Below are positions 1-64,000 of a stretch of DNA of 64,000 nucleotides, piece after piece. The position numbers and the translations under genes are program-made. The notes under the pieces are model-generated. The model was given only the letters and a program-made list of their open reading frames with translations, did no database searches and was not told the DNA's origin. Source of the DNA: Cyanobacteria bacterium P01_F01_bin.150 (lineage in GTDB: Bacteria; Cyanobacteriota; Cyanobacteriia; CAKZMO01). The first letter of the stretch is position 1, and each line of letters begins with the position of its first letter. Where the stretch lies: positions 32,001 through 96,000 of the forward strand of contig JBCCYL010000005.1 in assembly GCA_039189765.1 (NCBI GenBank), read 5' to 3'.

Positions 1-103
1 TGCGATCGCTTTATCTTTACATAACAAGATTCAGTTTGATGGGTAAAGTCCCGTTCGCTATATTTAGGGAGTACAGACTGGTGTCTCGATTTAGGGGCTT
101 GGT

Positions 104-328
104 ATGGATCTCACAGCGACGCTGAATGAAATTACCGCTTTGAGCACTGAGGATAAAATCCTTCTCGTGCAAGCGATTTGGGATAGCATTCCCGCAGAAC
201 AGGCTTATCCTGAACTGACCGAAGCTCAAAAGCATGAACTCGATCATCGGATTGATAGATATGAAGACGATCCAGAAAACGTTCTCTCTTGGGATGAGAT
301 CAAGGCATCAGTTAGGAAGCGGAAATGA
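104..328 (+). CDS. Addiction-module antitoxin (TIGR02574-like)
   Basis: 74 aa; LSTEDKILLVQAIWDSI...LTEAQKHELDHRI...LSWDEIK pattern typical of this family; stop overlaps an ATG (ATGA) that begins a toxin remnant. Confidence 0.85.
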   Translation: MDLTATLNEITALSTEDKILLVQAIWDSIPAEQAYPELTEAQKHELDHRIDRYEDDPENVLSWDEIKASVRKRK

Positions 329-420
329 AATATGTACTCGGGTCATAGTCCAGCCGGATGATCGTGACAGCCATTTTTCATGGCCGCAGAGAGCCGAAAT
401 CGTGGCGATCGCGGACTTAA
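325..420 (+). pseudogene. RelE/ParE-type toxin remnant (internal deletion plus stop)
   Basis: Hand translation from ATG 325: MKYVLGS*SSRMIVTAIFHGRREPKSWRSRT*; IVTAIFHGRR.P..W resembles the ParE-family C-terminus; only 32 codons. Confidence 0.75.
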
Positions 421-460
421 GAAAAGGCTTTATATAATGTAGGGGGAGGAAGAGATAAAC

Positions 461-865
461 ATGGCACTACTAGAATTTAAGAGTACATTAATTGCTGTAG
501 ATAATGATCTTCAGCAGGTCCAGCAACGCTTAGAAGATATGGTGCAGCACTCTAGCACCATCTTGTTGAAGAATCTAGTTGAAGAGACGCGATCGCAAAT
601 TGCCCAAACATACATCAAATCAATAACTGATCGAGAAAGGGCAGCTATCTTCGCCTCAATCAATCAGGCTTGGCTTAGACTGTGGGAACAATTCAAACAT
701 ATCCCAGAAGTAAAAACAATGATCATCAGCTACGAAGCTCAGGAGGGATTTCCCATTAGGGTAAATCCTGCCCAGGCAATTGGATTAGGATTTTGTTGCA
801 TGGTGCTTAACATGGCCTGCCGTAAAGCCTGCGCTCGGTTTGGATTATTCAAAAGCTCGGTATAG
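461..865 (+). CDS. Hypothetical helical protein, possibly 3'-truncated
   Basis: Purine-rich SD-like GGGGAGG upstream; first ~92 aa look helical; last 127 nt are antisense to the end of the CHAT gene. Confidence 0.35.
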   Translation: MALLEFKSTLIAVDNDLQQVQQRLEDMVQHSSTILLKNLVEETRSQIAQTYIKSITDRERAAIFASINQAWLRLWEQFKHIPEVKTMIISYEAQEGFPIRVNPAQAIGLGFCCMVLNMACRKACARFGLFKSSV

Positions 866-3201
866 AAAGCCATCATCAGTTGGGAGGTGGGCTCATCGGG
901 AACAGCCCACAGGGATACCACAACATTGGATGCTCCTGCCCCAATAAACGATCGGGCCAAGCCAATTACTCCGTCCCCAGTGATATCGCCTCGACCTGTA
1001 TTGCAAGCGCTAAGAACGACCATCTCAGCCTGCAACTCCATCGCCATAATTTCGCCAGAGGTCAACAACCCATCGGTCGTCTGGTCCAGGTCATCGTTGT
1101 CCGTCTCTTGCTGTTCTTTGGCTACGTTAGGTGTAGATGGCATAGAGGGGGCCAGGGCGATCGCCCCTGGCATATCTCTCACCGCAGATTGGCGTGGATT
1201 ACCATAGTCCAGGAGTCCATGGGTTGCAAGGTGAATTAGGCGGGCGTCTGGCATTTGTTGAGCGATCGCCGCTTCTGTTGCCTGGTCTCCGACCATGGCC
1301 GTGGCGTTGATCATTTGGGCGATCGCGTTGGCTTCTTCCTCCGCAGAAGCGAGGGGGGGTAACCGTGCGGCAGGAACGGATGCCGACAGGGCAACCTTGG
1401 GCATGGTGGGATTGCCCACAATTAATGCAGGGTTTAAAGCCTGTAAAGAGTGCTCCATCGATAGCGATGGTTTATCCCTATCCCTGGCATTAACCACTCC
1501 CAAAATTTGGATGGATGGGGCCATCAGCATCGTATGCTTTTCGATCAAAAACTGCCCTTCGCTATCTTGCAAAGCCGCAAAGGACAGCATATGGAGTTCT
1601 TCCTGAGGCATAAATACAACAGGGGCTTCTGGCTGAGATGGTAATAAATCTGCAATGGGAGCAATCAGCCATTGATGTAAAGGACGATAGCCCCGTTCAG
1701 CCATTGAGGGAATAACGTGACGGCTTTGCTTTATCAACGCCTCCAGAGAATTTACGTTTGCTGAGCGGGATGTCGATGGGTCGTTCTGGCCCAACACCAC
1801 CTGACGAAAGTGAATATCACCGCTGGGCTGCACGACCCAGATAAAAATCTTGCCCACTTGTCCTCTTTGTTTACCTTGCACCTTAAATTCATCATCTGGG
1901 ACAAGGGTGTATTCCACCAAAGTGCTATTGGTCTCTTTTGCAATATTGCGAATATCTGCAACAGTGGGTGGTGCTGCCATTGACTCTGTTGAACGATCGG
2001 CTGAGCCATCCTGCGTTTGGTCCTCTTGACGTTGGGCCACAAGCTGCATAAAGGCCCGCGATCGCCCTCTCTCTGCCATTTCCAGGGCGGTCTCCACATC
2101 TCCCTGAGCCACTAAAATTTGCTGAAGTAAGTTAAAAGTGAGCACCTGGGTGTCCAATAGGGATACACGATATAAATCTGGCAGGTCACTGGAGCGAAGG
2201 ATTTCTAGGGCTGCGATCGCCGTTCTTAGCTGAGCTTCGGCTTCGGCTAAACGACCTGCATTAAATAAGGCATGGCCAAGATTATTGAACCCTTGGGCCA
2301 CGCTACGAGGATCCTCAAGCTGGTGAGCGATCGCCAAACTATCCTGATGGTAAGCAATAGCCTGGTCGTAGTTGCCCAAATCTTCGGCCACCAATCCCAA
2401 ACTGCTCAAGGCTTTGGATTCCATTAGACGATGACCCACTTCACGGGCGATCGCCAAACTTCTTTCGTAGTATGCCGCTGCTCTATCGATATCCCCTTGG
2501 GCATGGTAAGTGGCCCCCAAGTTAAGGAGCCGATGGCCTTCACCTTCTCGATCACCTAATCCTTTCGCTAGGGTCCAGCTTTGCTGATGGGCCGTCAATG
2601 CTTGGTCATAGTTGCCCTGGGTCGAATACACCGCGCCCAAATTGCCCAGGACCACCCCTTCACCGACGCGATCGCCCTCTGCTCTGGCAATGGATAGACT
2701 CTCCTGATAGGTCAATACGGCTTGATCATAGTCGCCGATGGCCTCGTATACGTTGCCTAAATTTCCCAGTAGCTGTCCCACCTGCTGCTGAGTTCCCACT
2801 TGTTTGAGAACGGCTAACGCCTGTTGATTGGCATTAATTGCCTGTAGATAGTTGCCGACATCACCATGGGCGATGCCTAAATTTGCCAGGGTAAAGGCGG
2901 TATTGTGCCGATCGTTTTGGGATTGAAAGAGGGGGAGGGCTTGCTGCCAGAGGGCGATCGCCCTGCGAGGATTACTGTTTCGATATGCGTCTAAACCCTC
3001 TTGAAGTAATGCACCGGGGGGTGGGGACGTTACTAGAGAAGGTTCCTGGCTATTGGTGATGGCATGGGCCGTATCAACAAGCCCGATGCTTGTCCCAACC
3101 TGAATCCCAAGCATTAATATTGCCAAGAGGTGGGGACTAACCAAACGAACGATTGAAAAAAAATCGGTTATTGCATTACGGGACTGTGGGTGTTCATTCA
3201 T
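739..3201 (-). CDS. TPR-repeat + CHAT (caspase/HetF-associated) protease with N-terminal signal-like segment
   Basis: Repeated LGNLG..Y...G.Y..A TPR units; CHAT motifs IHLATHG and VVLSACNT; ends WAGFTLMG; hydrophobic stretch near the N-terminus. Confidence 0.95.
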   Translation of the reverse strand: MNEHPQSRNAITDFFSIVRLVSPHLLAILMLGIQVGTSIGLVDTAHAITNSQEPSLVTSPPPGALLQEGLDAYRNSNPRRAIALWQQALPLFQSQNDRHNTAFTLANLGIAHGDVGNYLQAINANQQALAVLKQVGTQQQVGQLLGNLGNVYEAIGDYDQAVLTYQESLSIARAEGDRVGEGVVLGNLGAVYSTQGNYDQALTAHQQSWTLAKGLGDREGEGHRLLNLGATYHAQGDIDRAAAYYERSLAIAREVGHRLMESKALSSLGLVAEDLGNYDQAIAYHQDSLAIAHQLEDPRSVAQGFNNLGHALFNAGRLAEAEAQLRTAIAALEILRSSDLPDLYRVSLLDTQVLTFNLLQQILVAQGDVETALEMAERGRSRAFMQLVAQRQEDQTQDGSADRSTESMAAPPTVADIRNIAKETNSTLVEYTLVPDDEFKVQGKQRGQVGKIFIWVVQPSGDIHFRQVVLGQNDPSTSRSANVNSLEALIKQSRHVIPSMAERGYRPLHQWLIAPIADLLPSQPEAPVVFMPQEELHMLSFAALQDSEGQFLIEKHTMLMAPSIQILGVVNARDRDKPSLSMEHSLQALNPALIVGNPTMPKVALSASVPAARLPPLASAEEEANAIAQMINATAMVGDQATEAAIAQQMPDARLIHLATHGLLDYGNPRQSAVRDMPGAIALAPSMPSTPNVAKEQQETDNDDLDQTTDGLLTSGEIMAMELQAEMVVLSACNTGRGDITGDGVIGLARSFIGAGASNVVVSLWAVPDEPTSQLMMAFYTELLNNPNRAQALRQAMLSTMQQNPNPIAWAGFTLMGNPS

Positions 3202-3204
3202 CGC

Positions 3205-6200
3205 TTACTCCACGGTCAATGGCTCTGCGACGTTAGATTCAAGCTCAGGTTCTCCCCGCTGTTGCCCAGTGCTACAGGGATCGATTAGATCCTCGGAGGA
3301 TGAGCGATAGTTGGCAATTAGGGCCTCTTCGATGGTGAGTATGGCGTTGGATGTGGTACGGATGAGGCGATCGCCTTCCGCATCACAACTATCAAACACT
3401 GCCTCCGCTAAAAATTCTTGATCACTAAATTCGGATGGCGAAGAATCTTCGAGGGTTGAGTCTTCATTCTCTTCTCCAATCTTCTCCCCTGCCACAAGTG
3501 TATCGTCTGAGCTATCTTCTGCCGCTGGATTGGTGTCATCATTTTCGCCAGGGTTCTCTGCAACCGGGTCATCCGGTGCATCGTCAGGAGTCTCTGCAAC
3601 CGGGTTGTCTGTCGGTGTATCGCCAGGGTTCTCTGCAACCAGTTCATCCGTCGGTGTATCGCCAGGAGTCTCTGCAAACGAGTCGTCCGTTGGCGTGTCG
3701 ATGGGATTCTCTGCAACCGGGTCGTCCGTTGGTATATCGATGGGATTCTCTGCAATTGGATCGTTAATAACCGGATTATCTATCGGAATGTCCGTTGGGT
3801 TATCAGCCATTGGATCATCGACTGGAGGGGGTGGTTCTGGTTCAAAAAGACGATTTTGGAGCGAGCCTTGCAAGCTGGCATCTGTTGCAGTGCTGGAGAT
3901 TCCACCAACAGCTCCGCTAGCCTTTTCAGGCAGAGCATCCAACGGCGTTGCGTTAGCAACCAAATCTGCAAAGGGAAATGTATCCTCAGCCGTTTCATCA
4001 AAGGGCGGAATCGGCTCATCGTCGCTGGAGGGAAATGGGTCATTACTAATCAAAAACGGATTGGTCTCGTCGTAATCAGGTCCAACAATAAGTTCTTGTT
4101 CCGGATCGCCTTCAATTTCAATCAGCACAAACCCGCTCTCTGTCGTAACTGGATCAATAATAGGCTCTCGATTTTGCCCATACTTGATGCTAATTGGACC
4201 ATCAATTGATTCAAGACTCACGAGAAAATTACCAAGAAAGATTTGATCCTCAAAACTATCATCTGGATATCCTAAATCAGCTAAATAGTCAGCAAGAATT
4301 GGCGGAGCATCAAACGTCCTATTGCTGGATGAATCTCTAGCATTGAGAGCTTGTAACGATCCACCCGCATCAATATCAATACCTCCTTGCCCAGCCAAAA
4401 TGTAGCCTACTGTGATATCACCTGTCGTAGACGATAAACGAACCAAATTCGCACCTGGGTTTTCGGAATTATTGGATGTATTGCTGAAAATATTGCCAGC
4501 ATTAATATCCCCTACTGCGGCCAATCGAACAGACACTCCTCTAATCGATCGCTCATCAAAACTTTGCGTTAGCCTATCACCAACCGTAATATCGCCACCA
4601 GAGATAATCTCAACAGCGGCATCAGCAATCTCTGTTCCAATGCCCAAAGGATCTGCATCAATAGAGCCAGTATTAATATCACCAGGGGCTGATAGGATAA
4701 CAAAACCATCGGTTGTTTCAGTCTTAATTGAACCTAGATTGATAGTTGCTGGGACTGATGGAGTATTCGAACGATTGAAAATCGTGTCACCTATCTGAGT
4801 TTGACCAGAGATTACAGGATTTTGCAGCACAGTTTCTCCTGCACGTAGTATTAATGCAGAACCACTTGCCAGAGTAACGAAATCCGGATCGTCCCCTTCA
4901 AATGTGCCATTTGCACTGGTAATTTCAATATCGCCGCCCGTTATGCTACCCACAGCCTCAACTTTGAGAGCTGGTCCTCGATAATCCCCAAAATCAACAT
5001 CACCCAATGAGCTAATTAAAGATTGGGAATTAGACGTATAGTCTCCATTTTCTCCTGCCAAGTTTAAGACAGAAAATCCATTGTTAATAAAGCGAGAATT
5101 TCCCTCAATCAACCCATCACTAACAAGTGTAGTCATTCCCCCACTTTGAATCCGAGACTGACGGTTATTGATGGCATTGATCCTGACTCCATCATTGCCT
5201 TGAACAAAAAGATTGCCTCCTGCATCCACAATGGCTTCACCATCTGTTCCTATCCAATCATCAATATTGACAGAGACTTGAGATATTAGCTCCACATCGC
5301 CTCCAGCCAATATTTGATCAGAACCGAGATTCAAATCACTGATGGAGGTAAGAAAAACGTTACCTTGAGTGAGAATATCGTCGAATTCGATAGTGTTGCC
5401 ACTAATGCTCAGATTATCGATACGATTTTCTAGAGTTGAAGCCTCGTCAATTCCAACTTTATCAATACTGATATTTCCACTGCCCGCATTAAGCGTTAAG
5501 CTATGAGGCCCAGTATCAGCACTCAGAAGTGCCCCCTGAACTTCAATATTTCCTTCTCCTAGCCCTGTTGAAATAATAGTATCTTGAGTTAAGGTAATAG
5601 ACTCAAATCCTAACGTTACTAGTCCCTGGTCAGTGATAATATCACCACCTAATCTGATATCCCCAAAGAAACCTGTAACGTCCAAAGACGATAGAGGAAC
5701 ATTGCTGCCAATATCTCCGTTTAGAGAGACTTCTCGTCCATCTATAGTTAAATTGTGAGAGCCGTCAATAGAGCCGTTCACAACAATCCGATCGGATCCA
5801 AATCGACCTAAGTTAAGATCTCCCTCTAGGGTGACTGTCCCATTAATCGTAGTGTCTCCAGGAGCGTAGAACTCGCCTCCAGAAAAAATAGTATTCCCTG
5901 TTATGTCAGCATCAACAAGTAGTTGATTTGATTCACCATTGAATCGAACTTGACCATTTCCTGCATCAATAGGTAAAGAAAAGCCATTAATATTGCCATT
6001 GAACGTGATATTTCCATCTGTAATGCCAGTGCTAGTAATTTGAGTTGTAAAACTCGTGTCCACTTGTCCACTGAGAAAAATATCTCCGCCCTTTGAGTTA
6101 AGGATACCAGCAACATCAATATCACTTGCAAAAATATTAATGTTTCCACCTTCAGTCGATAACGTAGAGGATAGTCCGAGGTAGAATTCCTCTCCTGCTA

Positions 6201-7833
6201 TGAAATTAACCGATTGCCCTGATTGTGTCTTAAACGCGACAGAATCACTTACAGAGATATCTTCTGAAGCACTTAAAAGAATATTAGTGTTGCCAGATAA
6301 TGCTTCTAATGCTTGTACTGAAATTCGAAAGAAATCATTCGTCCCGTTAACATCACCTGCAAGAATTCTGCCATCTGTTACTTGATCATCATCGGATCCG
6401 GTTTGGGTGCTAAAAATGCTAATGTCAGTGGGGTCAAATAGAACGGTTCCAGCTATGCCATTGACGGCCGAGGTATCAACAGTACCGGAAAAGTTTAACT
6501 GTCGATAACCAGAAATTTCGACAAATCCACCATCACCAGAAACCGCTCCACCACGGGCAGCAATATCGCCGTAGAACCCAGTGACATCGTCGGCCCAAAC
6601 GATCGCCTCTCCACCATTCCCCGTCTCCAGCGCATCCACTGTCACCACCGAATTCGTATCCACTAACGTGCGTGATGCAGTAAGCGTGATTCCCTGCCCT
6701 TGGAATTCACCCCCAAGCCAGACGGTACCACCGCCATCGGTTCCTGATGCATCCACCGTGGCATTGAGGAGGGCAACGCGATCGCCCAGCACCTGCACCC
6801 GACCACCAACAATACCCTCCACGGTCGATTCCGGCGGCGCAGATTCCGACAGCGCAATATCAGACGACACATTGGAGGCATCGATGACTCCGGTTGTAAT
6901 CATAGTTCCTGGCGTCGGACTAACGGCTACATCAGACCCCGTTAGAGAAATAGAGCCATCGGCATTAACCATTACATCCGTTGCCCCCGTAGCGCTGCCT
7001 CCGGTTAGTAACGTCGGCAATGTTGCAGGAACAAACGGTAGGGCATTGGGCAACGCATCTACGGGCATCGTTGGATCAAGGGTTTGAAATTCTAAATTTA
7101 GCAATTGGTTTGCTTGGCTAAGGCGAACAATATTGTCCTCCGGCACTGCGGCCAGGGTAATCTGTCCCCCCTCAGTTGCCAATGTCCCCGTATTGACTAC
7201 GGTACCGCCGATTAGGGTGAGGCGATCGCCCCCTCCCACCATCAGTTCGCCCTCATTAACAATGGCACCGGGCCGGATTAGATTGAACCCAAGGCGATCG
7301 GGAGTACCCACCAGCGCTGCGTAGGTATTGGTGCCGACTGCACTAAACCACTCGCTCCCAAACCCAATTCCTGTTGCCGTAGTAGCGGTAAAATCCGCAG
7401 GCACATTTAGACTGGCATTCTCTCCAAAAAACAGCCCTGCCGGATTCATCAGATACAGGTTAGCATCCCCCCCAGTCGCCTGAATAACACCATCAATAAA
7501 CGAGGCATTGCCCCCGACTACTCGGGTCAGAATATTGTCAATATCGGGAGCTGATATAAAGTTGGCAATTTCAGACGGACTCAGACCAAACTGGTTAAGG
7601 CTATGGAAGAGGTTTTTGCCATCTGCGGATAATGTAGAACCTTGGATATCGTAGCGTTGACCGACCTGGGTAATCTGTGTGTTTGTATCCCCTGAAGGGG
7701 TAATCGACTGGGCCAGACTGGGATTGTCTCCAGGACCAAACAGAGCAAACGTTGCACCTAATGTGGCTGTACTTAGAGCAAAAATAGTGAAGGACTTGGA
7801 TGCAAATGATTCTGGAGCAAAATAAATCGACAT
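3205..7833 (-). CDS. TpsA / filamentous haemagglutinin N-terminal domain exoprotein
   Basis: Signal peptide then [18 protein letters not shown] motifs, GGFVEISG and G.VLFDP; beta-helix-like repeats; acidic Pro-rich C-terminal repeats. Confidence 0.95.
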   Translation of the reverse strand: MSIYFAPESFASKSFTIFALSTATLGATFALFGPGDNPSLAQSITPSGDTNTQITQVGQRYDIQGSTLSADGKNLFHSLNQFGLSPSEIANFISAPDIDNILTRVVGGNASFIDGVIQATGGDANLYLMNPAGLFFGENASLNVPADFTATTATGIGFGSEWFSAVGTNTYAALVGTPDRLGFNLIRPGAIVNEGELMVGGGDRLTLIGGTVVNTGTLATEGGQITLAAVPEDNIVRLSQANQLLNLEFQTLDPTMPVDALPNALPFVPATLPTLLTGGSATGATDVMVNADGSISLTGSDVAVSPTPGTMITTGVIDASNVSSDIALSESAPPESTVEGIVGGRVQVLGDRVALLNATVDASGTDGGGTVWLGGEFQGQGITLTASRTLVDTNSVVTVDALETGNGGEAIVWADDVTGFYGDIAARGGAVSGDGGFVEISGYRQLNFSGTVDTSAVNGIAGTVLFDPTDISIFSTQTGSDDDQVTDGRILAGDVNGTNDFFRISVQALEALSGNTNILLSASEDISVSDSVAFKTQSGQSVNFIAGEEFYLGLSSTLSTEGGNINIFASDIDVAGILNSKGGDIFLSGQVDTSFTTQITSTGITDGNITFNGNINGFSLPIDAGNGQVRFNGESNQLLVDADITGNTIFSGGEFYAPGDTTINGTVTLEGDLNLGRFGSDRIVVNGSIDGSHNLTIDGREVSLNGDIGSNVPLSSLDVTGFFGDIRLGGDIITDQGLVTLGFESITLTQDTIISTGLGEGNIEVQGALLSADTGPHSLTLNAGSGNISIDKVGIDEASTLENRIDNLSISGNTIEFDDILTQGNVFLTSISDLNLGSDQILAGGDVELISQVSVNIDDWIGTDGEAIVDAGGNLFVQGNDGVRINAINNRQSRIQSGGMTTLVSDGLIEGNSRFINNGFSVLNLAGENGDYTSNSQSLISSLGDVDFGDYRGPALKVEAVGSITGGDIEITSANGTFEGDDPDFVTLASGSALILRAGETVLQNPVISGQTQIGDTIFNRSNTPSVPATINLGSIKTETTDGFVILSAPGDINTGSIDADPLGIGTEIADAAVEIISGGDITVGDRLTQSFDERSIRGVSVRLAAVGDINAGNIFSNTSNNSENPGANLVRLSSTTGDITVGYILAGQGGIDIDAGGSLQALNARDSSSNRTFDAPPILADYLADLGYPDDSFEDQIFLGNFLVSLESIDGPISIKYGQNREPIIDPVTTESGFVLIEIEGDPEQELIVGPDYDETNPFLISNDPFPSSDDEPIPPFDETAEDTFPFADLVANATPLDALPEKASGAVGGISSTATDASLQGSLQNRLFEPEPPPPVDDPMADNPTDIPIDNPVINDPIAENPIDIPTDDPVAENPIDTPTDDSFAETPGDTPTDELVAENPGDTPTDNPVAETPDDAPDDPVAENPGENDDTNPAAEDSSDDTLVAGEKIGEENEDSTLEDSSPSEFSDQEFLAEAVFDSCDAEGDRLIRTTSNAILTIEEALIANYRSSSEDLIDPCSTGQQRGEPELESNVAEPLTVE
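3540..3810 (-). repeat. Coding tandem repeat (DDPVAENP/ETPxDxPT, 12-13 aa units)
   Basis: Recurring tctctgcaac units at 36-39 bp spacing inside TpsA. Confidence 0.85.
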
Positions 7834-7887
7834 GGTTGACTATGGGGGAATAGGAGGTCACTAGGAAGGCGATATGCGTCTTAAAGT

Positions 7888-7913
7888 TCAATGCTTCTTG
7901 AAACAAGCATTGA
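7888..7913. promoter_or_regulatory. 9-bp inverted repeat in divergent intergenic region
   Basis: TCAATGCTT-N8-AAGCATTGA. Confidence 0.4.
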
Positions 7914-7996
7914 GTTAACTTGATTTTATTCGTAAACGGTCAGCTCTGCTCCGCAATAGTAATATTCCCAGAGATGTAAGTAGTGCTCTTTCAACC

Positions 7997-8038
7997 TTAA
8001 TTTTGGGGTAAATCCCCTGGAATTTACCCCAAAATTAA
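7997..8038. promoter_or_regulatory. Perfect 17-bp inverted repeat in divergent intergenic region
   Basis: TTAATTTTGGGGTAAAT-N8-ATTTACCCCAAAATTAA. Confidence 0.5.
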
Positions 8039-8226
8039 AACTTGAAGAAGCAGTAGGTAGGCCAAATTAAATTTAAGAGCAAGATGGCTGAAAGCTTCAT
8101 AAGGAGTTAAGGAAACAAAACGTTTTATGATGTGAAAGACATCAGCCAGGGTGTTTGAAGGGTCTCCACATTGATTGTCTAAGGTCATACAGTTGTCGTT
8201 GAGCAGTGGTTGGCTGCGCAAAGCCT

Positions 8227-11200
8227 ATGTCCAATCTGAAATCAGCATATCTGACCCCAATAGTCGAGACCGTAACCTCCATCGGCCTTAGCTGTCTGGG
8301 GATATCTATCGGAGCATTGGGGCTGGGGGTGCCCGCCGCGATCGCCCAAATCACCCCAGACCCCACCCTCGGCCCAGAGTCATCCACCGTGACCAATCAG
8401 CGCAATCAAGGACGAACCGTCATTCAGGGGGGAGCTGAACGAGGCCCAAATCTGTTTCATAGTTTTGATGCCTTTAACGTACCGGAGAATCGATCGGTCT
8501 TTTTCTTTACGGACAATGCCCAGGTTGAAAATATCTTGACTCGGGTGACCGGCAATACGGCATCTGAATTACTCGGAACCCTGGGAACCTTTGGGGGAAA
8601 CGAGCCGAATCTCTTTTTGATTAACCCCAATGGAATTACGGTGGGGGAAAACGCCCAATTAAACGTGGGCGGGTCCTTTTTTGCCACCACAGCAGAGGGG
8701 ATTCAATTTGGAACCCAGGGTGTCTTTAGCGCCCAAAATCCAGCCATTCCATCCAACCTGCTGACCATTGATCCATCCGCCTTTTTATTTGAACAATTGT
8801 CCCCCGATCCCCGACCCTTCATCAATCTTTCGTCCCGCTGGCAAGTCCCCAATGGGCAAACCCTGTTGCTGTTGGGCGGTGATGTGCTGCTGGATGGGGC
8901 ACAGCTAAGGGCAGCAGGGGGACGGGTGGAGATAGGGGCGATCGCCGACCCTGCGGTTATTCCCTTCACCGTTTCAGAGGGCATCAGTATTCCTGATGGG
9001 GTAAAACAGGGGCCGGTGACGATTGGCAACGATTCCACCATTGATGTCGCTTTCACCAACGGTGGCAGCATTAATATGCACGCTGCGACCATCAGCCTCA
9101 CCAATAGTGGATTGAATGCAGGACTGATGGGGCCAGGTGAGCCGAACAATCGGGCGGGCAATATCCAATTGGCGGCCACCGAGCAGATCCAAATTACCAA
9201 TAGTCAAGTGGTCAATGATGTCTCTCGGAATTCAAATGGGACGAGCGGTGATATTACTCTAAATGCTCACCACATTGACATCACCGATCTCTCCATTCTG
9301 AATACCAACCTTTTTGGCACCGGAACGGCGGGCAATATCCAGATTACAGCCAGTGAAGCAACCATACAAAATAGCCGATTGGCCAGTGCTGTAGGGCCTA
9401 ACGCCACCGGAACGGGGGGAACCATTGCCCTTACCACAAATCAATTGGAGATCGTTGATGGTGCTCAACTGTTGGCGAGTACCAGGGGCCAGGGCAATGC
9501 GGGGCTGGTGGACTTACGGGCCGATGGCCCAATTACCATACAAGCAAGTGCGATTTCCAGTGAGGTAGATGTAGGCGCAAATGGCAACGCTGGTGGCATT
9601 CAAATCACGGCCCAGAACCTAACGGTGGTGGACGGCGGCCAACTCTTGGCCAATACCACAGGAGAGGGAGACGCGGGCAATATTCTGATAACGATCAGTA
9701 ACGGTGTGGCATTTGATGGCACCAGCGCCGATGGCCAAGCCCCCAGTGGGGCAACCATTGCGGTTAGTGGGCGGGGACAAGGGGCTGGTGGGCTACTACG
9801 GATTGAGGCTAGCACATTGGATGTCCGCAATGGCGCACAGTTTAATGCCCGTACCCGAGGGGATAGTACAACGACCTTAAGTACCGGGGAATTAATCACA
9901 AATCCAGGACGGGTGGAGATTGAGGTTAGCGATCGCGTCACCTTTGCTGGCGTTAGCGCCGATGAAAACTTCTCCAGTGGGATTATCAGTTCCCTGGAAG
10001 GACGTGGTCAAGGGACAGGAGGACCGATTACTATTATCACGCCAATCCTGGAGGTGCTGGACGGCGCAGGCTTAATTTCCAGTACCAGCGGCGATGGTGA
10101 TGCCGGAAAGTTGGAGATTCGGGCAAGCGATCGCGTTACATTGGCAGACCGACGCACGGGCGGACGATTTTTAAGTCGGATGTCCAGTTCAGTTAATCCC
10201 CAGGGCAACGGCAATGGTGGGGTCATTGATATTCAAACTGAACGGCTAGAGGTCTTCAATGGTGGGCGTCTGGTCGCAGGCACCCTCGGTAATGGGAATG
10301 CGGGAAATGTTACGATTGCGCCTCTCATGCCGCCGCCGGATACTCCTGATGATGCTCAGTTTGAGGTAATTTTTAGCGGCGTCAGTGGGGATGGGCAGTT
10401 TCCTAGCGGCATCTTTAGCACTGTGGAAGCTGGGGCCGTGGGACGGGGTGGCGATATCACCATCGAAACTGAATCCTTATCGGTTCTGGATGGTGCTCAG
10501 TTACGGTCCAACACCGCAGGGATGGGCAGAGCTGGGAATATTACGCTTCAGGGAGAGCAGATCACCTTTACAGATCGCCGCCCAACCTCTTCGGGGCTAA
10601 GTGGAGCAGCCAGTGCCGTAGAGCGGACGGGCCAGGGCCGGGGCGGCAAGATTGAAATTCAAGCCAATGTATTGGAGGTACTGGGGGGTTCTCAGCTTGT
10701 GGCCGGAACCCGAGGCGATGGTCGTGCAGGCAATATTCAGATTATGGCGAGCGATCGCGTCACCTTCCAAGGCACCAGCCAAGATGGAGAAACCATCAGC
10801 GCCGCCCTAAGTGACGTGGATGCCACGGGAATGGGACACGGAGGTAATATTATCGTGGAGACACCGACGTTAGACCTTTTGGACGGAGCGCGGCTGGTTT
10901 CGACGACCCGAGGGGAGGGTGACGCAGGCAATATTAGAATCAATGCCCCGAATCGAGTGACGCTGATCGATACTCGCGATCAGGGACGTTTTTTAAGTGG
11001 GGTCTCCAGTGCCGTTGTGGGTCGAGGGGTGGGGAACGGTGGTCAAATCACCCTAGAAACTGGGATTTTAGAGATGCGGGATGGGTCACAGCTATTGGCA
11101 GGCACTGGTGCCAATGGCAATGCGGGCCGTATCAAGATTGAAGCCGGCGATCGCGTTATTCTGGAGGGCATTAGTCGCGATGGTCAAGACGCCACCGCGA

Positions 11201-12726
11201 TTATCAGTTCCGTGGATGCCCGTGGAGTGGGGAACGGTGGCCTTATTCAGGTGGCAACCAATCAGCTAGACGTCCTCAATGGTGCCCAGTTGGTCGTCAG
11301 TACAACGGGCCAGGGGGATGCCGGACAAATTTTCTTAGATGTGGGCGATCGCGCCGTGTTTTCTGGCACCCATGAAGGCTCTAATGGGGAAGCCCAGTTT
11401 ATTAGCGGGGCCAGCAGTTTGGTTAATCGACGGGGTGAAGGGGCCGGGGGGCCGATTGTGATTAATACAGGGATTTTAGACATCCTCGATGGCGCACGCA
11501 TCAGGGCCAGCACGGCTGGAACAGGAGATGCAGGCCCCATAACGATTCAGGCGGATGAACGGGTAACGTTAAGGGGCAACGGTCCTGATAATTCATTTAG
11601 TCGAATGTCCAGCTCCGTCGGTCGGTCAGGGAATGGCCAAGGGGGGCCGATTCAGATTCAAACCGATGAGTTGGCGGTTCTAGATGGGGCAAGACTATCC
11701 GTTAGCACCCGAGGCAATGGTCGAGGCGGCACCATTAACGCCCAGGTGAGCGATCGCATTACCCTTGATAACGGCACCATTGAAGCCCGCAGCGGTCGTG
11801 ATCAGCGAGCTGGAGATATTGATTTAAGTGCGGACTGGTTTGTGCTGGACAATCAATCGAATATTTTAACCCAGACGCTTTCTGCAAATGGGGGAAATGT
11901 AACCCTAAATGTGGGGAGCTTTTTGCTGTTGCGCGATAACAGTCTGATCTCTACGGAGGCAGGAATTGCGGGGGAGCTTGAAGGCGGGGCATCAGCCGAT
12001 AGTTTTACGGTGACAGGGCGGCAGCAGGCGAATCCAGGAGCGATCGCCCCCGACTCATCCTTCACTCGCAGGACATCCAGGGCGAACAGACAAACAGCCG
12101 CCAGAGGAAACGGGGGCAATATCACCATTAATGCCCGTGATGGGTTTATTGTGACGCTACTGGATGAAAATAGCGAAATTATTGCCAATGCCTTTGAAGG
12201 GAACGGAGGCAATATTAACATTACCGCTATTCGACTGTTTGGCACGGTGAAGAGAGATAGCCCCTCTCCTGAACTACGGGCCAATCGCACCAACGACATT
12301 AGCGCCAGCTCTCGTTTTGCATCTGATGGCATTATCGCAATCCAAAATCTAAATGCGGACCCGATTCAAGGCGCAGTTGCTTTGCCCACTGATACTGCTG
12401 CCCCTCCGTTGAGCCAAGGCTGTGAACCCGGCATTGACGGACGCGGTCGGTTTACTAATACCGAACGAGGGGGGATCCCGTCCAATCCTCTGGGCCCATT
12501 GGAAAGTGCTCGTGGGTGGGAGGATATTTATCCAATCCCGTCGGCCCCGTCGGCCTATGATACAGCGGTGGAGGAACAGGGCGATCGCCCCTCTGAACCC
12601 TCTATTTCACAAGAGATTGCAGAAGGGATTACAGAAGCAGAAGGATGGCAGCGGAACCAACAGGGGCAGGTGGTTCTTGTTCAGACTACCCCCACTAGCC
12701 ATCCAATATTCAATTGTCAGAGCTAG
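8227..12726 (+). CDS. TpsA / filamentous haemagglutinin N-terminal domain exoprotein (likely start ATG 8227; ORF open from 8206)
   Basis: AQITPDPTLG, NLFHSFDAF, NLFLINPNGI; repeated G.AG.I.I...L.V.DGA.L units; cyanobacterial C-terminal ANAF.G.GGNI.I and EAEGW motifs. Confidence 0.95.
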   Translation: MSNLKSAYLTPIVETVTSIGLSCLGISIGALGLGVPAAIAQITPDPTLGPESSTVTNQRNQGRTVIQGGAERGPNLFHSFDAFNVPENRSVFFFTDNAQVENILTRVTGNTASELLGTLGTFGGNEPNLFLINPNGITVGENAQLNVGGSFFATTAEGIQFGTQGVFSAQNPAIPSNLLTIDPSAFLFEQLSPDPRPFINLSSRWQVPNGQTLLLLGGDVLLDGAQLRAAGGRVEIGAIADPAVIPFTVSEGISIPDGVKQGPVTIGNDSTIDVAFTNGGSINMHAATISLTNSGLNAGLMGPGEPNNRAGNIQLAATEQIQITNSQVVNDVSRNSNGTSGDITLNAHHIDITDLSILNTNLFGTGTAGNIQITASEATIQNSRLASAVGPNATGTGGTIALTTNQLEIVDGAQLLASTRGQGNAGLVDLRADGPITIQASAISSEVDVGANGNAGGIQITAQNLTVVDGGQLLANTTGEGDAGNILITISNGVAFDGTSADGQAPSGATIAVSGRGQGAGGLLRIEASTLDVRNGAQFNARTRGDSTTTLSTGELITNPGRVEIEVSDRVTFAGVSADENFSSGIISSLEGRGQGTGGPITIITPILEVLDGAGLISSTSGDGDAGKLEIRASDRVTLADRRTGGRFLSRMSSSVNPQGNGNGGVIDIQTERLEVFNGGRLVAGTLGNGNAGNVTIAPLMPPPDTPDDAQFEVIFSGVSGDGQFPSGIFSTVEAGAVGRGGDITIETESLSVLDGAQLRSNTAGMGRAGNITLQGEQITFTDRRPTSSGLSGAASAVERTGQGRGGKIEIQANVLEVLGGSQLVAGTRGDGRAGNIQIMASDRVTFQGTSQDGETISAALSDVDATGMGHGGNIIVETPTLDLLDGARLVSTTRGEGDAGNIRINAPNRVTLIDTRDQGRFLSGVSSAVVGRGVGNGGQITLETGILEMRDGSQLLAGTGANGNAGRIKIEAGDRVILEGISRDGQDATAIISSVDARGVGNGGLIQVATNQLDVLNGAQLVVSTTGQGDAGQIFLDVGDRAVFSGTHEGSNGEAQFISGASSLVNRRGEGAGGPIVINTGILDILDGARIRASTAGTGDAGPITIQADERVTLRGNGPDNSFSRMSSSVGRSGNGQGGPIQIQTDELAVLDGARLSVSTRGNGRGGTINAQVSDRITLDNGTIEARSGRDQRAGDIDLSADWFVLDNQSNILTQTLSANGGNVTLNVGSFLLLRDNSLISTEAGIAGELEGGASADSFTVTGRQQANPGAIAPDSSFTRRTSRANRQTAARGNGGNITINARDGFIVTLLDENSEIIANAFEGNGGNINITAIRLFGTVKRDSPSPELRANRTNDISASSRFASDGIIAIQNLNADPIQGAVALPTDTAAPPLSQGCEPGIDGRGRFTNTERGGIPSNPLGPLESARGWEDIYPIPSAPSAYDTAVEEQGDRPSEPSISQEIAEGITEAEGWQRNQQGQVVLVQTTPTSHPIFNCQS

Positions 12727-12743
12727 AAGCGGGAGATCCCTAA

Positions 12744-15700
12744 ATGAAACATGGTCTAGGAAAGCATACCTCTGGTTCCCAGCCGCCTCTTCCCTCTAGT
12801 TCCCAGCCGGAGACTGGGAACCGCCTCTGGAGACTCTGGCTCCAGTACCATCCAGAGCCAGAGTCTCTAGATGGCATTCCCAGCGAGACGCTGGGCACGA
12901 GGAGTTCAAGAAGCACGCGAAGAAAGGGCAGAGCACTCGCACGATGGATGCTGTTCGGATTATGGTTTATCCTCGGCTGGATTCTGGTCATCGTTTTAGC
13001 AGGGCGATCGCCCCTCCTCCATGCCCTCCCTACCCCTGATCACCCTTCAGCCTCTGTCCCTTCTTCAGAGATCGCCTCAAATTCCCCCCAAGCGTCTTTC
13101 AATCAAGGGATACAAGCCTTTCAATCGGAACGCTTTGCCGAGGCGATCGCCCACTGGCACCAAGCGTTAGTCCCCACCTCTGTCCCCCATGCTCCCCTCC
13201 ACCACGCGTTAATTCTCAACAACCTATCCTTAGCCCATCAACACTTGGGGCAATGGTCAAATGCGGAAACAACATTGACCCAAAGTCTTGAAATCCTCGA
13301 ACAAGAATTAGAAACCTTTGATGAGGCGGAAGCGTCTTCTGGCCCAGCGTCTGCTGATCAAAAAAGCTGGAACTACTATGGCAAAGCCTTAAACACTCAC
13401 GGGTGGTTTTACTGGCGACAGGGACAGCCAGAGCAAGCATTGGAAGCATGGCAACAGGCGACATCTGCCTATAAAACCGCTCAGTTTGTTTCTGGCATAT
13501 TGGGCAGTCAAATTAATCAGGCGAGGGCATTGCAATCCCTTGGTCTTAGTGTCGCGGCCAAGGAAACCCTAGAGCACGTCCAGCAGCAGATGGACGGCCA
13601 GCCCGACTCTGCCGCTAAGGCGATCGCCCTGCAATCCCTGGGGAATGCCCTACGGCGGGTGGGGGCGCTGGCAGAATCCCGCGATCGGTTAATCCAGAGC
13701 TTGGCCATCAGCGATCGGCAAAGCCACGCCAATGCTCAACTCCAACCCCAAGCCCAACCCCAAATACCTCCCACCACTGCTTCAGCCCAGCCGCAGAGTT
13801 CCGGCCTCCAAAGTGCCATTTATTTAGATTTGGGCAATACCGAACAGGCCCTATGGGAACGAGCTGTCGCGCTTAACCTTGAGGATGACATAGACACTCA
13901 TCAGCAGTTGGCCCTGGCTTACTACCAGCAGGCAGAAGCCCTGGCTCCGTCAATATTACCCCGTGCCCAAGCCTTGGCCAATCGTCTCAGCTTCACGGTA
14001 GCGATGCAAGGAGCGATCGCCGATGCTAATACCCGTGGCTCTCGTTCCAGGGCTTCGGCAACGGGGCCAACGTGGGACGATCTACAAGGGCTATGGCACC
14101 CCCTTGCAGGACTGTTTGACGAGCTGCCATTGGGGCGGGCGGGGCTTGAGATTAAACTCCACAGTGTCCATAGTCTGCTTACGGCTCAGGCTCGTCTTAT
14201 CCCAGTTCAGGACCTGCCGGACACGCTTCAGTCTGACCTCGAACAGATCCTTATGCAAGTCCTTGAACAGTCTCGTCAACTCCAAGATGGGCGGACGGCA
14301 TCCTTGGCCATGGGGCAGTTAGGACGGCTGTATGAACACTCCCAACGGTGGGATAACGCGCATCAGGCAACCCTGGAGGCCATTACCTTTGCTGAACCGA
14401 TTCAAGCCGAGGATCTGCGCTATCGGTGGGAATGGCAAATGGGCCGAATTCTAATGGCTCAGGGTCGGCAGCAGGCGGCGATTCAATCGTTGGAAGAGGC
14501 CGTAAAAACCCTGGCAGAGGTTCGTCAGGATTTGTTGTATATCGACGCGGATGCCCAGTTCTCCTTTCGGGACGATGTGGAACCGCTGTACCGTCAGCTA
14601 ATTGACGTACTGCTCAGGGATTTGGATGCTCCCCAGCAAAATCTCCGTCGGGCCACTGAACTGGTGGATGCATTGCAGCTTGCAGAATTGGAGAACTACT
14701 TGGGCTGCAATATCGACCCGTTGCAGCTAACGGACAACGTTATTGATCCTAATGCGGCGATTGTATATCCGATTATTTTGGACAATCCATCGTCCGAACA
14801 GGCAGGCCAGCGCCTGGAAGTAATTTTACAGATCCCAGACCAGCCACTCCATCGTTCCCAGGTGGAGATGTCTCAAGACAATATTGAGGCATTAATCACC
14901 CAGTTATCTCGCACGCTCCCCAATCGTATTCGCTGGCGCACTGCCCAACAGGCTGCGGGGCAACTCTACGACATGTTGATCCGACCGTTTGATGCCATTC
15001 TCGCCGACACGGCGGATCAGCAGATCACGACCTTAGTGTTTGTGGCCGATGGTAGTCTTCGAAAGGTTCCTATGAGTGTGTTGTGGGACCGGGAGCAAGA
15101 CCAATATTTGCTGGAACGGTATGCAATCGCCACAGCTCCCAGTTTGCAGGTGGTAGCCCCTCACCCTCTATCCTATCCGCTGAAGGTACTGATGGCTGGG
15201 GCGTCGGAGTCGATGATTCATCCTTTTTCTGACCAGCCTTTTACCCCACTGCCAAATGTCAAGACGGAGTTGGACACGATTCAATCCTTACAACAGTCTG
15301 GGGTATTGCAAACGGATCTATTGTTCAATGAGGCGTTTAATCAGAGCAATATTAAGCAAAAACTTCAACAGCAAAGTTTTTCCATTGTTCATTTGGCAAC
15401 TCATGGGGAATTTAGCTCAGACTTGGATCGAACGTTTATTGCATCGAGCGATCGCCCTATTTTTGCCGAAGATTTGGATCAGCTCTTACGCTCCCAGGAT
15501 CCGGGAGATGACTCGATAGAACTACTAGTATTAAGCGCCTGTGAAACGGCCACAGGGGATAACAGGGCAACGCTGGGACTGGCAGGACTCACTGTACGGG
15601 CCGGAGTCAGAAGTACGTTAGCCACCCTATGGTCGGTAGATGATGAGGCCACTGCTGTGGTCATGGAGGAATTTTATCGCCAGTTGGTTAACCACCCACA

Positions 15701-15827
15701 GTACAGTCGAGCCGAAGCTCTGCGCCAAGCTCAACTCACGTTCTGGGAAAGAGGTGCGCAACAAGGACGAGATTGGAAACGACCTTACTTTTGGTCGCCT
15801 TTTGTGTTGGTCGGAAACTGGCTCTAG
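12744..15827 (+). CDS. TPR + CHAT domain protease with signal/TM segment
   Basis: YRWEWQMGR, QFSFRDDVEPLYRQ, IVHLATHGEFS, LLVLSACETA, PYFWSPFVLVGNWL. Confidence 0.95.
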   Translation: MKHGLGKHTSGSQPPLPSSSQPETGNRLWRLWLQYHPEPESLDGIPSETLGTRSSRSTRRKGRALARWMLFGLWFILGWILVIVLAGRSPLLHALPTPDHPSASVPSSEIASNSPQASFNQGIQAFQSERFAEAIAHWHQALVPTSVPHAPLHHALILNNLSLAHQHLGQWSNAETTLTQSLEILEQELETFDEAEASSGPASADQKSWNYYGKALNTHGWFYWRQGQPEQALEAWQQATSAYKTAQFVSGILGSQINQARALQSLGLSVAAKETLEHVQQQMDGQPDSAAKAIALQSLGNALRRVGALAESRDRLIQSLAISDRQSHANAQLQPQAQPQIPPTTASAQPQSSGLQSAIYLDLGNTEQALWERAVALNLEDDIDTHQQLALAYYQQAEALAPSILPRAQALANRLSFTVAMQGAIADANTRGSRSRASATGPTWDDLQGLWHPLAGLFDELPLGRAGLEIKLHSVHSLLTAQARLIPVQDLPDTLQSDLEQILMQVLEQSRQLQDGRTASLAMGQLGRLYEHSQRWDNAHQATLEAITFAEPIQAEDLRYRWEWQMGRILMAQGRQQAAIQSLEEAVKTLAEVRQDLLYIDADAQFSFRDDVEPLYRQLIDVLLRDLDAPQQNLRRATELVDALQLAELENYLGCNIDPLQLTDNVIDPNAAIVYPIILDNPSSEQAGQRLEVILQIPDQPLHRSQVEMSQDNIEALITQLSRTLPNRIRWRTAQQAAGQLYDMLIRPFDAILADTADQQITTLVFVADGSLRKVPMSVLWDREQDQYLLERYAIATAPSLQVVAPHPLSYPLKVLMAGASESMIHPFSDQPFTPLPNVKTELDTIQSLQQSGVLQTDLLFNEAFNQSNIKQKLQQQSFSIVHLATHGEFSSDLDRTFIASSDRPIFAEDLDQLLRSQDPGDDSIELLVLSACETATGDNRATLGLAGLTVRAGVRSTLATLWSVDDEATAVVMEEFYRQLVNHPQYSRAEALRQAQLTFWERGAQQGRDWKRPYFWSPFVLVGNWL
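12793..12900. repeat. 108-bp palindromic REP/MITE-like element, copy 1 (in frame within CDS)
   Basis: Three hairpins (GTTCCCAG..CTGGGAAC; GAGACTCTGGCTC..GAGCCAGAGTCTC; CCCAGC..GCTGGG); about 12 mismatches to 43767-43874 by manual count; partial duplicate at 12769-12785. Confidence 0.9.
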
Positions 15828-15879
15828 AAGGAGAGTAAAAAACTTGAACCTGGCAGAACCGGTTAGGAGCTGTTCGTAT

Positions 15880-17712
15880 CTATGCCGTCAGACGAACAGG
15901 CAATTTAATCATAAATGTAGCCCCTTGTCCTGGCGACGACTGGCAACTCAAGCACCCTTTATGCTTCTCAGTTACAATTTGGTAACTCATTGAAAGGCCC
16001 ATGCCGGTTCCTTTTCCAACGGCTTTGGTTGTAAAGAATGGATCAAATATACGAGGGTAAATTTCATGAGCAATGCCAGGACCATTATCTGCAATATGAA
16101 TCGCAACCCACTCCGAATCGAGTAACTTGGTGGTAACAGTAATCGTAGGGACAGATCGATCAAGTTTCCTTTCTAAAGAATCAATAGCATTACTCAAAAT
16201 ATTCATGAACACCTGATTTAGCTGGCCCGCATAACACTCAACAGGAGCAAGGTTTCCATAGTGGCGGATGACCTTAATCTCTGGGGAGGTAGATGTTTTC
16301 TTGAGACGATTATTCAGAATAACTAGAGTGCTATCGATCCCTTCATGGAGATCAACCTGTTTAACTGTCGCTTCGTCTAATCGTGAGAACGTTCGAAGCG
16401 ATTGAACAATATCACTGATTCGTATTGTTCCAGTCTGCATAGATTGAATCAGTTTTGGAAAATCGTCCTGTATAAAGGGAAGATCAATATCCTTGATTGT
16501 TTCTTGAATCTCCGCAGTCGGTTGTGGATAACTACTTTGATAGAGACTGAGTAATCGAATTATGTCTTCTGTGTAGGCCAGGGCATGTGCCAAATTGCCA
16601 TGAATAAAGCTAACAGGGTTATTGATTTCATGGGCAATCCCCGCTACCATTTGTCCCAGGCTAGACATCTTTTCGTTTTGAACCAATTGTAGCTGAGCAT
16701 GCTGTAGATCAATCAGTGTCTGCTGTAAAGCATCAGCTTTTTGACGTAGAGATGCCTCAGACTCTTGCAGAGCTACAGTTCTTTCTTCAACTCGTTGCTC
16801 TAAGTTTTGTCGGGCGTCATTTAACTCAGCAGTATACTGCCCTGTCCAACGCACCAGTTGGTTTAATGCCTCCGCTAAAAGAGCGACTTCATCCTGAGTA
16901 TTAATATCAGCCTGAAGCTGAAAGTTGCTATCTTGGGTCACACATCGAGCAATGGTGGTGAGCTGTTCAATGGGCTTGGCAATTGCCCGACTGGTGAGTA
17001 GAACTAAGATAACGGCTAACCCAACGGAGATCGCCATGCTTAGTACGATGATAATTATTCTAAGTTGTTCAGCTTGCTCAAGCTGAGTCGTTGCCAGGTC
17101 ATATCGTTGGTCCGCAGTGTGTTGCAGGCGCGTTAACTTTTCAAATAGCTTTTCAAACTGGGTAGACAGTTGATTTGCATCATTACTAATGAGGGCGGCC
17201 GAAGTTAGTTCTTGAGCGACTTGCTTTTCCTTAACTCCCTCCAGTTGCGCCCAAAGATCCTGAATAAACTGCCGATAAACTGCAATGGTGTTTTTTGAGT
17301 CATTTAATAATACAGTGAATTCAGGAGATGCCTGACGATCTGATGCGATAAATTGCTCAATCTCGTTAAGTAACTGTTCAATCAATCTCAAATCAGAATT
17401 GTATTGACTGATTTCGTATTGAACCCAAATACTGCTTTCACCGACAATTGCAAACATTCTTAAAGGATGCTTTTCAAGCTTTAAAAGCTGATTTTCAAAA
17501 TCATTCAGTAGTTGTTTCTTGTGCAATACCTGCTGTGATTGAATGCGTGCCAGACGGGCATAATAGATGCCACCTATCAGCCCACTGCTAGTGCCAATAA
17601 CCGCAGTTCCCAAGGCCAGAATATAGCCAACACTGATTTTTTTTGCAATACTTCGATGTACTCCCAGTTGAGTACTCAACCAGTGGGTTAATTGGGAAAG
17701 AGATTTGGACAT
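15880..17712 (-). CDS. Membrane sensor histidine kinase (2 TM, HAMP, HisKA, HATPase)
   Basis: H-box EKMSSLGQMVAGIAHEINNP; NQVFMNILSNAID; DNGPG; FDPFFTTK; GTGMGLS. Confidence 0.95.
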   Translation of the reverse strand: MSKSLSQLTHWLSTQLGVHRSIAKKISVGYILALGTAVIGTSSGLIGGIYYARLARIQSQQVLHKKQLLNDFENQLLKLEKHPLRMFAIVGESSIWVQYEISQYNSDLRLIEQLLNEIEQFIASDRQASPEFTVLLNDSKNTIAVYRQFIQDLWAQLEGVKEKQVAQELTSAALISNDANQLSTQFEKLFEKLTRLQHTADQRYDLATTQLEQAEQLRIIIIVLSMAISVGLAVILVLLTSRAIAKPIEQLTTIARCVTQDSNFQLQADINTQDEVALLAEALNQLVRWTGQYTAELNDARQNLEQRVEERTVALQESEASLRQKADALQQTLIDLQHAQLQLVQNEKMSSLGQMVAGIAHEINNPVSFIHGNLAHALAYTEDIIRLLSLYQSSYPQPTAEIQETIKDIDLPFIQDDFPKLIQSMQTGTIRISDIVQSLRTFSRLDEATVKQVDLHEGIDSTLVILNNRLKKTSTSPEIKVIRHYGNLAPVECYAGQLNQVFMNILSNAIDSLERKLDRSVPTITVTTKLLDSEWVAIHIADNGPGIAHEIYPRIFDPFFTTKAVGKGTGMGLSMSYQIVTEKHKGCLSCQSSPGQGATFMIKLPVRLTA

Positions 17713-17741
17713 TAATGAGAATACCCCATTAGCTTGGCGTG

Positions 17742-18632
17742 TTATTCGATGGCAGAGCCCTGGCCGATAGCGTAATAGCTATCGCGCAACATCTGATAAT
17801 CAGAGTCTTCAACCTCTATCAGGTCTGATTCTTTAAATTTTTGATTGGCCCCAGACTCATACAACGCAGGTATTAATATATCTTGATTGGCAATCAACTT
17901 CGATTTCAATTCTGCCAAAAAAAACTCGCCCAAATTTGGGTTCGCAACAAAGATATCCGGTGGTAAGTGTTCTCCTTCAGCTACGATTTTTACGTCGTCT
18001 TTTAGTCCTCGTTGCGTCAATATTTTTTGGTATCGCGTATGGGACGTTACCCAAGCATCTACCTGTCCGCTTAACATCGCGTCCACACCATCTGCACCTA
18101 GCATTATCCCCTCATAAGCATCCGGCTTTAGACCTGCATCAAGTAACATCTTTGTTGGTACGATATGGCCTGCGGTAGCCCCTTCAGCCCACATAGCAAT
18201 TTTCTTCTCTTTCAAGTCTGTCAATGTTTCAATACCGCTATCAGCAAGAGTCACAAAAACTGAGTAATAATCTGAGCGAGTCACCCCTGCAATTGGCACC
18301 GCATTCGCTCTAGCTTTGAGTAAAAGATACTCAGATGGTCCAGCCATGGCAAAATCAAGCTCATTGGCGAGAAGGGCGGGAACTGCATCCACAAAGTTTT
18401 CTACTGGAAAAAATTCAATCGGAAGATCCAATACCGTCTCTAAAGCCTGACGAAAGGGACCAAAATCCTGCTCTAATTCATCTGCACCACTAATGTCGGT
18501 AACGGCAAATCGTAGCCAGTTTGGTCTATTTCCCTGAGATACAGAAGTAGAAACCGATGAAGTTGTCTGGGCTGCAGTACACCCACCCAAAAACAGCAGG
18601 CCATAACTTAAAAAAGCACGACGATTTAGCAT
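17742..18632 (-). CDS. Phosphate/phosphite/phosphonate ABC-type substrate-binding lipoprotein (PhnD-like)
   Basis: MLNRRAFL...LGGC signal/lipobox; DFAMAGPSEY; SGIETLTDLKEKKIAM...G.TAGH..P. Confidence 0.85.
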   Translation of the reverse strand: MLNRRAFLSYGLLFLGGCTAAQTTSSVSTSVSQGNRPNWLRFAVTDISGADELEQDFGPFRQALETVLDLPIEFFPVENFVDAVPALLANELDFAMAGPSEYLLLKARANAVPIAGVTRSDYYSVFVTLADSGIETLTDLKEKKIAMWAEGATAGHIVPTKMLLDAGLKPDAYEGIMLGADGVDAMLSGQVDAWVTSHTRYQKILTQRGLKDDVKIVAEGEHLPPDIFVANPNLGEFFLAELKSKLIANQDILIPALYESGANQKFKESDLIEVEDSDYQMLRDSYYAIGQGSAIE

Positions 18633-18846
18633 GAGTATTCCAAGAGTATATAGAGCGAGATATGACTTTTTGGCATGAGTGTACTGTTAGCGCATTTAGA
18701 ATTGCAATGTGAAACTTCAGAAAATCCTTATTACCTTGAGCTTAGCGTTCCCTTTTTTGATAGCGTTTACACGTTGTTTTTAGACTATTTTGTAAAAGTA
18801 TATTCATCGTAGATATTGGCTTAAAACTGAAGCCGGGAAGAATTTA

Positions 18847-18883
18847 ACGGGATACTGGGGGGCGGAGCGCCCCAGTATCCCGT
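18847..18883. terminator. Strong hairpin just downstream of the response regulator
   Basis: ACGGGATACTGGGGG..CCCCCAGTATCCCGT. Confidence 0.6.
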
Positions 18884-18898
18884 CTTAAAATAACAAGC

Positions 18899-19546
18899 CT
18901 AGATATTGAAGGTGTAGGGCCAAAACCGACTGGCATACACTGCTGCTTGGGTGCGATCGCGCAATTGCAACCGGCTCAGAATACTGGTGATATGATTCCG
19001 CACCGTCCGCTCAGAAATAAAGAGGGTTTCGCCAATTTCGCGGTTGTTGAGTCCGGCTACGATTAGCTTGAGGACTTCCTGTTCTCGGGGAGAGAGCGAT
19101 CGCAAGTTTTCCGGCAGCGCTATTTCCTGGGAATGGGTCGATGATTCTGGTGTTTGAGCCGTCCCTAATGTTTTTTCAAACAGCCCCGGCCCCATATGGG
19201 TATAGCCTTGATAAACGGCTCGAATGGCCGTCACTAATTCTTCAATAGGCGTTTGCTTGAGTAAATACCCCTTAGCGCCCCACCTCATCGCTTGCTGCAC
19301 GTATTCGGTATCGTCAAAGGTGGTCAACACCAGGATTTTCACCTCTGGGAAGTCCGCACAGATTTGCTTGGTTGCGGCCACCCCATCCACCACGGGCATT
19401 CGCACATCCATCAGAATCACGTCCGGTTGCTTAGAGATTCTGTAAAGCGTTGAGACCCGATCGATAGCCTGCTGACCATTAGCAGCATCGCCCACCACCT
19501 ATAAATCCGGTTGACTTTCCAGCAGGTTGGCCAAGCCCTTTGCCAA
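18899..19546 (-). pseudogene. NarL/LuxR-family response regulator, disrupted
   Basis: REC + LuxR HTH (LSPREQEVLKLI..GLNNREI...VRNHITSIL); upstream frame reads LAKGLANLLESQPDL*VVGD with TAG at 19499-19501; the N-terminal ..VDD segment is absent. Confidence 0.85.
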
Positions 19547-19548
19547 TA

Positions 19549-20769
19549 CTACTCCAGAGGGCAGGGCAGGGGTAGCGTCACCTGAATGCGACAGCCAGTC
19601 CCTGGTGAACTTTGAATTTGGCAGGTTCCCCCCAGGGCGATCGCCCGCTCTCTCATCCCCCGTAAGCCAAATCCTGTGGTGTTTTTACTGAGTTCAAACC
19701 CCTGGCCATTGTCCTCCACCTCCACCTGAAGCCTGGGCACTTGATGGGATGGATGAGGGGACGATTTAGCCAATACCGTGACCGACAGTTCAGTGGCTTG
19801 GCTGTGTTTTACCACATTGGTCAGGGCTTCTTGCACAATCCGGTAAGTGGCTAGACTAAGGTCATCGGATAGGGCCGTGGGGATATAAATGTCACAGGTT
19901 GGCGTGATGGCAGACGATTGGCAGATTTTATTGACTAAGTCAGGAATGCTAGTCTGCAAGGGTTTATCGGTTTGAGGAGAGTCGCGCAGAGCGGTGACGG
20001 CGCGTGAAACCTCTTTGAGGGCCTGATAGGACGAGTCTTTGGCTTTAAGGAGATAGGATTTTGCCTGCTCTGGATCGGGGGCCCAAAACAGCAGGACGTT
20101 TTCCAGCAAAATCGTTTGCGCTGTAAGGGAATGGCCCAGGGAGTCATGGATTTCGCGGGCGATGCGATTGCGTTCCTGGAGGGCCGCTTGGCCTTCCACC
20201 TGGAGTGCATATTGCTGTAGCTGGGTGTGGGCGATCGCCAGTTTTTGTTGACTTCTATGGACGCTGAGCAGGGCATCCACTAGGAGGAAAACAAACAGCA
20301 ACGCCAAGCTAAACAGAATAATAGCGTTGGTCTGAAAGACATTCATCTGCCAGGCTTCAGGGCTAGGGAGAATCCGAGAGATATTCTGGCGGATGGCCGT
20401 TTGCCCCAGGGTTAGGGAGACAAACAAATGTAGACCAAAGGTAATGCCAGCGATCACGAGTCGCCCTTGGGTTTGAAAGAGTTGGCAGCTCCGGATCATA
20501 ATGACAAGGCCCAGGAGCGGAATTATTCGCAGCATCAATGGATTATCCAGGCAACGCAGCACTAAAAGGCCGAAGAGGACTAGCTTGATCGCGGTGTAGA
20601 ACATCTTGGTTCGCAGTTGCCTCAGGGGCAGATATAAGCCCATGACTCCAATCAATCCAAACAAGAGCAGTTCTGGCCAAAGGAGCTGAAAGCCTGGATG
20701 GAGAACCATTGCGGTAATGCTCACCAGGATGCCCATGCTGAGTAAGATCCATTGGCAGTTTCCAGCCAA
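19549..20769 (-). CDS. HisKA_3 (NarX/DesK-type) membrane sensor kinase; true start uncertain (TTG 20769 or ATG near 20736)
   Basis: ERNRIAREIHDSLGHSLT; YRIVQEALTNVVKH; DNGQGF; GFGLRGMRERA; multiple TM helices; ORF extension to 21024 is repeat-derived. Confidence 0.85.
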   Translation of the reverse strand: MAGNCQWILLSMGILVSITAMVLHPGFQLLWPELLLFGLIGVMGLYLPLRQLRTKMFYTAIKLVLFGLLVLRCLDNPLMLRIIPLLGLVIMIRSCQLFQTQGRLVIAGITFGLHLFVSLTLGQTAIRQNISRILPSPEAWQMNVFQTNAIILFSLALLFVFLLVDALLSVHRSQQKLAIAHTQLQQYALQVEGQAALQERNRIAREIHDSLGHSLTAQTILLENVLLFWAPDPEQAKSYLLKAKDSSYQALKEVSRAVTALRDSPQTDKPLQTSIPDLVNKICQSSAITPTCDIYIPTALSDDLSLATYRIVQEALTNVVKHSQATELSVTVLAKSSPHPSHQVPRLQVEVEDNGQGFELSKNTTGFGLRGMRERAIALGGTCQIQSSPGTGCRIQVTLPLPCPLE

Positions 20770-20785
20770 AGACTGGGAACTAGAG
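20758..20785. repeat. Single-hairpin partial copy of the 108-bp element
   Basis: GTTTCCAGCCAAAGACTGGGAAC vs GTTCCCAGCCGGAGACTGGGAAC. Confidence 0.65.
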
Positions 20786-20842
20786 ATGGGAAGTGATACG
20801 TGCGATTTCTGCCTAGAAAACGCGATCGCCCCCCACTTTTGT

Positions 20843-20884
20843 TTCTGCCTTCTGCCTTCTGCCTTCTGCCTTCTGCCTTCTGCC
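20843..20884. repeat. Heptamer tandem repeat (TTCTGCC)x6, STRR-like
   Basis: Six perfect copies. Confidence 0.9.
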
Positions 20885-20908
20885 TTTATTCCGGGTAACG
20901 CAGCGAAA

Positions 20909-22111
20909 TTAAACGGACAGGGCGATCGCGTCTGGTTCCCCCTGCTCATCTGTCGAAGGCAGAGGTGGCGATGGGTGGGCGATCGCCAGCGTATAGGTAC
21001 AAAAGGCAGGCTTGACCTGTTCAATTACCCGCCGAATTAGCGCTTCATCAAGCTGGTTATACTCATCTGTAGACTCGGGTCGCAAAACCACATTAAAGTG
21101 AAACGGCTGACCGCCCCCCATCATCATGCCATCGCCAAAGGCCGCTTCTCCAAAAACAAACGCATCACTAGTATCGTCCGTAATACTAATTTGCTTTTCA
21201 GATTCTGGGCGATCCTCATCCAATCGTAAATCAGTGTAGAGATGGAGGTAATAGCGCACCCCCTTCCGCGTCCCTCGCCATCGATAAAGTTCAACCGCAT
21301 AGCGCATTAATCGCCGCTGCTGCTGTAGCGTCCAGCGCGGTTCCAAATCCCACGCCACCCACTTCGACAAAAATGGCAACATCGATCGAGGCGCGGTCAG
21401 TGGATCTAAATAGGCCCACAGCGACCCCAAAGTCTGCAAACTGGGGTCAAACGTTTGCTCAAAAATACTCAAAAACCGCACCATAAAATCTTCCGCCTGA
21501 AAAATTTCTGGCAATAGCGTCATATAAGTGCTGGCCGGTCGGACCTGAATTTCAAAGGACTGATAGCCCACGAGCTTCCTATTTTCCGATGCCCTGTCTG
21601 AGGCTCCCCCTGATTCTTCCTCCGCCCCGCCGTCCGACGCTTCCTCTTGGGCAAACAGATAGATCTCACCCCGATAATCCAACGTTAGCGTCTGCTGCTG
21701 GACCAGCGCCGACTGCGCCTCAAAAAAATCTTCCGGCACCCGCACATAGAGCGATTGGAAATGGCGATCGCCCGGCCCAATCTGACTGCTCTGCTCATAA
21801 TGTTTAACCAGCACCGGGGCAGTCACATCAGTATCTGAGATGGTAGCTAAGCTGCTCTCGCGATCGCCGTTGGACGGCAGCGGCGGACACCACGACTTAG
21901 GAAAATTACCCGTTAGTTCTAAGGTCCAATCGATAGGCCGATGACCCTCATTTTCTAGCTCCAGGACAATTTCCCCCGGCTGGCCCGGCAGCAAATTCAA
22001 CACATTTTCCCTTTCTTCAACGGTTGTCGTCCGGTGTTTGCGAATCCAGTCCATCGTATCGGGCAGCCGCATCGAGATCAGACGTAGGGGAATAGTAGGA
22101 CGGTGGCTCAT
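20909..22111 (-). CDS. Phage tail protein I-like / eCIS baseplate wedge protein
   Basis: LLPEIFQ..DF..RFLSIFE, YLDPLTAP...LPFL..WV.W, ELYRWRGT..G, VIEQVKPAFCTY. Confidence 0.9.
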   Translation of the reverse strand: MSHRPTIPLRLISMRLPDTMDWIRKHRTTTVEERENVLNLLPGQPGEIVLELENEGHRPIDWTLELTGNFPKSWCPPLPSNGDRESSLATISDTDVTAPVLVKHYEQSSQIGPGDRHFQSLYVRVPEDFFEAQSALVQQQTLTLDYRGEIYLFAQEEASDGGAEEESGGASDRASENRKLVGYQSFEIQVRPASTYMTLLPEIFQAEDFMVRFLSIFEQTFDPSLQTLGSLWAYLDPLTAPRSMLPFLSKWVAWDLEPRWTLQQQRRLMRYAVELYRWRGTRKGVRYYLHLYTDLRLDEDRPESEKQISITDDTSDAFVFGEAAFGDGMMMGGGQPFHFNVVLRPESTDEYNQLDEALIRRVIEQVKPAFCTYTLAIAHPSPPLPSTDEQGEPDAIALSV

Positions 22112-22128
22112 GGCAGGAAATAAAGGTA

Positions 22129-22162
22129 GGTGATGGGTGATGGGTGATGGGTGGTGGGTGGG
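22129..22162. repeat. Heptamer tandem repeat (GGTGATG)n, STRR-like
   Basis: Three perfect copies plus degenerate copies. Confidence 0.75.
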
Positions 22163-22227
22163 CTATTCATTCTGTGGCATTTTCGATCAAAATCGCTCAT
22201 GTATAAACGCTGCTGGTGGGCATTGCC

Positions 22228-22455
22228 TGGGTTGTTCATTTTGTTTGAAGATTCACGAAATAAGTTCATGTAGTTTTTTGTCTTTGCTTTAACTCTCTAT
22301 TGACCCACCCCTAGCCTCTCCCGAGAGGGGAACCGGACGTGTATGGAGATTTTAGCTACGTTCCGGTTCCCCTCCTTGGAGGGGCTAGGGGTGGGTTCCG
22401 ACGCAAAAGCTGTATGAATAGCTTTCTGTTAAAACGCCATAAAATGAACATTCCA
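22228..22455. mobile_element. MITE with terminal inverted repeats and target-site duplication, inserted in a REP-like palindrome
   Basis: TIRs TGGGTTGTTCATTTT / AAAATGAACATTCCA; GGCATTGCC repeated at 22219-22227 and 22456-22464; internal palindrome 22303-22396. Confidence 0.8.
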
Positions 22456-22572
22456 GGCATTGCCCACCGAACCTGAATGAATAAATGGATTCAAGAAGCA
22501 GGCGTAGGGTGTCATTTGCGCCAGTGTAACGTACTATTTTAGTCGCTTATTCTCGTGCCAATTTCTTCCCTC

Positions 22573-24999
22573 CTACTGCTGCATAAAATTAATAATATGG
22601 TCGGACTCTACATGGTCATGTTTCCAGGAACACAGCAGTCCCAGTGGACCTGGATTAACAATGGATTCCGCATGTTCAGAATGAAACCAGCCATCATAGG
22701 GATGGTAGCGAAGAGTAAACAAATTAACCCGACCCACATACTGTACTTCCGGTATGGACTGGATCTGGGCAATCACATCCGATGGACTTAATTCCCGTCC
22801 CAGCGGCCAGCCCTTGCCGTCCTCACCACCGCTTAAGGGATTAATATACCGATATAAATGGGTCTTAAGCCGCCTAGCAATCGTTGGTTGGAGTTGAGGC
22901 GACCGATACTGTTCATATAGCAACACATCTGCATTCACCTGAACCCCCACATAGGTGGGAGCTTCCAGCCGGACTTGAACCCCCAATAGCTTATGCTCTT
23001 CAAACTTCGCCGAGAGACATTTATACATGTCCGACTCCAGCGAAATTTCATAGTGTTTGGGGTCAATTCCGTTTGGGAAAGCAATGGCAAAATCTTGGGA
23101 ATGCCAGTCAGGGGGAGAGGCGATCGCCAACAGCCGCACCACCCCTGGAGAAATACACGGCAAACAGTGGGCACGATAAATACGAGAATGAGCATCTTGG
23201 GCCACTGCTTCAAAATCTGCCGGAATCATCGCAGTCTTGGCATTCCTCAATACCTGAGGCACCCGCAACACCGCCTCATCCAGCGACTCTGCATCTTTCC
23301 CTCCTTTTGCTCTGCCGTGATTTATCACCGACTTAACGTAGGGCACCGCTGTCTTGAGTTTTACCAAGGTTGCTTTTTGGACATTGCCGCGACTGCCGCC
23401 CCCAACGCGGTAGGCCGACATATAAATTTCAGCCCCCCTGGGCGGCACCTGACCATATTGCCATTCCCGCCGCTGCATCTGTTCCGAATCGTCCGATGCA
23501 ATCAGCTCATTGTCCATCTCCATCCGGGTTGAAAACTGCTGAATATCTCGCCCCCAAGGCTGATGACGGGTCCGCTCCAGGGTTTGATATTGGAGCTGAG
23601 ACGGTTCCCTTACCAGGGGGCCAAATTGAATTGTTCCCGTTTGGGAATCTAGGGTGTAGTGTCGCTTTTTATCCGTCTGGTTATTCTGGGATTGGGGGCT
23701 AGAGGAAGAATGGGAGGAATGGGAGGCGATCGCATCCAGCGCAGAATCACCAAAATCATCCACTTCCTGCCATACGTCACCATCCCCATAGGCTGAAGTC
23801 CCAAGCGCCGCGTCACCGGACGCTCCCATAAAGGCCCGTGTTCCATCCGGCACTTTTACGACAATATGCTCTGTTTCAGCATTCCGTTTGAGAATGGGAA
23901 ACCCCTCAAGCTGAAATTTTTGCCCCGGCTTCCCCGTACTAATGCCAACCAGCTCATCCTTTACCGTGACACACTCACTCGCCTCAACCGCCCCTCCAAT
24001 CGTCCTCACCTGAATCGCATTAATGAGGGGCGATCGACTGTAGAGATACTGAATCCTATTCGGTTGCTCATTGTCCACCCGTGGCTCATACACACACCGA
24101 ATCCAGTGTCCCCGGCAATCGGTCCCCAAATCTACCTCTGGCCACTGAATGGGTAAATGAAGGGTAATATCGGCTCCCTGGTCTGGATTTCCTCCTTGCT
24201 CCTGAAGTTCGTGGAAGCTAAAGCCTTTAGTTTTATCGTCCCCTCGCTCCATCAAAATATCATCTATCCATTCTTCTCCATTCCAGGCTTGCCAACACAC
24301 GGGCGGATCGTTTGGATCGATGCCCGTACTGCCTGCAATCACCCCCTTAAAATTCAGAACAATAACGTTACCATTAATGCGATTGCCATCCTCCTGCTCG
24401 GCGGCAAGCACCAGGTAGAAGCAATTTCCCACCTCACTGGTTTCAAAAATCCGCAGGGAATCCAACCTCTCCCATTCCGGATTATTGGACAACGGCTGGC
24501 TCCAATCCGAAGACTCTTGGTCCTTACGTTGCGCAGTAAATAAGCCCTTTAACACCGCTTTCCCGACCACCAAATCATCGCTAGTGGTAAACACCACCGA
24601 GGGTTCCGACTCCGTCCGCATGGTTGCCACCTCAGTCCCCTGAGGTACTGGCACCAGAGATCCCGTTCCCGCAACCACTGGTTTTGTTAAATAAAACGTC
24701 AGATCCACCGCTGCTGCCGCCGGAGGTTGTAACCGAATCCCCAGCAATTCCAAAAATGCAACGTAGTTAAGCCGGGGCACCTGGTTAAACCGCAACAGCA
24801 TTTGATCGGTCAACCAGGCAAACAGCTCAATCAGCGTAATACCCGGATCGCTGGGGTTATGATTGGTCCACTCCTGACAGTAGCGCGGAATTCGGAGTTT
24901 ACATTCCTGAATCAAATCGTTAAAGGTGCGATCGTCTAGATTCGCCTTGGGTAGATTGGGTAAAAATTCGAATTCTCGGAACAACTCAGAATTTGGCAT
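22573..24999 (-). CDS. Putative baseplate assembly protein (gpJ/Afp11-like, eCIS)
   Basis: LDDRTFNDLIQE...RIPRYC.EWTNHNPSDPGITLIELFAWL..QML.R.NQVP; G.STGKPGQ.F; YRVGGG.RGNV; GGKDAESL; GWPLGR. Confidence 0.93.
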   Translation of the reverse strand: MPNSELFREFEFLPNLPKANLDDRTFNDLIQECKLRIPRYCQEWTNHNPSDPGITLIELFAWLTDQMLLRFNQVPRLNYVAFLELLGIRLQPPAAAAVDLTFYLTKPVVAGTGSLVPVPQGTEVATMRTESEPSVVFTTSDDLVVGKAVLKGLFTAQRKDQESSDWSQPLSNNPEWERLDSLRIFETSEVGNCFYLVLAAEQEDGNRINGNVIVLNFKGVIAGSTGIDPNDPPVCWQAWNGEEWIDDILMERGDDKTKGFSFHELQEQGGNPDQGADITLHLPIQWPEVDLGTDCRGHWIRCVYEPRVDNEQPNRIQYLYSRSPLINAIQVRTIGGAVEASECVTVKDELVGISTGKPGQKFQLEGFPILKRNAETEHIVVKVPDGTRAFMGASGDAALGTSAYGDGDVWQEVDDFGDSALDAIASHSSHSSSSPQSQNNQTDKKRHYTLDSQTGTIQFGPLVREPSQLQYQTLERTRHQPWGRDIQQFSTRMEMDNELIASDDSEQMQRREWQYGQVPPRGAEIYMSAYRVGGGSRGNVQKATLVKLKTAVPYVKSVINHGRAKGGKDAESLDEAVLRVPQVLRNAKTAMIPADFEAVAQDAHSRIYRAHCLPCISPGVVRLLAIASPPDWHSQDFAIAFPNGIDPKHYEISLESDMYKCLSAKFEEHKLLGVQVRLEAPTYVGVQVNADVLLYEQYRSPQLQPTIARRLKTHLYRYINPLSGGEDGKGWPLGRELSPSDVIAQIQSIPEVQYVGRVNLFTLRYHPYDGWFHSEHAESIVNPGPLGLLCSWKHDHVESDHIINFMQQ

Positions 25000-25000
25000 G

Positions 25001-25071
25001 GGAGTTATGGGGTAGGGGGATAGGGAGTTATGGAGTTATGGAGTTATGGGGTTATGGAGTTATGGGGTTAT
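25001..25071. repeat. Octamer tandem repeat GG(A/G)GTTAT
   Basis: About seven copies just upstream of the baseplate start codon. Confidence 0.8.
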
Positions 25072-25076
25072 CGCTT

Positions 25077-25107
25077 GTAGGATGGGTTAGCGACAGCGTA
25101 ACCCATC
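25077..25107 (+). repeat. GTAG-type REP palindrome related to those flanking the RAYT gene
   Basis: GTAGGATGGGTTAGCGACAGCGTAACCCATC vs GTAGGGTGGATTAGCGATAGCGTAATCCACC. Confidence 0.8.
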
Positions 25108-25238
25108 ATCGTTGGTATATTTTTTCGAGTTAATATATTTTTTTGATTGGCATATTTTTTCGAAAAATCGCCTGAATGTTACAAAGATGATTAGTTGGTA
25201 TATTTTTTTGAGAAATCACCTGAATCTTATAAGGATGG

Positions 25239-25664
25239 TTAGTCATCCATGGATTCTAAATAAAACGGGTACACCATGCTGCGAATATCAGCTTCGTCTT
25301 TGGGTGAGTAGAGGATATGGATATTGACTAGCCCAGGGTCGTTAGCCATGCTGTCTGGTTCTGTAATCACCTGTCGCAGGGTAATTCGGGGTTCCCACTG
25401 CTCTAACGCTTCCTCAACGTAGAGACGAATCAGCGTCATCGTATGAGCATTCATGGGTTCAAAAACTAGCTCGGACAGCCGCGACCCAAAATTAGGACGA
25501 TAAACTCTTTCCCCCAACTTTGTGCCTAAAACAATTCGGATCGATTCCTCCAGATTGGGGGTATCTGCACTGAGCTGGATGCTGCCTTGAATATTAACCG
25601 TTGCGGGAAAGGCAAACCCTGCACCCACTATGGGATTAGGGACACCGTTCAATTCCTGTGGCAT
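25239..25664 (-). CDS. GPW/gp25 family baseplate protein (Afp9-like)
   Basis: G.GFAFP, ESIRIVLGTKLGERVYRPNFGSRL, WEPRI, MVYPFYL. Confidence 0.95.
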   Translation of the reverse strand: MPQELNGVPNPIVGAGFAFPATVNIQGSIQLSADTPNLEESIRIVLGTKLGERVYRPNFGSRLSELVFEPMNAHTMTLIRLYVEEALEQWEPRITLRQVITEPDSMANDPGLVNIHILYSPKDEADIRSMVYPFYLESMDD

Positions 25665-25790
25665 GGTGATAATCCTGTTAGGAATACTGTCAAAAATTTA
25701 GCTTAAAATTGTCCCTCAGAATCATGAGAGATCCTTAATCTATCGTTCTGGCAAATAAGCAAGGGGAAATAAGGGGAACTTACGCCAAGC

Positions 25791-25816
25791 GATACTGGTG
25801 GTTCACCACCAGTATC
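25791..25816. terminator. Hairpin downstream of the beta-helix gene
   Basis: GATACTGGTG-GTT-CACCACCAGTATC region; perfect outer stem GATACTGG/CCAGTATC. Confidence 0.5.
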
Positions 25817-25841
25817 ATTTAGTGGTCGCCCCCACTTTGCG

Positions 25842-27257
25842 CTAGGACGCTTTATCAACAATATTCAAAAAGTCTGGAACAAAACAACTTTCTCGATCCT
25901 CAGCATTAATCTCCACAAGTTCAGACGTAAGATCGGCCACAATTTCACCGATTCCCCACATGTTTCCATGATGAAAAACTGTTGAGTCGTACCTCGCTCT
26001 TATTGTTTCTGAACTGTTGGGAACCACATTATCTAATAAACAAACATTTACAGCTGTGATACCAAAGGCTCCAATATTATTGAAACTGTCTTTGTTATGA
26101 CTTTTGATGTAGTTATGATAAGCTGTCACGTCCTCTGCATGATAAGCTGTCACGTCCTCTTCAATGGTCGTATAACCACCAAGACGTATGCCCCCTAAAT
26201 ATGCTCTTGCATCTGGGAAAATATTAAGGGGTTCATAATTTTCACAGTGATTGTTAGCAATAAAGATTTTGCTGGTAAATTCTGGGAGTGTCCCTTTAAT
26301 ACAAGCAGAACCAAATCTTCCCACAATTGTGTTATTGAAAACTGTAATTCCTTCAACAGTAAACCCTGGCTGATCATCTTCACCATCAGCACCTAGAAAA
26401 ATGCCTGTCACTGTTGGATTCTCAATATAATTATCATAGATAAGCACATTACGAACCGTATCAAAGTCATTAATGTCTTTATCACCCACAACAGTAATGC
26501 CATTGTCATTTACAAAATTCAGATGATTATTGCGAATCACCCAATTTTGTCCAGTTTGGCCAACTTTAATGCGCCCTCCCTGGGAAAAGTAATTATCCTC
26601 CACTAAAATATTATCTGAGTTAACAACAACAAGATATTGGCGTTGACAATTCCTTGCAATACATTCAACACCCGTTTGATCATAAATACGGTTGCCGCGA
26701 AATGTCACGTGTTCAACATTGGTGAACTGAAAGGCACTGGCAAAATTGCCGGGGTCACCATTCATATCAAAGCCACAGTTCTCAATTAAAATATTGCTAA
26801 GGGCGGGTTCTGTCACATTATATTCATGGGAACGAAATTTCCCACGCCAATTTCCTTTTCCCTTTATGAATATGGTGGAATCGGAGTTTTCACACTTGAG
26901 CTGCATGCCATCAAATATAACGATGTGTCTATTCAATGTGTAAACCCCCGCAGATGCAAAGAGATGCTTTCCTTCATCTTTTCCAGCTTGTATCCAGCGT
27001 TTTACACACCCGGTGCTATCGCCATTAACATGATCGGTATCGGCTTGATTACAGAACTCTTTAATATCAATGGCAGTGGCCTGATTGAAGGGGGTAGTGG
27101 CACCGACCTGCTCGTACCATGGCACTCGTTGATTTGCTGACTCTGATCCTGCTCCTGGCGCTATTTCAATCCTGATCGATTGGGCACTGAGAGGGGTTCC
27201 AGTACTCACAAAAGTTGTTGCGATAAAAAATGCTAGTAATCGTGAAACGTTTCGCAT
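25842..27257 (-). CDS. Secreted right-handed parallel beta-helix (pectate-lyase-like fold) protein
   Basis: Signal peptide; GDST...W + LF..AG.Y motif; repeated N(I/V).(I/V).NN units; AT-rich; 24-bp internal duplication (EDVTAYH x2). Confidence 0.75.
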   Translation of the reverse strand: MRNVSRLLAFFIATTFVSTGTPLSAQSIRIEIAPGAGSESANQRVPWYEQVGATTPFNQATAIDIKEFCNQADTDHVNGDSTGCVKRWIQAGKDEGKHLFASAGVYTLNRHIVIFDGMQLKCENSDSTIFIKGKGNWRGKFRSHEYNVTEPALSNILIENCGFDMNGDPGNFASAFQFTNVEHVTFRGNRIYDQTGVECIARNCQRQYLVVVNSDNILVEDNYFSQGGRIKVGQTGQNWVIRNNHLNFVNDNGITVVGDKDINDFDTVRNVLIYDNYIENPTVTGIFLGADGEDDQPGFTVEGITVFNNTIVGRFGSACIKGTLPEFTSKIFIANNHCENYEPLNIFPDARAYLGGIRLGGYTTIEEDVTAYHAEDVTAYHNYIKSHNKDSFNNIGAFGITAVNVCLLDNVVPNSSETIRARYDSTVFHHGNMWGIGEIVADLTSELVEINAEDRESCFVPDFLNIVDKAS

Positions 27258-27306
27258 TGGTAAAACTCCTCCATGTTTATTTTCGCATTCATCATGGGCT
27301 TACAGA

Positions 27307-30300
27307 TCAACTAACCCCATATAAAACGTTGACGGTTCCTTCCCCGACACCGAGACCTGGAGGAGTAGCGAAGTTTTCTCTGGGAGCACCGATCGCTAAG
27401 TCAAAGGCTCCATTCCCATTGAAGTCACCAGCGCCTAGGCCTGCAGCAAAAACATCACCAGAAACACGACCATTATCAACAAAGCCTTCAGAGATACCTT
27501 CAACACCTGGTGAATTCTGAGACCAAACTTGGTTACCCGCTCGGGTTAAGCCATCAGGTGAGCCATAGATAATATGAGCTTGTCCAGCATTGGTATTTTC
27601 ACCTGGAGCACCAATGGATAGATCATCGTAACCATCGCCATTAAAATCACCAACGACCAAATCACTGCCAAAATCATCTCGAAACTCCGCAGTGTCTTGA
27701 ATACCAGCAGTGTTTTGAGACCAAAACTGATTTCCCGTGGCGGTCAAACCATCACTGGCACCATAAATAATATGAACACCGCCCTCAGCCGCTATGGAAT
27801 TCGAACCATTAATATCTTCATCCGCAACGCCTATGGCTAAATCATCAAATCCGTCATTATCAAAATCACCCACGGCGAGAGCCTCACCAAATCTATCGCT
27901 AAACTCAGCCGTCTCTAAAATGCCAAAGCTATTCTGCGACCACAGTTGATTTCCCGTGGCGGTCAGACCATTGCTGGAACCATAAATCACACTCACGGCA
28001 CCAGCGTTGGCAACGGAGCCAATATCTTCTCCGGGAACGCTAATCGCTAAATCTTCGAAACCATCGTTATCAAAGTCTCCGGCAGCTAGGACGCTCCCAA
28101 ATTCATCGTCTTCATTTTTTCCATTTAAGATCCCAACGCTATCTTGAGACCACAGTTGATTGCCAGTTGCCGTAAGTCCATTCGACGAACCAAAGATAAC
28201 ATTAACGGCTCCTGCATCCAGGTCTTCTCCAGGAACGCCAACCGCTAAATCATCAAAGCCATCGTTATCAAAATCACCAGATGCTAGGGCGCGGCCAAAA
28301 TAGTCACCGCCCAAAGAGAATTCTCCATCTGGGGCTGGATCGCGTTCAGCAGCGTCTTGGATTCCAGGAGAATCTTGAGACCAAAACTGATTTTCAAAAG
28401 ATGATAGACCGAAGATTGAACCGTATATGACGTTAGCACCACCACCATTGGCGATTGAACCAATGTCCTCCTCTGGAATACCCACAACCAAATCGTCAAA
28501 ACCATCGCCGTCAAAATCGCCAGTAGTTAGTTCACTACCAAAAAATTCGCCACTCTCAGCACTGTCTGCAATACCCGGCGAATTTTGAGACCATTGCTGG
28601 CGTCTAGAGGAGGTGAGGCCGCTATTTGAACCATAGATGACGTTTACTTCACCAGCCCTTAGGAGAGAACTAAAGTCTTCTCCAGGAACACCAACAACTA
28701 AATCATCAAACCCATCATTATTAAAATCACCGGATGTCAGGCTAGAGCCAAAACCATCCCCTTCCTCTGAGGTGAGATTTAACCGATCTTGGTTCCACAG
28801 TTGAGAATTTTGGGACGTCAGTCTGGGGGAGTGGCCACTTACAAGCAGAGTATAGTTTTGAGTGACGCCCCTAGGACCACCAATAACGATGTCATAGGTG
28901 CTACTCGGATTAGGATTATCGATCACCACTTGTTCAATATTGTCAACTCGATTCCGCGTCGTTCTGACTGCGGCTGCATTTGGGTTAGACGGATCTAGCG
29001 TCCAAGGATTCCATCTGCTAGTACTACCGTTAGCCTTAGTCTCTACGATGATCATATCGAGATCATTGACCAAGACGGGGGTATTAACGTCCAGCCCTCT
29101 GCCTTGAGGTGTCCCTGCTGGATCGGTCCATACGATGGTGGCTTTAAGGGGATTGCTACCGTCAGAGGCGACTTCAAATGTTTCAATAGATCCAGAGTAT
29201 GTTCTTTCTGAAATAAAGTCAGAGTTACCAGAAATAAGCTCACCATTATTTGACAGGTCTGAATTCACTGCATTTGTGAGGAAATTTGCCGCTGCTGTGG
29301 CATCAACCACTCCCCAACCAAAGGTGTAATCTGGTCCTACATTGCCTGCATCAAAAGCAGTATGGGTTAATAGACCCTTTGTCGTGGCACTGCGGGGTTT
29401 AGTCCCAAACAGGTTTTGATAGTGCTCGATCAACAACACGGCTGTGCCAGTGACATTTGGAGCTGCCATTGAGGTACCGGAAGATGTGCCATAAGTAGTA
29501 TCGGAGGTGCCGACGGATGAGAGCAGGCCGCTGCCATTAGCTACAACGTCAGGTTTAACTCGGCCATCATCGGTTGGTCCCCATGACGAGAAACTTGTTA
29601 TAACCACGTCACGATTGGTGTAGGGGTCCCGTTGTATATCGTTAATAGCCCCTACAACAAGATTATTTTTGGCAGTGCTAAAGTCTGAAATTGAATCGTA
29701 TCCGGTGCCTGCGTTGCCATCACTTCCTGGAGCTGTGACGAGGGCTGTTGGCACCTGATACCAGCCAGCACCAAATCGCCTCCAGTTAACGCCAGGAATA
29801 TTGGGGTCTGAGCTAAAAAAGGTGACAAATGTGGTTCTCCTAGGGCTAAGTCTGTCATTACGTTCGTTACCAGCAGACCAAACGCTCAACAAGTTGGGAT
29901 TACTGAAGAGTACCTGATCTAAGGATTGAGAGATTGCATTATATTTTCCATAATCCACGTCTTCTCGGGAAGAAATGCTATAGTCCTGAAGCCAAACGTC
30001 AATGTTTGAAACTATGCTGCCATTGGTCGTCGTTTGACGAGTTGCAAATTGCCAACCTTGAGCGAATCCGTAGGAGTGATTCGATGCATCAAGTAGTCTC
30101 GCATCTCTGTTGAGTTCAGCTATATCATCTCCGGCGCTATAGCTACGTAAGTTGACTTGGGTTGCCATACCACGAGCGTTATTGTCATCTGTGCTGGGAT
30201 TTGTTGCGATCGCCCCAGTCCCCCCAATCGTCCCTGCTACATGGGTTGCGTGGTTACTAAAGCCCGTTCCAGAGTCAACAATATTTACCCGCCCGTTCAA

Positions 30301-31830
30301 CTGCTCATGGGTATTACGAACTCTCCAACTATTTGTACCCCGCTCCACCGCTTCCCAGATCCCAACGGTTAACCCTGAACCCGTCAAGTTCAAACCAAGG
30401 GAACCACCGGGCTGGAGTTGCTCTGTATTAGTTGTATCTGCAGCCCTAATATTAGTGGGTCTAACAATATTCAAATCATCCGGATGAATACCCTCTCCCA
30501 GGAACCAAACGCCTTCACTGACTTGAATCGGTTCATCTTGCAACCCTAAATCATCTTCTAGGCTAATGGCTTCATCTTCAGGACTGTCTTCCTTTGGAGG
30601 GGTAATTTCAGATCCATCGTCTGGGCTGCCGTCATCTGGGCTGCCGTCATCTGGGGGGTTATTCTCAGATCCATCATCAGGGCTACCGTCATCTGGGGGG
30701 TTATTCTCAGATCCATCATCAGGATTACAGTGCTCTGGGGGGCTATTTTCAGATCCATCATCAGGACTACCGTCCTCTGGAGGGCTATTTTCAGAATTAT
30801 CAATAAGACTGTCGATGTCCACTGTATTGAAATCAACGCCTTTGAGAACGACTAATGATTTCCATTTCTGCCGATCGCCGACTCCATCCACATCGACCTG
30901 TACCACTGTCCGCTTACTTGAGCCTTTAATCCTTACAAAGTCATCAAAAGGAGTATCAGAACGAAAGCGATCGCCCTTAAGAACTCGCGACATATCTAAA
31001 ACATCAGTCCCAACCTCAAAATCAAGAATGACATCAGGTCTATCTTTGAGGTCAGACCGTTTGAATAGGAACGTATCATTACCCAGCCCCCCTCGATGCT
31101 TATCACGGCCCCGACCACCAATGAGTAAGTCATCACCACCTTTACCAATCAATCTATCGTTACCCTTACGTCCTTTCAAAATGTCATCGCCATCTCCACC
31201 AACTAACCTATCGTTACCTTTACTGCCCTTAAGAACAGCATTATCATCACCCCCCCCATCCTTGGGTGGGCTAGACTCGCACCCATCAGTGGGAGGTTCA
31301 ACGATTTGTGAATCTATGATGTTGGCAATGGCAAAGTTGTCCAGAGCAATTTCTTCATTATCCACACCACCGATTTCTGGCCCTTCGGTAACCCTGATTC
31401 GACTAATGGGGGTATCTGCGATAAGGCCAAAGAAAATAGGGTCTGACTCAGTGGCATTAGAGGGGAAAATATTGATTGATGTGGTATCGCCATCGGCAAA
31501 CGTGACATCCACAACAGCGGGGCCTGGCGTATTCGGGTCAAAGGAGGCAATGTCGAAACCGACTGCATTATAAAGTTGGCTGAAGTTAACTTCGTAAAAG
31601 GAATCTTCAGAGACTGAGGCACGATCTAAACCAAATAGACTTGTTCCATCAGACCCTCCAAAAGCAACCAGTCGGGGAAGATTTGAAGTGGCTGTTACCC
31701 CTGGCAAGAATTCAACACCCTCTAAGTTAGAGTTACGTGAGAATCCTTCAAAATCCTGTTCAAAAACAGATTCTAATCCTAATGTGTTGGCATAGGAAAT
31801 GCGATCATTGAATACATTAAATACTGACAT
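27307..31830 (-). CDS. S8 subtilase with RTX Ca-binding repeats and C-terminal FG-GAP (integrin-like beta-propeller) repeats
   Basis: GG.GDD.L.G nonamers; HATHVAGT, SAGN, GR.KPD.VA.G, GTSMAAP; seven GDF...GFDDL..G.P.E repeats. Confidence 0.93.
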   Translation of the reverse strand: MSVFNVFNDRISYANTLGLESVFEQDFEGFSRNSNLEGVEFLPGVTATSNLPRLVAFGGSDGTSLFGLDRASVSEDSFYEVNFSQLYNAVGFDIASFDPNTPGPAVVDVTFADGDTTSINIFPSNATESDPIFFGLIADTPISRIRVTEGPEIGGVDNEEIALDNFAIANIIDSQIVEPPTDGCESSPPKDGGGDDNAVLKGSKGNDRLVGGDGDDILKGRKGNDRLIGKGGDDLLIGGRGRDKHRGGLGNDTFLFKRSDLKDRPDVILDFEVGTDVLDMSRVLKGDRFRSDTPFDDFVRIKGSSKRTVVQVDVDGVGDRQKWKSLVVLKGVDFNTVDIDSLIDNSENSPPEDGSPDDGSENSPPEHCNPDDGSENNPPDDGSPDDGSENNPPDDGSPDDGSPDDGSEITPPKEDSPEDEAISLEDDLGLQDEPIQVSEGVWFLGEGIHPDDLNIVRPTNIRAADTTNTEQLQPGGSLGLNLTGSGLTVGIWEAVERGTNSWRVRNTHEQLNGRVNIVDSGTGFSNHATHVAGTIGGTGAIATNPSTDDNNARGMATQVNLRSYSAGDDIAELNRDARLLDASNHSYGFAQGWQFATRQTTTNGSIVSNIDVWLQDYSISSREDVDYGKYNAISQSLDQVLFSNPNLLSVWSAGNERNDRLSPRRTTFVTFFSSDPNIPGVNWRRFGAGWYQVPTALVTAPGSDGNAGTGYDSISDFSTAKNNLVVGAINDIQRDPYTNRDVVITSFSSWGPTDDGRVKPDVVANGSGLLSSVGTSDTTYGTSSGTSMAAPNVTGTAVLLIEHYQNLFGTKPRSATTKGLLTHTAFDAGNVGPDYTFGWGVVDATAAANFLTNAVNSDLSNNGELISGNSDFISERTYSGSIETFEVASDGSNPLKATIVWTDPAGTPQGRGLDVNTPVLVNDLDMIIVETKANGSTSRWNPWTLDPSNPNAAAVRTTRNRVDNIEQVVIDNPNPSSTYDIVIGGPRGVTQNYTLLVSGHSPRLTSQNSQLWNQDRLNLTSEEGDGFGSSLTSGDFNNDGFDDLVVGVPGEDFSSLLRAGEVNVIYGSNSGLTSSRRQQWSQNSPGIADSAESGEFFGSELTTGDFDGDGFDDLVVGIPEEDIGSIANGGGANVIYGSIFGLSSFENQFWSQDSPGIQDAAERDPAPDGEFSLGGDYFGRALASGDFDNDGFDDLAVGVPGEDLDAGAVNVIFGSSNGLTATGNQLWSQDSVGILNGKNEDDEFGSVLAAGDFDNDGFEDLAISVPGEDIGSVANAGAVSVIYGSSNGLTATGNQLWSQNSFGILETAEFSDRFGEALAVGDFDNDGFDDLAIGVADEDINGSNSIAAEGGVHIIYGASDGLTATGNQFWSQNTAGIQDTAEFRDDFGSDLVVGDFNGDGYDDLSIGAPGENTNAGQAHIIYGSPDGLTRAGNQVWSQNSPGVEGISEGFVDNGRVSGDVFAAGLGAGDFNGNGAFDLAIGAPRENFATPPGLGVGEGTVNVLYGVS
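30595..30800 (-). repeat. Coding tandem repeat PDDGS/ENNP (15 and 45 bp units)
   Basis: Repeated tcagatccatc units in the protease linker. Confidence 0.85.
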
Positions 31831-31912
31831 TTATTAGTCTCCTGAAAGTTCTTTGTTTTTCCTAATAACAAACTTTTTGAAGATCGGGTTCTGTAGAGTG
31901 AAACGATCCAGG

Positions 31913-32090
31913 CCTGGTTGACTGACAAAACGTTGCCCCGTGGCAGTTAGAAACTGCGGCTATATAAACAAAACCCGCCTACGCGGGTTACCAGAACCCT
32001 TGATATACATAGTCCACGAAGGTGGACTTCGTTTGTGTAGCCGCAATTTCTAATTGCCAGGGTGATGAACGCTTTTGTCAGTCAATCAGG
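31913..32090. mobile_element. 178-bp MITE-like element with 18-bp TIRs and internal palindromes
   Basis: CCTGGTTGACTGACAAAA / TTTTGTCAGTCAATCAGG; inner IR TGGCAGTTAGAAACTGCGGCTA / TAGCCGCAATTTCTAATTGCCA; small hairpins ACCCGC..GCGGGT and AGTCCAC..GTGGACT. Confidence 0.8.
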
Positions 32091-32322
32091 TTCCAACCCC
32101 CTAATCAACTATTGTGTATCTACTGGATATTAGGTAGAAAACTATACCAAATATGCATGATTGGCTGTTGCAGTTAAGAAGGGCTAAGCTTTTAATGGAT
32201 TTCTAATGACAAGTATCAAGATTAGAAAATAAGTTTTTTAGTGATATCAATGAACGAGAACTGGGTGTCTAAAGCTTCTCAATAGTCATCAAGAAAATCA
32301 CATTAAAATGACCTGTCTCTTA

Positions 32323-32823
32323 CTATTCACTTAAACAACCACTGTCAGGCAATGCTCTATTGGCGGCCCATTCATAAACCCTTTCTCCAATATTTAATGT
32401 GCGGCTTAAACTGACATTGGAAACTCTTAAATCTGTGTAGCATACTTCACGCTCAGGTAAATTAAAGGAGTCGATAGTGCTACGAAGAGTAATCGTACCG
32501 TGAGCATTTTGTCGAATTTTACGTTTGAGGGTGGCATCTAATTCAATAGTCAGTTCACAGGCTTGAAATGAGACCGATTCAACCTGATTAATAATCAATT
32601 TTTTACGCTTACTGATGCGATGACTTTCTCCAGAAACTCTTTCGTTAACCTGAGCAAGGATTTCAGCATCTAGACTATTTCCAAGATTTTCGACGATAGA
32701 GCAATCGAGGGATTTTTGGGCTAATGATGTCGATGGTTGAGGATGGGCGATCGCACTCTCTAGACTAACCATAAGCAAACTAGCCGTAGTCAAGGCTGAT
32801 AGAATTTTCTTCATGGGTTTCAT
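32323..32823 (-). CDS. Hypothetical secreted protein
   Basis: Signal peptide MKKILSALTTASLL..AIA; four Cys; co-oriented 70 bp after TpsB. Confidence 0.7.
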   Translation of the reverse strand: MKPMKKILSALTTASLLMVSLESAIAHPQPSTSLAQKSLDCSIVENLGNSLDAEILAQVNERVSGESHRISKRKKLIINQVESVSFQACELTIELDATLKRKIRQNAHGTITLRSTIDSFNLPEREVCYTDLRVSNVSLSRTLNIGERVYEWAANRALPDSGCLSE

Positions 32824-32893
32824 CCTTCTAAAACAGTGACTTCGTTGGTCTACTGAACATTAGGTTGAGCCTCTTCAAAATATGCACACTCGG

Positions 32894-34744
32894 CTAACGC
32901 CCATAGCGCAAATTAAAATAAATTCCTGAATCCTGGAGATTGTCTCCTTTATTTTCCCAGTCCACCAAGGGAATTCCCAAATCAACCCGAAGCTTGAGGC
33001 CGTCCTGGCCCAACACCTGATCAAAAATCAGTCCAAACCCAGTACCACTCAGTAGAGTCGTCCCCGTCAACTCATTGGGATTATTGCCTGAATTCCACAC
33101 TGCCCCTACATCCCAAAAGGGCGCAAGTTGAATAATTGGAGCTCCGGTGGAGTTGCGATTAACCGTGATGCGATCTTCTATGGAAAAGCGTAGGCCGTTG
33201 TCTCCCGATCGCGCATTTTGCCGATATCCCCGTGTAGACTGGCCGCCCCCGATAATAAAACGCTGAGCGGGCAATAAACTATCGGGAGTTAACTGTAGCT
33301 CTCCTTGAATCAATAGGAGATGGTCTTGACTAAGTTGCTGTACCCGTTGTGCTTGGCCCAGCCAACTAAAGAAGTGACCATCAGGGATGGGTTCATCGTT
33401 GGTTGTTGCATCAAATAGCCCTGTGCCAAAGTCAAATTGCGATCGCACCGACCACGCGCCCCGAGAATCTCGCCTGATATAGTCTTGCCCAAAGTTGAGG
33501 ATGCTAGTGCGGCTAAAGGCATCTTCATCAGGTCCAATACCGAAAGGAAAGGAGAGATCGCCAATAAAGGTTTGACCAGACTGATATTTAAACCCCGCTG
33601 ACAGTGCTAATTCTTCTCGGGGCGATCGCACCAAGGGTTGTCGATAGGTTATTTCGTATAGCTCTTGCTCGCCTCGAATATTAAGGTCAATAAACTCCGG
33701 GTCAGTAATATTGAAATTATTGGGAGCAGCCCGTAGTTGAACTGCGCCGTTCATCGCATTGACAGGAATACGATACAGCACATTGTAATTTTCTGCTCCA
33801 CTAGTCGTTGATCGAAGATAGGAAGCAGACAACTCATCTCCATTGCCGGTGAGATTGCGATGGCTCAGGGTCAAACTCACCCTTTCTGACCCCACACTAG
33901 GGGGAGAATAGTTATCAGTACTAAATCCATAGCTAAATGGATTAGCCTCTATAACTCGCACAATAAGCTTACTTTTGCCCTGTTCTCCCGTTGGCTGCAA
34001 ACTGGCTTCAACACTGGCGAAGAGGGGATCGGAGCGTAGCAATCGCAGTTGGTTTTCCAGCCTGGTGCTATTAAATGGAATAGTTGTCCCCAACTGGATG
34101 CGATTCCTGATATAGGACTCTCGAACCCTGAATGACCCCCTAGAAGAATCATCGTTAATGGCATTCGCTAAATTTGCAGTCTCGCTACCCTCACCGTCAC
34201 TGATCTCACCGTCACTGATCTCACCATCGCTGCTCGCACCGTCGCTAATCTCATCATCGTTAGCCTCGTCGTTGTTGCGCTCTTCGGTGGATGTTGGCAG
34301 TTCAATGGGGATAATCTCAATCTCAGTAATCTCTCCCTCAAAAATTTTAATCGTCAAAATACCATCTTGACCAATGGTTGCGCTGGCGACAGGTACGGCA
34401 CGAGTCGTGACATAGCCTCGATTGAGATATAGTTGAGTGATTTCATCCGCAACCTGGCGAATCTTTTCAACGGTTAAATCCTGATTTTCAAACGGTGCTA
34501 GAATCTCGGCCCAATCGTCATCATCAAAAACGGTACTGCCAACAACGTTAATCTGCTGAACTCGAACGGATGGTTCAGCGTTTTGTGGATTATTATCAGA
34601 TTCGTCTGCAACTTCAGAAGAAGAGGAAGACGGTAACTGTGCCATAAATTGACCCCACACAGATTGGTTCAAGTCATGGACAGCAAATCCAAGTAGAACA
34701 GTGAGGGCCGGAACAATAGATACACAGCGGAACACGTTACTCAT
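32894..34744 (-). CDS. ShlB/FhaC/HecB family TpsB outer-membrane transporter (ORF open from 34768)
   Basis: POTRA motifs V.GSTVF and ITQLYL.RGYVTTRA; DNYSPPSVGSER; IGGGQSTRGYRQN; LQDSGIYF. Confidence 0.95.
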   Translation of the reverse strand: MSNVFRCVSIVPALTVLLGFAVHDLNQSVWGQFMAQLPSSSSSEVADESDNNPQNAEPSVRVQQINVVGSTVFDDDDWAEILAPFENQDLTVEKIRQVADEITQLYLNRGYVTTRAVPVASATIGQDGILTIKIFEGEITEIEIIPIELPTSTEERNNDEANDDEISDGASSDGEISDGEISDGEGSETANLANAINDDSSRGSFRVRESYIRNRIQLGTTIPFNSTRLENQLRLLRSDPLFASVEASLQPTGEQGKSKLIVRVIEANPFSYGFSTDNYSPPSVGSERVSLTLSHRNLTGNGDELSASYLRSTTSGAENYNVLYRIPVNAMNGAVQLRAAPNNFNITDPEFIDLNIRGEQELYEITYRQPLVRSPREELALSAGFKYQSGQTFIGDLSFPFGIGPDEDAFSRTSILNFGQDYIRRDSRGAWSVRSQFDFGTGLFDATTNDEPIPDGHFFSWLGQAQRVQQLSQDHLLLIQGELQLTPDSLLPAQRFIIGGGQSTRGYRQNARSGDNGLRFSIEDRITVNRNSTGAPIIQLAPFWDVGAVWNSGNNPNELTGTTLLSGTGFGLIFDQVLGQDGLKLRVDLGIPLVDWENKGDNLQDSGIYFNLRYGR

Positions 34745-34789
34745 AATAGTCTGAGGCGAAATTATCAAGGCAAAATTATCAAGGCAAAA

Positions 34790-37700
34790 TTACCAGGGAT
34801 TACCGATCATGGTAAAGGCAGACCAGTAGAAGGGGTGACTGAGATTCGGATCTCCAATGCTTTCCGAAAGCTCAGAGGGGATATCTAGCTCCAGGCCTGG
34901 TAGACTTAGCCTTCCCTCTCCATAGGAGACATCCCCCCGTAACATCGCAATTTGGGTAAGGCGAAGGGCTTCAGCTTTTAGCTCTGCTTGATTAAGTTGG
35001 CGATAAAATTCCGCCATAAGGGCTAAGGTTCCAGCATCATCTACGTACCAAAGGCTGGCCATGGCGGATTTAACTCCGGCTTGAGCTGCCAACCCTGCAA
35101 AGCCCAGCTCAGCTTCCCGATCGCCCACTGCGGTACGACAGGCACTCAGCACCAGCAGCTTAACAGGGGGATCGTTCCAACCCAATTCACGCACTTCGTC
35201 GAGTCCCAGCTTTTCATCCCAGAGTTGGATAAAGGAGTTTTCCACATCCCCCGCTCGGAAATCTCCATGGGTGGAAAGATGAACAATACCATAGGGATTC
35301 GCTTGGCGTTCTTCAATCAGTTTTTCTCGGGTAAAATCCTCATTAAGGAAAGAGTTTCCTTGCCACAAACTATCGGTTAAGACAGAGACTTCAACGGGGG
35401 CAGACTGCAAGTCTGATAGCTTGTCATCGCCAGGAAAGGTTGATGCTCCCATCGCTAAGACTTGAGCATCTTGCAGATCGACCAAACGAGTATCGGTGAG
35501 ACTTAAGCTAGGCATTAAGCCCGTGCTGTATTGTTCTATCAGATATTGCTCCCCATCGTGGAGGGCCGCAAAGGGCAAAGAACGCAGCCCTTCATCGGCA
35601 ATAAAGACCAGGTTTTCCACGGCTTCTGCGTCCAGGTCTGCCTGTAGGGGCGTAATCAACCATTCGTACAGTTGCTGAGCAGCCGGGAGAAAGCTTAAAC
35701 GGCCTCTTCGGACATCGATCTGGTCCTTGATTTTGGCATGGAACGTATCGACGACCGCTAAGACGTTTTCACGGGTAGCTCCAGGGACTCGGTAGCGGAC
35801 GGGTTGTCCATCTGGCGTGACCAAAACAAGTTCTAGTTCATCCCCCAGCCCCTCTTCATCAACGGATACGACAGATTCATTATCGGCATTGGTGGTAATA
35901 TCGACATTGAATTCTACGGGGACAAAGTTGGCATAAATTACGGCGGGGCGAATGCCAGAGATATCGGCGATTTCTCCCAAGGCATCACAGGTATCTACTA
36001 GGCTTTGGCCTCCGACACCCGATGACTGGCCCAGGTATTCTTCAAATTCACGGGTGTACTTTTCATCAATATCGGCAACTCCAGTATCAATGGGCGCACA
36101 TAAGCCTTCTGTTTGGATTGGGGGGATGGGCGGATTGGGGGGCGGCTCAGGGGGGCCAGGGGGTTCAGGAACGGAAATAAGTTGAATATTCGGATTTTCA
36201 GTGTAGGTAAAGGGATATTCCCGAAAGTCTAGACTCGCTTCGCCTGTGGCAATCCCTCCGGCGGTGCCGTTGACCCCAGCATCACCCACAATAAATGGAA
36301 TATCGCTGTCTCCACCATGGCGGATGGTGACTGAATCTCCGGTGCCGTTGGCTCCCCCAGTGGTGGCAATACTGTTGCCGCTGGGATTCCTGGCGGTTTG
36401 GGTACCGGGAATAATGCCTGTGGCCCGGAAGAATCGTTCGGTGGTGATATCCACGGTGCCGCCGCCTGCGGTGCCACGGGCATCAATAAATTCCACTTCA
36501 ATATCATTTTCAGGATCGAGAAATACATCTCCGCCTTGTCCTGCTAAACTTTCGGTGTCGATCGCCCCTGTAGTAATGGAGGTGATGGCCTGAATGGTGA
36601 CATCGCCCCCATCGGTTCCTTCAGTAATGATGTCATTGACGGTTACGATGCCGTTGCTAATTAGGCTAACGGGACCACCTGGACCAGCAACCGAAGATGT
36701 ATTGAGGGTGCTGTTTTCAGCCTGGATATTTTGGTTTTGGCTGGTGAGGGCGATCGCCCCTGCATTAATATCACCACTAACGGTTAAATTACCGTTGGTA
36801 GTGGCAGTAAAGGTTCCACCCACCAAAGACTGCCCAAGGGTTGCAATATCGGCGGTTAAAGTAGCGTTGCCATTATCCCCCGTCGTGTTCAGGCTAATGG
36901 TCCCTGTGGCAGTAGTTTGATCTAAAGCAATATCAGCATCGGGTGCAGCGGTGATAAAAGTGCTATTGCCGCCAACAGTAACGACATCGTTATCAGTGAT
37001 ATTGCCTGCGGTAGCGGTGACCGTTAAATCACCGCCCACAGTGGAAAGGCCAAAGATGAGGTCAGTAGCATTAGTAATTTGGACATCCGCATCGTTTCCT
37101 GTGGTGTTGGTGCTAACCGTTCCAAAAGCATTGAGCTGATCCAGTTGAATACCAGCGTTGGTTTTAGCGGTCGTAAAGGTACTATTGCCCCCTACGGTAA
37201 CGGTATCGCTATCGGTGATACTACCTGTAGTGGCCGTGGCCGTTAAATCACCGCTCACGCTAGAAGGACCAAGGGTGAGGTCGGCGGCATTGGTAATTTG
37301 GCCATTCCCATCCCCTGTAGTATTGATGCTAATCGCTCCATCAGTGTTGAGCTGATCAAGTTGAATATCGGCGTTAGTTTCAGCGGTCGTAAAGGTGCTA
37401 TCGCCCTCGACGGTAACGGTATCGCTATCGGTAATATCGCCAGTGGTGGCAGTGGCGGTTAAATCACCGTCCACGCTAGAAGAACCAAAGGTGATGCCGT
37501 TGGCATTGGTGATTTGGACATCCCCATTGTTCCCTGTAGCGTTAGCGCTAATCGTTCCAGAGACATTGAGCTGATCCAGTTGAATATCAGCGTTGGGTTC
37601 AGTGGTGGTAAAGGTGCTATCGCCCCCTACCGTAACGATATCGCTATCGGTAATACTGCCCGTAGTCGCAGTGGCCGTTAGATCCCCGCCCACAGAAGAA

Positions 37701-40700
37701 GAACCAAAGTTGATGGCATTGACATTGGTGATTTGGACATCCGCGTTATTTCCTGTGGTGTTGGTGCTAATCGTTCCAGAGGCATTGAGCTGATCTAGTT
37801 GAATATCAGCGTTGGTTTCAGTGGTGGTAAAGGTGCTATCGCCCCCTACCGTAACGGTATCGCTATCGGTGATACCGCCTGTGGTAGCAGTGGCGGTTAG
37901 ATCACCTTCCACATTAGAAGCACCAAGGGTGAGGTCATTAGCATTAGTAATTTGAACATCCCCATTATCGCCTGTGGTATTGGTGCTAATGGCTCCGGAA
38001 GTATTGAGCTGGTCAAGTTGAATATCGGCGTTAGTTTCAGCAGTAGTAAAGGTGCCATCGCCCCCCACGGTAAGAGCATCGCTATCGGTAATACTGCCTG
38101 TAGTAGCAGTGGCAGTTAGATCACCTCCCACAGTAGAAGGACCAAAGTTGATGGCATTAGCATTGGTGATTTGAACATCTGCATTGTTCCCTGTGGTGTT
38201 GGTGCTGATGGTCCCAGCAATGTTGAATTGGTCGAGTTGAATATCGGCGTTGGGTTCAGTGGTCGTAAAGGTGCTGTCGCCCCCTACGGTAACGGTATCG
38301 CTATCGGTGATACTGCCTGTAGTAGCAGTGGCAGTTAAATCACCGCCCACTGTGGAAGTGCCAAGGGTAAGGTCGTTAGAATTGGTAATCTGAACATCCC
38401 CATTGTTCCCTGTGGTGTTGGTACTGATGGTCCCAGTAGTATTGAGCTGGTCGAGTTGAATATCGGCATTAGTTTCAGTGGTCGTAAAGGTGCTGTTACC
38501 ACCGACGGTGACAGTGTCGCTATCGGTAATATTGCCTGTGGTGGCAGTGGCGGTTAAATCCCCACCTACAGTGGAAGACCCAAAGGTGAGGTCATTGGCA
38601 TTGGTAATTTGGACATCCGCGTTGTTCCCTGTGGTGTTGGTGCTAATTGTTCCAGAGACATTGAGCTGGGCGAGTTGAATATCGGCGTTAGCTTCAGTGG
38701 TTGTAAAGGTGCTATCGCCTCCCACGGTAATGGGTCCTGTATCGGTAATATTGCCAGTGGTTGTGGTAATGCCAACATCACCAGACACGTTGGCTTCTTC
38801 CAGCTCCAATCCAATCGTATTTTCAAGCTGAAGATCTCCAATAACGGCTTCAACGGCAACGGTTCCGGTAGTGGTGATCAAAGGGTTATCGGCTGTGCCG
38901 ACCGAACCTGAGCTGTTGATCGTGACTAAGCCAGTGCTACCCACATCTATATCGGTGTCATTGGTGCCACTGGTGACACCACCTGTATTAAGGGTCACGG
39001 AGCTACCTTCCCCCAGGGTCAGCGTGTTGTCAAAACTAACGGTATCCCCTTGGAGCGTAAGGTCAGATGTGGTGGCACTTAAATCGATATTGTCACTAAC
39101 AACGATGGGTTCAGAACCGCCAGCACGCCCAATAGTTAAGCGATTAAAGCCATCTAGCTGGTCAATTTCTTCAGCAGTAAGATTAAGGGCATTGGGGTCA
39201 TCAATTCCAGTATCTGCCTCCCCAAAAGCAATACCTTGAGTGGGGCTAAAAGGCTGGAGAGCTAGATCACTTCCGTTTGAGGTGACAGCATCACCCAAGT
39301 CAATTTCATCGGCAGATAGGGACAAATTATAGATATCCGTGGTCAGGGGATTGTTGAGGATGAGGCTCTCTTCTGCACTAATGCTGGTGTCTGCACCTAG
39401 GGTAAGGGGATTATCAAAGGTTTGCTCCTCCGAGAAGATAAATTCCCCTGACAGTTGGACTGGACCGCCGCTCTCGATCACGAATTCATCTAACGTGGCA
39501 ATAGTACCGATGCCATTAAGGGTGATAAGACTGTCACCGGAATCTAGCGTCAGGGTGTAGGTATTCGGTTCGCCCAACGGAGCATTAATTTCATCTCCAA
39601 AAGTGATTACGCCGCCATTACCATTACTACGAACCGTAATATCGTTGGTCACTGTAACTGGGCCACTAATGGTGATGGCGGCATTGGTGGTTTCAATATC
39701 ACCATTTAGGGTATTAGCGGGGCCAGTTAGCTCAACCACTCCCCCGTCAATCGTAGGATCGAGACCAGCAATATTGTCTGGATTATCGAAATTGGCGGTG
39801 GCATTGACATCGCCAACCGTAACAGTATCGTTGGCCTCAATACTAACCTGACCACTTCTAACAATGGGATCGGGTTCTGGCTCATCTGGTGCTAGAACCG
39901 AAGGGGTAATAGTGGCAGAAGAATCAACGATGTCATTAACAGTGATGGGGCCTTCGGTGGTCAGGGTGATATCCCCACCAAACGCCTGACGATTACTAGA
40001 AGCGGATGTATCAATGCTTTGTACCTCAATAGAACCCGCCGCTTCTATGGTGACAGCCCCACTTTGGAGACCTGCAATACCAGCAACACTTCTCAAGTCT
40101 GGATCAGGGGCTTGATCTGGTGGTGCTCCCCCTGGTAAGCCGCCATCCCCTGCATTATCAATAAAGTTGCTACTGTTAGTTTGAATAGTTCCTGTTTGAA
40201 CATTTCCTGAGTCAGAAATTATTCTGACATTAATTTCACCGGGAGTATTGGTACCATTACCGCCATTGCCACCCACTCCACCAGAGCCACCATTGCCAAC
40301 TTCTACACCAAAATCGCTACCATTACCGCCATTACCGCCATTACCACCCACACCACCAAATGTAAAAATATTTCCAGTTGTGATTCCACGCGAGCTATCT
40401 AAGTCAATAACTCCGCCATTTCCACCAACCCCACCATTTCCACCAGCACCACCATCTCCGCCATTACCCAAACCAGCATTAGCAACTCCACCATCTCCAC
40501 CAATTCCACCATCTCCACCAGGGCCACCATCTCCACCATCTGAAATAAGATTATCGACAATCAAATTTCCATCAGATATCAGTTCCAACACACCACCAGG
40601 GCCACCAGGACCACCGGGGCCACCAGGGCTACCAGGACCACCAGGGCCACCAGCAAGAAATTCATCACCAGGGCCACCAGGGCCACCAGGGCCACCAGGG

Positions 40701-42844
40701 CCACCAGGGCCACCAGGGCCACCAGACGTATTTATCTCCCCACCAATTTCAATATCGCCTGTTGCAGGTGAAAAACGAACATTCCCTCCCGATCCTCCCG
40801 GTCCACCAGGACCACCAACTTCACCAGGGCCACCAACTCCACGAGGACCACCAACTTCACCAGGGCCACCAACTCCACCAGGACCACCAGGACCACCAGA
40901 CATATCTATCTCACCATCAATTTCGATAGCGCCTGATGTAGCTGCAAACCAAACATTTCCACCCTGTCCACCCGGTGCGCCTGGTGCGCCCAGTGCGCCC
41001 AGTGCGCCTAGCTCACCGATTCCGCCAGACCCAACAGTTCCTCCATTCGCGACCACGCGACCATTAATCAATATCGAAGCACCTGTGACTTCAATATTAA
41101 TATCGCCGCCATTACCACCAACACCACCATTCCCGTCATTCCCACCCTGAAAGCCATCACCGCCATCACCGCCATCACCGCCAAATGCAAAAATATCTCC
41201 AGTTGTAATGTTGGATAAACTGTTTAAGTTAATGCCTCCACCAGCACCACCCTTCCCCCCAGCACCTCCGGGAGACTCAAATACAAAAACCTCACTGCCA
41301 TTACCACCATTACCACCAGCACCACCAGAGGCATTAAGCCTGCTATCAATTTCAATTACACCTACCGTCGTAGTAAAATCAACAATGCCACCAGCACCAC
41401 CAGCACCACCAGCACCACCCCCATTACCACCACTACCCCCATTACCACCATTACCACCAGTAACATTCACACTGCTATTCATCAATATCGAAGCACCCAC
41501 GACTTCAATATTGCCACCAGCACCACCAGCACTACCATTACCAGCAATTCCACCAGTTCCACCAGTTCCACCAGTTCCGCCAGTAGCATTCACACTGCCA
41601 TTCATCGATATTGAAGTACCTACGACTTCAATATTGCCACCAGCACCACCAGCACCACCAGCACCACCAGCACCGAGAAGGAAGCCAATGCTACCAGTTC
41701 CACCAGTTCCACCAGTAGCATTTACACTGCCATTCATCAATATCGAAGTACCTGTGACTTGAATATCACCCCCATCACCCCCATCATCGCCAGCCTCACC
41801 AGCAGCGACATTGCCACCAGGATTACCAGAAACGTCAAGATTCTCCCCAACTACAACTATTCCAGGACTGTTTTCCAGTGTGACCAATTGAATCTCATTA
41901 CCGTTTACTTCCAAGGTCAAGTCTTCGTCGGGAATAACACCTGTGGTCAGTAAATCAGGCAGAGTAGCAGGAGTAATAGCGCCCAGCGGATTTGGCAGCT
42001 GATCACCCGCAGCCTCAATGGGAAACACCTCCAGAGACAGGGGGTTCCCCGGCATACTCAGACGAACAAATCTCTCCCCAGGTACTGCCATTAGAATAAT
42101 GTTTCCTCCTGGAGCTGTCACAGGTCCCGTACTGACCACTGTCCCACCCATCAGCGTGATGGACTGTTCCGGTCTAACTGTCAAGCCTACGTCCTCTTCA
42201 CTCTCCGGATCACCCACCAAATTCATTGCACTATTAATGACAATCCCCGGTTCTGACAACGAAAATGCAAAGCCATCAGGGTCTCCGGTCAGATCTCCAT
42301 AGGAGGGAACCTCTCCCACTACGCTAAACCAGTTATCCTCACCAAACCGAATCGCATCTGCTGTTGTTGCCGTAAAACTGCCAGGGATATCCAAACTTGC
42401 ATTGGCCCCAAACACTATCCCCGCAGGGTTCATCAAATAAAGATTAGCATCGCTATTAACACCGCTTTGGGTTACGCGAATAATCCCGTTAATAACTGAT
42501 TTTTGAATCCTTTCCCCGTTCCCGACGACTCGACTCAAAATATTCTGAATATTAGGATCAGCCAAAAAATTCGCAATCTCCCCCTCGTTCAGCCCAAATC
42601 GTTCAAAGCTATGGAACAAGTTCAGGTTCTCTCTCTCCCCTGATAGCTGTCCTCCTGTGATATTGAACTGATTTCCATCTTCTGTCACCGTTGTGCGATC
42701 GTCAGCCGATGTAATCTGTGCCTGAGCCACAGGCATTTCAACCAATATGCCGGAAACACAAAGGCATAGCAGTAGCCCCACCTGCTTGACTCGTCGCAAA
42801 GGGGGATTAGGGTAGGAAACACAATCCTGCATTGGGCGGCTCAT
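34790..42844 (-). CDS. TpsA exoprotein with Gly-rich and 73-aa repeats fused to a C-terminal CHAT protease
   Basis: [34 protein letters not shown] tracts; [33 protein letters not shown]. Confidence 0.95.
36870..38770 (-). repeat. About 9 tandem 219-bp (73-aa) coding repeats
   Basis: ADIQLDQL landmark recurs every 219 bp (one unit 216 bp). Confidence 0.9.
40240..41800 (-). repeat. Gly-rich low-complexity coding tracts (PGRS-like GGxGGx and GPGGPG)
   Basis: 9-bp units ccagggcca / ccagcacca / ccattacca on the + strand. Confidence 0.9.
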
Positions 42845-42949
42845 GGCTTAAACTCCTAAAATAGATGAACACTCTGTCGATTAATAGATATCAATAAATT
42901 AGGGCTATTTGGGGCATCGTTCCCCTGAACTTCCAAATAGGTTTTGGTT

Positions 42950-43978
42950 TTATGGTGAGGGTTCCAACTGAGATGGCTCTGATTGCGAGAGGGAACAGCA
43001 ATTGGCGATCGCCCCCACCTCCACATCACTTAACTCCACAGCCCCCAACAATTCCGTCCAGGTATCCCGTAACAACTCATTACCTGGCTCCTGCCGCAGT
43101 CCATCGCCTACCAGCGTCAACGCCTCAAACCAAATCCCATTGTTTACAAAAGCCACCGCTTGGTCATAGGGACCCGCAGCCCCCTGCAAAGCAGTCTCCA
43201 ACGTGTCACTCCGTTCAACACGAGTCACACTAAACTCCAGAATCGAACTTAAATCTGGCGCATCTGGGCCACACTGAGCTTCCAAAATAACCGTGTAGCT
43301 CTGGCCGGTAACCAACCCCGGCCCCGAAGGTGGCAGCGTAATCCCAATGGCCCCCGGCACATCGCTGGTTAACTCCACAGGTGTTCGATCATACAAATCA
43401 TCCCCACCATCCGCCCATAGGACAAACTGAAGCGCATGGACAGCATTCATCTCAAATGGAACATGAAACCACAGGGTTGGATATTCCTCCGTTGTTTTCG
43501 CCTGCCCTCGAAACTCTGGCACAAGCGCAACCAGCGCATCCTCGCCAAACGCTTCCCCCGGTGTGCCGTCACACGGGCCTCTGCTCCCCGCATTAGCTCT
43601 ACGTTTAGGACGACCACCTCCACCATCCGGGATATCAAATTTATTACCGATCAGCCCCTGTTGAGCCGCCCTTACAGGCATCCAGACTCCCACGGCGGAC
43701 GTGCCAACCAACAGTCCAGCCAACCCTAAAACCTGACAGGCTCTAATCACAACCTGTGACTGTTTGCCTCTGGTTCCCAGCCGGAGACTGGGAACCACTC
43801 CTGGAGACTCTGGCTCCAGGCTGATCCAGAGCCAGAGTCTCTGGATGGCATTCCCAGCAGGACGCTGGGAACGATAAACAGGCTGTGACTGCTTATTAAA
43901 ATTAGACTTATTAAAATTAGACTTATTAAAATCACGCTTATTAAAATCGCTCAAAAACTGACGGGGCATATGATTCAA
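42950..43978 (-). CDS. DUF928 domain protein (exported)
   Basis: G.P..R..AGSRG.C; LVALVP; T....PTLWF.VP; V.RV; NGIWFEAL; W..LL..V.L; AIANCC; hydrophobic signal region. Confidence 0.9.
   Translation of the reverse strand: MNHMPRQFLSDFNKRDFNKSNFNKSNFNKQSQPVYRSQRPAGNAIQRLWLWISLEPESPGVVPSLRLGTRGKQSQVVIRACQVLGLAGLLVGTSAVGVWMPVRAAQQGLIGNKFDIPDGGGGRPKRRANAGSRGPCDGTPGEAFGEDALVALVPEFRGQAKTTEEYPTLWFHVPFEMNAVHALQFVLWADGGDDLYDRTPVELTSDVPGAIGITLPPSGPGLVTGQSYTVILEAQCGPDAPDLSSILEFSVTRVERSDTLETALQGAAGPYDQAVAFVNNGIWFEALTLVGDGLRQEPGNELLRDTWTELLGAVELSDVEVGAIANCCSLSQSEPSQLEPSP
43767..43874. repeat. 108-bp palindromic REP/MITE-like element, copy 2 (in frame within DUF928 ORF)
   Basis: Same three-hairpin structure and length as 12793-12900. 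Confidence 0.9.
43892..43948. repeat. 15-bp tandem repeat x4 (encodes FNKSN/FNKRD)
   Basis: CTTATTAAAAT at 43892, 43907, 43922, 43937. Confidence 0.85.
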
Positions 43979-44108
43979 TCCTTTTTACTTCAATACACTT
44001 AATAACGGCAATATTTAAACTTAGAGACCACTTTTAAACAAGATGTTTAAACACAAAACGCTCAAACACTTGATTATCTGAAACCGCCATAGCGTAGACT
44101 ACTGGCCC

Positions 44109-46544
44109 TTACAAACGGCCAGAAGACCGCTGTTTTAACCGAGACGGAATATCGTCCGGCAAGGCTTTCAGAGAAGCGATCGCCCCAGACGAAACCAGCA
44201 AACCAATGCTCGGGGGAAGCAAGGAAACCCATACTCCGCTCAACACTAAAGCCACATAACAAAAAACATACAACACAACGACACTAATTCCATCTATCAG
44301 CAAAATAAGCTGCCATCGAGACAACTGCCATGCCGTTGCTGCACCTAGTAGAGACCACCCCATCAGCCAACATACCTCCCCCCATCGCGGCCACCACCAA
44401 ATTAAAGGACGCCCATCCAATACTGCACTAATCAGTTGGCTGATCATATGGGCCTGAAGTTCGACACCAGGGATCTCATGCAAATCACCACGGTGGGGAA
44501 TATCGTGAAAGTCATTGTATGATTCGGCGACTGTGCCAATCAAAACAATATTGCCATTGACGAGCTCGGGATTCTTTCGAAATGCCTCTCCCTCCAATGC
44601 CTCTGCCAACGTTAAACGCGGAGCAATACTCTCCGTTCTTCGGTAGTTCAACATGGTTTGATAGCCATCATCATCCGCTGTCTGATAGGCCCCATAATGA
44701 TTCCTCAGAGTGGGTAGTTTGACCCCTCCTAAATAAAAAGAATCGTTCTTTTCATTCAAGTTCACTCGAAAATTCCCTGGGTCAAGCCCACTCAAATAAT
44801 ACGCAGCCATTAAGAATGCAAAAGAATTAGTCGCTTGACACCTGGAGGATGTATTTGCCCCCATTTGAAATAACTGACGTCGGATCACATTATCCAAATC
44901 AAGCACAATATCGCTAAATCCCACCCGTAGCCGAATTTGCTCACCAGAAATTTCAGGGGGAGGAGCTATATCTGATTCTGATTCTAAAGACGTTGATTCA
45001 CCGACCCCGCAAATCGTCACAAACTGATCATTTGCGTTGAGATAATTGGATAAAGTCGGATGGCGCTCTGGCGAAGCGGTCTCCAATCTATAGATATCCA
45101 CACCCACCACAGCTGGTTCATAGGGCGCTAATGTTTCCAGTAACTGATTGAGAGCATCATTTGAAAGGGAGCCACGAAACGTTAAGCGCTCTTCTTGGTC
45201 CTGTACATCAGCCTCCGTCACTGTAACCAGCAAAAGCCGAGGATCAACCCCCTCTGTTTGGGGACGACGTTGCATCAATTGATCAAATACCGTCAATTCG
45301 CTTTGTTCCAACACTCCTAAATGCTGTACCACCAACGTCAAGGATGCCACCACGATTCCCGTCATCATCATCATCAAACCACTGACTGCTAGCCGTGACG
45401 GTTGAGAAGGCAGAGGGTCTGTACTTGACGGCTTTCCCAACAGCATGTCCCAGGTCAAGGGTTCCACCGCCGGATTCTGACAAATTACCGGTAACCACGA
45501 CGCACAAGGAAACTGATCCTCCAGCCCTTGCAACCTTGACCGTGCCTCCCGCACCGCCAAATAAAATGACTCCCCCCGAGCAAATAACGTTAGAAACGAC
45601 TTCAAAAACTCATGGGCCACCTGATCTGGCACCGGAGCACGCATCACAATCAATTGGGGAATATGTAAATCCGCCAAATCCTGTGCCAATCCTAAACCAT
45701 CACAGGAATTAAAAATCGCCAGCTTTAGCCCCCGAATCATTGCCGCCTTTAGGGCATTCTTTAACTGAGGAATCGTCAATCCATCCGCTGGGTTAATCTC
45801 GATCCGGCCCGTCGTCCGCTCCTGCTGGCTTTCGCTATGCCCCGCAAAAAACAACACATCCCATCCCTGGTCATCCCACAGCGCCTTATCCACAGCCTTG
45901 CGGCCAGGCTCCACCAGAAAGTGAATCTCAGCCCTGGGGAACTGCTCTAACAATCGCCGATCTTCCTCCAGATTAATTCCTTGGCTATTGCCCAAAATCG
46001 CTAAAATCCGCATCCGCTTCTTGGGTCGCAGTAGCGCCGTTGGCACCCGTTCAAAATCCTGTGTGCCCAAAGCCACCTCTGTGCGGGGAAAATCATCTAA
46101 AAAATGCCACAATTGCCACGGAAACTGCCGTAGAGTTTCATCATCCACCTCAATTATCATCTGCACGGTATGGTCCGGTTGCAGCTTATTTCGCAACCGC
46201 CGATCAATCCGGCTAAACAATTCAGAATCCAACCAAGCATTAATATCTCGTTCCAGTTGAGCACATAGGGTATTGAATTCACCCGCCGACACCGTTGTAA
46301 TCTCGTCTTCTGGATCAATCTCAAGCCCCATCCGGGTCCGTCGCCAGTGTAAACGGGACGCCAATGCATCGTAATACGATCGCCACTGCTGAAATAAAGA
46401 GGCCAGTGCTGGATTAGGCGGTAGCTCCCCAATTGCCTGAATAGGCTTTGCCTGATGCAGTTCCCAGACCTGAGCCGTAATGGACGGAAACCCTTGGTGC
46501 AAACTGCCTCGGCCTAAATTCAAAACAACACGCTGACTCATCAC
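44109..46544 (-). CDS. CHAT (HetF-like) protease domain + CHASE2 sensor, membrane protein
   Basis: N-terminal DVLFFAGHS and LAIFNSCDGLGLA, WLPVICQNP; TM; CHASE2 DPRLLLVTV.E.D, VGVDIYR, D.DNVIRR, PGVELQAHMISQL; three C-terminal TM. Confidence 0.92.
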   Translation of the reverse strand: MMSQRVVLNLGRGSLHQGFPSITAQVWELHQAKPIQAIGELPPNPALASLFQQWRSYYDALASRLHWRRTRMGLEIDPEDEITTVSAGEFNTLCAQLERDINAWLDSELFSRIDRRLRNKLQPDHTVQMIIEVDDETLRQFPWQLWHFLDDFPRTEVALGTQDFERVPTALLRPKKRMRILAILGNSQGINLEEDRRLLEQFPRAEIHFLVEPGRKAVDKALWDDQGWDVLFFAGHSESQQERTTGRIEINPADGLTIPQLKNALKAAMIRGLKLAIFNSCDGLGLAQDLADLHIPQLIVMRAPVPDQVAHEFLKSFLTLFARGESFYLAVREARSRLQGLEDQFPCASWLPVICQNPAVEPLTWDMLLGKPSSTDPLPSQPSRLAVSGLMMMMTGIVVASLTLVVQHLGVLEQSELTVFDQLMQRRPQTEGVDPRLLLVTVTEADVQDQEERLTFRGSLSNDALNQLLETLAPYEPAVVGVDIYRLETASPERHPTLSNYLNANDQFVTICGVGESTSLESESDIAPPPEISGEQIRLRVGFSDIVLDLDNVIRRQLFQMGANTSSRCQATNSFAFLMAAYYLSGLDPGNFRVNLNEKNDSFYLGGVKLPTLRNHYGAYQTADDDGYQTMLNYRRTESIAPRLTLAEALEGEAFRKNPELVNGNIVLIGTVAESYNDFHDIPHRGDLHEIPGVELQAHMISQLISAVLDGRPLIWWWPRWGEVCWLMGWSLLGAATAWQLSRWQLILLIDGISVVVLYVFCYVALVLSGVWVSLLPPSIGLLVSSGAIASLKALPDDIPSRLKQRSSGRL

Positions 46545-46547
46545 ACC

Positions 46548-47750
46548 TTAAACCACAAAATCTGCTATGAAACTGGCTTCGGCTAAGGTGACAGAGAGGC
46601 TAAATTGACTGCCCGAGGTCCCCCTAAAGGTTCTAAGCTGGATAAAATACGCATCACTCACATCCGCCTGGGCTGACTGTAACGGTGATGCGTCGTCATC
46701 TAGCAACGTCACTGCAATTCCTTCCGGTAAATACTCATCCGGCGGCATCGGGTATAGCTGAACCCGCACCGCCACCTTGTTATCGTCCGTAGGCGTCAAC
46801 TCCAAACAGAGCCTCAACTGTTTTGCCTCTCCGGAGGCTATATCCAAACTGACCTGCTTACACCGTTGAACCAAATCAGGATTTTGGGCCGATCCATCGC
46901 GCTGGGCCACCGCCCCTTCATACTGTCCCGCTGCGGCCAAATCAGTAAGCGATCGCCACCCCGCCTCTGCCACATCCTGGAACCACTGACTTAAATTCAC
47001 CAATGGTCGAACCGTTGCACTGGACTGTTCCGCTGCTGGATTCTGGCGCAATTGAGAGAGGCGATCGCGCCATTGCGGATTCTCCAACAACGCCCCCCAC
47101 AACGAAAATGGAATGGCCAAACGGGGAAACGCAAGATTAGGATTGCTCAGCCGCTGCAACAAATTCTGTGCTTGGATATCTGGAAGAAGGGGCAGTGGAG
47201 CGATCGCAGCCTGGGTCACAGCGTCCCCACAGGTTTCTAGCGTCACCTCAAAACTATTTAAGCTCGTATCCAAATCGGCTTGGTCCAAGGTATAGAAGCG
47301 GGCAACCGGATCATATATCCCCTCTTGCTTCACCTGGGCATGGGTTGTGAACCCCCATACTCGCACCCACGACTCATCGGGGTTCACCTGAACCGCTAAA
47401 TAATAATCCACCAGCCAAGACGGAATATCCACCCACTCTTGGGGAACTTCTAACCCATCCATCGCCTCAGACGGCAGCAAAACCAACCGTTTATCCCCCA
47501 TCTCCAACGCCGTCCCACTGGTCAATGCCCAAATGCTGTTTGGCTGCGACAATATCGTAGTAATGCTTGTATCAGATCCTTCCTGTAACCAGGGCAGAAC
47601 CGTATTAAGACATAGCTCATTTAAATAGATTAGCAGGGACAGTGGTAACGCCGCTGTTGCCAGTCCTTGGCTACGACTCCACGCCTGCTCTTTTATAGAA
47701 TTACTAATCTCCAGCCACCATTCCTGTGGCTCCGCCATCATATAGTCCAT
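46548..47750 (-). CDS. DUF1822 family protein
   Basis: YLNELCL...LPWL, RLVLLPSE, VPQEWVDIPSW..DYYLAVQV, VWGFTTH, VNLSQWF....EAGW, YLPEG...LLD. Confidence 0.92.
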   Translation of the reverse strand: MDYMMAEPQEWWLEISNSIKEQAWSRSQGLATAALPLSLLIYLNELCLNTVLPWLQEGSDTSITTILSQPNSIWALTSGTALEMGDKRLVLLPSEAMDGLEVPQEWVDIPSWLVDYYLAVQVNPDESWVRVWGFTTHAQVKQEGIYDPVARFYTLDQADLDTSLNSFEVTLETCGDAVTQAAIAPLPLLPDIQAQNLLQRLSNPNLAFPRLAIPFSLWGALLENPQWRDRLSQLRQNPAAEQSSATVRPLVNLSQWFQDVAEAGWRSLTDLAAAGQYEGAVAQRDGSAQNPDLVQRCKQVSLDIASGEAKQLRLCLELTPTDDNKVAVRVQLYPMPPDEYLPEGIAVTLLDDDASPLQSAQADVSDAYFIQLRTFRGTSGSQFSLSVTLAEASFIADFVV

Positions 47751-47786
47751 TGTCTGTAGCCTTTATCCATAGTGGGAAATTTATCG

Positions 47787-48986
47787 TTAATCCGCAGAAT
47801 CTATTGCCCCATAGTGAAATCTGAGCCAATCTTCCAATACGGAGTCCATATCTTTCACTAGGTTGGACTCAACAGCAATATGCAGGGCCTCCTCCGCCCA
47901 AATCACTAATTCTTTCAACAGTTTTTTCCGCACCCTCGACAATTGGCGAGAGACTTTGTACTGAGGAATGTCTAGCTGCTGCGCCATGTCCTTCTGCTTC
48001 AGATTCTGACGGTAGCACAGGTCCAATAGGGTTTGCTCTGACTCTGCTAGCTGCTCTAACAACGACGTTAATTGCCCCATTAACTGTGATGTGCGCGATC
48101 GCCATTCATCCATCTCTTCCTGGGCAACAATCTCAGACAGGAGCGATTCATCCTCTGTCCCCACCAAATTATCTAGCCATTCCCCGGACTCTTGATTGGG
48201 CCGACTAGTATTCAAAGACATAATGGGCGGATAGAGATATCTACGGGCCTCTTCTGCACAGGTTTTCATCCATTGTCTAATCGTATCTGGGGTAGCAACA
48301 GTGCTAGACGGGTCGAGCTGGTTTAGGCGTTCCGTATTGTATAGGTGGGCGATCGCCTCCCACTGTTTCTGATCCGGCTCCGGCAATTTCTTATTGCCCA
48401 CTTGTGCCGTTACGTAAAGAGCCTGAAAGCAACTCCATGCCAATTGATATTCATCAATTGTTTGAGGGGATTCCCCCGCAGTCTCTAAAACATCTTTGAC
48501 CCGCTTTCGAGTCAGCTTTCGCAACAAGGCCCAATCCGTACACAAATCAGCCTGTTGGTGACGACGCAGGTGATCTCGAATGCGAGTAAAAAAGGCAAGT
48601 TGCGCAAATCCTTTGAGCCTAGCCCCCTTATCCATCTGAAAGCTCTTAAGAATCTCCGGTGCCTCAGCAATACCCAACTGAAAATAATCGGAGAACCCAT
48701 ATTGAGTATTCCTTACATGGGAGGAAATTTTTTGGGCCGCATAGAAACAAGGCTCTTGCAAATAGGCAAATAAGTGTTCCTTTGCCCGTTCAAGTTTTTT
48801 CTCATTGAATAATTGCAACCAGTACAAACCCCAAACATGCTCGGAATCTGAGGCCTTCTTTATTGCCGATAGGCGATTAGACATGCTCTTCTGTAGCCGA
48901 GGATCTGATAACCATCGGCCAAAGCGATCGGCCTCCAATTGGATAAAAGTAGAAAAGAGTTCAACTAGCTCCTGGCGATTCCGCAC
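47787..48986 (-). CDS. Divergent sigma-70 family RNA polymerase sigma factor
   Basis: R..L.E.FSTF, HLFAYLQE.C, SLN, region-4-like L.Y.Q.L.Q..MA.QL.I.QY.VSR.L. Confidence 0.85.
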   Translation of the reverse strand: MRNRQELVELFSTFIQLEADRFGRWLSDPRLQKSMSNRLSAIKKASDSEHVWGLYWLQLFNEKKLERAKEHLFAYLQEPCFYAAQKISSHVRNTQYGFSDYFQLGIAEAPEILKSFQMDKGARLKGFAQLAFFTRIRDHLRRHQQADLCTDWALLRKLTRKRVKDVLETAGESPQTIDEYQLAWSCFQALYVTAQVGNKKLPEPDQKQWEAIAHLYNTERLNQLDPSSTVATPDTIRQWMKTCAEEARRYLYPPIMSLNTSRPNQESGEWLDNLVGTEDESLLSEIVAQEEMDEWRSRTSQLMGQLTSLLEQLAESEQTLLDLCYRQNLKQKDMAQQLDIPQYKVSRQLSRVRKKLLKELVIWAEEALHIAVESNLVKDMDSVLEDWLRFHYGAIDSAD

Positions 48987-49138
48987 GGCTGCTACCTACT
49001 TGCAAATGGGGGGTGAGCAATCAAATCAAATATGCTAAGCCATAGTACAACAATGGAGTGCTCGTCCCTGACTGAAGCAATAAAATCCTTAGAATTGCCG
49101 CAACTGTAATACCTGTGATGTAGTTGGAGGCGATCGCC

Positions 49139-49738
49139 CTAAACCATAATAAAACTCTTGAGAATCCCTAAAATTTGGCTAGGATTACTGATGAAATACT
49201 CAGTTATATCTAGCTCCACGCTTGTGCCTACTAATCTCATAAATTTCCAGTTTGTTCCAGTTGTTACACTACCATAAATAACTGGAATATTATTATTACT
49301 TTTTTGATTAAATAACTGCGCAGCATACATTTCTGCAATGCACTGCCCTAGTTCAGACTGGATATTATCATTTTTAGCTTCCACAACAACAGCAACAGGA
49401 GCCTTAATGATTAACTGTGACGCAGATTGACTAATTAAGAAGTCACAAAATCCTACCAAATCTTTTTCCGGATCTACATTAAATTCTCGACCAGAGAACA
49501 AACTGATTTGCGAATTAGACAGTTTTTTAAGTTCAATTAAGATAGGCGTCAGGATCATCTCCGATCGCGCTTTTTCTGTGGCAATTTCTAGAGCCAGTGG
49601 CAGATTATAATCAAGAATTTGCTGTAATAATGGGCTAATTTCTTCTGCTTCAGCTTGAGAGAATATATTTTGGCTTTCTTTTATCGTTAAACCGAGTTTG
49701 GCCTCAATATCTTCTAGCTTAAATTTACTGTAAGACAT
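49139..49738 (-). CDS. Cyanobacterial PD-(D/E)xK-like (HsdR N-terminal-like) protein, paralogue 1
   Basis: EKARSE.I..P.L; G.CDFL; VEAK; GQC.AEM.AAQ.FN; YG.VTTG..W.F. Confidence 0.8.
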   Translation of the reverse strand: MSYSKFKLEDIEAKLGLTIKESQNIFSQAEAEEISPLLQQILDYNLPLALEIATEKARSEMILTPILIELKKLSNSQISLFSGREFNVDPEKDLVGFCDFLISQSASQLIIKAPVAVVVEAKNDNIQSELGQCIAEMYAAQLFNQKSNNNIPVIYGSVTTGTNWKFMRLVGTSVELDITEYFISNPSQILGILKSFIMV

Positions 49739-49861
49739 AGAAATCGCCTCAAGCAGTCTCCAAAGGCATTATAGGGCAGAAGGCAGGTTGGGGGCGATCG
49801 CACTTTGGACGGGTAGTGTGGGCGTATAATCAGAATAGCGTCCTAGGCAGGAGTTTGAGTT

Positions 49862-50264
49862 ATGGTTAGCGTATTATCATCAAACGTGGATACTCGGCCT
49901 GCCGAACAGCGAGTATTAGGTTGAGGTGGATAGTACCCATACAGATATTAATAAGAATGCCCTTTATGCGACAATGGGAGTGCATGAATTTTGGCGTTAT
50001 GATGGTCGAATTTTGAGAATTTATATTGTGCAAGACGGCAACTATCAGGAAGCTGAAACAAGCCTGACGTTTCCAGATATTGCTAAAAACTTGCTTTATC
50101 AGTTTTTACAAGACTGTAATGAGCAAGGGGAGACCGTTTCTAAGCGTCAATTGCGCGATCGCCTTAATCAATCACTGATACTATCCGCCTATCCAATATC
50201 AAGTGTGAGTCTATGGCGATCGCATTATGCACCCTCTTTATTTCTTTGGAGAACGCACCATTAG
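49862..50264 (+). pseudogene. Uma2-family endonuclease with internal deletion/frameshift
   Basis: ATG 49862 after GGCAGGAG gives MVSVLSSNVDTRPAEQRVLG*; the next frame resumes at VEVDSTHTDINKNALYATMGVHEFWRYDG; middle of the protein is missing. Confidence 0.8.
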
Positions 50265-50831
50265 CCAGCTAAATAGTTCTCCAACCGTTAGGTGAACATT
50301 GGTTGCGAACGGAGGGACGGGTAACGTATCATCAGGCTGGTCAAAAACCTTCACTTGCTCCGGTGGCAAATAGACCAACACAGTTTGCTCATCGGGGTCT
50401 ATAAGCCAGCCCATTTGAGTCCCATTTTGGAGGCAATAGAGAATGTTTTTAGTGACTCGTGTTTGGCTTTGGTCAGGCGACAAAATCTCAATCGTCCAAT
50501 CTGGGTAAGTGGAGATATTGTCAGCAATTGCCCCTGTGTCATCGCAAGGAATTCTAGACCAGGTAAAGACGCAAACATCTGGAATGATTGAGCGCCCACC
50601 AAAGGTACACCGTAGTTCTGAAAAGGCCCAGGCAATTTGTTCTGGTTGCAATGCGCCATTTAGGACTGTTGGCAGTCGTGTCTGTAGGACGCTGTGCTTT
50701 CCTTTGGGCATGGGCTTTTGGAGGATAGTTCCGTTGATATATTCACTGGCAGGCTGGGTTTCTGGCAGTTGCAAAAATTCTTCTAGGGTCAGCGGTTTAG
50801 ACAGTGCTTGTACCATTTCAATCACCTGCAA
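50238..50831 (-). CDS. Uma2 family endonuclease
   Basis: LTLEEFLQLPET.PASEYI.G, ELRCTFGGRSIIPD, PDWTIEILSPDQ, GWLIDP. Confidence 0.93.
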   Translation of the reverse strand: MQVIEMVQALSKPLTLEEFLQLPETQPASEYINGTILQKPMPKGKHSVLQTRLPTVLNGALQPEQIAWAFSELRCTFGGRSIIPDVCVFTWSRIPCDDTGAIADNISTYPDWTIEILSPDQSQTRVTKNILYCLQNGTQMGWLIDPDEQTVLVYLPPEQVKVFDQPDDTLPVPPFATNVHLTVGELFSWLMVRSPKK

Positions 50832-50977
50832 GACAAATCAGTCAGCATGTTTCATTGTAAGCGATCGCCCTTATTCAAAATGAAGTGTAAGGCGTTGGTT
50901 TACTCGTGTATAGAGTACGTATCATCCCTCATTATTCTGCCATTGGACTTCTCTATTGTTCGCTCTATAGCTTAGCT

Positions 50978-51628
50978 CTACAATTCGGTTACCCGATCGC
51001 TCCAGTACTGACGAAACGGATGGGCTAAAATCCCTAAGAGCTTTCCAGTATCTCGAATATAGTATTCTCGTCGATCGAGGGCAATGCGTTGAGTTTTTTG
51101 GGTATTACCGGAATCCTTTTCTAAGCGCAAAAACTGCCAAATCATGCCCGTGGTCACGGTGCCATAAATGGGCCGATTAATATTCTCCCGCTGGTTAAAG
51201 CGCTGAGCCGCAATCATTTCTGCCATACACTGGGGCAACCCACCTTTAATATTTTCATTCTTGGCTTCCACTAAGGTGATCACGGGGCAACGAATCTCAT
51301 ACAGTTCGGATGAAGCGGTCAAAATAAAGTCACAGTATCCGTTCAAGTCCAACTCTGGATCGATATTGAATTCAGACCCAGAAAAGAAGCCAATCTCATC
51401 GTTAAACATTTGCCGAATTTCTAACAAGGTGGGGGCAATCAATAATTCCGATCGAGCTTTTTCGGTATTGATGGCATTGGCTAGAGGAATATTACGCTCC
51501 AGCAGTTGCTGAAATAAGGGGCTAACTTCTATAGGACTGATGGTGCTAAACAGGTCGGTCGATTCTTCAAGGGTGACGTTGAAGCGATCGCAAATTTCAC
51601 TAATGCTCTTGAATGAACTATAGGACAT
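50978..51628 (-). CDS. PD-(D/E)xK-like protein, paralogue 2
   Basis: Same motifs as 49139-49738. Confidence 0.8.
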   Translation of the reverse strand: MSYSSFKSISEICDRFNVTLEESTDLFSTISPIEVSPLFQQLLERNIPLANAINTEKARSELLIAPTLLEIRQMFNDEIGFFSGSEFNIDPELDLNGYCDFILTASSELYEIRCPVITLVEAKNENIKGGLPQCMAEMIAAQRFNQRENINRPIYGTVTTGMIWQFLRLEKDSGNTQKTQRIALDRREYYIRDTGKLLGILAHPFRQYWSDRVTEL

Positions 51629-51829
51629 TGTAAGCCGTCCTTATGATCTACTACAACCGACCTTTGGCAGCGGGTGGGATGGTGGCGATACCATGAAAAT
51701 TCCCTGCGATCGCGTACAACAAGCCCATGTCCTTATTGTACGCGATCGCCCTTACCCAAAATGCCCTGTGGGCATTGGTTCACCCGCACAGAGCACATGT
51801 CGCTCTCTTCCAAAATCTAAAATCCAAAA

Positions 51830-52672
51830 TCACTCGACTCTCTCCACCGCCACTCCCGGCTCCACTCCTTCCTCAATCACTGCCAAAATTCCTGGCAAAT
51901 ACTGATCCATTGTCAACACGTTAGTATAAACTAGTTGCCGAATCAGGGCTGAATTCAAAACGCTGCCTTCCACATCAATGCTGGTTTTATAGCGAATTTC
52001 ACCATCGCTAAAGTCCATCTCAAAATTGCCGATCACCATACCGTAGTTGGCACGGGTGATAAATTCGGCTATTGCCCCCCTTCGGTTTTCCGGAGTGGCG
52101 ATCGGGCAGATGGAGTAGAAGGCGATCGTTTGTTTATCTTCCCGTGCTTGCGCGATACAGTGCCAGCGACCGTTTTCGCCAATGAATGCTAGGTGAAGAG
52201 CGTTTTCGCCAGCAAGATGAGTAAAGGACCAGTCATCGTCTTGGAAAAATTTGGTGAGGCGTTGATTTATCTGTGTGTAGCACGTATCGCTTAAACTCAA
52301 CTCTTCCATTCGTATTGGCAATGTTCCAGAAGGTTTGACAGATGAGTTTGCAGACGTAGGTGTACTTGCTGGAGAGGGAGATGAGTTAGCCCACTGCTGA
52401 AAGGCTGTAGCTAATGATGTTTTCAATCCATCCGTGGCTGCATCCGTCAAACTGGAAAATTGAGCAGTGGCAAATTCTTCTAGGGCTTTGTTGATTTCGC
52501 CAACGCTTTCTGCGGTTTCTTCTTCAAGAATAGAGGGCAATACGTCGTTCATCCATGACTGAAATCCTTGAAGTACCTTTTCTGATAGTTCTTCTTCAGA
52601 TATTCCATCCTGACTTAGCACATCTGGATCAAGATATTTCCATAAATCATGTTCGTTGAGGGCAGTATGCAT
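51830..52672 (-). CDS. YbjN domain-containing protein
   Basis: C-terminal FF..DDW.F, F.GENG.W.C, EFITRANYGM.IGNFEMD..DGEIRYKTS. Confidence 0.85.
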   Translation of the reverse strand: MHTALNEHDLWKYLDPDVLSQDGISEEELSEKVLQGFQSWMNDVLPSILEEETAESVGEINKALEEFATAQFSSLTDAATDGLKTSLATAFQQWANSSPSPASTPTSANSSVKPSGTLPIRMEELSLSDTCYTQINQRLTKFFQDDDWSFTHLAGENALHLAFIGENGRWHCIAQAREDKQTIAFYSICPIATPENRRGAIAEFITRANYGMVIGNFEMDFSDGEIRYKTSIDVEGSVLNSALIRQLVYTNVLTMDQYLPGILAVIEEGVEPGVAVERVE

Positions 52673-52762
52673 AGTTTTGACCTACTACTCAAATAACAGT
52701 GAAATCTGTAGAATTGTCACGGTAATGTCCTGAATTCATTCGATTGGGATTGAATCGTCTTG

Positions 52763-53806
52763 CTACAAATCTAATCCTATCTGCACTGCATCTAAGGCGT
52801 TACGAGAAGATTGGATGTCACTAATTTTTGTGATTTTGCCAATGGGGTGAAATAAAAGAGCGTCCGGTTGGTTAGTGCCTTGAGACATCACAATGGGATA
52901 GCCGTATTCAGCAGAGAGAAAATCTTCCCAATGTTGGATAAAGTCTTTCCATGTGACTTGAAATACAATATTTCGCTTGACAAAATACTGAATAACAGTT
53001 CCTTGATCCCACTTAAACGTTTTTTCTAAAGCCTGGATAACAGATTCGCGTTCGTTATTACTAAATGCTGTGCTCCAATCACCCAAAGAAGTTTGTTCTC
53101 CCTTCTTCAACCAATTTTCATTTGGCAATGTGAAATAGGAAGTCGCTTGTGAATCAATGGCTTCGTCCCAAATACTATTTGATTCAGACTGTGACAACTG
53201 ATATCGGTTGATGGGACTAGTACTCAAATTTAATTCGAAGAGAGCTTGAGCTGCTATATCAGAGACATAATCGATCTCATCATTCAAAACCTTTTCCCAA
53301 GTCTGATGCAGCCTCGGGCGATTGAAACCTAAAAGAGAATCTACAGCGAAAATACGAACGTAATCATCCTCGTCTTCGAGAAGGATGACCAATGCATCAA
53401 CAGATTTCTCTGAATTATATTTTGATAGCTGTCGTGCAACAATTTGCCTTGGCCTACGAGATTTTTTTGTGCGTTCAACTTCATTGAGCAAGCATTCGAA
53501 GATCTCAGGGGCAGAATAGTTTTCCAGAGCTGATAAGGCTTCGGCTCGAACCTTTTCCTCTTGTTCATGCTTCACTGTGTTAATTAACGAGGCGATCGCT
53601 CTCTCATCTGAAATCTCCCCTAAGTTACATGCAGCCGTACCCCGTACTTCGGGATCAGGGTCAGATAAAAACGGCTCAATAATCTCAAAAGCATTATCAG
53701 GATTAAGAGTGCCGACTGTATCTATCGCTAGTTCACGCTGTTCTCCATCCGAGTGATTAAGATTGTCAAGTGCTTCTTGCAATTTATCGATTGTTTTTAG
53801 CTGCAT
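52763..53806 (-). CDS. HEAT-repeat + DUF2947-like protein, putative immunity
   Basis: L.DPDPEVR..AA..LG HEAT units; C-terminal W...TVI.YF....V.Q.TW..F..HW.DFL resembles DUF2947. Confidence 0.75.
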   Translation of the reverse strand: MQLKTIDKLQEALDNLNHSDGEQRELAIDTVGTLNPDNAFEIIEPFLSDPDPEVRGTAACNLGEISDERAIASLINTVKHEQEEKVRAEALSALENYSAPEIFECLLNEVERTKKSRRPRQIVARQLSKYNSEKSVDALVILLEDEDDYVRIFAVDSLLGFNRPRLHQTWEKVLNDEIDYVSDIAAQALFELNLSTSPINRYQLSQSESNSIWDEAIDSQATSYFTLPNENWLKKGEQTSLGDWSTAFSNNERESVIQALEKTFKWDQGTVIQYFVKRNIVFQVTWKDFIQHWEDFLSAEYGYPIVMSQGTNQPDALLFHPIGKITKISDIQSSRNALDAVQIGLDL

Positions 53807-53815
53807 CGACTTACC

Positions 53816-54265
53816 TCATTTAGAAACAACAACGAGATTTACGGGTATCTGCCCCTCAATCAGAATTTCAGCGTTTTTCTTCATCGCTGCTTTCACATTC
53901 TTTGCATTAGTACGGATCTTTGTTCTGGGATGATTGCTCATGAGGGCAGCAACTGCATCTGGTGTATATATTTTTATTTTGCCTTCTTCTTCAAGCCTTT
54001 GAAGGTCTTGCCAAGCAATTTTAATAATCCTGTTCTTCTTCGTAAACTTAACTTGTCTGACTGAAGAAAAGGATACGAATCGGCTGGTTTGATTCTTTTT
54101 CTTATCTTGAACATGCGCCCAAAGGGTTTGAATATCAGCTAAGTCAGCGTCTTGACTGCCTAGCCCTAGACCTATAGGAGACCCTAATTGATAGTAATCA
54201 TCTGCACGGAACCGATAGCTAGATTTAAATGAACCCCCTTGTTTGTCTTCTTTTTGCACTCTCAC
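53816..54265 (-). CDS. Small basic protein, ADP-ribosyltransferase-like putative toxin
   Basis: YRFRAD ... SRFVSFSS ... AEILIEGQIP in R-S-E order; GAGGGG SD-like sequence at the start; 9 bp upstream of the HEAT gene. Confidence 0.55.
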   Translation of the reverse strand: MRVQKEDKQGGSFKSSYRFRADDYYQLGSPIGLGLGSQDADLADIQTLWAHVQDKKKNQTSRFVSFSSVRQVKFTKKNRIIKIAWQDLQRLEEEGKIKIYTPDAVAALMSNHPRTKIRTNAKNVKAAMKKNAEILIEGQIPVNLVVVSK

Positions 54266-54386
54266 CCCTCTTTCTCATTGTAATAGAATCTTTATTACAG
54301 CAGTGTAGGCTGTATATCGATCTTTTTCCAGTCTGGGTGATAAAAAATGCGATCACATAATTCACTCGTTTAACAAGAAAGTAGTC

Positions 54387-54426
54387 GGTACATTTAATTT
54401 CACGTCGTTACGCTAATGTATCCTAT
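54387..54426 (-). repeat. Degenerate REP copy
   Basis: GGTACATT...CGTTACGCTAATGTATCCTAT matches REPs at 62268-62307 and 62993-63032. Confidence 0.7.
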
Positions 54427-54439
54427 AAGAGTCGATTCG

Positions 54440-54802
54440 CTATGATTCTCGAGAGCTAAAATGTCTTTGAGTTTCTCTCTCTTGACTAAAAGCATCTAAA
54501 AGATTAAATAAGATATCTAATGATATTTTCGTCGATTCATCGCAAGCTTCGCTGTCTTCCTCCAGATCAACTTCATAAATTTCTAGCTGAGAATCATAAT
54601 TAGACAAATCTGTTACTAGTTTTTTTATTTTGCCTGCAATCAAATCATGATCATTCTCATAAATAATAAACTCTGCAATAGGAGCATCTGAAGCCAGTGC
54701 TTTTCTAATATCACTCAGACTTTTTTCTGTATATTTCTTTATCAATATGAAGCTCTGATTATAGTTAGAGCTATTATTCAAATATAAGATTATTTTTGAC
54801 AT
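54440..54802 (-). CDS. Putative immunity protein for the Tox-GHH toxin
   Basis: 120 aa, acidic, AT-rich, AGAGGAG SD, 21 bp after the toxin stop. Confidence 0.7.
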   Translation of the reverse strand: MSKIILYLNNSSNYNQSFILIKKYTEKSLSDIRKALASDAPIAEFIIYENDHDLIAGKIKKLVTDLSNYDSQLEIYEVDLEEDSEACDESTKISLDILFNLLDAFSQERETQRHFSSRES

Positions 54803-54823
54803 TATTAATCTCCTCTCTTAAGT

Positions 54824-57800
54824 TTAAAACTCTTCTTCGAAGTCTGGATCAAGTGGAGAACCATGAGTTGAGTTTTGATAATCACCTCCATGCCAACGCT
54901 TCAAATGTTCATTTCTAGTTGTCGGGTAAATATAATCTGGATTATCGGCTAATTGAGGATAACTGAGCGCACTATATTTATGATGCCCTTCTATAGAAAT
55001 ATCATCAAATTTCGGTGTTTTTCCAGCAAGAATAGCTTCTTGCTGTTCTAAAGACCAGTTTCTTGTACCTGATTCACCTGTCTTTAAATTTCTTCTTTCT
55101 TTGGACCAAAATCTACTTACGCCTCTTGCTCTTCTGTTACCAAAACGACGATCCCAATCTAAATGATCCCATTCTTCCTTTGATAAAGTTCTATCACTTA
55201 ACTTTTGTTCTAGCTCTTGTTTTTGTGATGATGTTAAGGGCGAAAATGGTGTCCTGTAGCTAGGCATATCTTCCTCTTTTCGTGAAGAACCTATCCCCTT
55301 TTTCTCCATATCTTCACTAACAATTCTAGCCCGTTCCTGAGGACTAGAAGCTTTATCGATATCTTCTCTCTTATCATCAGTTAAATCAGCAGCTTTACAT
55401 ACTGAACAAACGTAAGTGTCACCATCGTCAGTGACCTTTACTTTATGACCACCGGGTAATTCTTCCTCCGCAACTTTGTCTCGTTCAACGTCTGCATTAT
55501 CGCGTTTTTGTTGAGTGCTATCAGAGGATTCCAGGGAGTCTTCAGAATCGGTGTCTGGGCTTTCTTTTTTATTACGTTTGTCGCGGATGCCTTTGGCCAT
55601 GCCCTTGAGTTTTCCAGCGATCGCCTTCCCTGCCGCCTTCAACTTACCGATGACCCATTGGGCAATGAAATTGAGGACAATAATTGCAGCAGAGGCAATC
55701 AAGCCAGCAAAAAGCGGTGCTGCGCTCCCCATCTTCACCGCTTGCAGGAAGCTGACAAACATAGTGAACGCTACCAAAACCTGACTTACAGTGCCCCAAG
55801 CCGCCATCAAGCTTTGGACAATGGTAATCACCGCTCCCACGGCTGGATTCAGCATCGAGATTAATTTCTCAATCAAGACTCCGAGGAGAATACCGGGAAT
55901 GGCCGCCACCAAGTTATCCCAAACCATGCCCCCGATCGCGCTCCAACTAAAGCCTCCCTGTTCCAAATCATCCACCTGTTCGGGGGCTAATCCCGTAATT
56001 TGCTGCACCTTGCCATCAAACCATCCCTGCGTCTGGCTTTGCATCTTGGGCCACAGCACATCTTCTTGGACGCCTCCTTGGACGCCAGAGCCAAAGTTGC
56101 TGATCCACTGACCGGGATTCGCTGCAATATCGGGAATAATCGCTTGCAATGCCCCGAACGCTTGAGCGGCACTTTGGGCCGTTTGTAAAATACCGCTGAT
56201 GGTACCACTAAGGCCGCTGACCACTGCATTTAAGCCCTGATTTAATAGCCCAAGGGCTGCATCTAAACCTTGTCCCAAAAGGTCGAGAGATTTTTGGATA
56301 CCCGTTTTCAGCCCCTCGGCCAGGGTATTGACGGTTTCCTCTGCTCGGTTGACCGCATCCTGAATAAAGCTACGATATCGATCACGAATTTGGGGGAATT
56401 TGGCCAGGAGGCGATCGCCCACCGCAATTAACGCATCCCCCACTCGCCGGATCACCCCAACAATCGCTTTTCGGCCTGCTTCAATGGCGGCAGTAGCCAG
56501 TTCTTTCGCTTTTTCGATCGCTGCTCGAATCGCCTTTCGGGCCGCATCAAAGGCCGCTTTAATCGCATTTTTAATTCCCTCAAAAAAGCCCTTGACCTTA
56601 TCCGCCATCCAGCCAAACACGCCACTGGATTCCTGCTGACCCTTGTGTTTTTCCGCTGCCGCTTGCTGCTCCCCTTTAATCCGCTCCTGCTCCGCCTGTT
56701 CTTCCCCTTTCTGAATTTCCTCAGACGCTTTGGATTCGGCGGTCCCCTTTTCAGTTTCAATCTCGGCCAACCCATCCGTAACCAATTGACTGGCTTCCGT
56801 TTGGGCAGAGGCTAATTCTGTATCCTGTTCCCCTTGCCAGTCCTGACGTAGGGTACTTACTTCAGCTTGAGCATTAGCTCGTTCGGTTTCCTGTTGTTGC
56901 AGGGTTTCCTGTTGGAGCTGAGCAATGTCTTGTTGCGATCTCGCCCGTTCATCCGCCACCGTTGCGGCATGGTCAGATTGCTGGGTTGCCATTTCTCCCT
57001 GAGCTTGGGCGATCGCGCCTTGAATCTCAGCCCCATGTTGCTCTTGGGCAATCACTGATGCCGCTTCTAAGCCAGCAGTACTTTGCTCAATGACAGCCGC
57101 AGCCCCACCTACAGCCCCACCACTAGTCCCCTGTAAGGTTTCCTGGGGCAACGTAGGATAAATGTCGCTCTCTCCCATTGACGCTAGGGCATCTTCCAGA
57201 CCTTTAGATTGAATATCAGCAGCACTGGCATTTAATTCAGCTTTCTGTTCTTGCGCCTTTTGTGGATCAGCATTCCCCGTGAGGTTCAGTTGAGGAGGAG
57301 ATCCAGCAGATGTAGAAGGTGCACCCATATCTTGAGTCGGCAACTGATTCACCGATGACGCAATCTGTTGAGCATCACCGCCAGATAGAGTGCCATCTTC
57401 ACTGCCTTGGACGTGGGGTGTCGGAATGGCAACTGGAGGCGCAGGCGCTACAGGTGGCGTAGGGGCTGGTTTCTCAACTGGAACTTCTGTCCCTTCTGGC
57501 GCGGGTGTTACTGATGTCGGAGTATCCGCAGTTGGAGCAGTCGCAGCCTTACTCCCCTCTTTTCCATTCGGTGTTTGAGCTGTTGGTGGATTTGCCGTTA
57601 AGGTCTCCTGCTCTTGGGTAACGCTATGGGCGATTGCCTGGGAAACCCCCCCCAACGCTGATTTCAACTGAGCGGGGGGCAGTGAGCTTACTCCGGCTAA
57701 GGCACTGGTGGGGTCTGATTTAGACACATCAGGAATCGCTGGAGTGGGTGGTGTTTGAACCGCAGCCCCACCGCCACCACCGCCACCGCCACCGCTTGGC

Positions 57801-59935
57801 CCCAGCGGTGATTCAGTTAAAGCCGATCGAGCAATACTTTGTTCCGTGGGCGAAAGTAAAGGACCTTCAGTACTCCGCTGTTCTGCCGGAACGGCTGAGA
57901 GACGCTGCTGCATGGCGATCGCCTCAGCCCCCTCATCCACATTGCCCCCTTGCACTTCCGGCACGCCTCCACTAGGCATTGCCCCACCGCCGCCACTGCT
58001 GGATTGTTGGGGGGATGTTCCTCCTGACGATTGCTCAGATTGGGCCGATGATGGTGCTGATAGCCCGGTTACTTCACCAGCATTTAGCGTTTGGAGATTC
58101 GGATCACTTTGTTCTGGGGCATTTTGAAGATGAGCCTCTGGAGTAGCCTCTCCCGTTGCTGAGGAATCCTCTGGAGATAACAGATTTTGAGCAATATCTG
58201 GCACTGCCCCTTTAACGCGATCCAGTTTTTGCCGATCGGCTTCTCCTTTAACGCCTCCAGCAATCGTTTTTCCAGCCTCACCAAAGGTGCCACCCACACC
58301 ATGCTTTAATCCTTGGACTGTGGCTTGTTTCACCGCTTGTTTTTTCAGCCATGCTTTAGTCCCTTTTCCTTTCACTACTTTATCGGCTACTTTGTCCCCG
58401 ACCACTGCCGCCGGACCTTTCAAAATACTCTTAGGGACGGGATGTTCAAATCCTTGGTGTACTTTATCTAAGGATTTACCCACGTTGCCAACTTTTTGGC
58501 CGACCACTTTACTGCCTTGGGCGATCGCCTTATTTCCGCCGCCTAAGACTTTCCCTGCTTTCGGAATCACCTTGCTTGCTGCCTTGGCCCCTTTCCCTGC
58601 TAGGCCAACGGCATCACCAAAACCAGGAATCGCCGCAACACTTGATAGAGCTGCATTGCCCCAGTCCCCTTCTGCTGCGTACAAACCGGCATTGGCAAGG
58701 TCGGCGATCGCTCCCACCCCAGGAATAAAACCAGCCACATCTAAAGCTGTATGGGTTTCGTCTCGATATTTATCAAAAAAGCCAGACTCTTTATCTGTTT
58801 CCTGTTCTTGTTGCCGCGCCTGAATGGCTTCATCCTTCTGACATTTTGAGCATAGTCGCTGCACCTCATTGACTGGTGCTAAGGCCTGTCGCGATTTAGG
58901 CTGAATCTTTCCACCCGTCTGCTGAATCGTATGGGTCAGCTCATGGGCCAACAATTCCTTACCGCCACTCGACCCCGGATTATACTTCCCAGAATTAAAA
59001 TAAATATCCTGCCCATGGGTAAACGCCTGCGCCCCGATCGCCCCTGCCTCTTTCGGTGCCTCATGGATCCGCACGCCGCTAAAATCCGCCCCAAAGCGCG
59101 GTTCCATAAACGATCGCGTCTTATCCGATAGCGGACTGCCCCCACCCCGATGTTTACCTAAATCCGTCTCAAAATTATCGGGAGCCGCCAGCGGTTCTGC
59201 CCGCATCTGAATTAATGGCTTGGTGTGAACGGGTTCCTCATCTTCCACCTGAGACGGCTGGGAAAATGCCTGTATCCGAATTAGGGGTTCTCGTTGAATC
59301 GGTTCATCTTCTTCCTGCTGTCGCTGTAGCCCTGGCTTTGGAATTAGGCCATAGGGATCGGGGACAAACGAGTCAGGCATCGCCATCACCTGGGCGGCAG
59401 TACGATTCTCCTTTGGAGACGCTGCGCGAACGGCTTCCTGCTCATACTTATCTCCTGGTCGGCCAATGGTGAGCTTGGGCTGAATTCTGTGCTTTAGCTC
59501 GTCTTTTTCCTCCTGGACTCGTTGGGCAATCTCCTGCTGCCGCATTAACACCCCGATATTTAATTTGGGCTGAATCGGAGTTTCATCCTCGTCCCCATTC
59601 GTTGCCCGAGAAATGCCAGGAGTCCCTGTTTCGTCATCGTCTTCCCCCCCATCGCTGGCCGATTGGCGCTGAAGCAACACATTAGATTCCGGTTCGGCCT
59701 CTTCTGTTTGTCGCTGTAATGCTTGCCGTTGTACTGTTTTGCTAAAGCTATGGCCAAACTGGAGCGCATGGGCTATTTGTGCCTCTGCACTGGGATAGCC
59801 AGATTCAGACTGGTCACTATCCATCTCCCAATCTGATGTTGATTTTTGATGGGTTCCATAGCGCTGTAGCGGCTTATTACCTGGAGCCGACACATGGGGA
59901 GACGATTTGCCGTTGACGGGGGGATGGTGACTCAT
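54824..59935 (-). CDS. DUF4157 (eCIS-associated) polymorphic toxin with C-terminal Tox-GHH (HNH-fold) nuclease
   Basis: IQPKLTIGRPGDKYEQEA; FMEPRFGADFSGVRIH..AFTHGQDIYF..LLAHELTHTIQQ; long helical stalk; W..E......G.GTRNWS.EQ....EGHH.YS...YPQLA. Confidence 0.9.
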   Translation of the reverse strand: MSHHPPVNGKSSPHVSAPGNKPLQRYGTHQKSTSDWEMDSDQSESGYPSAEAQIAHALQFGHSFSKTVQRQALQRQTEEAEPESNVLLQRQSASDGGEDDDETGTPGISRATNGDEDETPIQPKLNIGVLMRQQEIAQRVQEEKDELKHRIQPKLTIGRPGDKYEQEAVRAASPKENRTAAQVMAMPDSFVPDPYGLIPKPGLQRQQEEDEPIQREPLIRIQAFSQPSQVEDEEPVHTKPLIQMRAEPLAAPDNFETDLGKHRGGGSPLSDKTRSFMEPRFGADFSGVRIHEAPKEAGAIGAQAFTHGQDIYFNSGKYNPGSSGGKELLAHELTHTIQQTGGKIQPKSRQALAPVNEVQRLCSKCQKDEAIQARQQEQETDKESGFFDKYRDETHTALDVAGFIPGVGAIADLANAGLYAAEGDWGNAALSSVAAIPGFGDAVGLAGKGAKAASKVIPKAGKVLGGGNKAIAQGSKVVGQKVGNVGKSLDKVHQGFEHPVPKSILKGPAAVVGDKVADKVVKGKGTKAWLKKQAVKQATVQGLKHGVGGTFGEAGKTIAGGVKGEADRQKLDRVKGAVPDIAQNLLSPEDSSATGEATPEAHLQNAPEQSDPNLQTLNAGEVTGLSAPSSAQSEQSSGGTSPQQSSSGGGGAMPSGGVPEVQGGNVDEGAEAIAMQQRLSAVPAEQRSTEGPLLSPTEQSIARSALTESPLGPSGGGGGGGGGAAVQTPPTPAIPDVSKSDPTSALAGVSSLPPAQLKSALGGVSQAIAHSVTQEQETLTANPPTAQTPNGKEGSKAATAPTADTPTSVTPAPEGTEVPVEKPAPTPPVAPAPPVAIPTPHVQGSEDGTLSGGDAQQIASSVNQLPTQDMGAPSTSAGSPPQLNLTGNADPQKAQEQKAELNASAADIQSKGLEDALASMGESDIYPTLPQETLQGTSGGAVGGAAAVIEQSTAGLEAASVIAQEQHGAEIQGAIAQAQGEMATQQSDHAATVADERARSQQDIAQLQQETLQQQETERANAQAEVSTLRQDWQGEQDTELASAQTEASQLVTDGLAEIETEKGTAESKASEEIQKGEEQAEQERIKGEQQAAAEKHKGQQESSGVFGWMADKVKGFFEGIKNAIKAAFDAARKAIRAAIEKAKELATAAIEAGRKAIVGVIRRVGDALIAVGDRLLAKFPQIRDRYRSFIQDAVNRAEETVNTLAEGLKTGIQKSLDLLGQGLDAALGLLNQGLNAVVSGLSGTISGILQTAQSAAQAFGALQAIIPDIAANPGQWISNFGSGVQGGVQEDVLWPKMQSQTQGWFDGKVQQITGLAPEQVDDLEQGGFSWSAIGGMVWDNLVAAIPGILLGVLIEKLISMLNPAVGAVITIVQSLMAAWGTVSQVLVAFTMFVSFLQAVKMGSAAPLFAGLIASAAIIVLNFIAQWVIGKLKAAGKAIAGKLKGMAKGIRDKRNKKESPDTDSEDSLESSDSTQQKRDNADVERDKVAEEELPGGHKVKVTDDGDTYVCSVCKAADLTDDKREDIDKASSPQERARIVSEDMEKKGIGSSRKEEDMPSYRTPFSPLTSSQKQELEQKLSDRTLSKEEWDHLDWDRRFGNRRARGVSRFWSKERRNLKTGESGTRNWSLEQQEAILAGKTPKFDDISIEGHHKYSALSYPQLADNPDYIYPTTRNEHLKRWHGGDYQNSTHGSPLDPDFEEEF

Positions 59936-60103
59936 GGCTATAACGTGTGGCTGGGACCTATGACGTTGATCTTTCCGGGCAGAGCACGTATCGCATCTTA
60001 GCAGTTAGCTCTCTGATTGTGACGCATAATCTTCTGCAGCAATGGTAAACGTTACAACACTTTTTGCTGGATAATAAATACAAATGGATAATGGATCTTA
60101 GCA

Positions 60104-60706
60104 ATGGCCTACAGTCAGTTCAAAACCCTGACCAGCGTTAAGGAAGCCTTTGGGATTACCACCCAGGAAGGCATCCGGTTTTTGCCAGATTTAGAGCCAA
60201 TTCAGCCATCTACAACGCTCCACAGTTTTTTTGGCTACAGTCTACCCGTTGCGGTTGCAACAGGCAGCGAAAAAGCGCGATCGGAGTTAATTATTAGCCC
60301 CGTCCTGCTAGAAGTGCGTCAGATTTTGCAACAGCGCATTAGCTTCTTTTCGGGGGAAGACTTTACGGTGGATGATTCAGTGGGGCTAAACGGCACCTGT
60401 GACTTCCTGCTGAGTCGTTCCACTGAACTGATTGAAATTGAAGCTCCGGTCTTTATTTTGGTGGAGGCCAAAAAGGCAGATTTGAAATCTGGGCTGGGCC
60501 AATGCGCTGCTGAAATGATTGCCGCTCAGCGCTTTAACCAGGTGAGGGGCCAAGATATTACCACCATTTACGGGTGTGTCAGCAGTGGTACCCAGTGGCG
60601 CTTTATGCAATTGGAAGAGCAGCAGTTGACTATCGATCTATATGATTATCCGCTGCCGCCCGTGGGGCAAATTTTAGCGTTTTTGGCGTGGATGGCAGAG
60701 CACTAA
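60104..60706 (+). CDS. PD-(D/E)xK-like protein, paralogue 3
   Basis: Same motifs (GTCDFL, VEAK, GLGQCAAEMIAAQRFN). Confidence 0.8.
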   Translation: MAYSQFKTLTSVKEAFGITTQEGIRFLPDLEPIQPSTTLHSFFGYSLPVAVATGSEKARSELIISPVLLEVRQILQQRISFFSGEDFTVDDSVGLNGTCDFLLSRSTELIEIEAPVFILVEAKKADLKSGLGQCAAEMIAAQRFNQVRGQDITTIYGCVSSGTQWRFMQLEEQQLTIDLYDYPLPPVGQILAFLAWMAEH

Positions 60707-60734
60707 CCTTGAATAAGGCGATCGCCTTCCGCAA

Positions 60735-60799
60735 AGATCCCAGGGTTCTGGCCAAATCTTTTGGTTTAATCAAGAAACTCGCATAGAACCCTGGGATCT
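60735..60799. repeat. 15-bp inverted repeat between convergent genes
   Basis: AGATCCCAGGGTTCT / AGAACCCTGGGATCT. Confidence 0.7.
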
Positions 60800-60821
60800 G
60801 GCGACGGACATATCGCCTAAT

Positions 60822-61094
60822 CTACGGCACTTGGCTACCAGCTAACGATTTAAGCCCAACGATGCGTTTGGTCAAAATGCGCATCACTTCGCTTGTCGAG
60901 TTGGGGGCGGGCAAGGGCTGTGACCACTCATGGGGTTCGGCATAACCAAGCTGATACATCTTGATAATGTGCTGGTTGACCACGGCTGGAGCACCGATGG
61001 CAATCACCCGCAGGATTTCAGCTTCTCCATGGTCTGGAACATCAGGATGCACAAAGTTGCCGAGCCGTTGGGCTTGGTTAATGGATGTCGTCAT
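60822..61094 (-). CDS. Small cyanobacterial-type hypothetical protein (90 aa; start ATG 61094)
   Basis: AGGAG SD before ATG; IG....V...I..(M/L)..LGYAE..EWS.P.P....EVMRILT motif. Confidence 0.75.
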   Translation of the reverse strand: MTTSINQAQRLGNFVHPDVPDHGEAEILRVIAIGAPAVVNQHIIKMYQLGYAEPHEWSQPLPAPNSTSEVMRILTKRIVGLKSLAGSQVP

Positions 61095-61194
61095 TAGAAC
61101 ACTCCTGTTTTGTTGTTGTAGGAGCACCCAAAGGACACGCCATCCCAAAAATATTGCAGAACAATATGGGATGGCGTTCAGGAGTGTCATAATA

Positions 61195-61285
61195 CCTGAT
61201 AGCCAATCCGTCTGCTCGTACAGATGGGTTGGTTAGTCCTCTAGCTGTGTGTCAGCACATCTAGGGGACGCTTTTCGCGTTTTTG
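61195..61285 (+). ncRNA. Candidate structured small RNA
   Basis: Two adjacent hairpins whose mismatches are G-U pairs on the + strand, followed by a T-rich tail. Confidence 0.4.
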
Positions 61286-61454
61286 GGCGCTTGACAGCAG
61301 AGCATATCAGAAGCAAGGACAAGAAACAACCGTATGCTCCAAAGCGATAAAAAGACGCTTAACGATTGGAAATACTCCGGGCCGCACGATGATTTTACCG
61401 TCGAGGATGATATTGATATTCTAGTTGAGCGCAACAGCCTAAGAGAGTATACAA

Positions 61455-62180
61455 ATGAGCAATAACAGCCCTGTTCGCCCACAATATCAATTTGAATCCA
61501 GTCATTTTTATTTTAGTCTTCTTCGCCTCACTGATAATGAATATCAAGAGTTTAGAACTAGAAGCTTTCCCATACGCTATGACACTATGGTGTTATGGTC
61601 TTTAAGGCAAAAAAGCCAAAATAATCCAAACTTATTAATGCTGCCTAAGTTGCTTATTTTATTGGAAAAAGAGTTTGGTCGCAGCTCAAAAGCTTATGAT
61701 TCTTGGAAACAAGGATTTTATTTTCCATTTTTATTAAAGATTCAGAAACCAAGTGGTCCCTTTTATTATTTACTGGTGATTGCTGATTATCGTGGAGGAA
61801 TTGACTTTAGTCTTTATCGAGTTATTGATGATGCTAAATTCTCAGAAAAAGAACCAGAGGTCTATCAGTCACCGATAGAAGATGAGCTATCTGATCTGGA
61901 GATTGCCCATGTTGTCAGTTATATTTGGGGATTCTATAAAGGATATGCTAATTCTTATTTTGCTCAGAATCCTCACATTACGCCGTTCTTTAGATATATT
62001 GCATCAGAAAATTTAGTCTATGGTTATTGGGACGATCAGTTTTTTGAAAGAGTGTTTGAAGATGATAATTCTTGTCGAATACTTGTGAAAGCATTAGATG
62101 ATAAATACGGTAAATCATCCAAATCAGTTGAGGATGAGATATGCCAAACTCAAGAGATGATTCTTAAAATAATTACCTAA
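61455..62180 (+). CDS. Hypothetical protein (AT-rich, aromatic-rich)
   Basis: 241-aa ORF; no family recognised. Confidence 0.7.
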   Translation: MSNNSPVRPQYQFESSHFYFSLLRLTDNEYQEFRTRSFPIRYDTMVLWSLRQKSQNNPNLLMLPKLLILLEKEFGRSSKAYDSWKQGFYFPFLLKIQKPSGPFYYLLVIADYRGGIDFSLYRVIDDAKFSEKEPEVYQSPIEDELSDLEIAHVVSYIWGFYKGYANSYFAQNPHITPFFRYIASENLVYGYWDDQFFERVFEDDNSCRILVKALDDKYGKSSKSVEDEICQTQEMILKIIT

Positions 62181-62267
62181 TAATGTAATCCTATCCTGTG
62201 AGAATTTAAGCTATCGTTAAAGTGATGTTGATGCGATCGCACTCCCTGCAACATCTAGAGTTGATTT

Positions 62268-62307
62268 GGTGCATTACGCTTCACTTCGTTACGCTAATGT
62301 ATCTTAT
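62268..62307 (-). repeat. Degenerate REP upstream of RAYT
   Basis: GGTGCATTACGCT...CGTTACGCTAATGTATCTTAT. Confidence 0.75.
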
Positions 62308-62379
62308 GCGAGAGCTACGCGATCGCATCCTGACGCTCTTTTCTGGGCATTGTAAGGGAGCTGTCATTTCTCCATCTGA

Positions 62380-62931
62380 ATGCCAAATTATCGTAGAGCG
62401 TATGTTGCTGGCGGTACGTATTTTCTCACTCAGGTGACCTATCGGAGGGAACGTTGGTTTTGTGGAAAGGTGGGGCGCAGGGCATTGAGAGAAGCGATTA
62501 TCAATGTTCAGCAGAAATATACGTTTTCAATTGATGCGTTTGTGTTGTTGCCGGATCATTTTCATTGTTTGTGGACGCTGCCACCAGGGGATAGTGATTT
62601 TTCGGTACGATTACGGCTGATAAAATCCTATGTGACTAAGCATTATGCTCAAGAATTGGGCATTAAACACCCTCTTTCCGAGTCACGACAGCGTCGGGGT
62701 GAAAGCAATCTTTGGCAACGTCGTTTTTGGGAGCATTTAATTCGGGATGAGCGGGATTTTGCGTTGCATTGTGATTATATTCATATTAATCCGGTGAAGC
62801 ATAGATTATGTAAGATGCCGCAGGATTGGCCCTTCTCAAGTGTGCATCGGTTTATTTTCCAAAGTATTCACCCAGCAAATTGGGGACACGATAGTTTGCC
62901 CCAATTGCCTCCCGAAATTGGTGAAGAATAA
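62380..62931 (+). CDS. REP-associated tyrosine transposase (RAYT, HUH Y1)
   Basis: MPNYRRAYVAGGTYFLT.VT, VLLPDHFHCLW (HUH), LWQRRFWEHLIRD, DYIH.NPVKH, W.FSS; flanked by REPs. Confidence 0.93.
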   Translation: MPNYRRAYVAGGTYFLTQVTYRRERWFCGKVGRRALREAIINVQQKYTFSIDAFVLLPDHFHCLWTLPPGDSDFSVRLRLIKSYVTKHYAQELGIKHPLSESRQRRGESNLWQRRFWEHLIRDERDFALHCDYIHINPVKHRLCKMPQDWPFSSVHRFIFQSIHPANWGHDSLPQLPPEIGEE

Positions 62932-62938
62932 CCATCAC

Positions 62939-63032
62939 GTAGGGTGGATTAGCGATAGCGTAATCCACCGATTCCACATTCAAAAAATTAATGGTGCATT
63001 ACGCTCCACGTTGTTACGCTAATGCACCCTAC
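62939..63032. repeat. Inverted REP pair (REPIN/BIME-like)
   Basis: GTAG-GGTGGATTA..TAATCCACC at 62939-62969 and inverted GGTGCATTA..TAATGCACC-CTAC at 62993-63032. Confidence 0.88.
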
Positions 63033-63135
63033 GCGAGTGCGATCGCGCTTTTATTCGAGGTGCCCTTGGGAGTTTGCGATCGCCTAATATAATCTTTAGC
63101 CGATCGTCTCGACAATATTTTTTCTTCCTTATATA

Positions 63136-64000
63136 TTATTGAAAAATCTTTTTTAGGTCGTCATAATTGTTTCCATTTAAGGTGCTAACTGCCTGTGGAG
63201 CAGTCATTTTTTCATTGTTTTGAGCATTAATATCAGCCCCGCTATTTAACAGTAGTTTTGGAAGGGTAACATCTGTATTGACGAGTTCTGCGAGATCTGA
63301 TGTCAGACGCTTACGCTCAGCATTATTTACGGCCCAAATTAGGGGTGTATTGCCTCGATTATCTCTAGCATTAATCTCGGCACCTGCTTGAATTAATAAT
63401 CCTGCGGCTTGGGTATTGTTGATTCTTCTTGAGGTATGGAATAATGGCGTCTAGCCATTGTTATCTTTAGCATTCACATCGGCACCATTTTCAAGTAAAA
63501 GCTCTGCTAAGTCTGTGTTGTAAACGCAAGGTTCTCCCCAAAATGCAAGGGTGATACCTTCATAACCTTTGGCTTTATATCGTGGGGTCTGACAATCTTC
63601 TTTTGTGATTTCCATTGCCAGATGCATCGGTGTCCGACCTTGAGCATCGGGTTCATTGACATTGAGTCCTTCGTTGAGAAACAGTTGGGCGATTTCTTGG
63701 GAATTGCCACTGTGATAAAAGGCTACTTCCCAGGATGCGGCTGTGTGTAGAGGGGTTCTGCCTTGCTTATCTCTGGCATTTATATCCGCACCACTCTGTA
63801 AGAGGCCTTCGGCAACCTCGGCTGATGGAGCAGTGTGTAAGGGGGTTAAGCCCTGCTCAGTTTTGGCATGGATATCTGCGCCCTGCTCGATTAGTGCCCT
63901 TGCGACTTCTCCTGAACTGGCCTGATGCAGCGGTGTTCGGTCTCTCAGAATACTTGAATCACTATTCTTGGCATTGATATCAAATCCATGTTCAAGCAGA
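63136..64000 (-). pseudogene. Ankyrin-repeat protein (5' partial) with in-frame TAG
   Basis: Hand translation gives repeated GADINA.D..G.TPLH units; ...DVNAKDNNG*TPLFH with stop at 63451-63453; frame continues to TAA at 63136-63138; absent from the ORF track. Confidence 0.85.

Follow-up and report, generated by a model that had tools for sequence, protein, structure and literature searches.

Terminal cysteine pairs of three cyanobacterial TpsA exoproteins may belong to three different C-terminal architectures, one of them an unannotated tail module with a predicted TPR-CHAT partner

The C-terminal loops of HMW1 and CdrA are short. As described in excerpts of PMC5422565, the C-termini of HMW1 (with HMW1B) and HxuA of Haemophilus influenzae are locked in the TpsB pore by an anchor domain containing a disulfide, and the periplasmic cysteine protease LapG cuts the periplasmic tail of CdrA, by which the adhesin is released; these excerpts describe no protease partner for HMW1. 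The CdrA/CdrB/LapG (LapD) system of Pseudomonas aeruginosa comprises, in the same account, a type Vb exoprotein whose C-terminal retention module bears Cys and is held at its TpsB, and the CdrA cysteine hook is cited in the introduction of bioRxiv 10.64898/2026.07.13.738186. The precedent on which the initial annotation of the present locus drew is thus real, and CdrA-LapG is the closest analogue, albeit one built from unrelated parts. FhaB of Bordetella is a TpsA whose C-terminal part remains inside the cell or in the periplasm while secretion proceeds, to be cut away by proteases afterwards; this prodomain, some 1200 residues long, is not known to be a protease or to contain a Cys pair.

The TPR-CHAT architecture, in which a TPR region precedes a caspase-like CHAT domain bearing a His/Cys dyad, is known from Csx29 (type III-E CRISPR ‘Craspase’), HetF and separase. 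These are cytoplasmic or nuclear; the TPR part of TPR-CHAT proteases handles partner or substrate recognition, and separase cuts after Arg. Unlike them, the TPR-CHAT proteins considered here possess either a signal peptide or a membrane anchor and are associated with type Vb secretion, and a literature search found no paper joining ‘CHAT domain’ with ‘two-partner secretion’. EACC2-caspase-CHASE2 proteins were described by Kaur et al. (2021, eLife, PMC8195603) and are framed, in the portion of that paper drawn upon here, as conflict/immunity systems; the terms hemagglutinin and two-partner secretion have no occurrence in it.

The window analysed, a stretch of 64,000 nucleotides from Cyanobacteria bacterium P01_F01_bin.150 (GCA_039189765.1 JBCCYL010000005.1:32001-96000), encodes three proteins, A, B and C, each with a TPS secretion domain (PF05860: 2e-39, 9.7e-43 and 1.4e-35, respectively; TIGR01901 matched by all three) behind an N-terminal leader, as befits TpsA, the type Vb exoprotein. 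A (3205..7833, minus strand, 1542 aa) has a Cys-free passenger, acidic Pro-rich repeats and an orphan tail. B (8206..12726, plus strand, 1506 aa) has its TPS domain at residues 47-249, a Cys-free passenger and a C-terminal tail module. C (34790..42844, minus strand, 2684 aa) is a fusion in which the TPS domain is followed by Gly-rich and DUF5649 repeats, a Pro-rich linker, a pre-CHAT extension and a CHAT domain (residues 2387-2682, 34799..35686). Directly downstream of C lies a TpsB (POTRA_2 and ShlB barrel; 32894..34768, minus strand), and two further minus-strand genes are recurrent cassette partners: a DUF928 protein (42950..43978) and a CHASE2-domain protein with a weak CHAT match (44109..46544), the latter, upstream in the window, resembling the caspase-CHASE2 architecture that PMC8195603 depicts.

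Translation of the ORFs and codon mapping placed all six Cys codons where the initial annotation had read them by eye. A contains just two Cys, C1483 (3385-3387) and C1520 (3274-3276). Besides leader residues C4 and C30, B has C1406 (12421-12423) and C1504 (12715-12717), a C-X97-C pair whose second member lies two residues short of the C-terminus. Fusion C has leader residues C8, C27 and C29, the pair C2249 (36098-36100) and C2286 (35987-35989), and a further Cys, C2569 (35138-35140), in the motif LSAC within the CHAT domain. The pairs of A and C share the C-X36-C spacing and in all three pairs the first Cys comes after a stretch that contains Pro, as had been claimed, and the mature passengers are indeed otherwise free of Cys: across passengers of 1357-2205 residues 13-21 would be expected (13.6, 12.8 and 20.8 for A, B and C at the genome frequency of 0.0094, from 6517 ORFs of at least 150 aa) and none was observed. 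The Poisson probabilities (1e-6, 3e-6 and 9e-10) indicate that this is not chance. All three proteins therefore end in a Cys pair on an otherwise Cys-poor passenger, an arrangement of the anchor type, and the genome encodes two VKOR homologs. The reading we prefer, with a probability of roughly 0.55, is that the pairs are genuine but stem from three different C-terminal architectures: a tail module with a docking role in B, a staple in C and an orphan knob in A.

The pair of B consists of the invariant Cys of a large, unannotated C-terminal module of cyanobacterial TpsA, which occupies the last 170 aa (12214..12723, plus strand). The module is defined by the motif series DITASS..G.V.I..DP..LP, Cys1, F..TGRGGLP..P, W.D, EAxGW..G.V.L and a terminal Cys2, all present in B (first row of alignments A1 and A2), where Cys1 is C1406 (alignment column C70) and Cys2 is C1504. 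Amongst the 52 stand-alone TpsA paralogs of more than 700 aa in this genome, 51 have the two-Cys pattern (a first Cys at a distance of 70-167 residues and a second within 14 residues of the C-terminus) and 49 pass the tail-module profile at E < 1e-5; A and C have no match to it. A search of 1.84 billion representatives returned 10108 matches at E <= 1e-3 and 1511 at E <= 1e-30. Exactly two module Cys occur in 149 of the best 150 representatives, spaced by a median of 98 residues (range 80-121), with the last a median of 6 residues from the C-terminal end, and 85 of the 93 long proteins amongst these 150 have a passenger without Cys. Two Cys were likewise found at 29/29 tail-module loci from other genomes, and in a sample of the phylum 81 of 301 genomes, belonging to 52 of the 134 genera covered, had the module. 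No match covering it was found in Pfam, NCBIfam or PDB, and the nearest Atlas clusters are cyanobacterial and lack any Pfam family. Against all PDB chain sequences the profile gave a sole, unrelated match (E = 0.86); it has no detectable similarity to any PDB chain, a point of difference from the HMW1 and HxuA anchors, and among these PDB chain sequences no relation to the CdrA/LapG system was found. The B-family loop is also far longer than that of CdrA and, unlike the HMW1/HxuA anchors, is predicted to be disordered: the tail scores pLDDT 53.6 and 60.4, a single beta-hairpin being confident (residues 1477-1493, EAEGW..G.VVLV, 12634..12684; block pLDDT 83-90). On its own the tail is predicted to form no globular domain, as would suit a docking segment.

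The candidate partner is encoded alongside. G (12744..15827, plus strand, 1027 aa) is a TPR-CHAT protein with an N-terminal membrane anchor (~65-88, after RRKGR), a TPR region and a CHAT domain at 736-1025; PF12770 matches it at 7.6e-59, fusion C at 5.5e-69 and F, the TPR-CHAT protein beside A, at 2.3e-66. H883, H887-G888 and the presumed catalytic C933 (LSAC; 15540..15542) are invariant, the His/Cys dyad of CHAT being kept in all 22 adjacent TPR-CHAT proteins examined, and in each of these the most hydrophobic 15-residue window lies in the first 110 residues, as for N-terminal signal or anchor segments. G also has an invariant non-catalytic Cys, C655 (14706..14708), in the motif LQLAEL.NFF..aC, whose equivalent is kept in 22/22 separate TPR-CHAT proteins and in 29/29 forms fused to a tail-bearing TpsA. 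The linkage extends beyond this gene pair. In this genome a same-strand CHAT gene opens at most 600 nt downstream of 10 of the 52 stand-alone TpsA, nine of which end in the tail module, the tenth being A with F, and 15 more TpsA are fused to CHAT; in other genomes a CHAT gene on the same strand follows 14 of 40 tail-bearing TpsA at a distance of up to 4.5 kb, and for 12 of these 14 it opens no more than 250 nt downstream. Of the 25 CHAT proteins of this genome that bear the motif ..EL..FF..C, 17 are either fused to a tail module or encoded no more than 5 kb from one; of the 63 lacking the motif, the same is true of 2. The other 42 of the 52 stand-alone TpsA, mostly tail-bearing, lack an adjacent CHAT, so for those action in trans must be assumed.

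Complex prediction was carried out with G 118-1027 and B 1417-1506, a construct that leaves Cys1 outside. The ipSAE, an expression of the model's confidence and not a measurement, was 0.78, the best of three controls reaching 0.01. The pass mark is attained by 116 out of 157 complexes of known structure and by 2 out of 215 mismatched pairs, counts that apply only roughly here as our own alignments were used. Since peptides bound to TPR domains abound among known structures, the pass may in part stem from general likeness. Runs agreed in at least 32% of contacts, with partner pLDDT of at least 41. On the tail side the predicted interface comprises residues 1420-1444 (ERGGIPSNPLGPLESARGWEDIYPI; 12463..12537, plus strand), a conserved motif, and 1503-1504, so that Cys2 is among the confident interface residues; on the side of G it comprises TPR residues 119-606 together with residues 653-655, 657 and 952, the output naming no particular tail residue as the one that touches C655 or R952. 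The B motif RGG(L/I)P..P..W.D is thus predicted to lie in the TPR groove. Its G-R-G-G is 93-98% conserved in the best 150 representatives, and R1421-G1422 is a candidate cleavage site, a guess made because separase cuts after Arg. The motif, G-R-G-G-L-P, is not the TAAG site of LapG, and the putative protease, a caspase-like TPR-CHAT protein (PF12770), falls outside the LapG family.

The B tail would be the last part to reach TpsB and would stay in the periplasm, closed by a Cys1-Cys2 disulfide into a loop of about 100 residues, where it may be docked, and probably cleaved, by exported G. The TPR superhelix would clamp RGG(L/I)P..P..W.D and so put the nearly invariant G-R-G-G beside the caspase-like domain. 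What this arrangement has in common with CdrA/LapG is that the exoprotein ends in a Cys pair, that a cysteine protease with export signals is encoded next to it and that the cassette includes a membrane sensor; the partners here are DUF928 and CHASE2 and not the c-di-GMP receptor LapD. Taken together, the near-invariance of the B pair, the exported TPR-CHAT predicted to dock the tail and the natural fusions described below make a CdrA/LapG-like logic plausible, so that the tethering to TpsB, the disulfide and the release by CHAT which the initial annotation proposed for all three proteins may hold for B.

Natural fusions join the same parts. TpsA-tail-TPR-CHAT proteins (29 database clusters) keep Cys1 and the invariant protease Cys and lack Cys2 in 29/29, whilst TpsA-tail-TpsB proteins (6 clusters, 6/6) keep both Cys; as such fusions may stem from few events, these counts overstate independence. 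Cys2 is hence kept wherever the TPR-CHAT is a separate chain, even with TpsB fused behind, and Cys1 is always kept. The loss of Cys2 could be incidental to the deletion from which the TPR-CHAT fusions arose. In the TpsA-tail-TpsB proteins the POTRA begins about 40 residues past Cys2, so the C-terminal end of the tail must be periplasmic there; these proteins need no stopper, and the pair must then do more than block passage, or something else.

The other two pairs bear on a rival explanation, the single tether of the initial annotation, in which an HMW1/CdrA-type cysteine hook holds all three TpsA in the TpsB pore and CHAT is a periplasmic protease that releases the adhesin or reports its engagement. 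The shared form of the pairs, the adjacency or fusion of A, B and C to CHAT and the precedent in the excerpts of PMC5422565 all speak for it. Conservation in homologs, which had been set as its test, gave a divided answer. For B the pair is conserved, as given above. For fusion C the outcome was the one named beforehand as refuting. Its loop (35987..36100, minus strand) is part of an extension, conserved in its own right, that precedes the CHAT module at its N-terminal side (helix motif ..F..Y.G), and of 120 homologs 13 have both Cys, none has one and 107 have neither, the second being replaced by R or Q in 101; moreover, in 7 of 15 paralogous TpsA-CHAT fusions the catalytic Cys is the only Cys. 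A pair that is always present or absent as a whole implies a disulfide-type constraint, and its restriction to 13 of 120 points to a lineage-specific staple and not a general hook. The A tail, outside the tail-module family, has one homolog, which keeps the C-X36-C spacing (1/1), a point in favour of the hook, and none was found in 16 genomes of the same order. The alignment of EE.L and L(I/V)D(P/T)C between A and C proved weak: in fixed register the loops share 5/36 identities (shuffle mean 2.5, P = 0.10; BLOSUM62 P = 0.03), and a pre-CHAT profile of 121 fusion proteins gave negative bit scores on the A tail, no homology to the C loop being detected. The B tail, a different and far longer module, has no relative among PDB sequences, although HxuA is among solved structures. 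Finally, fusion C alone has an adjoining TpsB, A and B having none, and the genome holds 11 TpsB for 73 TpsA. A single hook for all three is thus unlikely.

Within the three-architecture reading, the pair of C would be a disulfide staple, and the folded CHAT, fused directly without TPR or tail module, would be the likely periplasmic stopper; by analogy, it could fill a role like that of the FhaB prodomain. A would combine its acidic Pro-rich tail and its own C-X36-C knob (3274..3387, minus strand; 22 residues from the end) with a different TPR-CHAT, F (739..3201, minus strand, 820 aa), which starts 3 nt past the A stop, has a signal-peptide-like N-terminus and a single Cys, C733, at the expected catalytic place. 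With its short knob and long Pro-rich linker A is the closest in form to HMW1/HMW1B and HxuA.

A second alternative places the pairs outside the cell, as structural disulfides of secreted parts that are oxidised there and cap or stabilise the C-terminal end. On this view the whole TpsA is secreted, and the TPR-CHAT only helps it mature, or chaperones it, on its way through, or else shares the cassette without being related to it. Periplasmic retention of the tail is our own supposition, the strict co-occurrence in the C family fits any oxidising compartment and a disordered, disulfide-closed loop might pass the TpsB pore as a hairpin, which also tells against the tail as a pore stopper. We nevertheless think it improbable, as it leaves unexplained the placing of Cys2 so near the end in the 150 representatives, the TpsB fused right behind it, which fixes the end in the periplasm, a docking partner with export signals and no TPS domain, and the passing complex prediction. 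That TPR-CHAT binds the tail without cutting, as a periplasmic anchor or an adaptor reporting filament engagement to DUF928/CHASE2, would suit an interface lying mostly in the TPR groove, the recurrence of both partners and fusions that hold the parts permanently together, but is very unlikely given the invariant catalytic His and Cys (22/22; Cys 120/120 in direct fusions), which by sequence argue for an active protease, and the conserved G-R-G-G.

If the docking reading is correct, the B family may exert CdrA/LapG-like control of surface retention with unrelated parts. A bolder and unlikely version arises from Cys1, Cys2 and C655 being constrained together, with the C655 segment and Cys2 both in the confident predicted interface: the tail disulfide would be a reactive handle, Cys1-Cys2 being swapped for Cys1-C655 so that the filament end is covalently captured, and the cut at G-R-G-G would then release the filament, gated by proteolysis and redox under the DUF928/CHASE2 sensor. 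Were this so, the natural fusions would have their two-chain counterpart in the Cys1-C655 product.

Three exoproteins with a TPS domain are encoded in the window: A (1542 aa; 3205-7833, minus strand) and B (1506 aa; 8206-12726, plus strand) stand alone, and C (2684 aa; 34790-42844, minus strand) carries a C-terminal CHAT domain. The TPR-CHAT proteins F (739-3201) and G (12744-15827) are encoded 3 nt downstream of A and 17 nt downstream of B respectively, and the gene order around C is CHAT/CHASE2, DUF928, TpsA-CHAT, TpsB. The Cys pairs reported in the initial annotation were found by codon mapping to be placed exactly: C1483 and C1520 in A (C-X36-C), C1406 and C1504 in B (C-X97-C), and C2249 and C2286 in C (C-X36-C). 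The remaining Cys are confined to the leaders (B 4 and 30; C 8, 27 and 29) and to C2569 in the CHAT motif LSAC of C. The observation that the passengers are otherwise free of Cys was also borne out, as 13.6, 12.8 and 20.8 would be expected in A, B and C from the genome Cys frequency of 0.0094 and none was found (P 1e-6 to 9e-10). However, all three pairs had been read as one cysteine hook of the HMW1/CdrA type, with CHAT releasing the adhesin or reporting on it, and this is only partly supported; the pairs are not a single device but a family hallmark in B, a clade-specific staple in C and an orphan in A.

The host genome amounts to 10.6 Mb in 350 contigs, and the closest protein matches of the window are from marine filamentous cyanobacteria. 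The genome holds 73 TPS-domain and 88 CHAT open reading frames, 15 TpsA-CHAT fusions and, with profiles made from the window's own proteins, 35 DUF928 and 44 CHASE2 frames; the parts of the cassette are thus extremely expanded in this single genome, yet TpsB is found only 11 times. Eight or nine TpsA genes form a tandem array on contig C113. In this genome stand-alone TpsA recur in the order [TpsA-tail]n, TPR-CHAT, DUF928, CHASE2 and the fusions in the order CHASE2, DUF928, TpsA-CHAT; the sole literature match found for DUF928 concerns WD40 proteins. Also present in the window are a Baseplate_J-like protein (22573-24999), a 1507-aa protein joining RTX repeats, a subtilase S8 domain and seven FG-GAP repeats (27307-31830, minus strand), and a 1703-aa eCIS core protein (54824-59935, minus strand; PF13699, 5.6e-29) with a C-terminal Tox-GHH HNH/EndoVII nuclease toxin domain (7.4e-14).

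The pair of B lies in an unannotated C-terminal module, here called the tail, with C1406 as Cys1 and C1504 as Cys2. Of 52 stand-alone TpsA paralogs longer than 700 aa in the genome, 51 have one Cys 70-167 residues before the end and a second no more than 14 residues from it, the exception being A, and 49 of the 52 pass the tail profile. The consensus reads ..DITASS.FG..G.V.I..p.vDP..gl..LP...vD.s..i...C......s.F.vTGRGGLP..P......W.D and, after a variable linker, ivEAqGW.....G.V.L.A........C, whereupon the protein ends. A profile of 21 tails (alignment A1) searched against 1.84 billion representatives gave 10108 matches at E <= 1e-3, 6636 at E <= 1e-10 and 1511 at E <= 1e-30, the strict count being the safer since the profile is similar to beta-helix repeats in its N-terminal part. 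The module contained exactly two Cys in 149 of the 150 best representatives, with a median spacing of 98 (range 80-121) and a median of 6 residues (range 0-34) between the last Cys and the protein end; among the 93 of these proteins longer than 700 aa, the passenger lacked Cys in 85. In a sample of the phylum (301 genomes, 134 genera) the module was present in 81 genomes and in 52 genera, and all of the 29 best loci from other genomes had two Cys within the last 170 residues.

Pfam and NCBIfam matches on B were restricted to the TPS domain and left the tail uncovered, a PDB sequence search with the tail returned a single irrelevant match (E = 0.86), and its nearest ESM Atlas clusters are cyanobacterial and without a Pfam family; among the literature matches listed for two-partner secretion in cyanobacteria, no title dealt with TpsA tails. 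AlphaFold2 monomers of the B tail were of low confidence (pLDDT 53.6 with 21 sequences, 60.4 with 70), the sole confident element being a beta-hairpin, EAxGW..G.V.L (block pLDDT 83-90). Judged by these models the tail does not form a globular domain, and the presence of conserved motifs in such an extended segment suggests that it serves in docking or threading.

A candidate partner is encoded next door. A CHAT gene on the same strand opens no more than 600 nt downstream in 10 of the 52 stand-alone TpsA of this genome, and three others are followed by TpsB and then CHAT. For 40 tail-bearing TpsA from other genomes (27 chosen for an open frame above 1300 aa, 13 short), the 4.5 kb that follow were surveyed, and 14 of these TpsA had a same-strand CHAT gene, opening within 250 nt in 12 cases; DUF928 and CHASE2 often come after these genes. 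All 22 adjacent TPR-CHAT proteins (10 from this genome, 12 from others) have their top 15-residue hydrophobic window in the first 110 residues, with Kyte-Doolittle values of 1.73-2.89 that exceed the rest of each protein, and on this basis they carry putative export signals, G having a membrane anchor following RRKGR and F a signal-peptide-like N-terminus. Invariant in all 22 are H883, H887 and the presumed catalytic C933 (G numbering), together with a non-catalytic Cys, C655 (14706-14708, alignment A3; motif LQLAEL.NFF..aC), which is also kept in 29 of 29 fused TPR-CHAT. Within the genome, a tail module is fused to, or found no more than 5 kb from, 17 of the 25 CHAT proteins that have the C655 motif, as against 2 of the 63 that lack it. 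Searches of the literature found no paper joining the CHAT domain with two-partner secretion, nor one on the CHAT domain with filamentous hemagglutinin and cyanobacteria.

A complex of G residues 118-1027 (A3) with B residues 1417-1506 (alignment A2), a construct that leaves Cys1 outside, was predicted with a score of 0.78, whereas the best of 3 controls scored 0.01; since the PDB contains many TPR-peptide complexes, general likeness may account for part of this pass. Of 157 solved complexes 116 reached the mark, as did 2 of 215 mismatched pairs, counts which are rough because our own alignments were used; between runs at least 32% of contacts were shared, and the partner pLDDT was at least 41. 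On the tail side the confident predicted interface comprises residues 1420-1444 (ERGGIPSNPLGPLESARGWEDIYPI) and 1503-1504, which includes Cys2, and on the side of G it comprises TPR residues 119-606, residues 653-655 and 657 around C655, and R952, 19 residues past the catalytic Cys. The best-defined predicted contacts are those of L1432 and E1433 with G 361-473 and of W1438 with G 217 and 254-258, of which N258 is nearly invariant. As the peptide is predicted to run antiparallel to the TPR array, R1421-G1423 would be brought near the CHAT part.

Natural fusions join the tail to either partner. TpsA-tail-TPR-CHAT chains form 29 database clusters and include two proteins of this genome (contigs C6 and C138); the TPR region begins about 10 residues past the hairpin, and from the tail onward all 29 contain Cys1, the C655 equivalent and the catalytic Cys (one cluster adds a fourth), Cys2 being missing throughout. 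The deletion that gave rise to the fusion may have removed Cys2 incidentally, and each fusion class may derive from few events; more telling is that Cys1 has been kept down to about 30% identity. The second kind, TpsA-tail-TpsB, is an autotransporter-like form of the two-partner system, found in six clusters (P0323, P0333, P0362, P0369, P0384 and P0389; 1314-1974 aa) as single chains with the order TPS domain, passenger, tail with both Cys, POTRA and ShlB barrel. Here POTRA begins about 40 residues past Cys2 with no second signal peptide in between, so the C-terminal end of the tail must be periplasmic in these proteins.

C has neither TPR nor tail module. The 36-residue stretch separating C2249 from C2286 can be aligned with a helix-loop motif, ..e.fT.eFe.YlG......sL.e.r..L..Ie..tG.kPAliY, located ahead of CHAT in 7 paralogous fusions and one putatively exported CHAT protein that stands alone, and none of these proteins has Cys at the corresponding positions. 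The last of these (contig C27:2295-3713, minus strand; 472 aa), which has a hydrophobic N-terminal segment and the pre-CHAT motif of direct TpsA-CHAT fusions, looks from its sequence like an exported free form of that subfamily. Among the 120 best of 1986 homologs of C, 13 have both Cys (spacing 32-36), none has one only and 107 have neither, the second position being R in 75 and Q in 26. Conservation of the Cys pair in homologs holds for B and fails for C. The strict both-or-neither pattern argues for a real disulfide within the clade of the 13, although these are close relatives of the query, and speaks against the pair being a general hook. All 120 retain C2569, and in 38 of them its equivalent is the only Cys beyond the leader. 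Many homologs of C (e.g., P0006, P0007, P0009 and P0020) have glycosyltransferase family 2 matches in the passenger (PF00535, PF13641, PF10111), and these contain additional Cys near the N-terminal part.

For A, the last 340 residues have a single database homolog, P0124, which retains C-X36-C and the motif LTI[DE]E.L 130 residues before its own end. With this query, 16 further genomes from the same order yielded no counterpart of the A tail, which matched neither the tail module nor the pre-CHAT profile; phmmer searches of the genome with the loops of A and P0124 gave nothing else below E = 0.04. Homology between the loops of A and C was rejected on negative profile bit scores and a shuffle P of 0.10 for identity, and identical C-X36-C spacing in two proteins is here a coincidence. 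That A and F represent a split TpsA-CHAT fusion was likewise rejected, since F belongs to a different TPR-CHAT subfamily and has its own putative signal peptide; C733 is its only Cys. The A tail follows a stretch of some 170 residues (window 3500-4000, A residues ~1280-1445) made up of acidic, Pro-rich near-repeats (..DNPVAENPIDIPTDDPVAENP..), which could form a long extended spacer. With this linker followed by a small knob, A has the most HMW1-like form of the three, on thin evidence.

Our reading, which we hold at a probability only a little above one half (about 0.55), is that the tail of stand-alone TpsA is a docking segment, retained in the periplasm and closed by a disulfide, and the probable substrate of the exported TPR-CHAT protease. 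It draws on the invariance of the pair throughout the family, synteny between genomes, the two kinds of fusion, the export signals, the passing complex prediction and VKOR, of which the genome has two homologs; from these we infer the disulfide, retention, cleavage and release. Arg-specific proteases exist in clan CD, and by analogy with them it may be guessed that TPR-CHAT would cut after the Arg of G-R-G-G. The precedent invoked in the initial annotation is sound: excerpts of PMC5422565 describe the anchor domain of HMW1 and HxuA, in which a disulfide locks the C-terminus in the TpsB pore, and cleavage of the periplasmic tail of CdrA by LapG, and the introduction of bioRxiv 10.64898/2026.07.13.738186 gives the cysteine hook and TAAG site of CdrA. 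A Cys-anchored, protease-released type Vb adhesin is a known theme, on which our reading of the tail is a variation. Caspase-CHASE2 proteins were described by Kaur et al. 2021 (PMC8195603), a paper in which neither hemagglutinin nor two-partner secretion is named.

In filamentous cyanobacteria the two-partner-secreted filaments have undergone a huge expansion, as the TPS-domain and CHAT counts of this genome alone illustrate, and to our knowledge almost nothing is known of how these filaments stay on or leave the cell. The tail module, with its more than 1500 clusters at the strict threshold, two invariant Cys and a motif predicted to dock a caspase-like, exported protease, offers a concrete, testable handle on their retention and shedding. 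If our reading is correct, regulated release of type Vb adhesins would have a second, independently built example alongside CdrA-LapG, and the abundant extracytoplasmic TPR-CHAT proteases of cyanobacteria would have a first assigned substrate; the module also provides a possible route to what the co-encoded CHASE2 sensors control.

Follow-up and report, generated by a model that had tools for sequence, protein, structure and literature searches.

The stretch of DNA analysed here (the window; 64,000 nt) contains, on its minus strand, six co-oriented and closely spaced genes, which encode in the order of their reading a sigma-70-family factor (47787–48986; 399 aa), a DUF1822 protein (46548–47750; 400 aa), a CHAT-CHASE2 membrane receptor (44109–46544; 811 aa), a DUF928 exported protein (42950–43978; 342 aa, the start codon being uncertain), a TpsA exoprotein with a C-terminal CHAT domain (34790–42844; 2684 aa), and a TpsB outer-membrane transporter (32894–34768; 624 aa). 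The open-reading-frame listing gave intergenic gaps of 36, 3, 130, 105, and 21 nt from sigma to TpsB—the last becoming 45 nt should the first ATG of TpsB be the true start—and the common orientation and the spacing that the original prediction had reported agreed with those coordinates, just as its domain assignments (sigma70, DUF1822, CHAT-CHASE2, DUF928, TpsA::CHAT, TpsB) were recovered with Pfam. A scan for consensus promoters and terminators returned no more sites than did shuffled sequences, while the words shared by the window intergenic regions upstream of the sigma, DUF928, and TpsA genes (n = 3) were all of 8 nt or less. Likewise, k-mer counts in the upstream regions of 40 sigma genes produced no common motif other than AT-rich words, the word TGCATA occurring in only a subset of those regions, mostly from the loci with the longer sigma, and being absent from the window. 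Genes of a contractile injection system and a nuclease toxin are also present in the window.

Regarding the receptor, Pfam recognized CHAT (residues 113–342, 2.6e-12; nt 45519–46208) and CHASE2 (residues 402–735, 2.9e-54; nt 44340–45341) and no other domain; the residues 1–112 (nt 46209–46544) constitute a conserved N-terminal region, in the alignment of which G13, G18, G39, L41, P42, and Y58 were among the invariant positions. The catalytic motifs are FFAGHS and FNSCD, and both H236 and C281 were invariant in the 26 of 26 aligned homologues, which result, together with the Pfam assignments, bore out the earlier observation that the receptor has neither kinase nor cyclase and that its sole non-sensor module is a CHAT with an intact dyad. 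No signal peptide was found in the protein, a hydrophobic helix (387–405) precedes CHASE2, and a hydrophobic block at about residues 753–789, corresponding to the C-terminal TM helices, is followed by only some 20 residues; consequently, a cytoplasmic N-terminal CHAT is the natural reading of the topology predicted from these features. CHASE2 is thus flanked by TM helices, and the output is an N-terminal predicted protease instead of a C-terminal kinase or cyclase. A search with the receptor retrieved more than 6,000 proteins at E ≤ 1e-3, and CHASE2 and CHAT occurred together in all 120 among the matches listed.

The sigma factor matched Sigma70_r4 and r4_2 in Pfam and TIGR02937 in NCBIfam (74 bits versus a cut-off of 42.9; residues 68–360), its regions 2 and 4 being set apart by a long insert of about 150 residues. 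ECF (group 4) factors typically have these two regions alone, in about 200 aa. The best PDB matches of a profile built from 40 sigma homologues were SigF (1l0o_C; E 1.6e-7) and FliA, and by this comparison the window sigma would be closer to SigF/FliA than to the classic ECF sigmas. Since hhalign aligned the long and the small sigmas over the HTH stretch alone, with a probability of 1.7%, we treated the two as separate subfamilies; a type III-E sigma model, for its part, gave a weak match in 2 of 14 small sigmas. The long form of DUF1822 accompanied the SigF-like sigma at 35 of 38 loci and the short form the small ECF-like sigma at 15 of 25, the subtypes never being crossed. The gap between the two genes did not exceed 60 nt in 37 of 40 loci, and the distances of the two proteins were correlated with r = 0.91.

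AF2 modelled the DUF1822 protein (Pfam 1.2e-75) with a pLDDT of 89.4, an alpha+beta domain being followed by a helical middle part and, at the C-terminus, by a beta-sandwich. Residue 284, which was K or R in the 64 of 64 homologues, sits in the lowest-confidence internal block of that model (mean pLDDT 61). A fold search of the PDB with the model returned no fold match (TM ≤ 0.18), and the sequence profile found nothing there below E 0.07; nor was any likeness to known anti-sigma domains or to Csx30 detected in Pfam, NCBIfam, PDB sequences, or folds, the sole anti-sigma lead being a weak Atlas structural match to a zf-HC2 cluster (TM 0.28/0.40). The protein would be cytoplasmic, and we regard it as a candidate adaptor holding the sigma factor and as a possible substrate for the cytoplasmic CHAT. 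TRADD-like_N (PF20694) does occur in a sister Atlas cluster of DUF1822 proteins, whereas none of the 64 proteins of the present set contained that domain at E ≤ 0.01, which absence identifies the locus as the TRADD-N-independent version mentioned by Kaur et al. (PMC8195603).

In the DUF928 protein (Pfam 2.6e-31) a signal peptide and a disordered tail are accompanied by a beta-sandwich and four helices, and the best PDB match is the C-terminal domain of MtxA (4z29; E 6.9e-6). In the tail lies the motif G-S-R-G-x-C, whose Arg (codon at 43580–43582) was invariant in 45 of 45 sequences and which recurred in 122 of the 150 top representatives of a family that comprises 7,310 representative clusters. 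That an invariant Arg should be located within a disordered tail fits the presumed P1 preference of CHAT proteases, taken by analogy from HetF. The first 75 codons or so of the open reading frame contain a 15-bp tandem repeat along with a structured repeat of 108 nt with three hairpins (43767–43874, no strand assigned), as recognized by blastn and folding, of which repeat a second copy occurs in the window at 12793–12900, within the 5' portion of a further TPR-CHAT gene. The two copies were 88.9% identical over the 108 nt, with folding z-scores of -6.8 and -6.2, and no Rfam family matched either the window or the repeat. Translation of DUF928 may in fact start from an ATG (43969) or from a GTG (43750), and such a start would make the 130-nt gap to the receptor longer.

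TpsA begins with a signal-like segment (residues 19–40) and a TPS domain (residues 46–264, nt 42053–42709; PF05860 1.4e-35, TIGR01901 1.3e-14), continues with Gly-rich repeats and nine DUF5649 repeats, and ends in a CHAT domain (residues 2387–2682, 5.5e-69; nt 34799–35686). The residues H2522, H2526, and C2569 were identical in the 74 of 74 aligned exported CHAT domains, so that the second intact dyad on an exported TpsA, as originally noted, was confirmed. TpsB, located 21 nt downstream, has a signal peptide, POTRA_2 (8.8e-17), and ShlB (1.6e-29), the latter being the ShlB/Omp85 barrel, and TpsA is predicted to be secreted through this adjacent transporter. The CHAT end of TpsA had been placed on the cell surface, there to sense contact and to process the periplasmic DUF928. 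We found no support for the contact sensing, and a surface CHAT could not reach DUF928; for that reason, and because the stand-alone TPR-CHAT partners at other loci have only a Sec-type N-terminal signal or anchor and the FhaB prodomain stays periplasmic (PMC4542190), the TpsA CHAT is by analogy more likely periplasmic than surface-exposed.

To what extent this neighbourhood is conserved was examined in 80 loci, not a random sample but the best-scoring among the related loci of cyanobacteria, which number at least 597; of the 80, 36 had full flanks. In those 36, DUF1822 was found at 35 loci, sigma at 28, DUF928 at 29, an exported CHAT at 25, a TPS protein at 14, and TpsB at 2, with DUF1822, sigma, DUF928, and the exported CHAT all together at 20. 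DUF1822 lay directly upstream of the receptor in 64 of the 74 loci whose flank was long enough; a sigma factor was near it in 50 of 67, none being detected at the remaining 17; and DUF928 was near in 55 of 68 loci and adjacent in 42. On account of these counts we consider the arrangement to be far beyond chance. Many genomes had several copies. In an independent sample of 11 DUF928-centred loci on annotated plasmids, CHASE2 was named nearby in 8 and CHAT in 8, and Picosynechococcus PCC 7003 displayed a compact same-strand operon. No other TpsA::CHAT fusion occurred among the 80 loci. TpsA also has its middle region, and the window holds orf166 and orf199; since none of the three had homologues in the 80 loci, we did not count them as conserved parts. 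The 'S8' matches at other loci were RTX repeats and not subtilases. The earlier interpretation is supported in part: of the six components whose synteny it proposed to survey, five were conserved, whereas TpsB was close in only those 2 of 36 loci, and the lone CHAT output stands, whereas the surface placement of the TpsA CHAT would need to be changed.

We estimated co-divergence by partial Mantel tests with 2000 permutations, which permutations ignore phylogenetic non-independence. DUF1822 followed the cytoplasmic half of the receptor (0.68, a value reached in 0 of 2000 permutations) versus 0.055 for CHASE2, as did sigma (0.47 versus 0.003), while the exported CHAT followed CHASE2 (0.50; 0 of 2000) versus -0.01 for the cytoplasmic half. 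DUF928 tracked both halves (cytoplasmic 0.35, CHASE2 0.48), as did the exported CHAT gene when located upstream (0.32 and 0.40; n = 16). At the level of these sequence distances, then, the partners co-diverge with the receptor domain on their own predicted side of the membrane, DUF928 doing so more with CHASE2, a pattern which could partly reflect physical linkage and recombination inside the receptor gene.

The receptor appears to link caspase-like proteases outside and inside the cell membrane, the inner one of which probably controls a transcription factor. We tentatively propose that all six genes belong to a single trans-envelope signalling system conserved among cyanobacteria, to which reading we assign a little less than an even chance, and in which the CHASE2 receptor would join two modules: a periplasmic one, with the exported CHAT—here the C-terminus of a TpsA whose shaft would be threaded out via TpsB—DUF928, and CHASE2; and a cytoplasmic one, with the N-terminal region and CHAT of the receptor, DUF1822, and the sigma factor. 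In such a scheme a surface or envelope event would activate the exported CHAT, probably kept in the periplasm, and that protease would cut DUF928 after the invariant Arg of the tail; the DUF928 so changed would shift the state of CHASE2, which shift would turn on the cytoplasmic CHAT; the latter would then cut DUF1822, and perhaps itself, with K/R 284 as the candidate site; and the sigma factor so freed would drive transcription.

If, alternatively, the locus consisted of two separate units lying side by side—a sigma/DUF1822/CHAT-CHASE2/DUF928 sensor and an unrelated TpsA::CHAT-TpsB secretion pair—TpsA would be an adhesin or exoprotein processed by its own CHAT, in keeping with the maturation of the Bordetella FhaB by dedicated proteases (PMC4542190). 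Pairs of TPS and TPR-CHAT genes stand alone without CHASE2 or DUF928, two more such pairs being present in the window itself; TPS::CHAT fusions exist in thousands, independently of a CHASE2/DUF928 context (both domains in 116 of 120 among the matches listed); and the low counts of TpsB and TPS at the full-flank loci point in the same direction. That independence, however, is difficult to reconcile with an exported CHAT at 25 of the 36 loci with full flanks and at 8 of the 11 from plasmids, with the enrichment of exported CHAT genes near the core (6.55 per 100 kb versus 2.28 farther out), 16 of 40 beginning no more than 500 nt from the core block, and with the co-divergence of the exported CHAT and CHASE2, so that we consider the two-unit arrangement unlikely. 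It would be slightly more doubtful that DUF928 is an uncut, standing partner—serving the exported CHAT as inhibitor, chaperone, or adaptor, or CHASE2 as a co-receptor—with a small molecule or envelope damage as the stimulus: its co-divergence with both receptor halves, its beta-sandwich and helical hairpins resembling a binding module (the MtxA match), and the designation of CHASE2 as a small-molecule receptor domain by Kaur et al. (PMC8195603) would suit that role, but conservation in DUF928 is highest at an Arg of the disordered tail and not on a folded surface, and the commonest third neighbour belongs to an exported protease family that would by inference prefer Arg. Finally, a device mainly for conflict or cell death, in which the cytoplasmic CHAT would kill or bring about self-destruction when triggered from outside, as by phage, predator, or kin contact, with the sigma as no more than an accessory, seems improbable, for although CHASE2-DUF928 pairs also adjoin TIR, AAA-like, WD40/CHAT, and trypco2 genes, the contractile-injection-system genes and the toxin share the window, and Kaur et al. 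placed caspase proteins among the conflict systems (PMC8195603), 50 of 67 loci have a sigma, of a type that goes with that of DUF1822, the several copies per genome suit signalling paralogues, and PADLOC assigned none of the sigma, DUF1822, receptor, DUF928, and TpsB proteins to a defence-system model, finding only a weak BovA match (E 1e-6) for the TpsA CHAT.

Within the trans-envelope scheme that we favour, CHASE2 might sense a protein ligand instead of a small molecule, the cut DUF928 switching the receptor towards a caspase-like, a TIR, or some other death-fold effector in the manner of Spaetzle and Toll, which extension we put forward as a speculative and rather unlikely one; if true, such a route would reach across the entire envelope wherever a TpsA filament in TpsB tethers the protease. 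The CHAT-CHASE2 receptors and the DUF928 proteins are very abundant, and DUF928, with a protease-ready tail, plus the exported protease offers a concrete candidate for the CHASE2 ligand. If the model held, caspase-like proteases would relay signals on each side of the cell membrane, and the route from surface to sigma would differ from the known anti-sigma pathways. The literature searched contained no experimental work on DUF1822, DUF928, or the CHAT-linked form of CHASE2. The cluster is present in Picosynechococcus PCC 7003 and on plasmid alpha of Nostoc PCC 7120, both of which are genetically tractable strains.

Among known systems, the nearest is the caspase/DUF1822/ECF-sigma neighbourhood that Kaur, Iyer, Burroughs, and Aravind (2021; PMC8195603) described by computation only, and for which they proposed that stimulus-induced caspase activation leads to a sigma-driven response. 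Their EACC2-caspase systems have the same triad—a constant N-terminal region with a caspase fold and a variable sensor, DUF1822, and sigma—and CHASE2, present here, is named as an example of a C-terminal sensor (PMC8195603). The conserved residues 1–112 of the present receptor would be consistent with the alpha+beta EACC2 domain that precedes the caspase in those systems. The statement that the cluster lacked a functional description therefore needs to be divided, in that the cytoplasmic triad had been described computationally, while no paper found in the literature searched discussed a tie of DUF928, the exported CHAT, and TPS to that triad. Three rows of their supplement do display, uncommented, a CHASE2 form followed by 'TM+beta_rich+TPRs' and 'TPRs+CASPASE' genes, yet 'DUF928' had no matches in the 12 of 13 supplementary files searched, and neither DUF928, TPS, TpsB, 'two-partner', nor 'FhaB' occurs in the text (PMC8195603). 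Their model, moreover, involves an autoproteolytic activation without the periplasmic protease step that we propose (PMC8195603), and the present DUF1822 lacks TRADD-like_N and the sigma looks SigF/FliA-like instead of classic ECF.

FhaB/FhaC of Bordetella resembles the outer part of the cluster: a TpsA whose C-terminal region is large is paired with a TpsB, and in FhaB information crosses the outer membrane along the polypeptide; but the FhaB C-terminus is a degraded prodomain and not a protease, and no CHASE2, DUF928, or sigma link appears (PMC4542190). The Anabaena HetF, in turn, is a cyanobacterial membrane-anchored CHAT protease that cuts a specific regulator, PatU3, after an Arg (Arg117); the CHAT of HetF is cytoplasmic and its TPRs are periplasmic, with a TM segment but without CHASE2 or sigma, and the protein controls division and heterocyst formation (PMC9457339). 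With Craspase of type III-E CRISPR, where the TPR-CHAT Csx29 cleaves Csx30, the inhibitor of CASP-sigma, the cluster shares a CHAT gene beside those of a sigma and of a protein of unknown fold; in Craspase the relief of sigma inhibition by proteolysis is established and the trigger is cytoplasmic, a target RNA to which Cas7-11 has bound (PMC10028731), while in the cluster that relief is only proposed and the trigger would act on a membrane receptor with an extracytoplasmic domain. DUF1822, for its part, has no detectable homology to the Csx30 of Craspase.

In Fec-type cell-surface signalling an extracytoplasmic event leads by proteolysis to the release of an alternative sigma factor. The DegS-RseA-sigmaE pathway, as cited in PMC10028731, follows the same sequence, which is also the one proposed for the present cluster. 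The RseA- and Fec-type systems, however, employ serine and metallo-proteases and a single-pass anti-sigma, whereas the cluster combines a soluble DUF1822 and a CHASE2 receptor with two clan-CD cysteine proteases, one predicted on each side of the membrane. In the insect Toll-Spaetzle system, an extracellular protease makes the protein ligand of a receptor whose cytoplasmic part is a death-fold/TIR-type module; the likeness to the cluster is one of analogy and not of homology, and CHASE2-DUF928 pairs are also found beside TIR genes.

Six ORFs in the same orientation occupy positions 32894-48986 on the minus strand of the window, with intervening gaps of 36, 3, 130, 105, and 21 nt in the ORF listing; and these ORFs, together with the Pfam, NCBIfam, and hydropathy results, bore out the six-gene cluster of the original prediction. 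The products are a sigma factor of 399 aa (Pfam Sigma70_r4; NCBIfam TIGR02937 at 74 bits, the cut-off being 42.9); a DUF1822 protein of 400 aa (Pfam, E = 1.2e-75); a receptor of 811 aa, in which Pfam recognized CHAT (113-342) and CHASE2 (402-735) and no further domain; a DUF928 protein (Pfam, E = 2.6e-31); a TpsA of 2684 aa that carries a TPS domain (46-264), nine DUF5649 repeats, and a CHAT domain (2387-2682); and a TpsB with POTRA_2 and ShlB, the domains of the last two proteins having been assigned from Pfam and NCBIfam. On either side of the cluster the minus strand encodes several other products: downstream of TpsB, an ORF of 166 aa carrying a signal peptide (32323-32823, 70 nt past TpsB), which had neither a family match nor a homologue among the related loci described below, and a 1507-aa protein with an S8 subtilase, FG-GAP, and RTX repeats (27307-31830), whose subtilase is not kept in those loci, the matches there being to the RTX repeats only; and, on the other flank, a PD-(D/E)xK protein (49139-49738) matching a PADLOC 'cas-associated' model at 3.9e-51 and a Uma2-family endonuclease (50238-50831), Uma2 genes recurring in four related loci. 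Contractile-injection-system-like genes (Tail_P2_I, Baseplate_J) lie at 20909-24999 and 54824-59935, together with the gene for a protein of 1703 aa that combines an eCIS core domain with a GHH nuclease toxin domain.

When species-representative genomes were scanned, at least 597 related CHAT-CHASE2 places emerged, of which the best 80 were retained along with as much as 10 kb of flanking sequence; these loci are cyanobacterial wherever a group is named—two are labelled only 'uncultured bacterium'—and extend from Nostocales to Chamaesiphon, Pleurocapsa, and Crocosphaera. Their six-frame ORFs were searched with the window proteins by phmmer and then by iterated profiles, while the remaining ORFs were clustered and the cluster representatives named by Pfam. 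With the counts adjusted for the flank present, DUF1822 lay directly upstream of the receptor in 64 of 74 of these best loci, any sigma factor was found in 50 of 67, and DUF928 occurred anywhere in the locus in 55 of 68 and adjacent downstream in 42 of 68. Of the 36 full-flank loci, in which no less than 9 kb is available on each side, DUF1822 was present in 35, DUF928 in 29, a sigma factor in 28, and an exported CHAT protein in 25, all four being together in 20; the linkage is conserved. Two subtypes were distinguished, with a long DUF1822 accompanying a long sigma factor in 35 of 38 loci and a short DUF1822 accompanying a small one in 15 of 25; among these loci the pairing was strict, no crossed types being found. 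A second sample, centred on DUF928 and obtained by tblastn on plasmids (26 records), provided 11 annotated regions for inspection, with CHASE2 and CHAT each named near DUF928 in eight, TPS in five, DUF1822 in three, and ShlB in one. In some CHASE2-DUF928 regions—the loci L083 (Nostoc punctiforme pNPUN01), L087 (Planktothrix p1), L089, and L090—the neighbours on the cytoplasmic side are TIR, AAA-like, or WD40/CHAT/trypco2 genes instead of DUF1822 and sigma; because those neighbours vary, the recurrent core is CHASE2, DUF928, and the exported CHAT, with an exchangeable cytoplasmic side.

Partial Mantel tests (2,000 label permutations) served to compare the pairwise distances of each partner with those of one receptor half while controlling for the other half, the cytoplasmic half being the N-terminal region plus CHAT. 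DUF1822 followed the cytoplasmic half (0.68, a value reached by 0/2000 permutations) and hardly the CHASE2 half (0.055), as did the sigma factor (0.47, 0/2000, versus 0.003); the exported CHAT followed the CHASE2 half (0.50, 0/2000, versus -0.01 for the cytoplasmic half); and DUF928 was related to both (cytoplasmic, 0.35; CHASE2, 0.48)—these values being drawn from the top 80 loci only, by permutations that ignore shared ancestry, and from two halves with one common gene history. The co-divergence of DUF1822, sigma, and DUF928 persisted within each testable subtype, the sigma factor being testable in the long-DUF1822 subtype only. For the exported CHAT the CHASE2 pattern was clear in the long-DUF1822 subtype (-0.11 for the cytoplasmic half and 0.48 for CHASE2), whereas this partner tracked both halves in the short-DUF1822 subtype (0.31 and 0.39) and also where its gene lies upstream (n = 16; 0.32 and 0.40). 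Since upstream genes adjoin the 5' half of the receptor gene and most downstream genes the 3' half, intragenic recombination could mimic co-divergence; a side-specific coupling of the partners to the receptor thus has moderate support.

Within the exported CHAT proteins, the TpsA residues H2522, H2526, and C2569 show no substitution across an alignment of 74 domains, one from the window, 33 from the loci, and 40 from the library. In other loci the CHAT partner is a stand-alone TPR-CHAT protein of about 810-1140 aa, often encoded directly after a separate TPS gene, and 16 of 40 exported CHAT genes begin no more than 500 nt from the core block. None of the 80 loci contained TPS and CHAT in one ORF, for which reason the fusion in the window with its adjacent TpsB is unusual in this context; overall, TPS::CHAT fusions are abundant (2,047 proteins at E <= 1e-3, with both domains in 116 of the 120 listed). 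Because the stand-alone partners lack a TPS domain and carry a signal or anchor at the N-terminus, the periplasm is their expected destination. The TpsA CHAT had been predicted to lie at the surface, which topology needs correction: those signals and anchors, and the FhaB prodomain (PMC4542190), favour a periplasmic site, where the exported CHAT would act, the C-terminal CHAT of TpsA remaining there and the shaft being outside. One of the main rival explanations is that the Tps unit is merely juxtaposed to the receptor genes; a TPS-domain protein was present in 14 of the 36 full-flank loci and TpsB in two, so that TpsB, originally counted as a linked part, is weakly linked. Two further, divergent pairs of a TPS protein and a TPR-CHAT, with no CHASE2 or DUF928 alongside, are located at 739-7833 (minus) and 8206-15827 (plus); a hydrophobic segment is present at the N-terminus of each TPR-CHAT, and their CHATs are 24% and 34% identical to that of TpsA. 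In two loci (L087 and L077) a ShlB-type gene is directly upstream of the TPR-CHAT gene. TpsA itself contains a 219-bp unit in 8.3 copies (36955-38761), overlapping the DUF5649 repeat region, and minus-strand Gly-rich repeats of 9 bp (40250-41800), the probable cause of the -0.40 GC skew seen at 40-42 kb.

The signal-like segment that the hydropathy scan revealed in DUF928, as in TpsA and TpsB, precedes a tail that is disordered (pLDDT about 50) and follows the consensus P-x-x-G-x-P-x-x-R-R-x-G-G-G-S-R-G-x-C...L-T-A-L-V-P, whose Arg ahead of the Cys never varies (45 of 45 sequences); beyond the tail are a beta-sandwich and four helices, the best PDB match being the C-terminal domain of MtxA. 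The family comprises 7,310 representative clusters at E <= 1e-3, and among the top 150 representatives 122 have the tail motif, preceded in 108 of those by a hydrophobic stretch. We propose that the exported CHAT would cut DUF928 after this Arg because CHAT-type enzymes prefer Arg, HetF being reported to cut PatU3 after Arg117 (PMC9457339), and that the cleavage would alter the state of CHASE2; a second main rival considers DUF928 a standing partner instead of a cleaved ligand. The start codon of DUF928 may be an ATG (43969) or a GTG (43750); roughly the first 75 codons of the listed ORF contain a 15-bp tandem repeat (43892-43947, 3.7 copies, encoding FNKSN repeats), which is probably untranslated leader, and a structured 108-nt repeat. 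The latter is present at 43767-43874 and 12793-12900 (88.9% identical; three hairpins; folding z-scores of -6.8 and -6.2), 5' in the DUF928 ORF and in one TPR-CHAT ORF with opposite orientations relative to the genes; Rfam gave no match, and the repeat may represent either a regulatory structure common to both genes or a miniature mobile element.

The receptor has no signal peptide in the hydropathy scan, which located one helix (387-405) ahead of CHASE2 and a hydrophobic block behind that domain; its CHAT motifs are FFAGHS and FNSCD, with H236 and C281 invariant in 26 of 26 homologues. The architecture is common (6,478 proteins at E <= 1e-3 among 8,000 candidates, with both domains in all 120 proteins listed), and the best non-self match is 48-49% identical. 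Several genomes have two or more copies (the locus pairs L019/L057, L003/L036, L037/L040, L041/L063, and L056/L073), often one per DUF1822/sigma subtype. The proposed change in CHASE2 would render the cytoplasmic CHAT active, which protease would then cut DUF1822 and free the sigma factor. In neither of these last two proteins did the hydropathy scan detect a membrane segment, and the gap between their genes, with 25.5 nt as the median, is at most 60 nt in 37 of 40 loci. From its profile (40 homologues), whose best PDB match was SigF (1l0o_C, E = 1.6e-7, regions 2 and 4), with FliA also matching, the sigma protein of the window is classed as a sigma-70-family factor with a long insert, probably not a textbook ECF factor; the approximately 226-aa protein that takes the place of the long sigma in short-DUF1822 loci matches the sigma70-ECF superfamily model in 6 of 14 cases (best E = 8.8e-7, under the curated cut-off), and its profile weakly matches SigK in the PDB. 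The DUF1822 model (pLDDT 89.4) consists of an alpha+beta domain, a helical middle, and a C-terminal beta-sandwich, for which neither a fold search nor a sequence profile returned a PDB counterpart, and a TRADD-like_N domain was found in 0 of 64 DUF1822 proteins. Residue 284, K or R in 64 of 64 sequences, falls within the lowest-confidence internal block of the model (mean pLDDT 61). In an ESM Atlas structure search residues 6-175 of this protein (46548-47750) resembled small, hypothetical proteins of phages, DUF5843 among them (TM by target 0.67-0.76), and residues 196-400 weakly resembled a zf-HC2 cluster (TM 0.28/0.40).

The overall scheme of two proteases acting in a trans-envelope cascade is tentative, its chances falling slightly short of even, and we rate any single step lower. 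What the analysis shows is which domains are encoded, that both dyads are intact, the signals of topology, a conserved neighbourhood, the pairing of subtypes, the co-divergence, and an Arg motif in the disordered DUF928 tail; the steps from the periplasmic cut to the freed sigma factor are proposed. The third main rival assigns the cluster a role in conflict or cell death. The cascade as first put forward is a reasonable hypothesis that requires correction on three points: where the TpsA CHAT lies, how weakly TpsB is linked, and that a computational description already existed.

In the literature searched we found neither a published link of DUF928, the exported CHAT, and TPS to the CHAT-CHASE2 receptor nor experimental work on DUF1822, DUF928, or that receptor; and none pairing the CHAT domain with CHASE2, with two-partner secretion, or with hemagglutinin and cyanobacteria. 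By title and abstract, the literature on CHASE2 and caspase comprised metacaspase surveys, Kaur et al., unrelated work, and a paper on DUF928, which noted the CHASE2-DUF928 adjacency in Nostoc punctiforme; among relevant papers, EACC2 appeared in Kaur et al. only. The finding is real, conserved, and partly anticipated: the cluster had been thought to have no functional description, but Kaur et al. (2021; PMC8195603) give a computational description—of EACC2, a caspase, and a variable sensor with DUF1822 and an ECF sigma—that the cytoplasmic triad matches, and tabulate part of the extended neighbourhood, without discussion in the text searched. The proposed location of the TpsA CHAT has its likeness in FhaB, whose prodomain stays periplasmic and along which information is said to travel both ways across the outer membrane (PMC4542190); and the cutting of DUF1822 by the cytoplasmic CHAT, with the freeing of sigma, would parallel the reported cleavage of Csx30 by Csx29 (PMC10028731).
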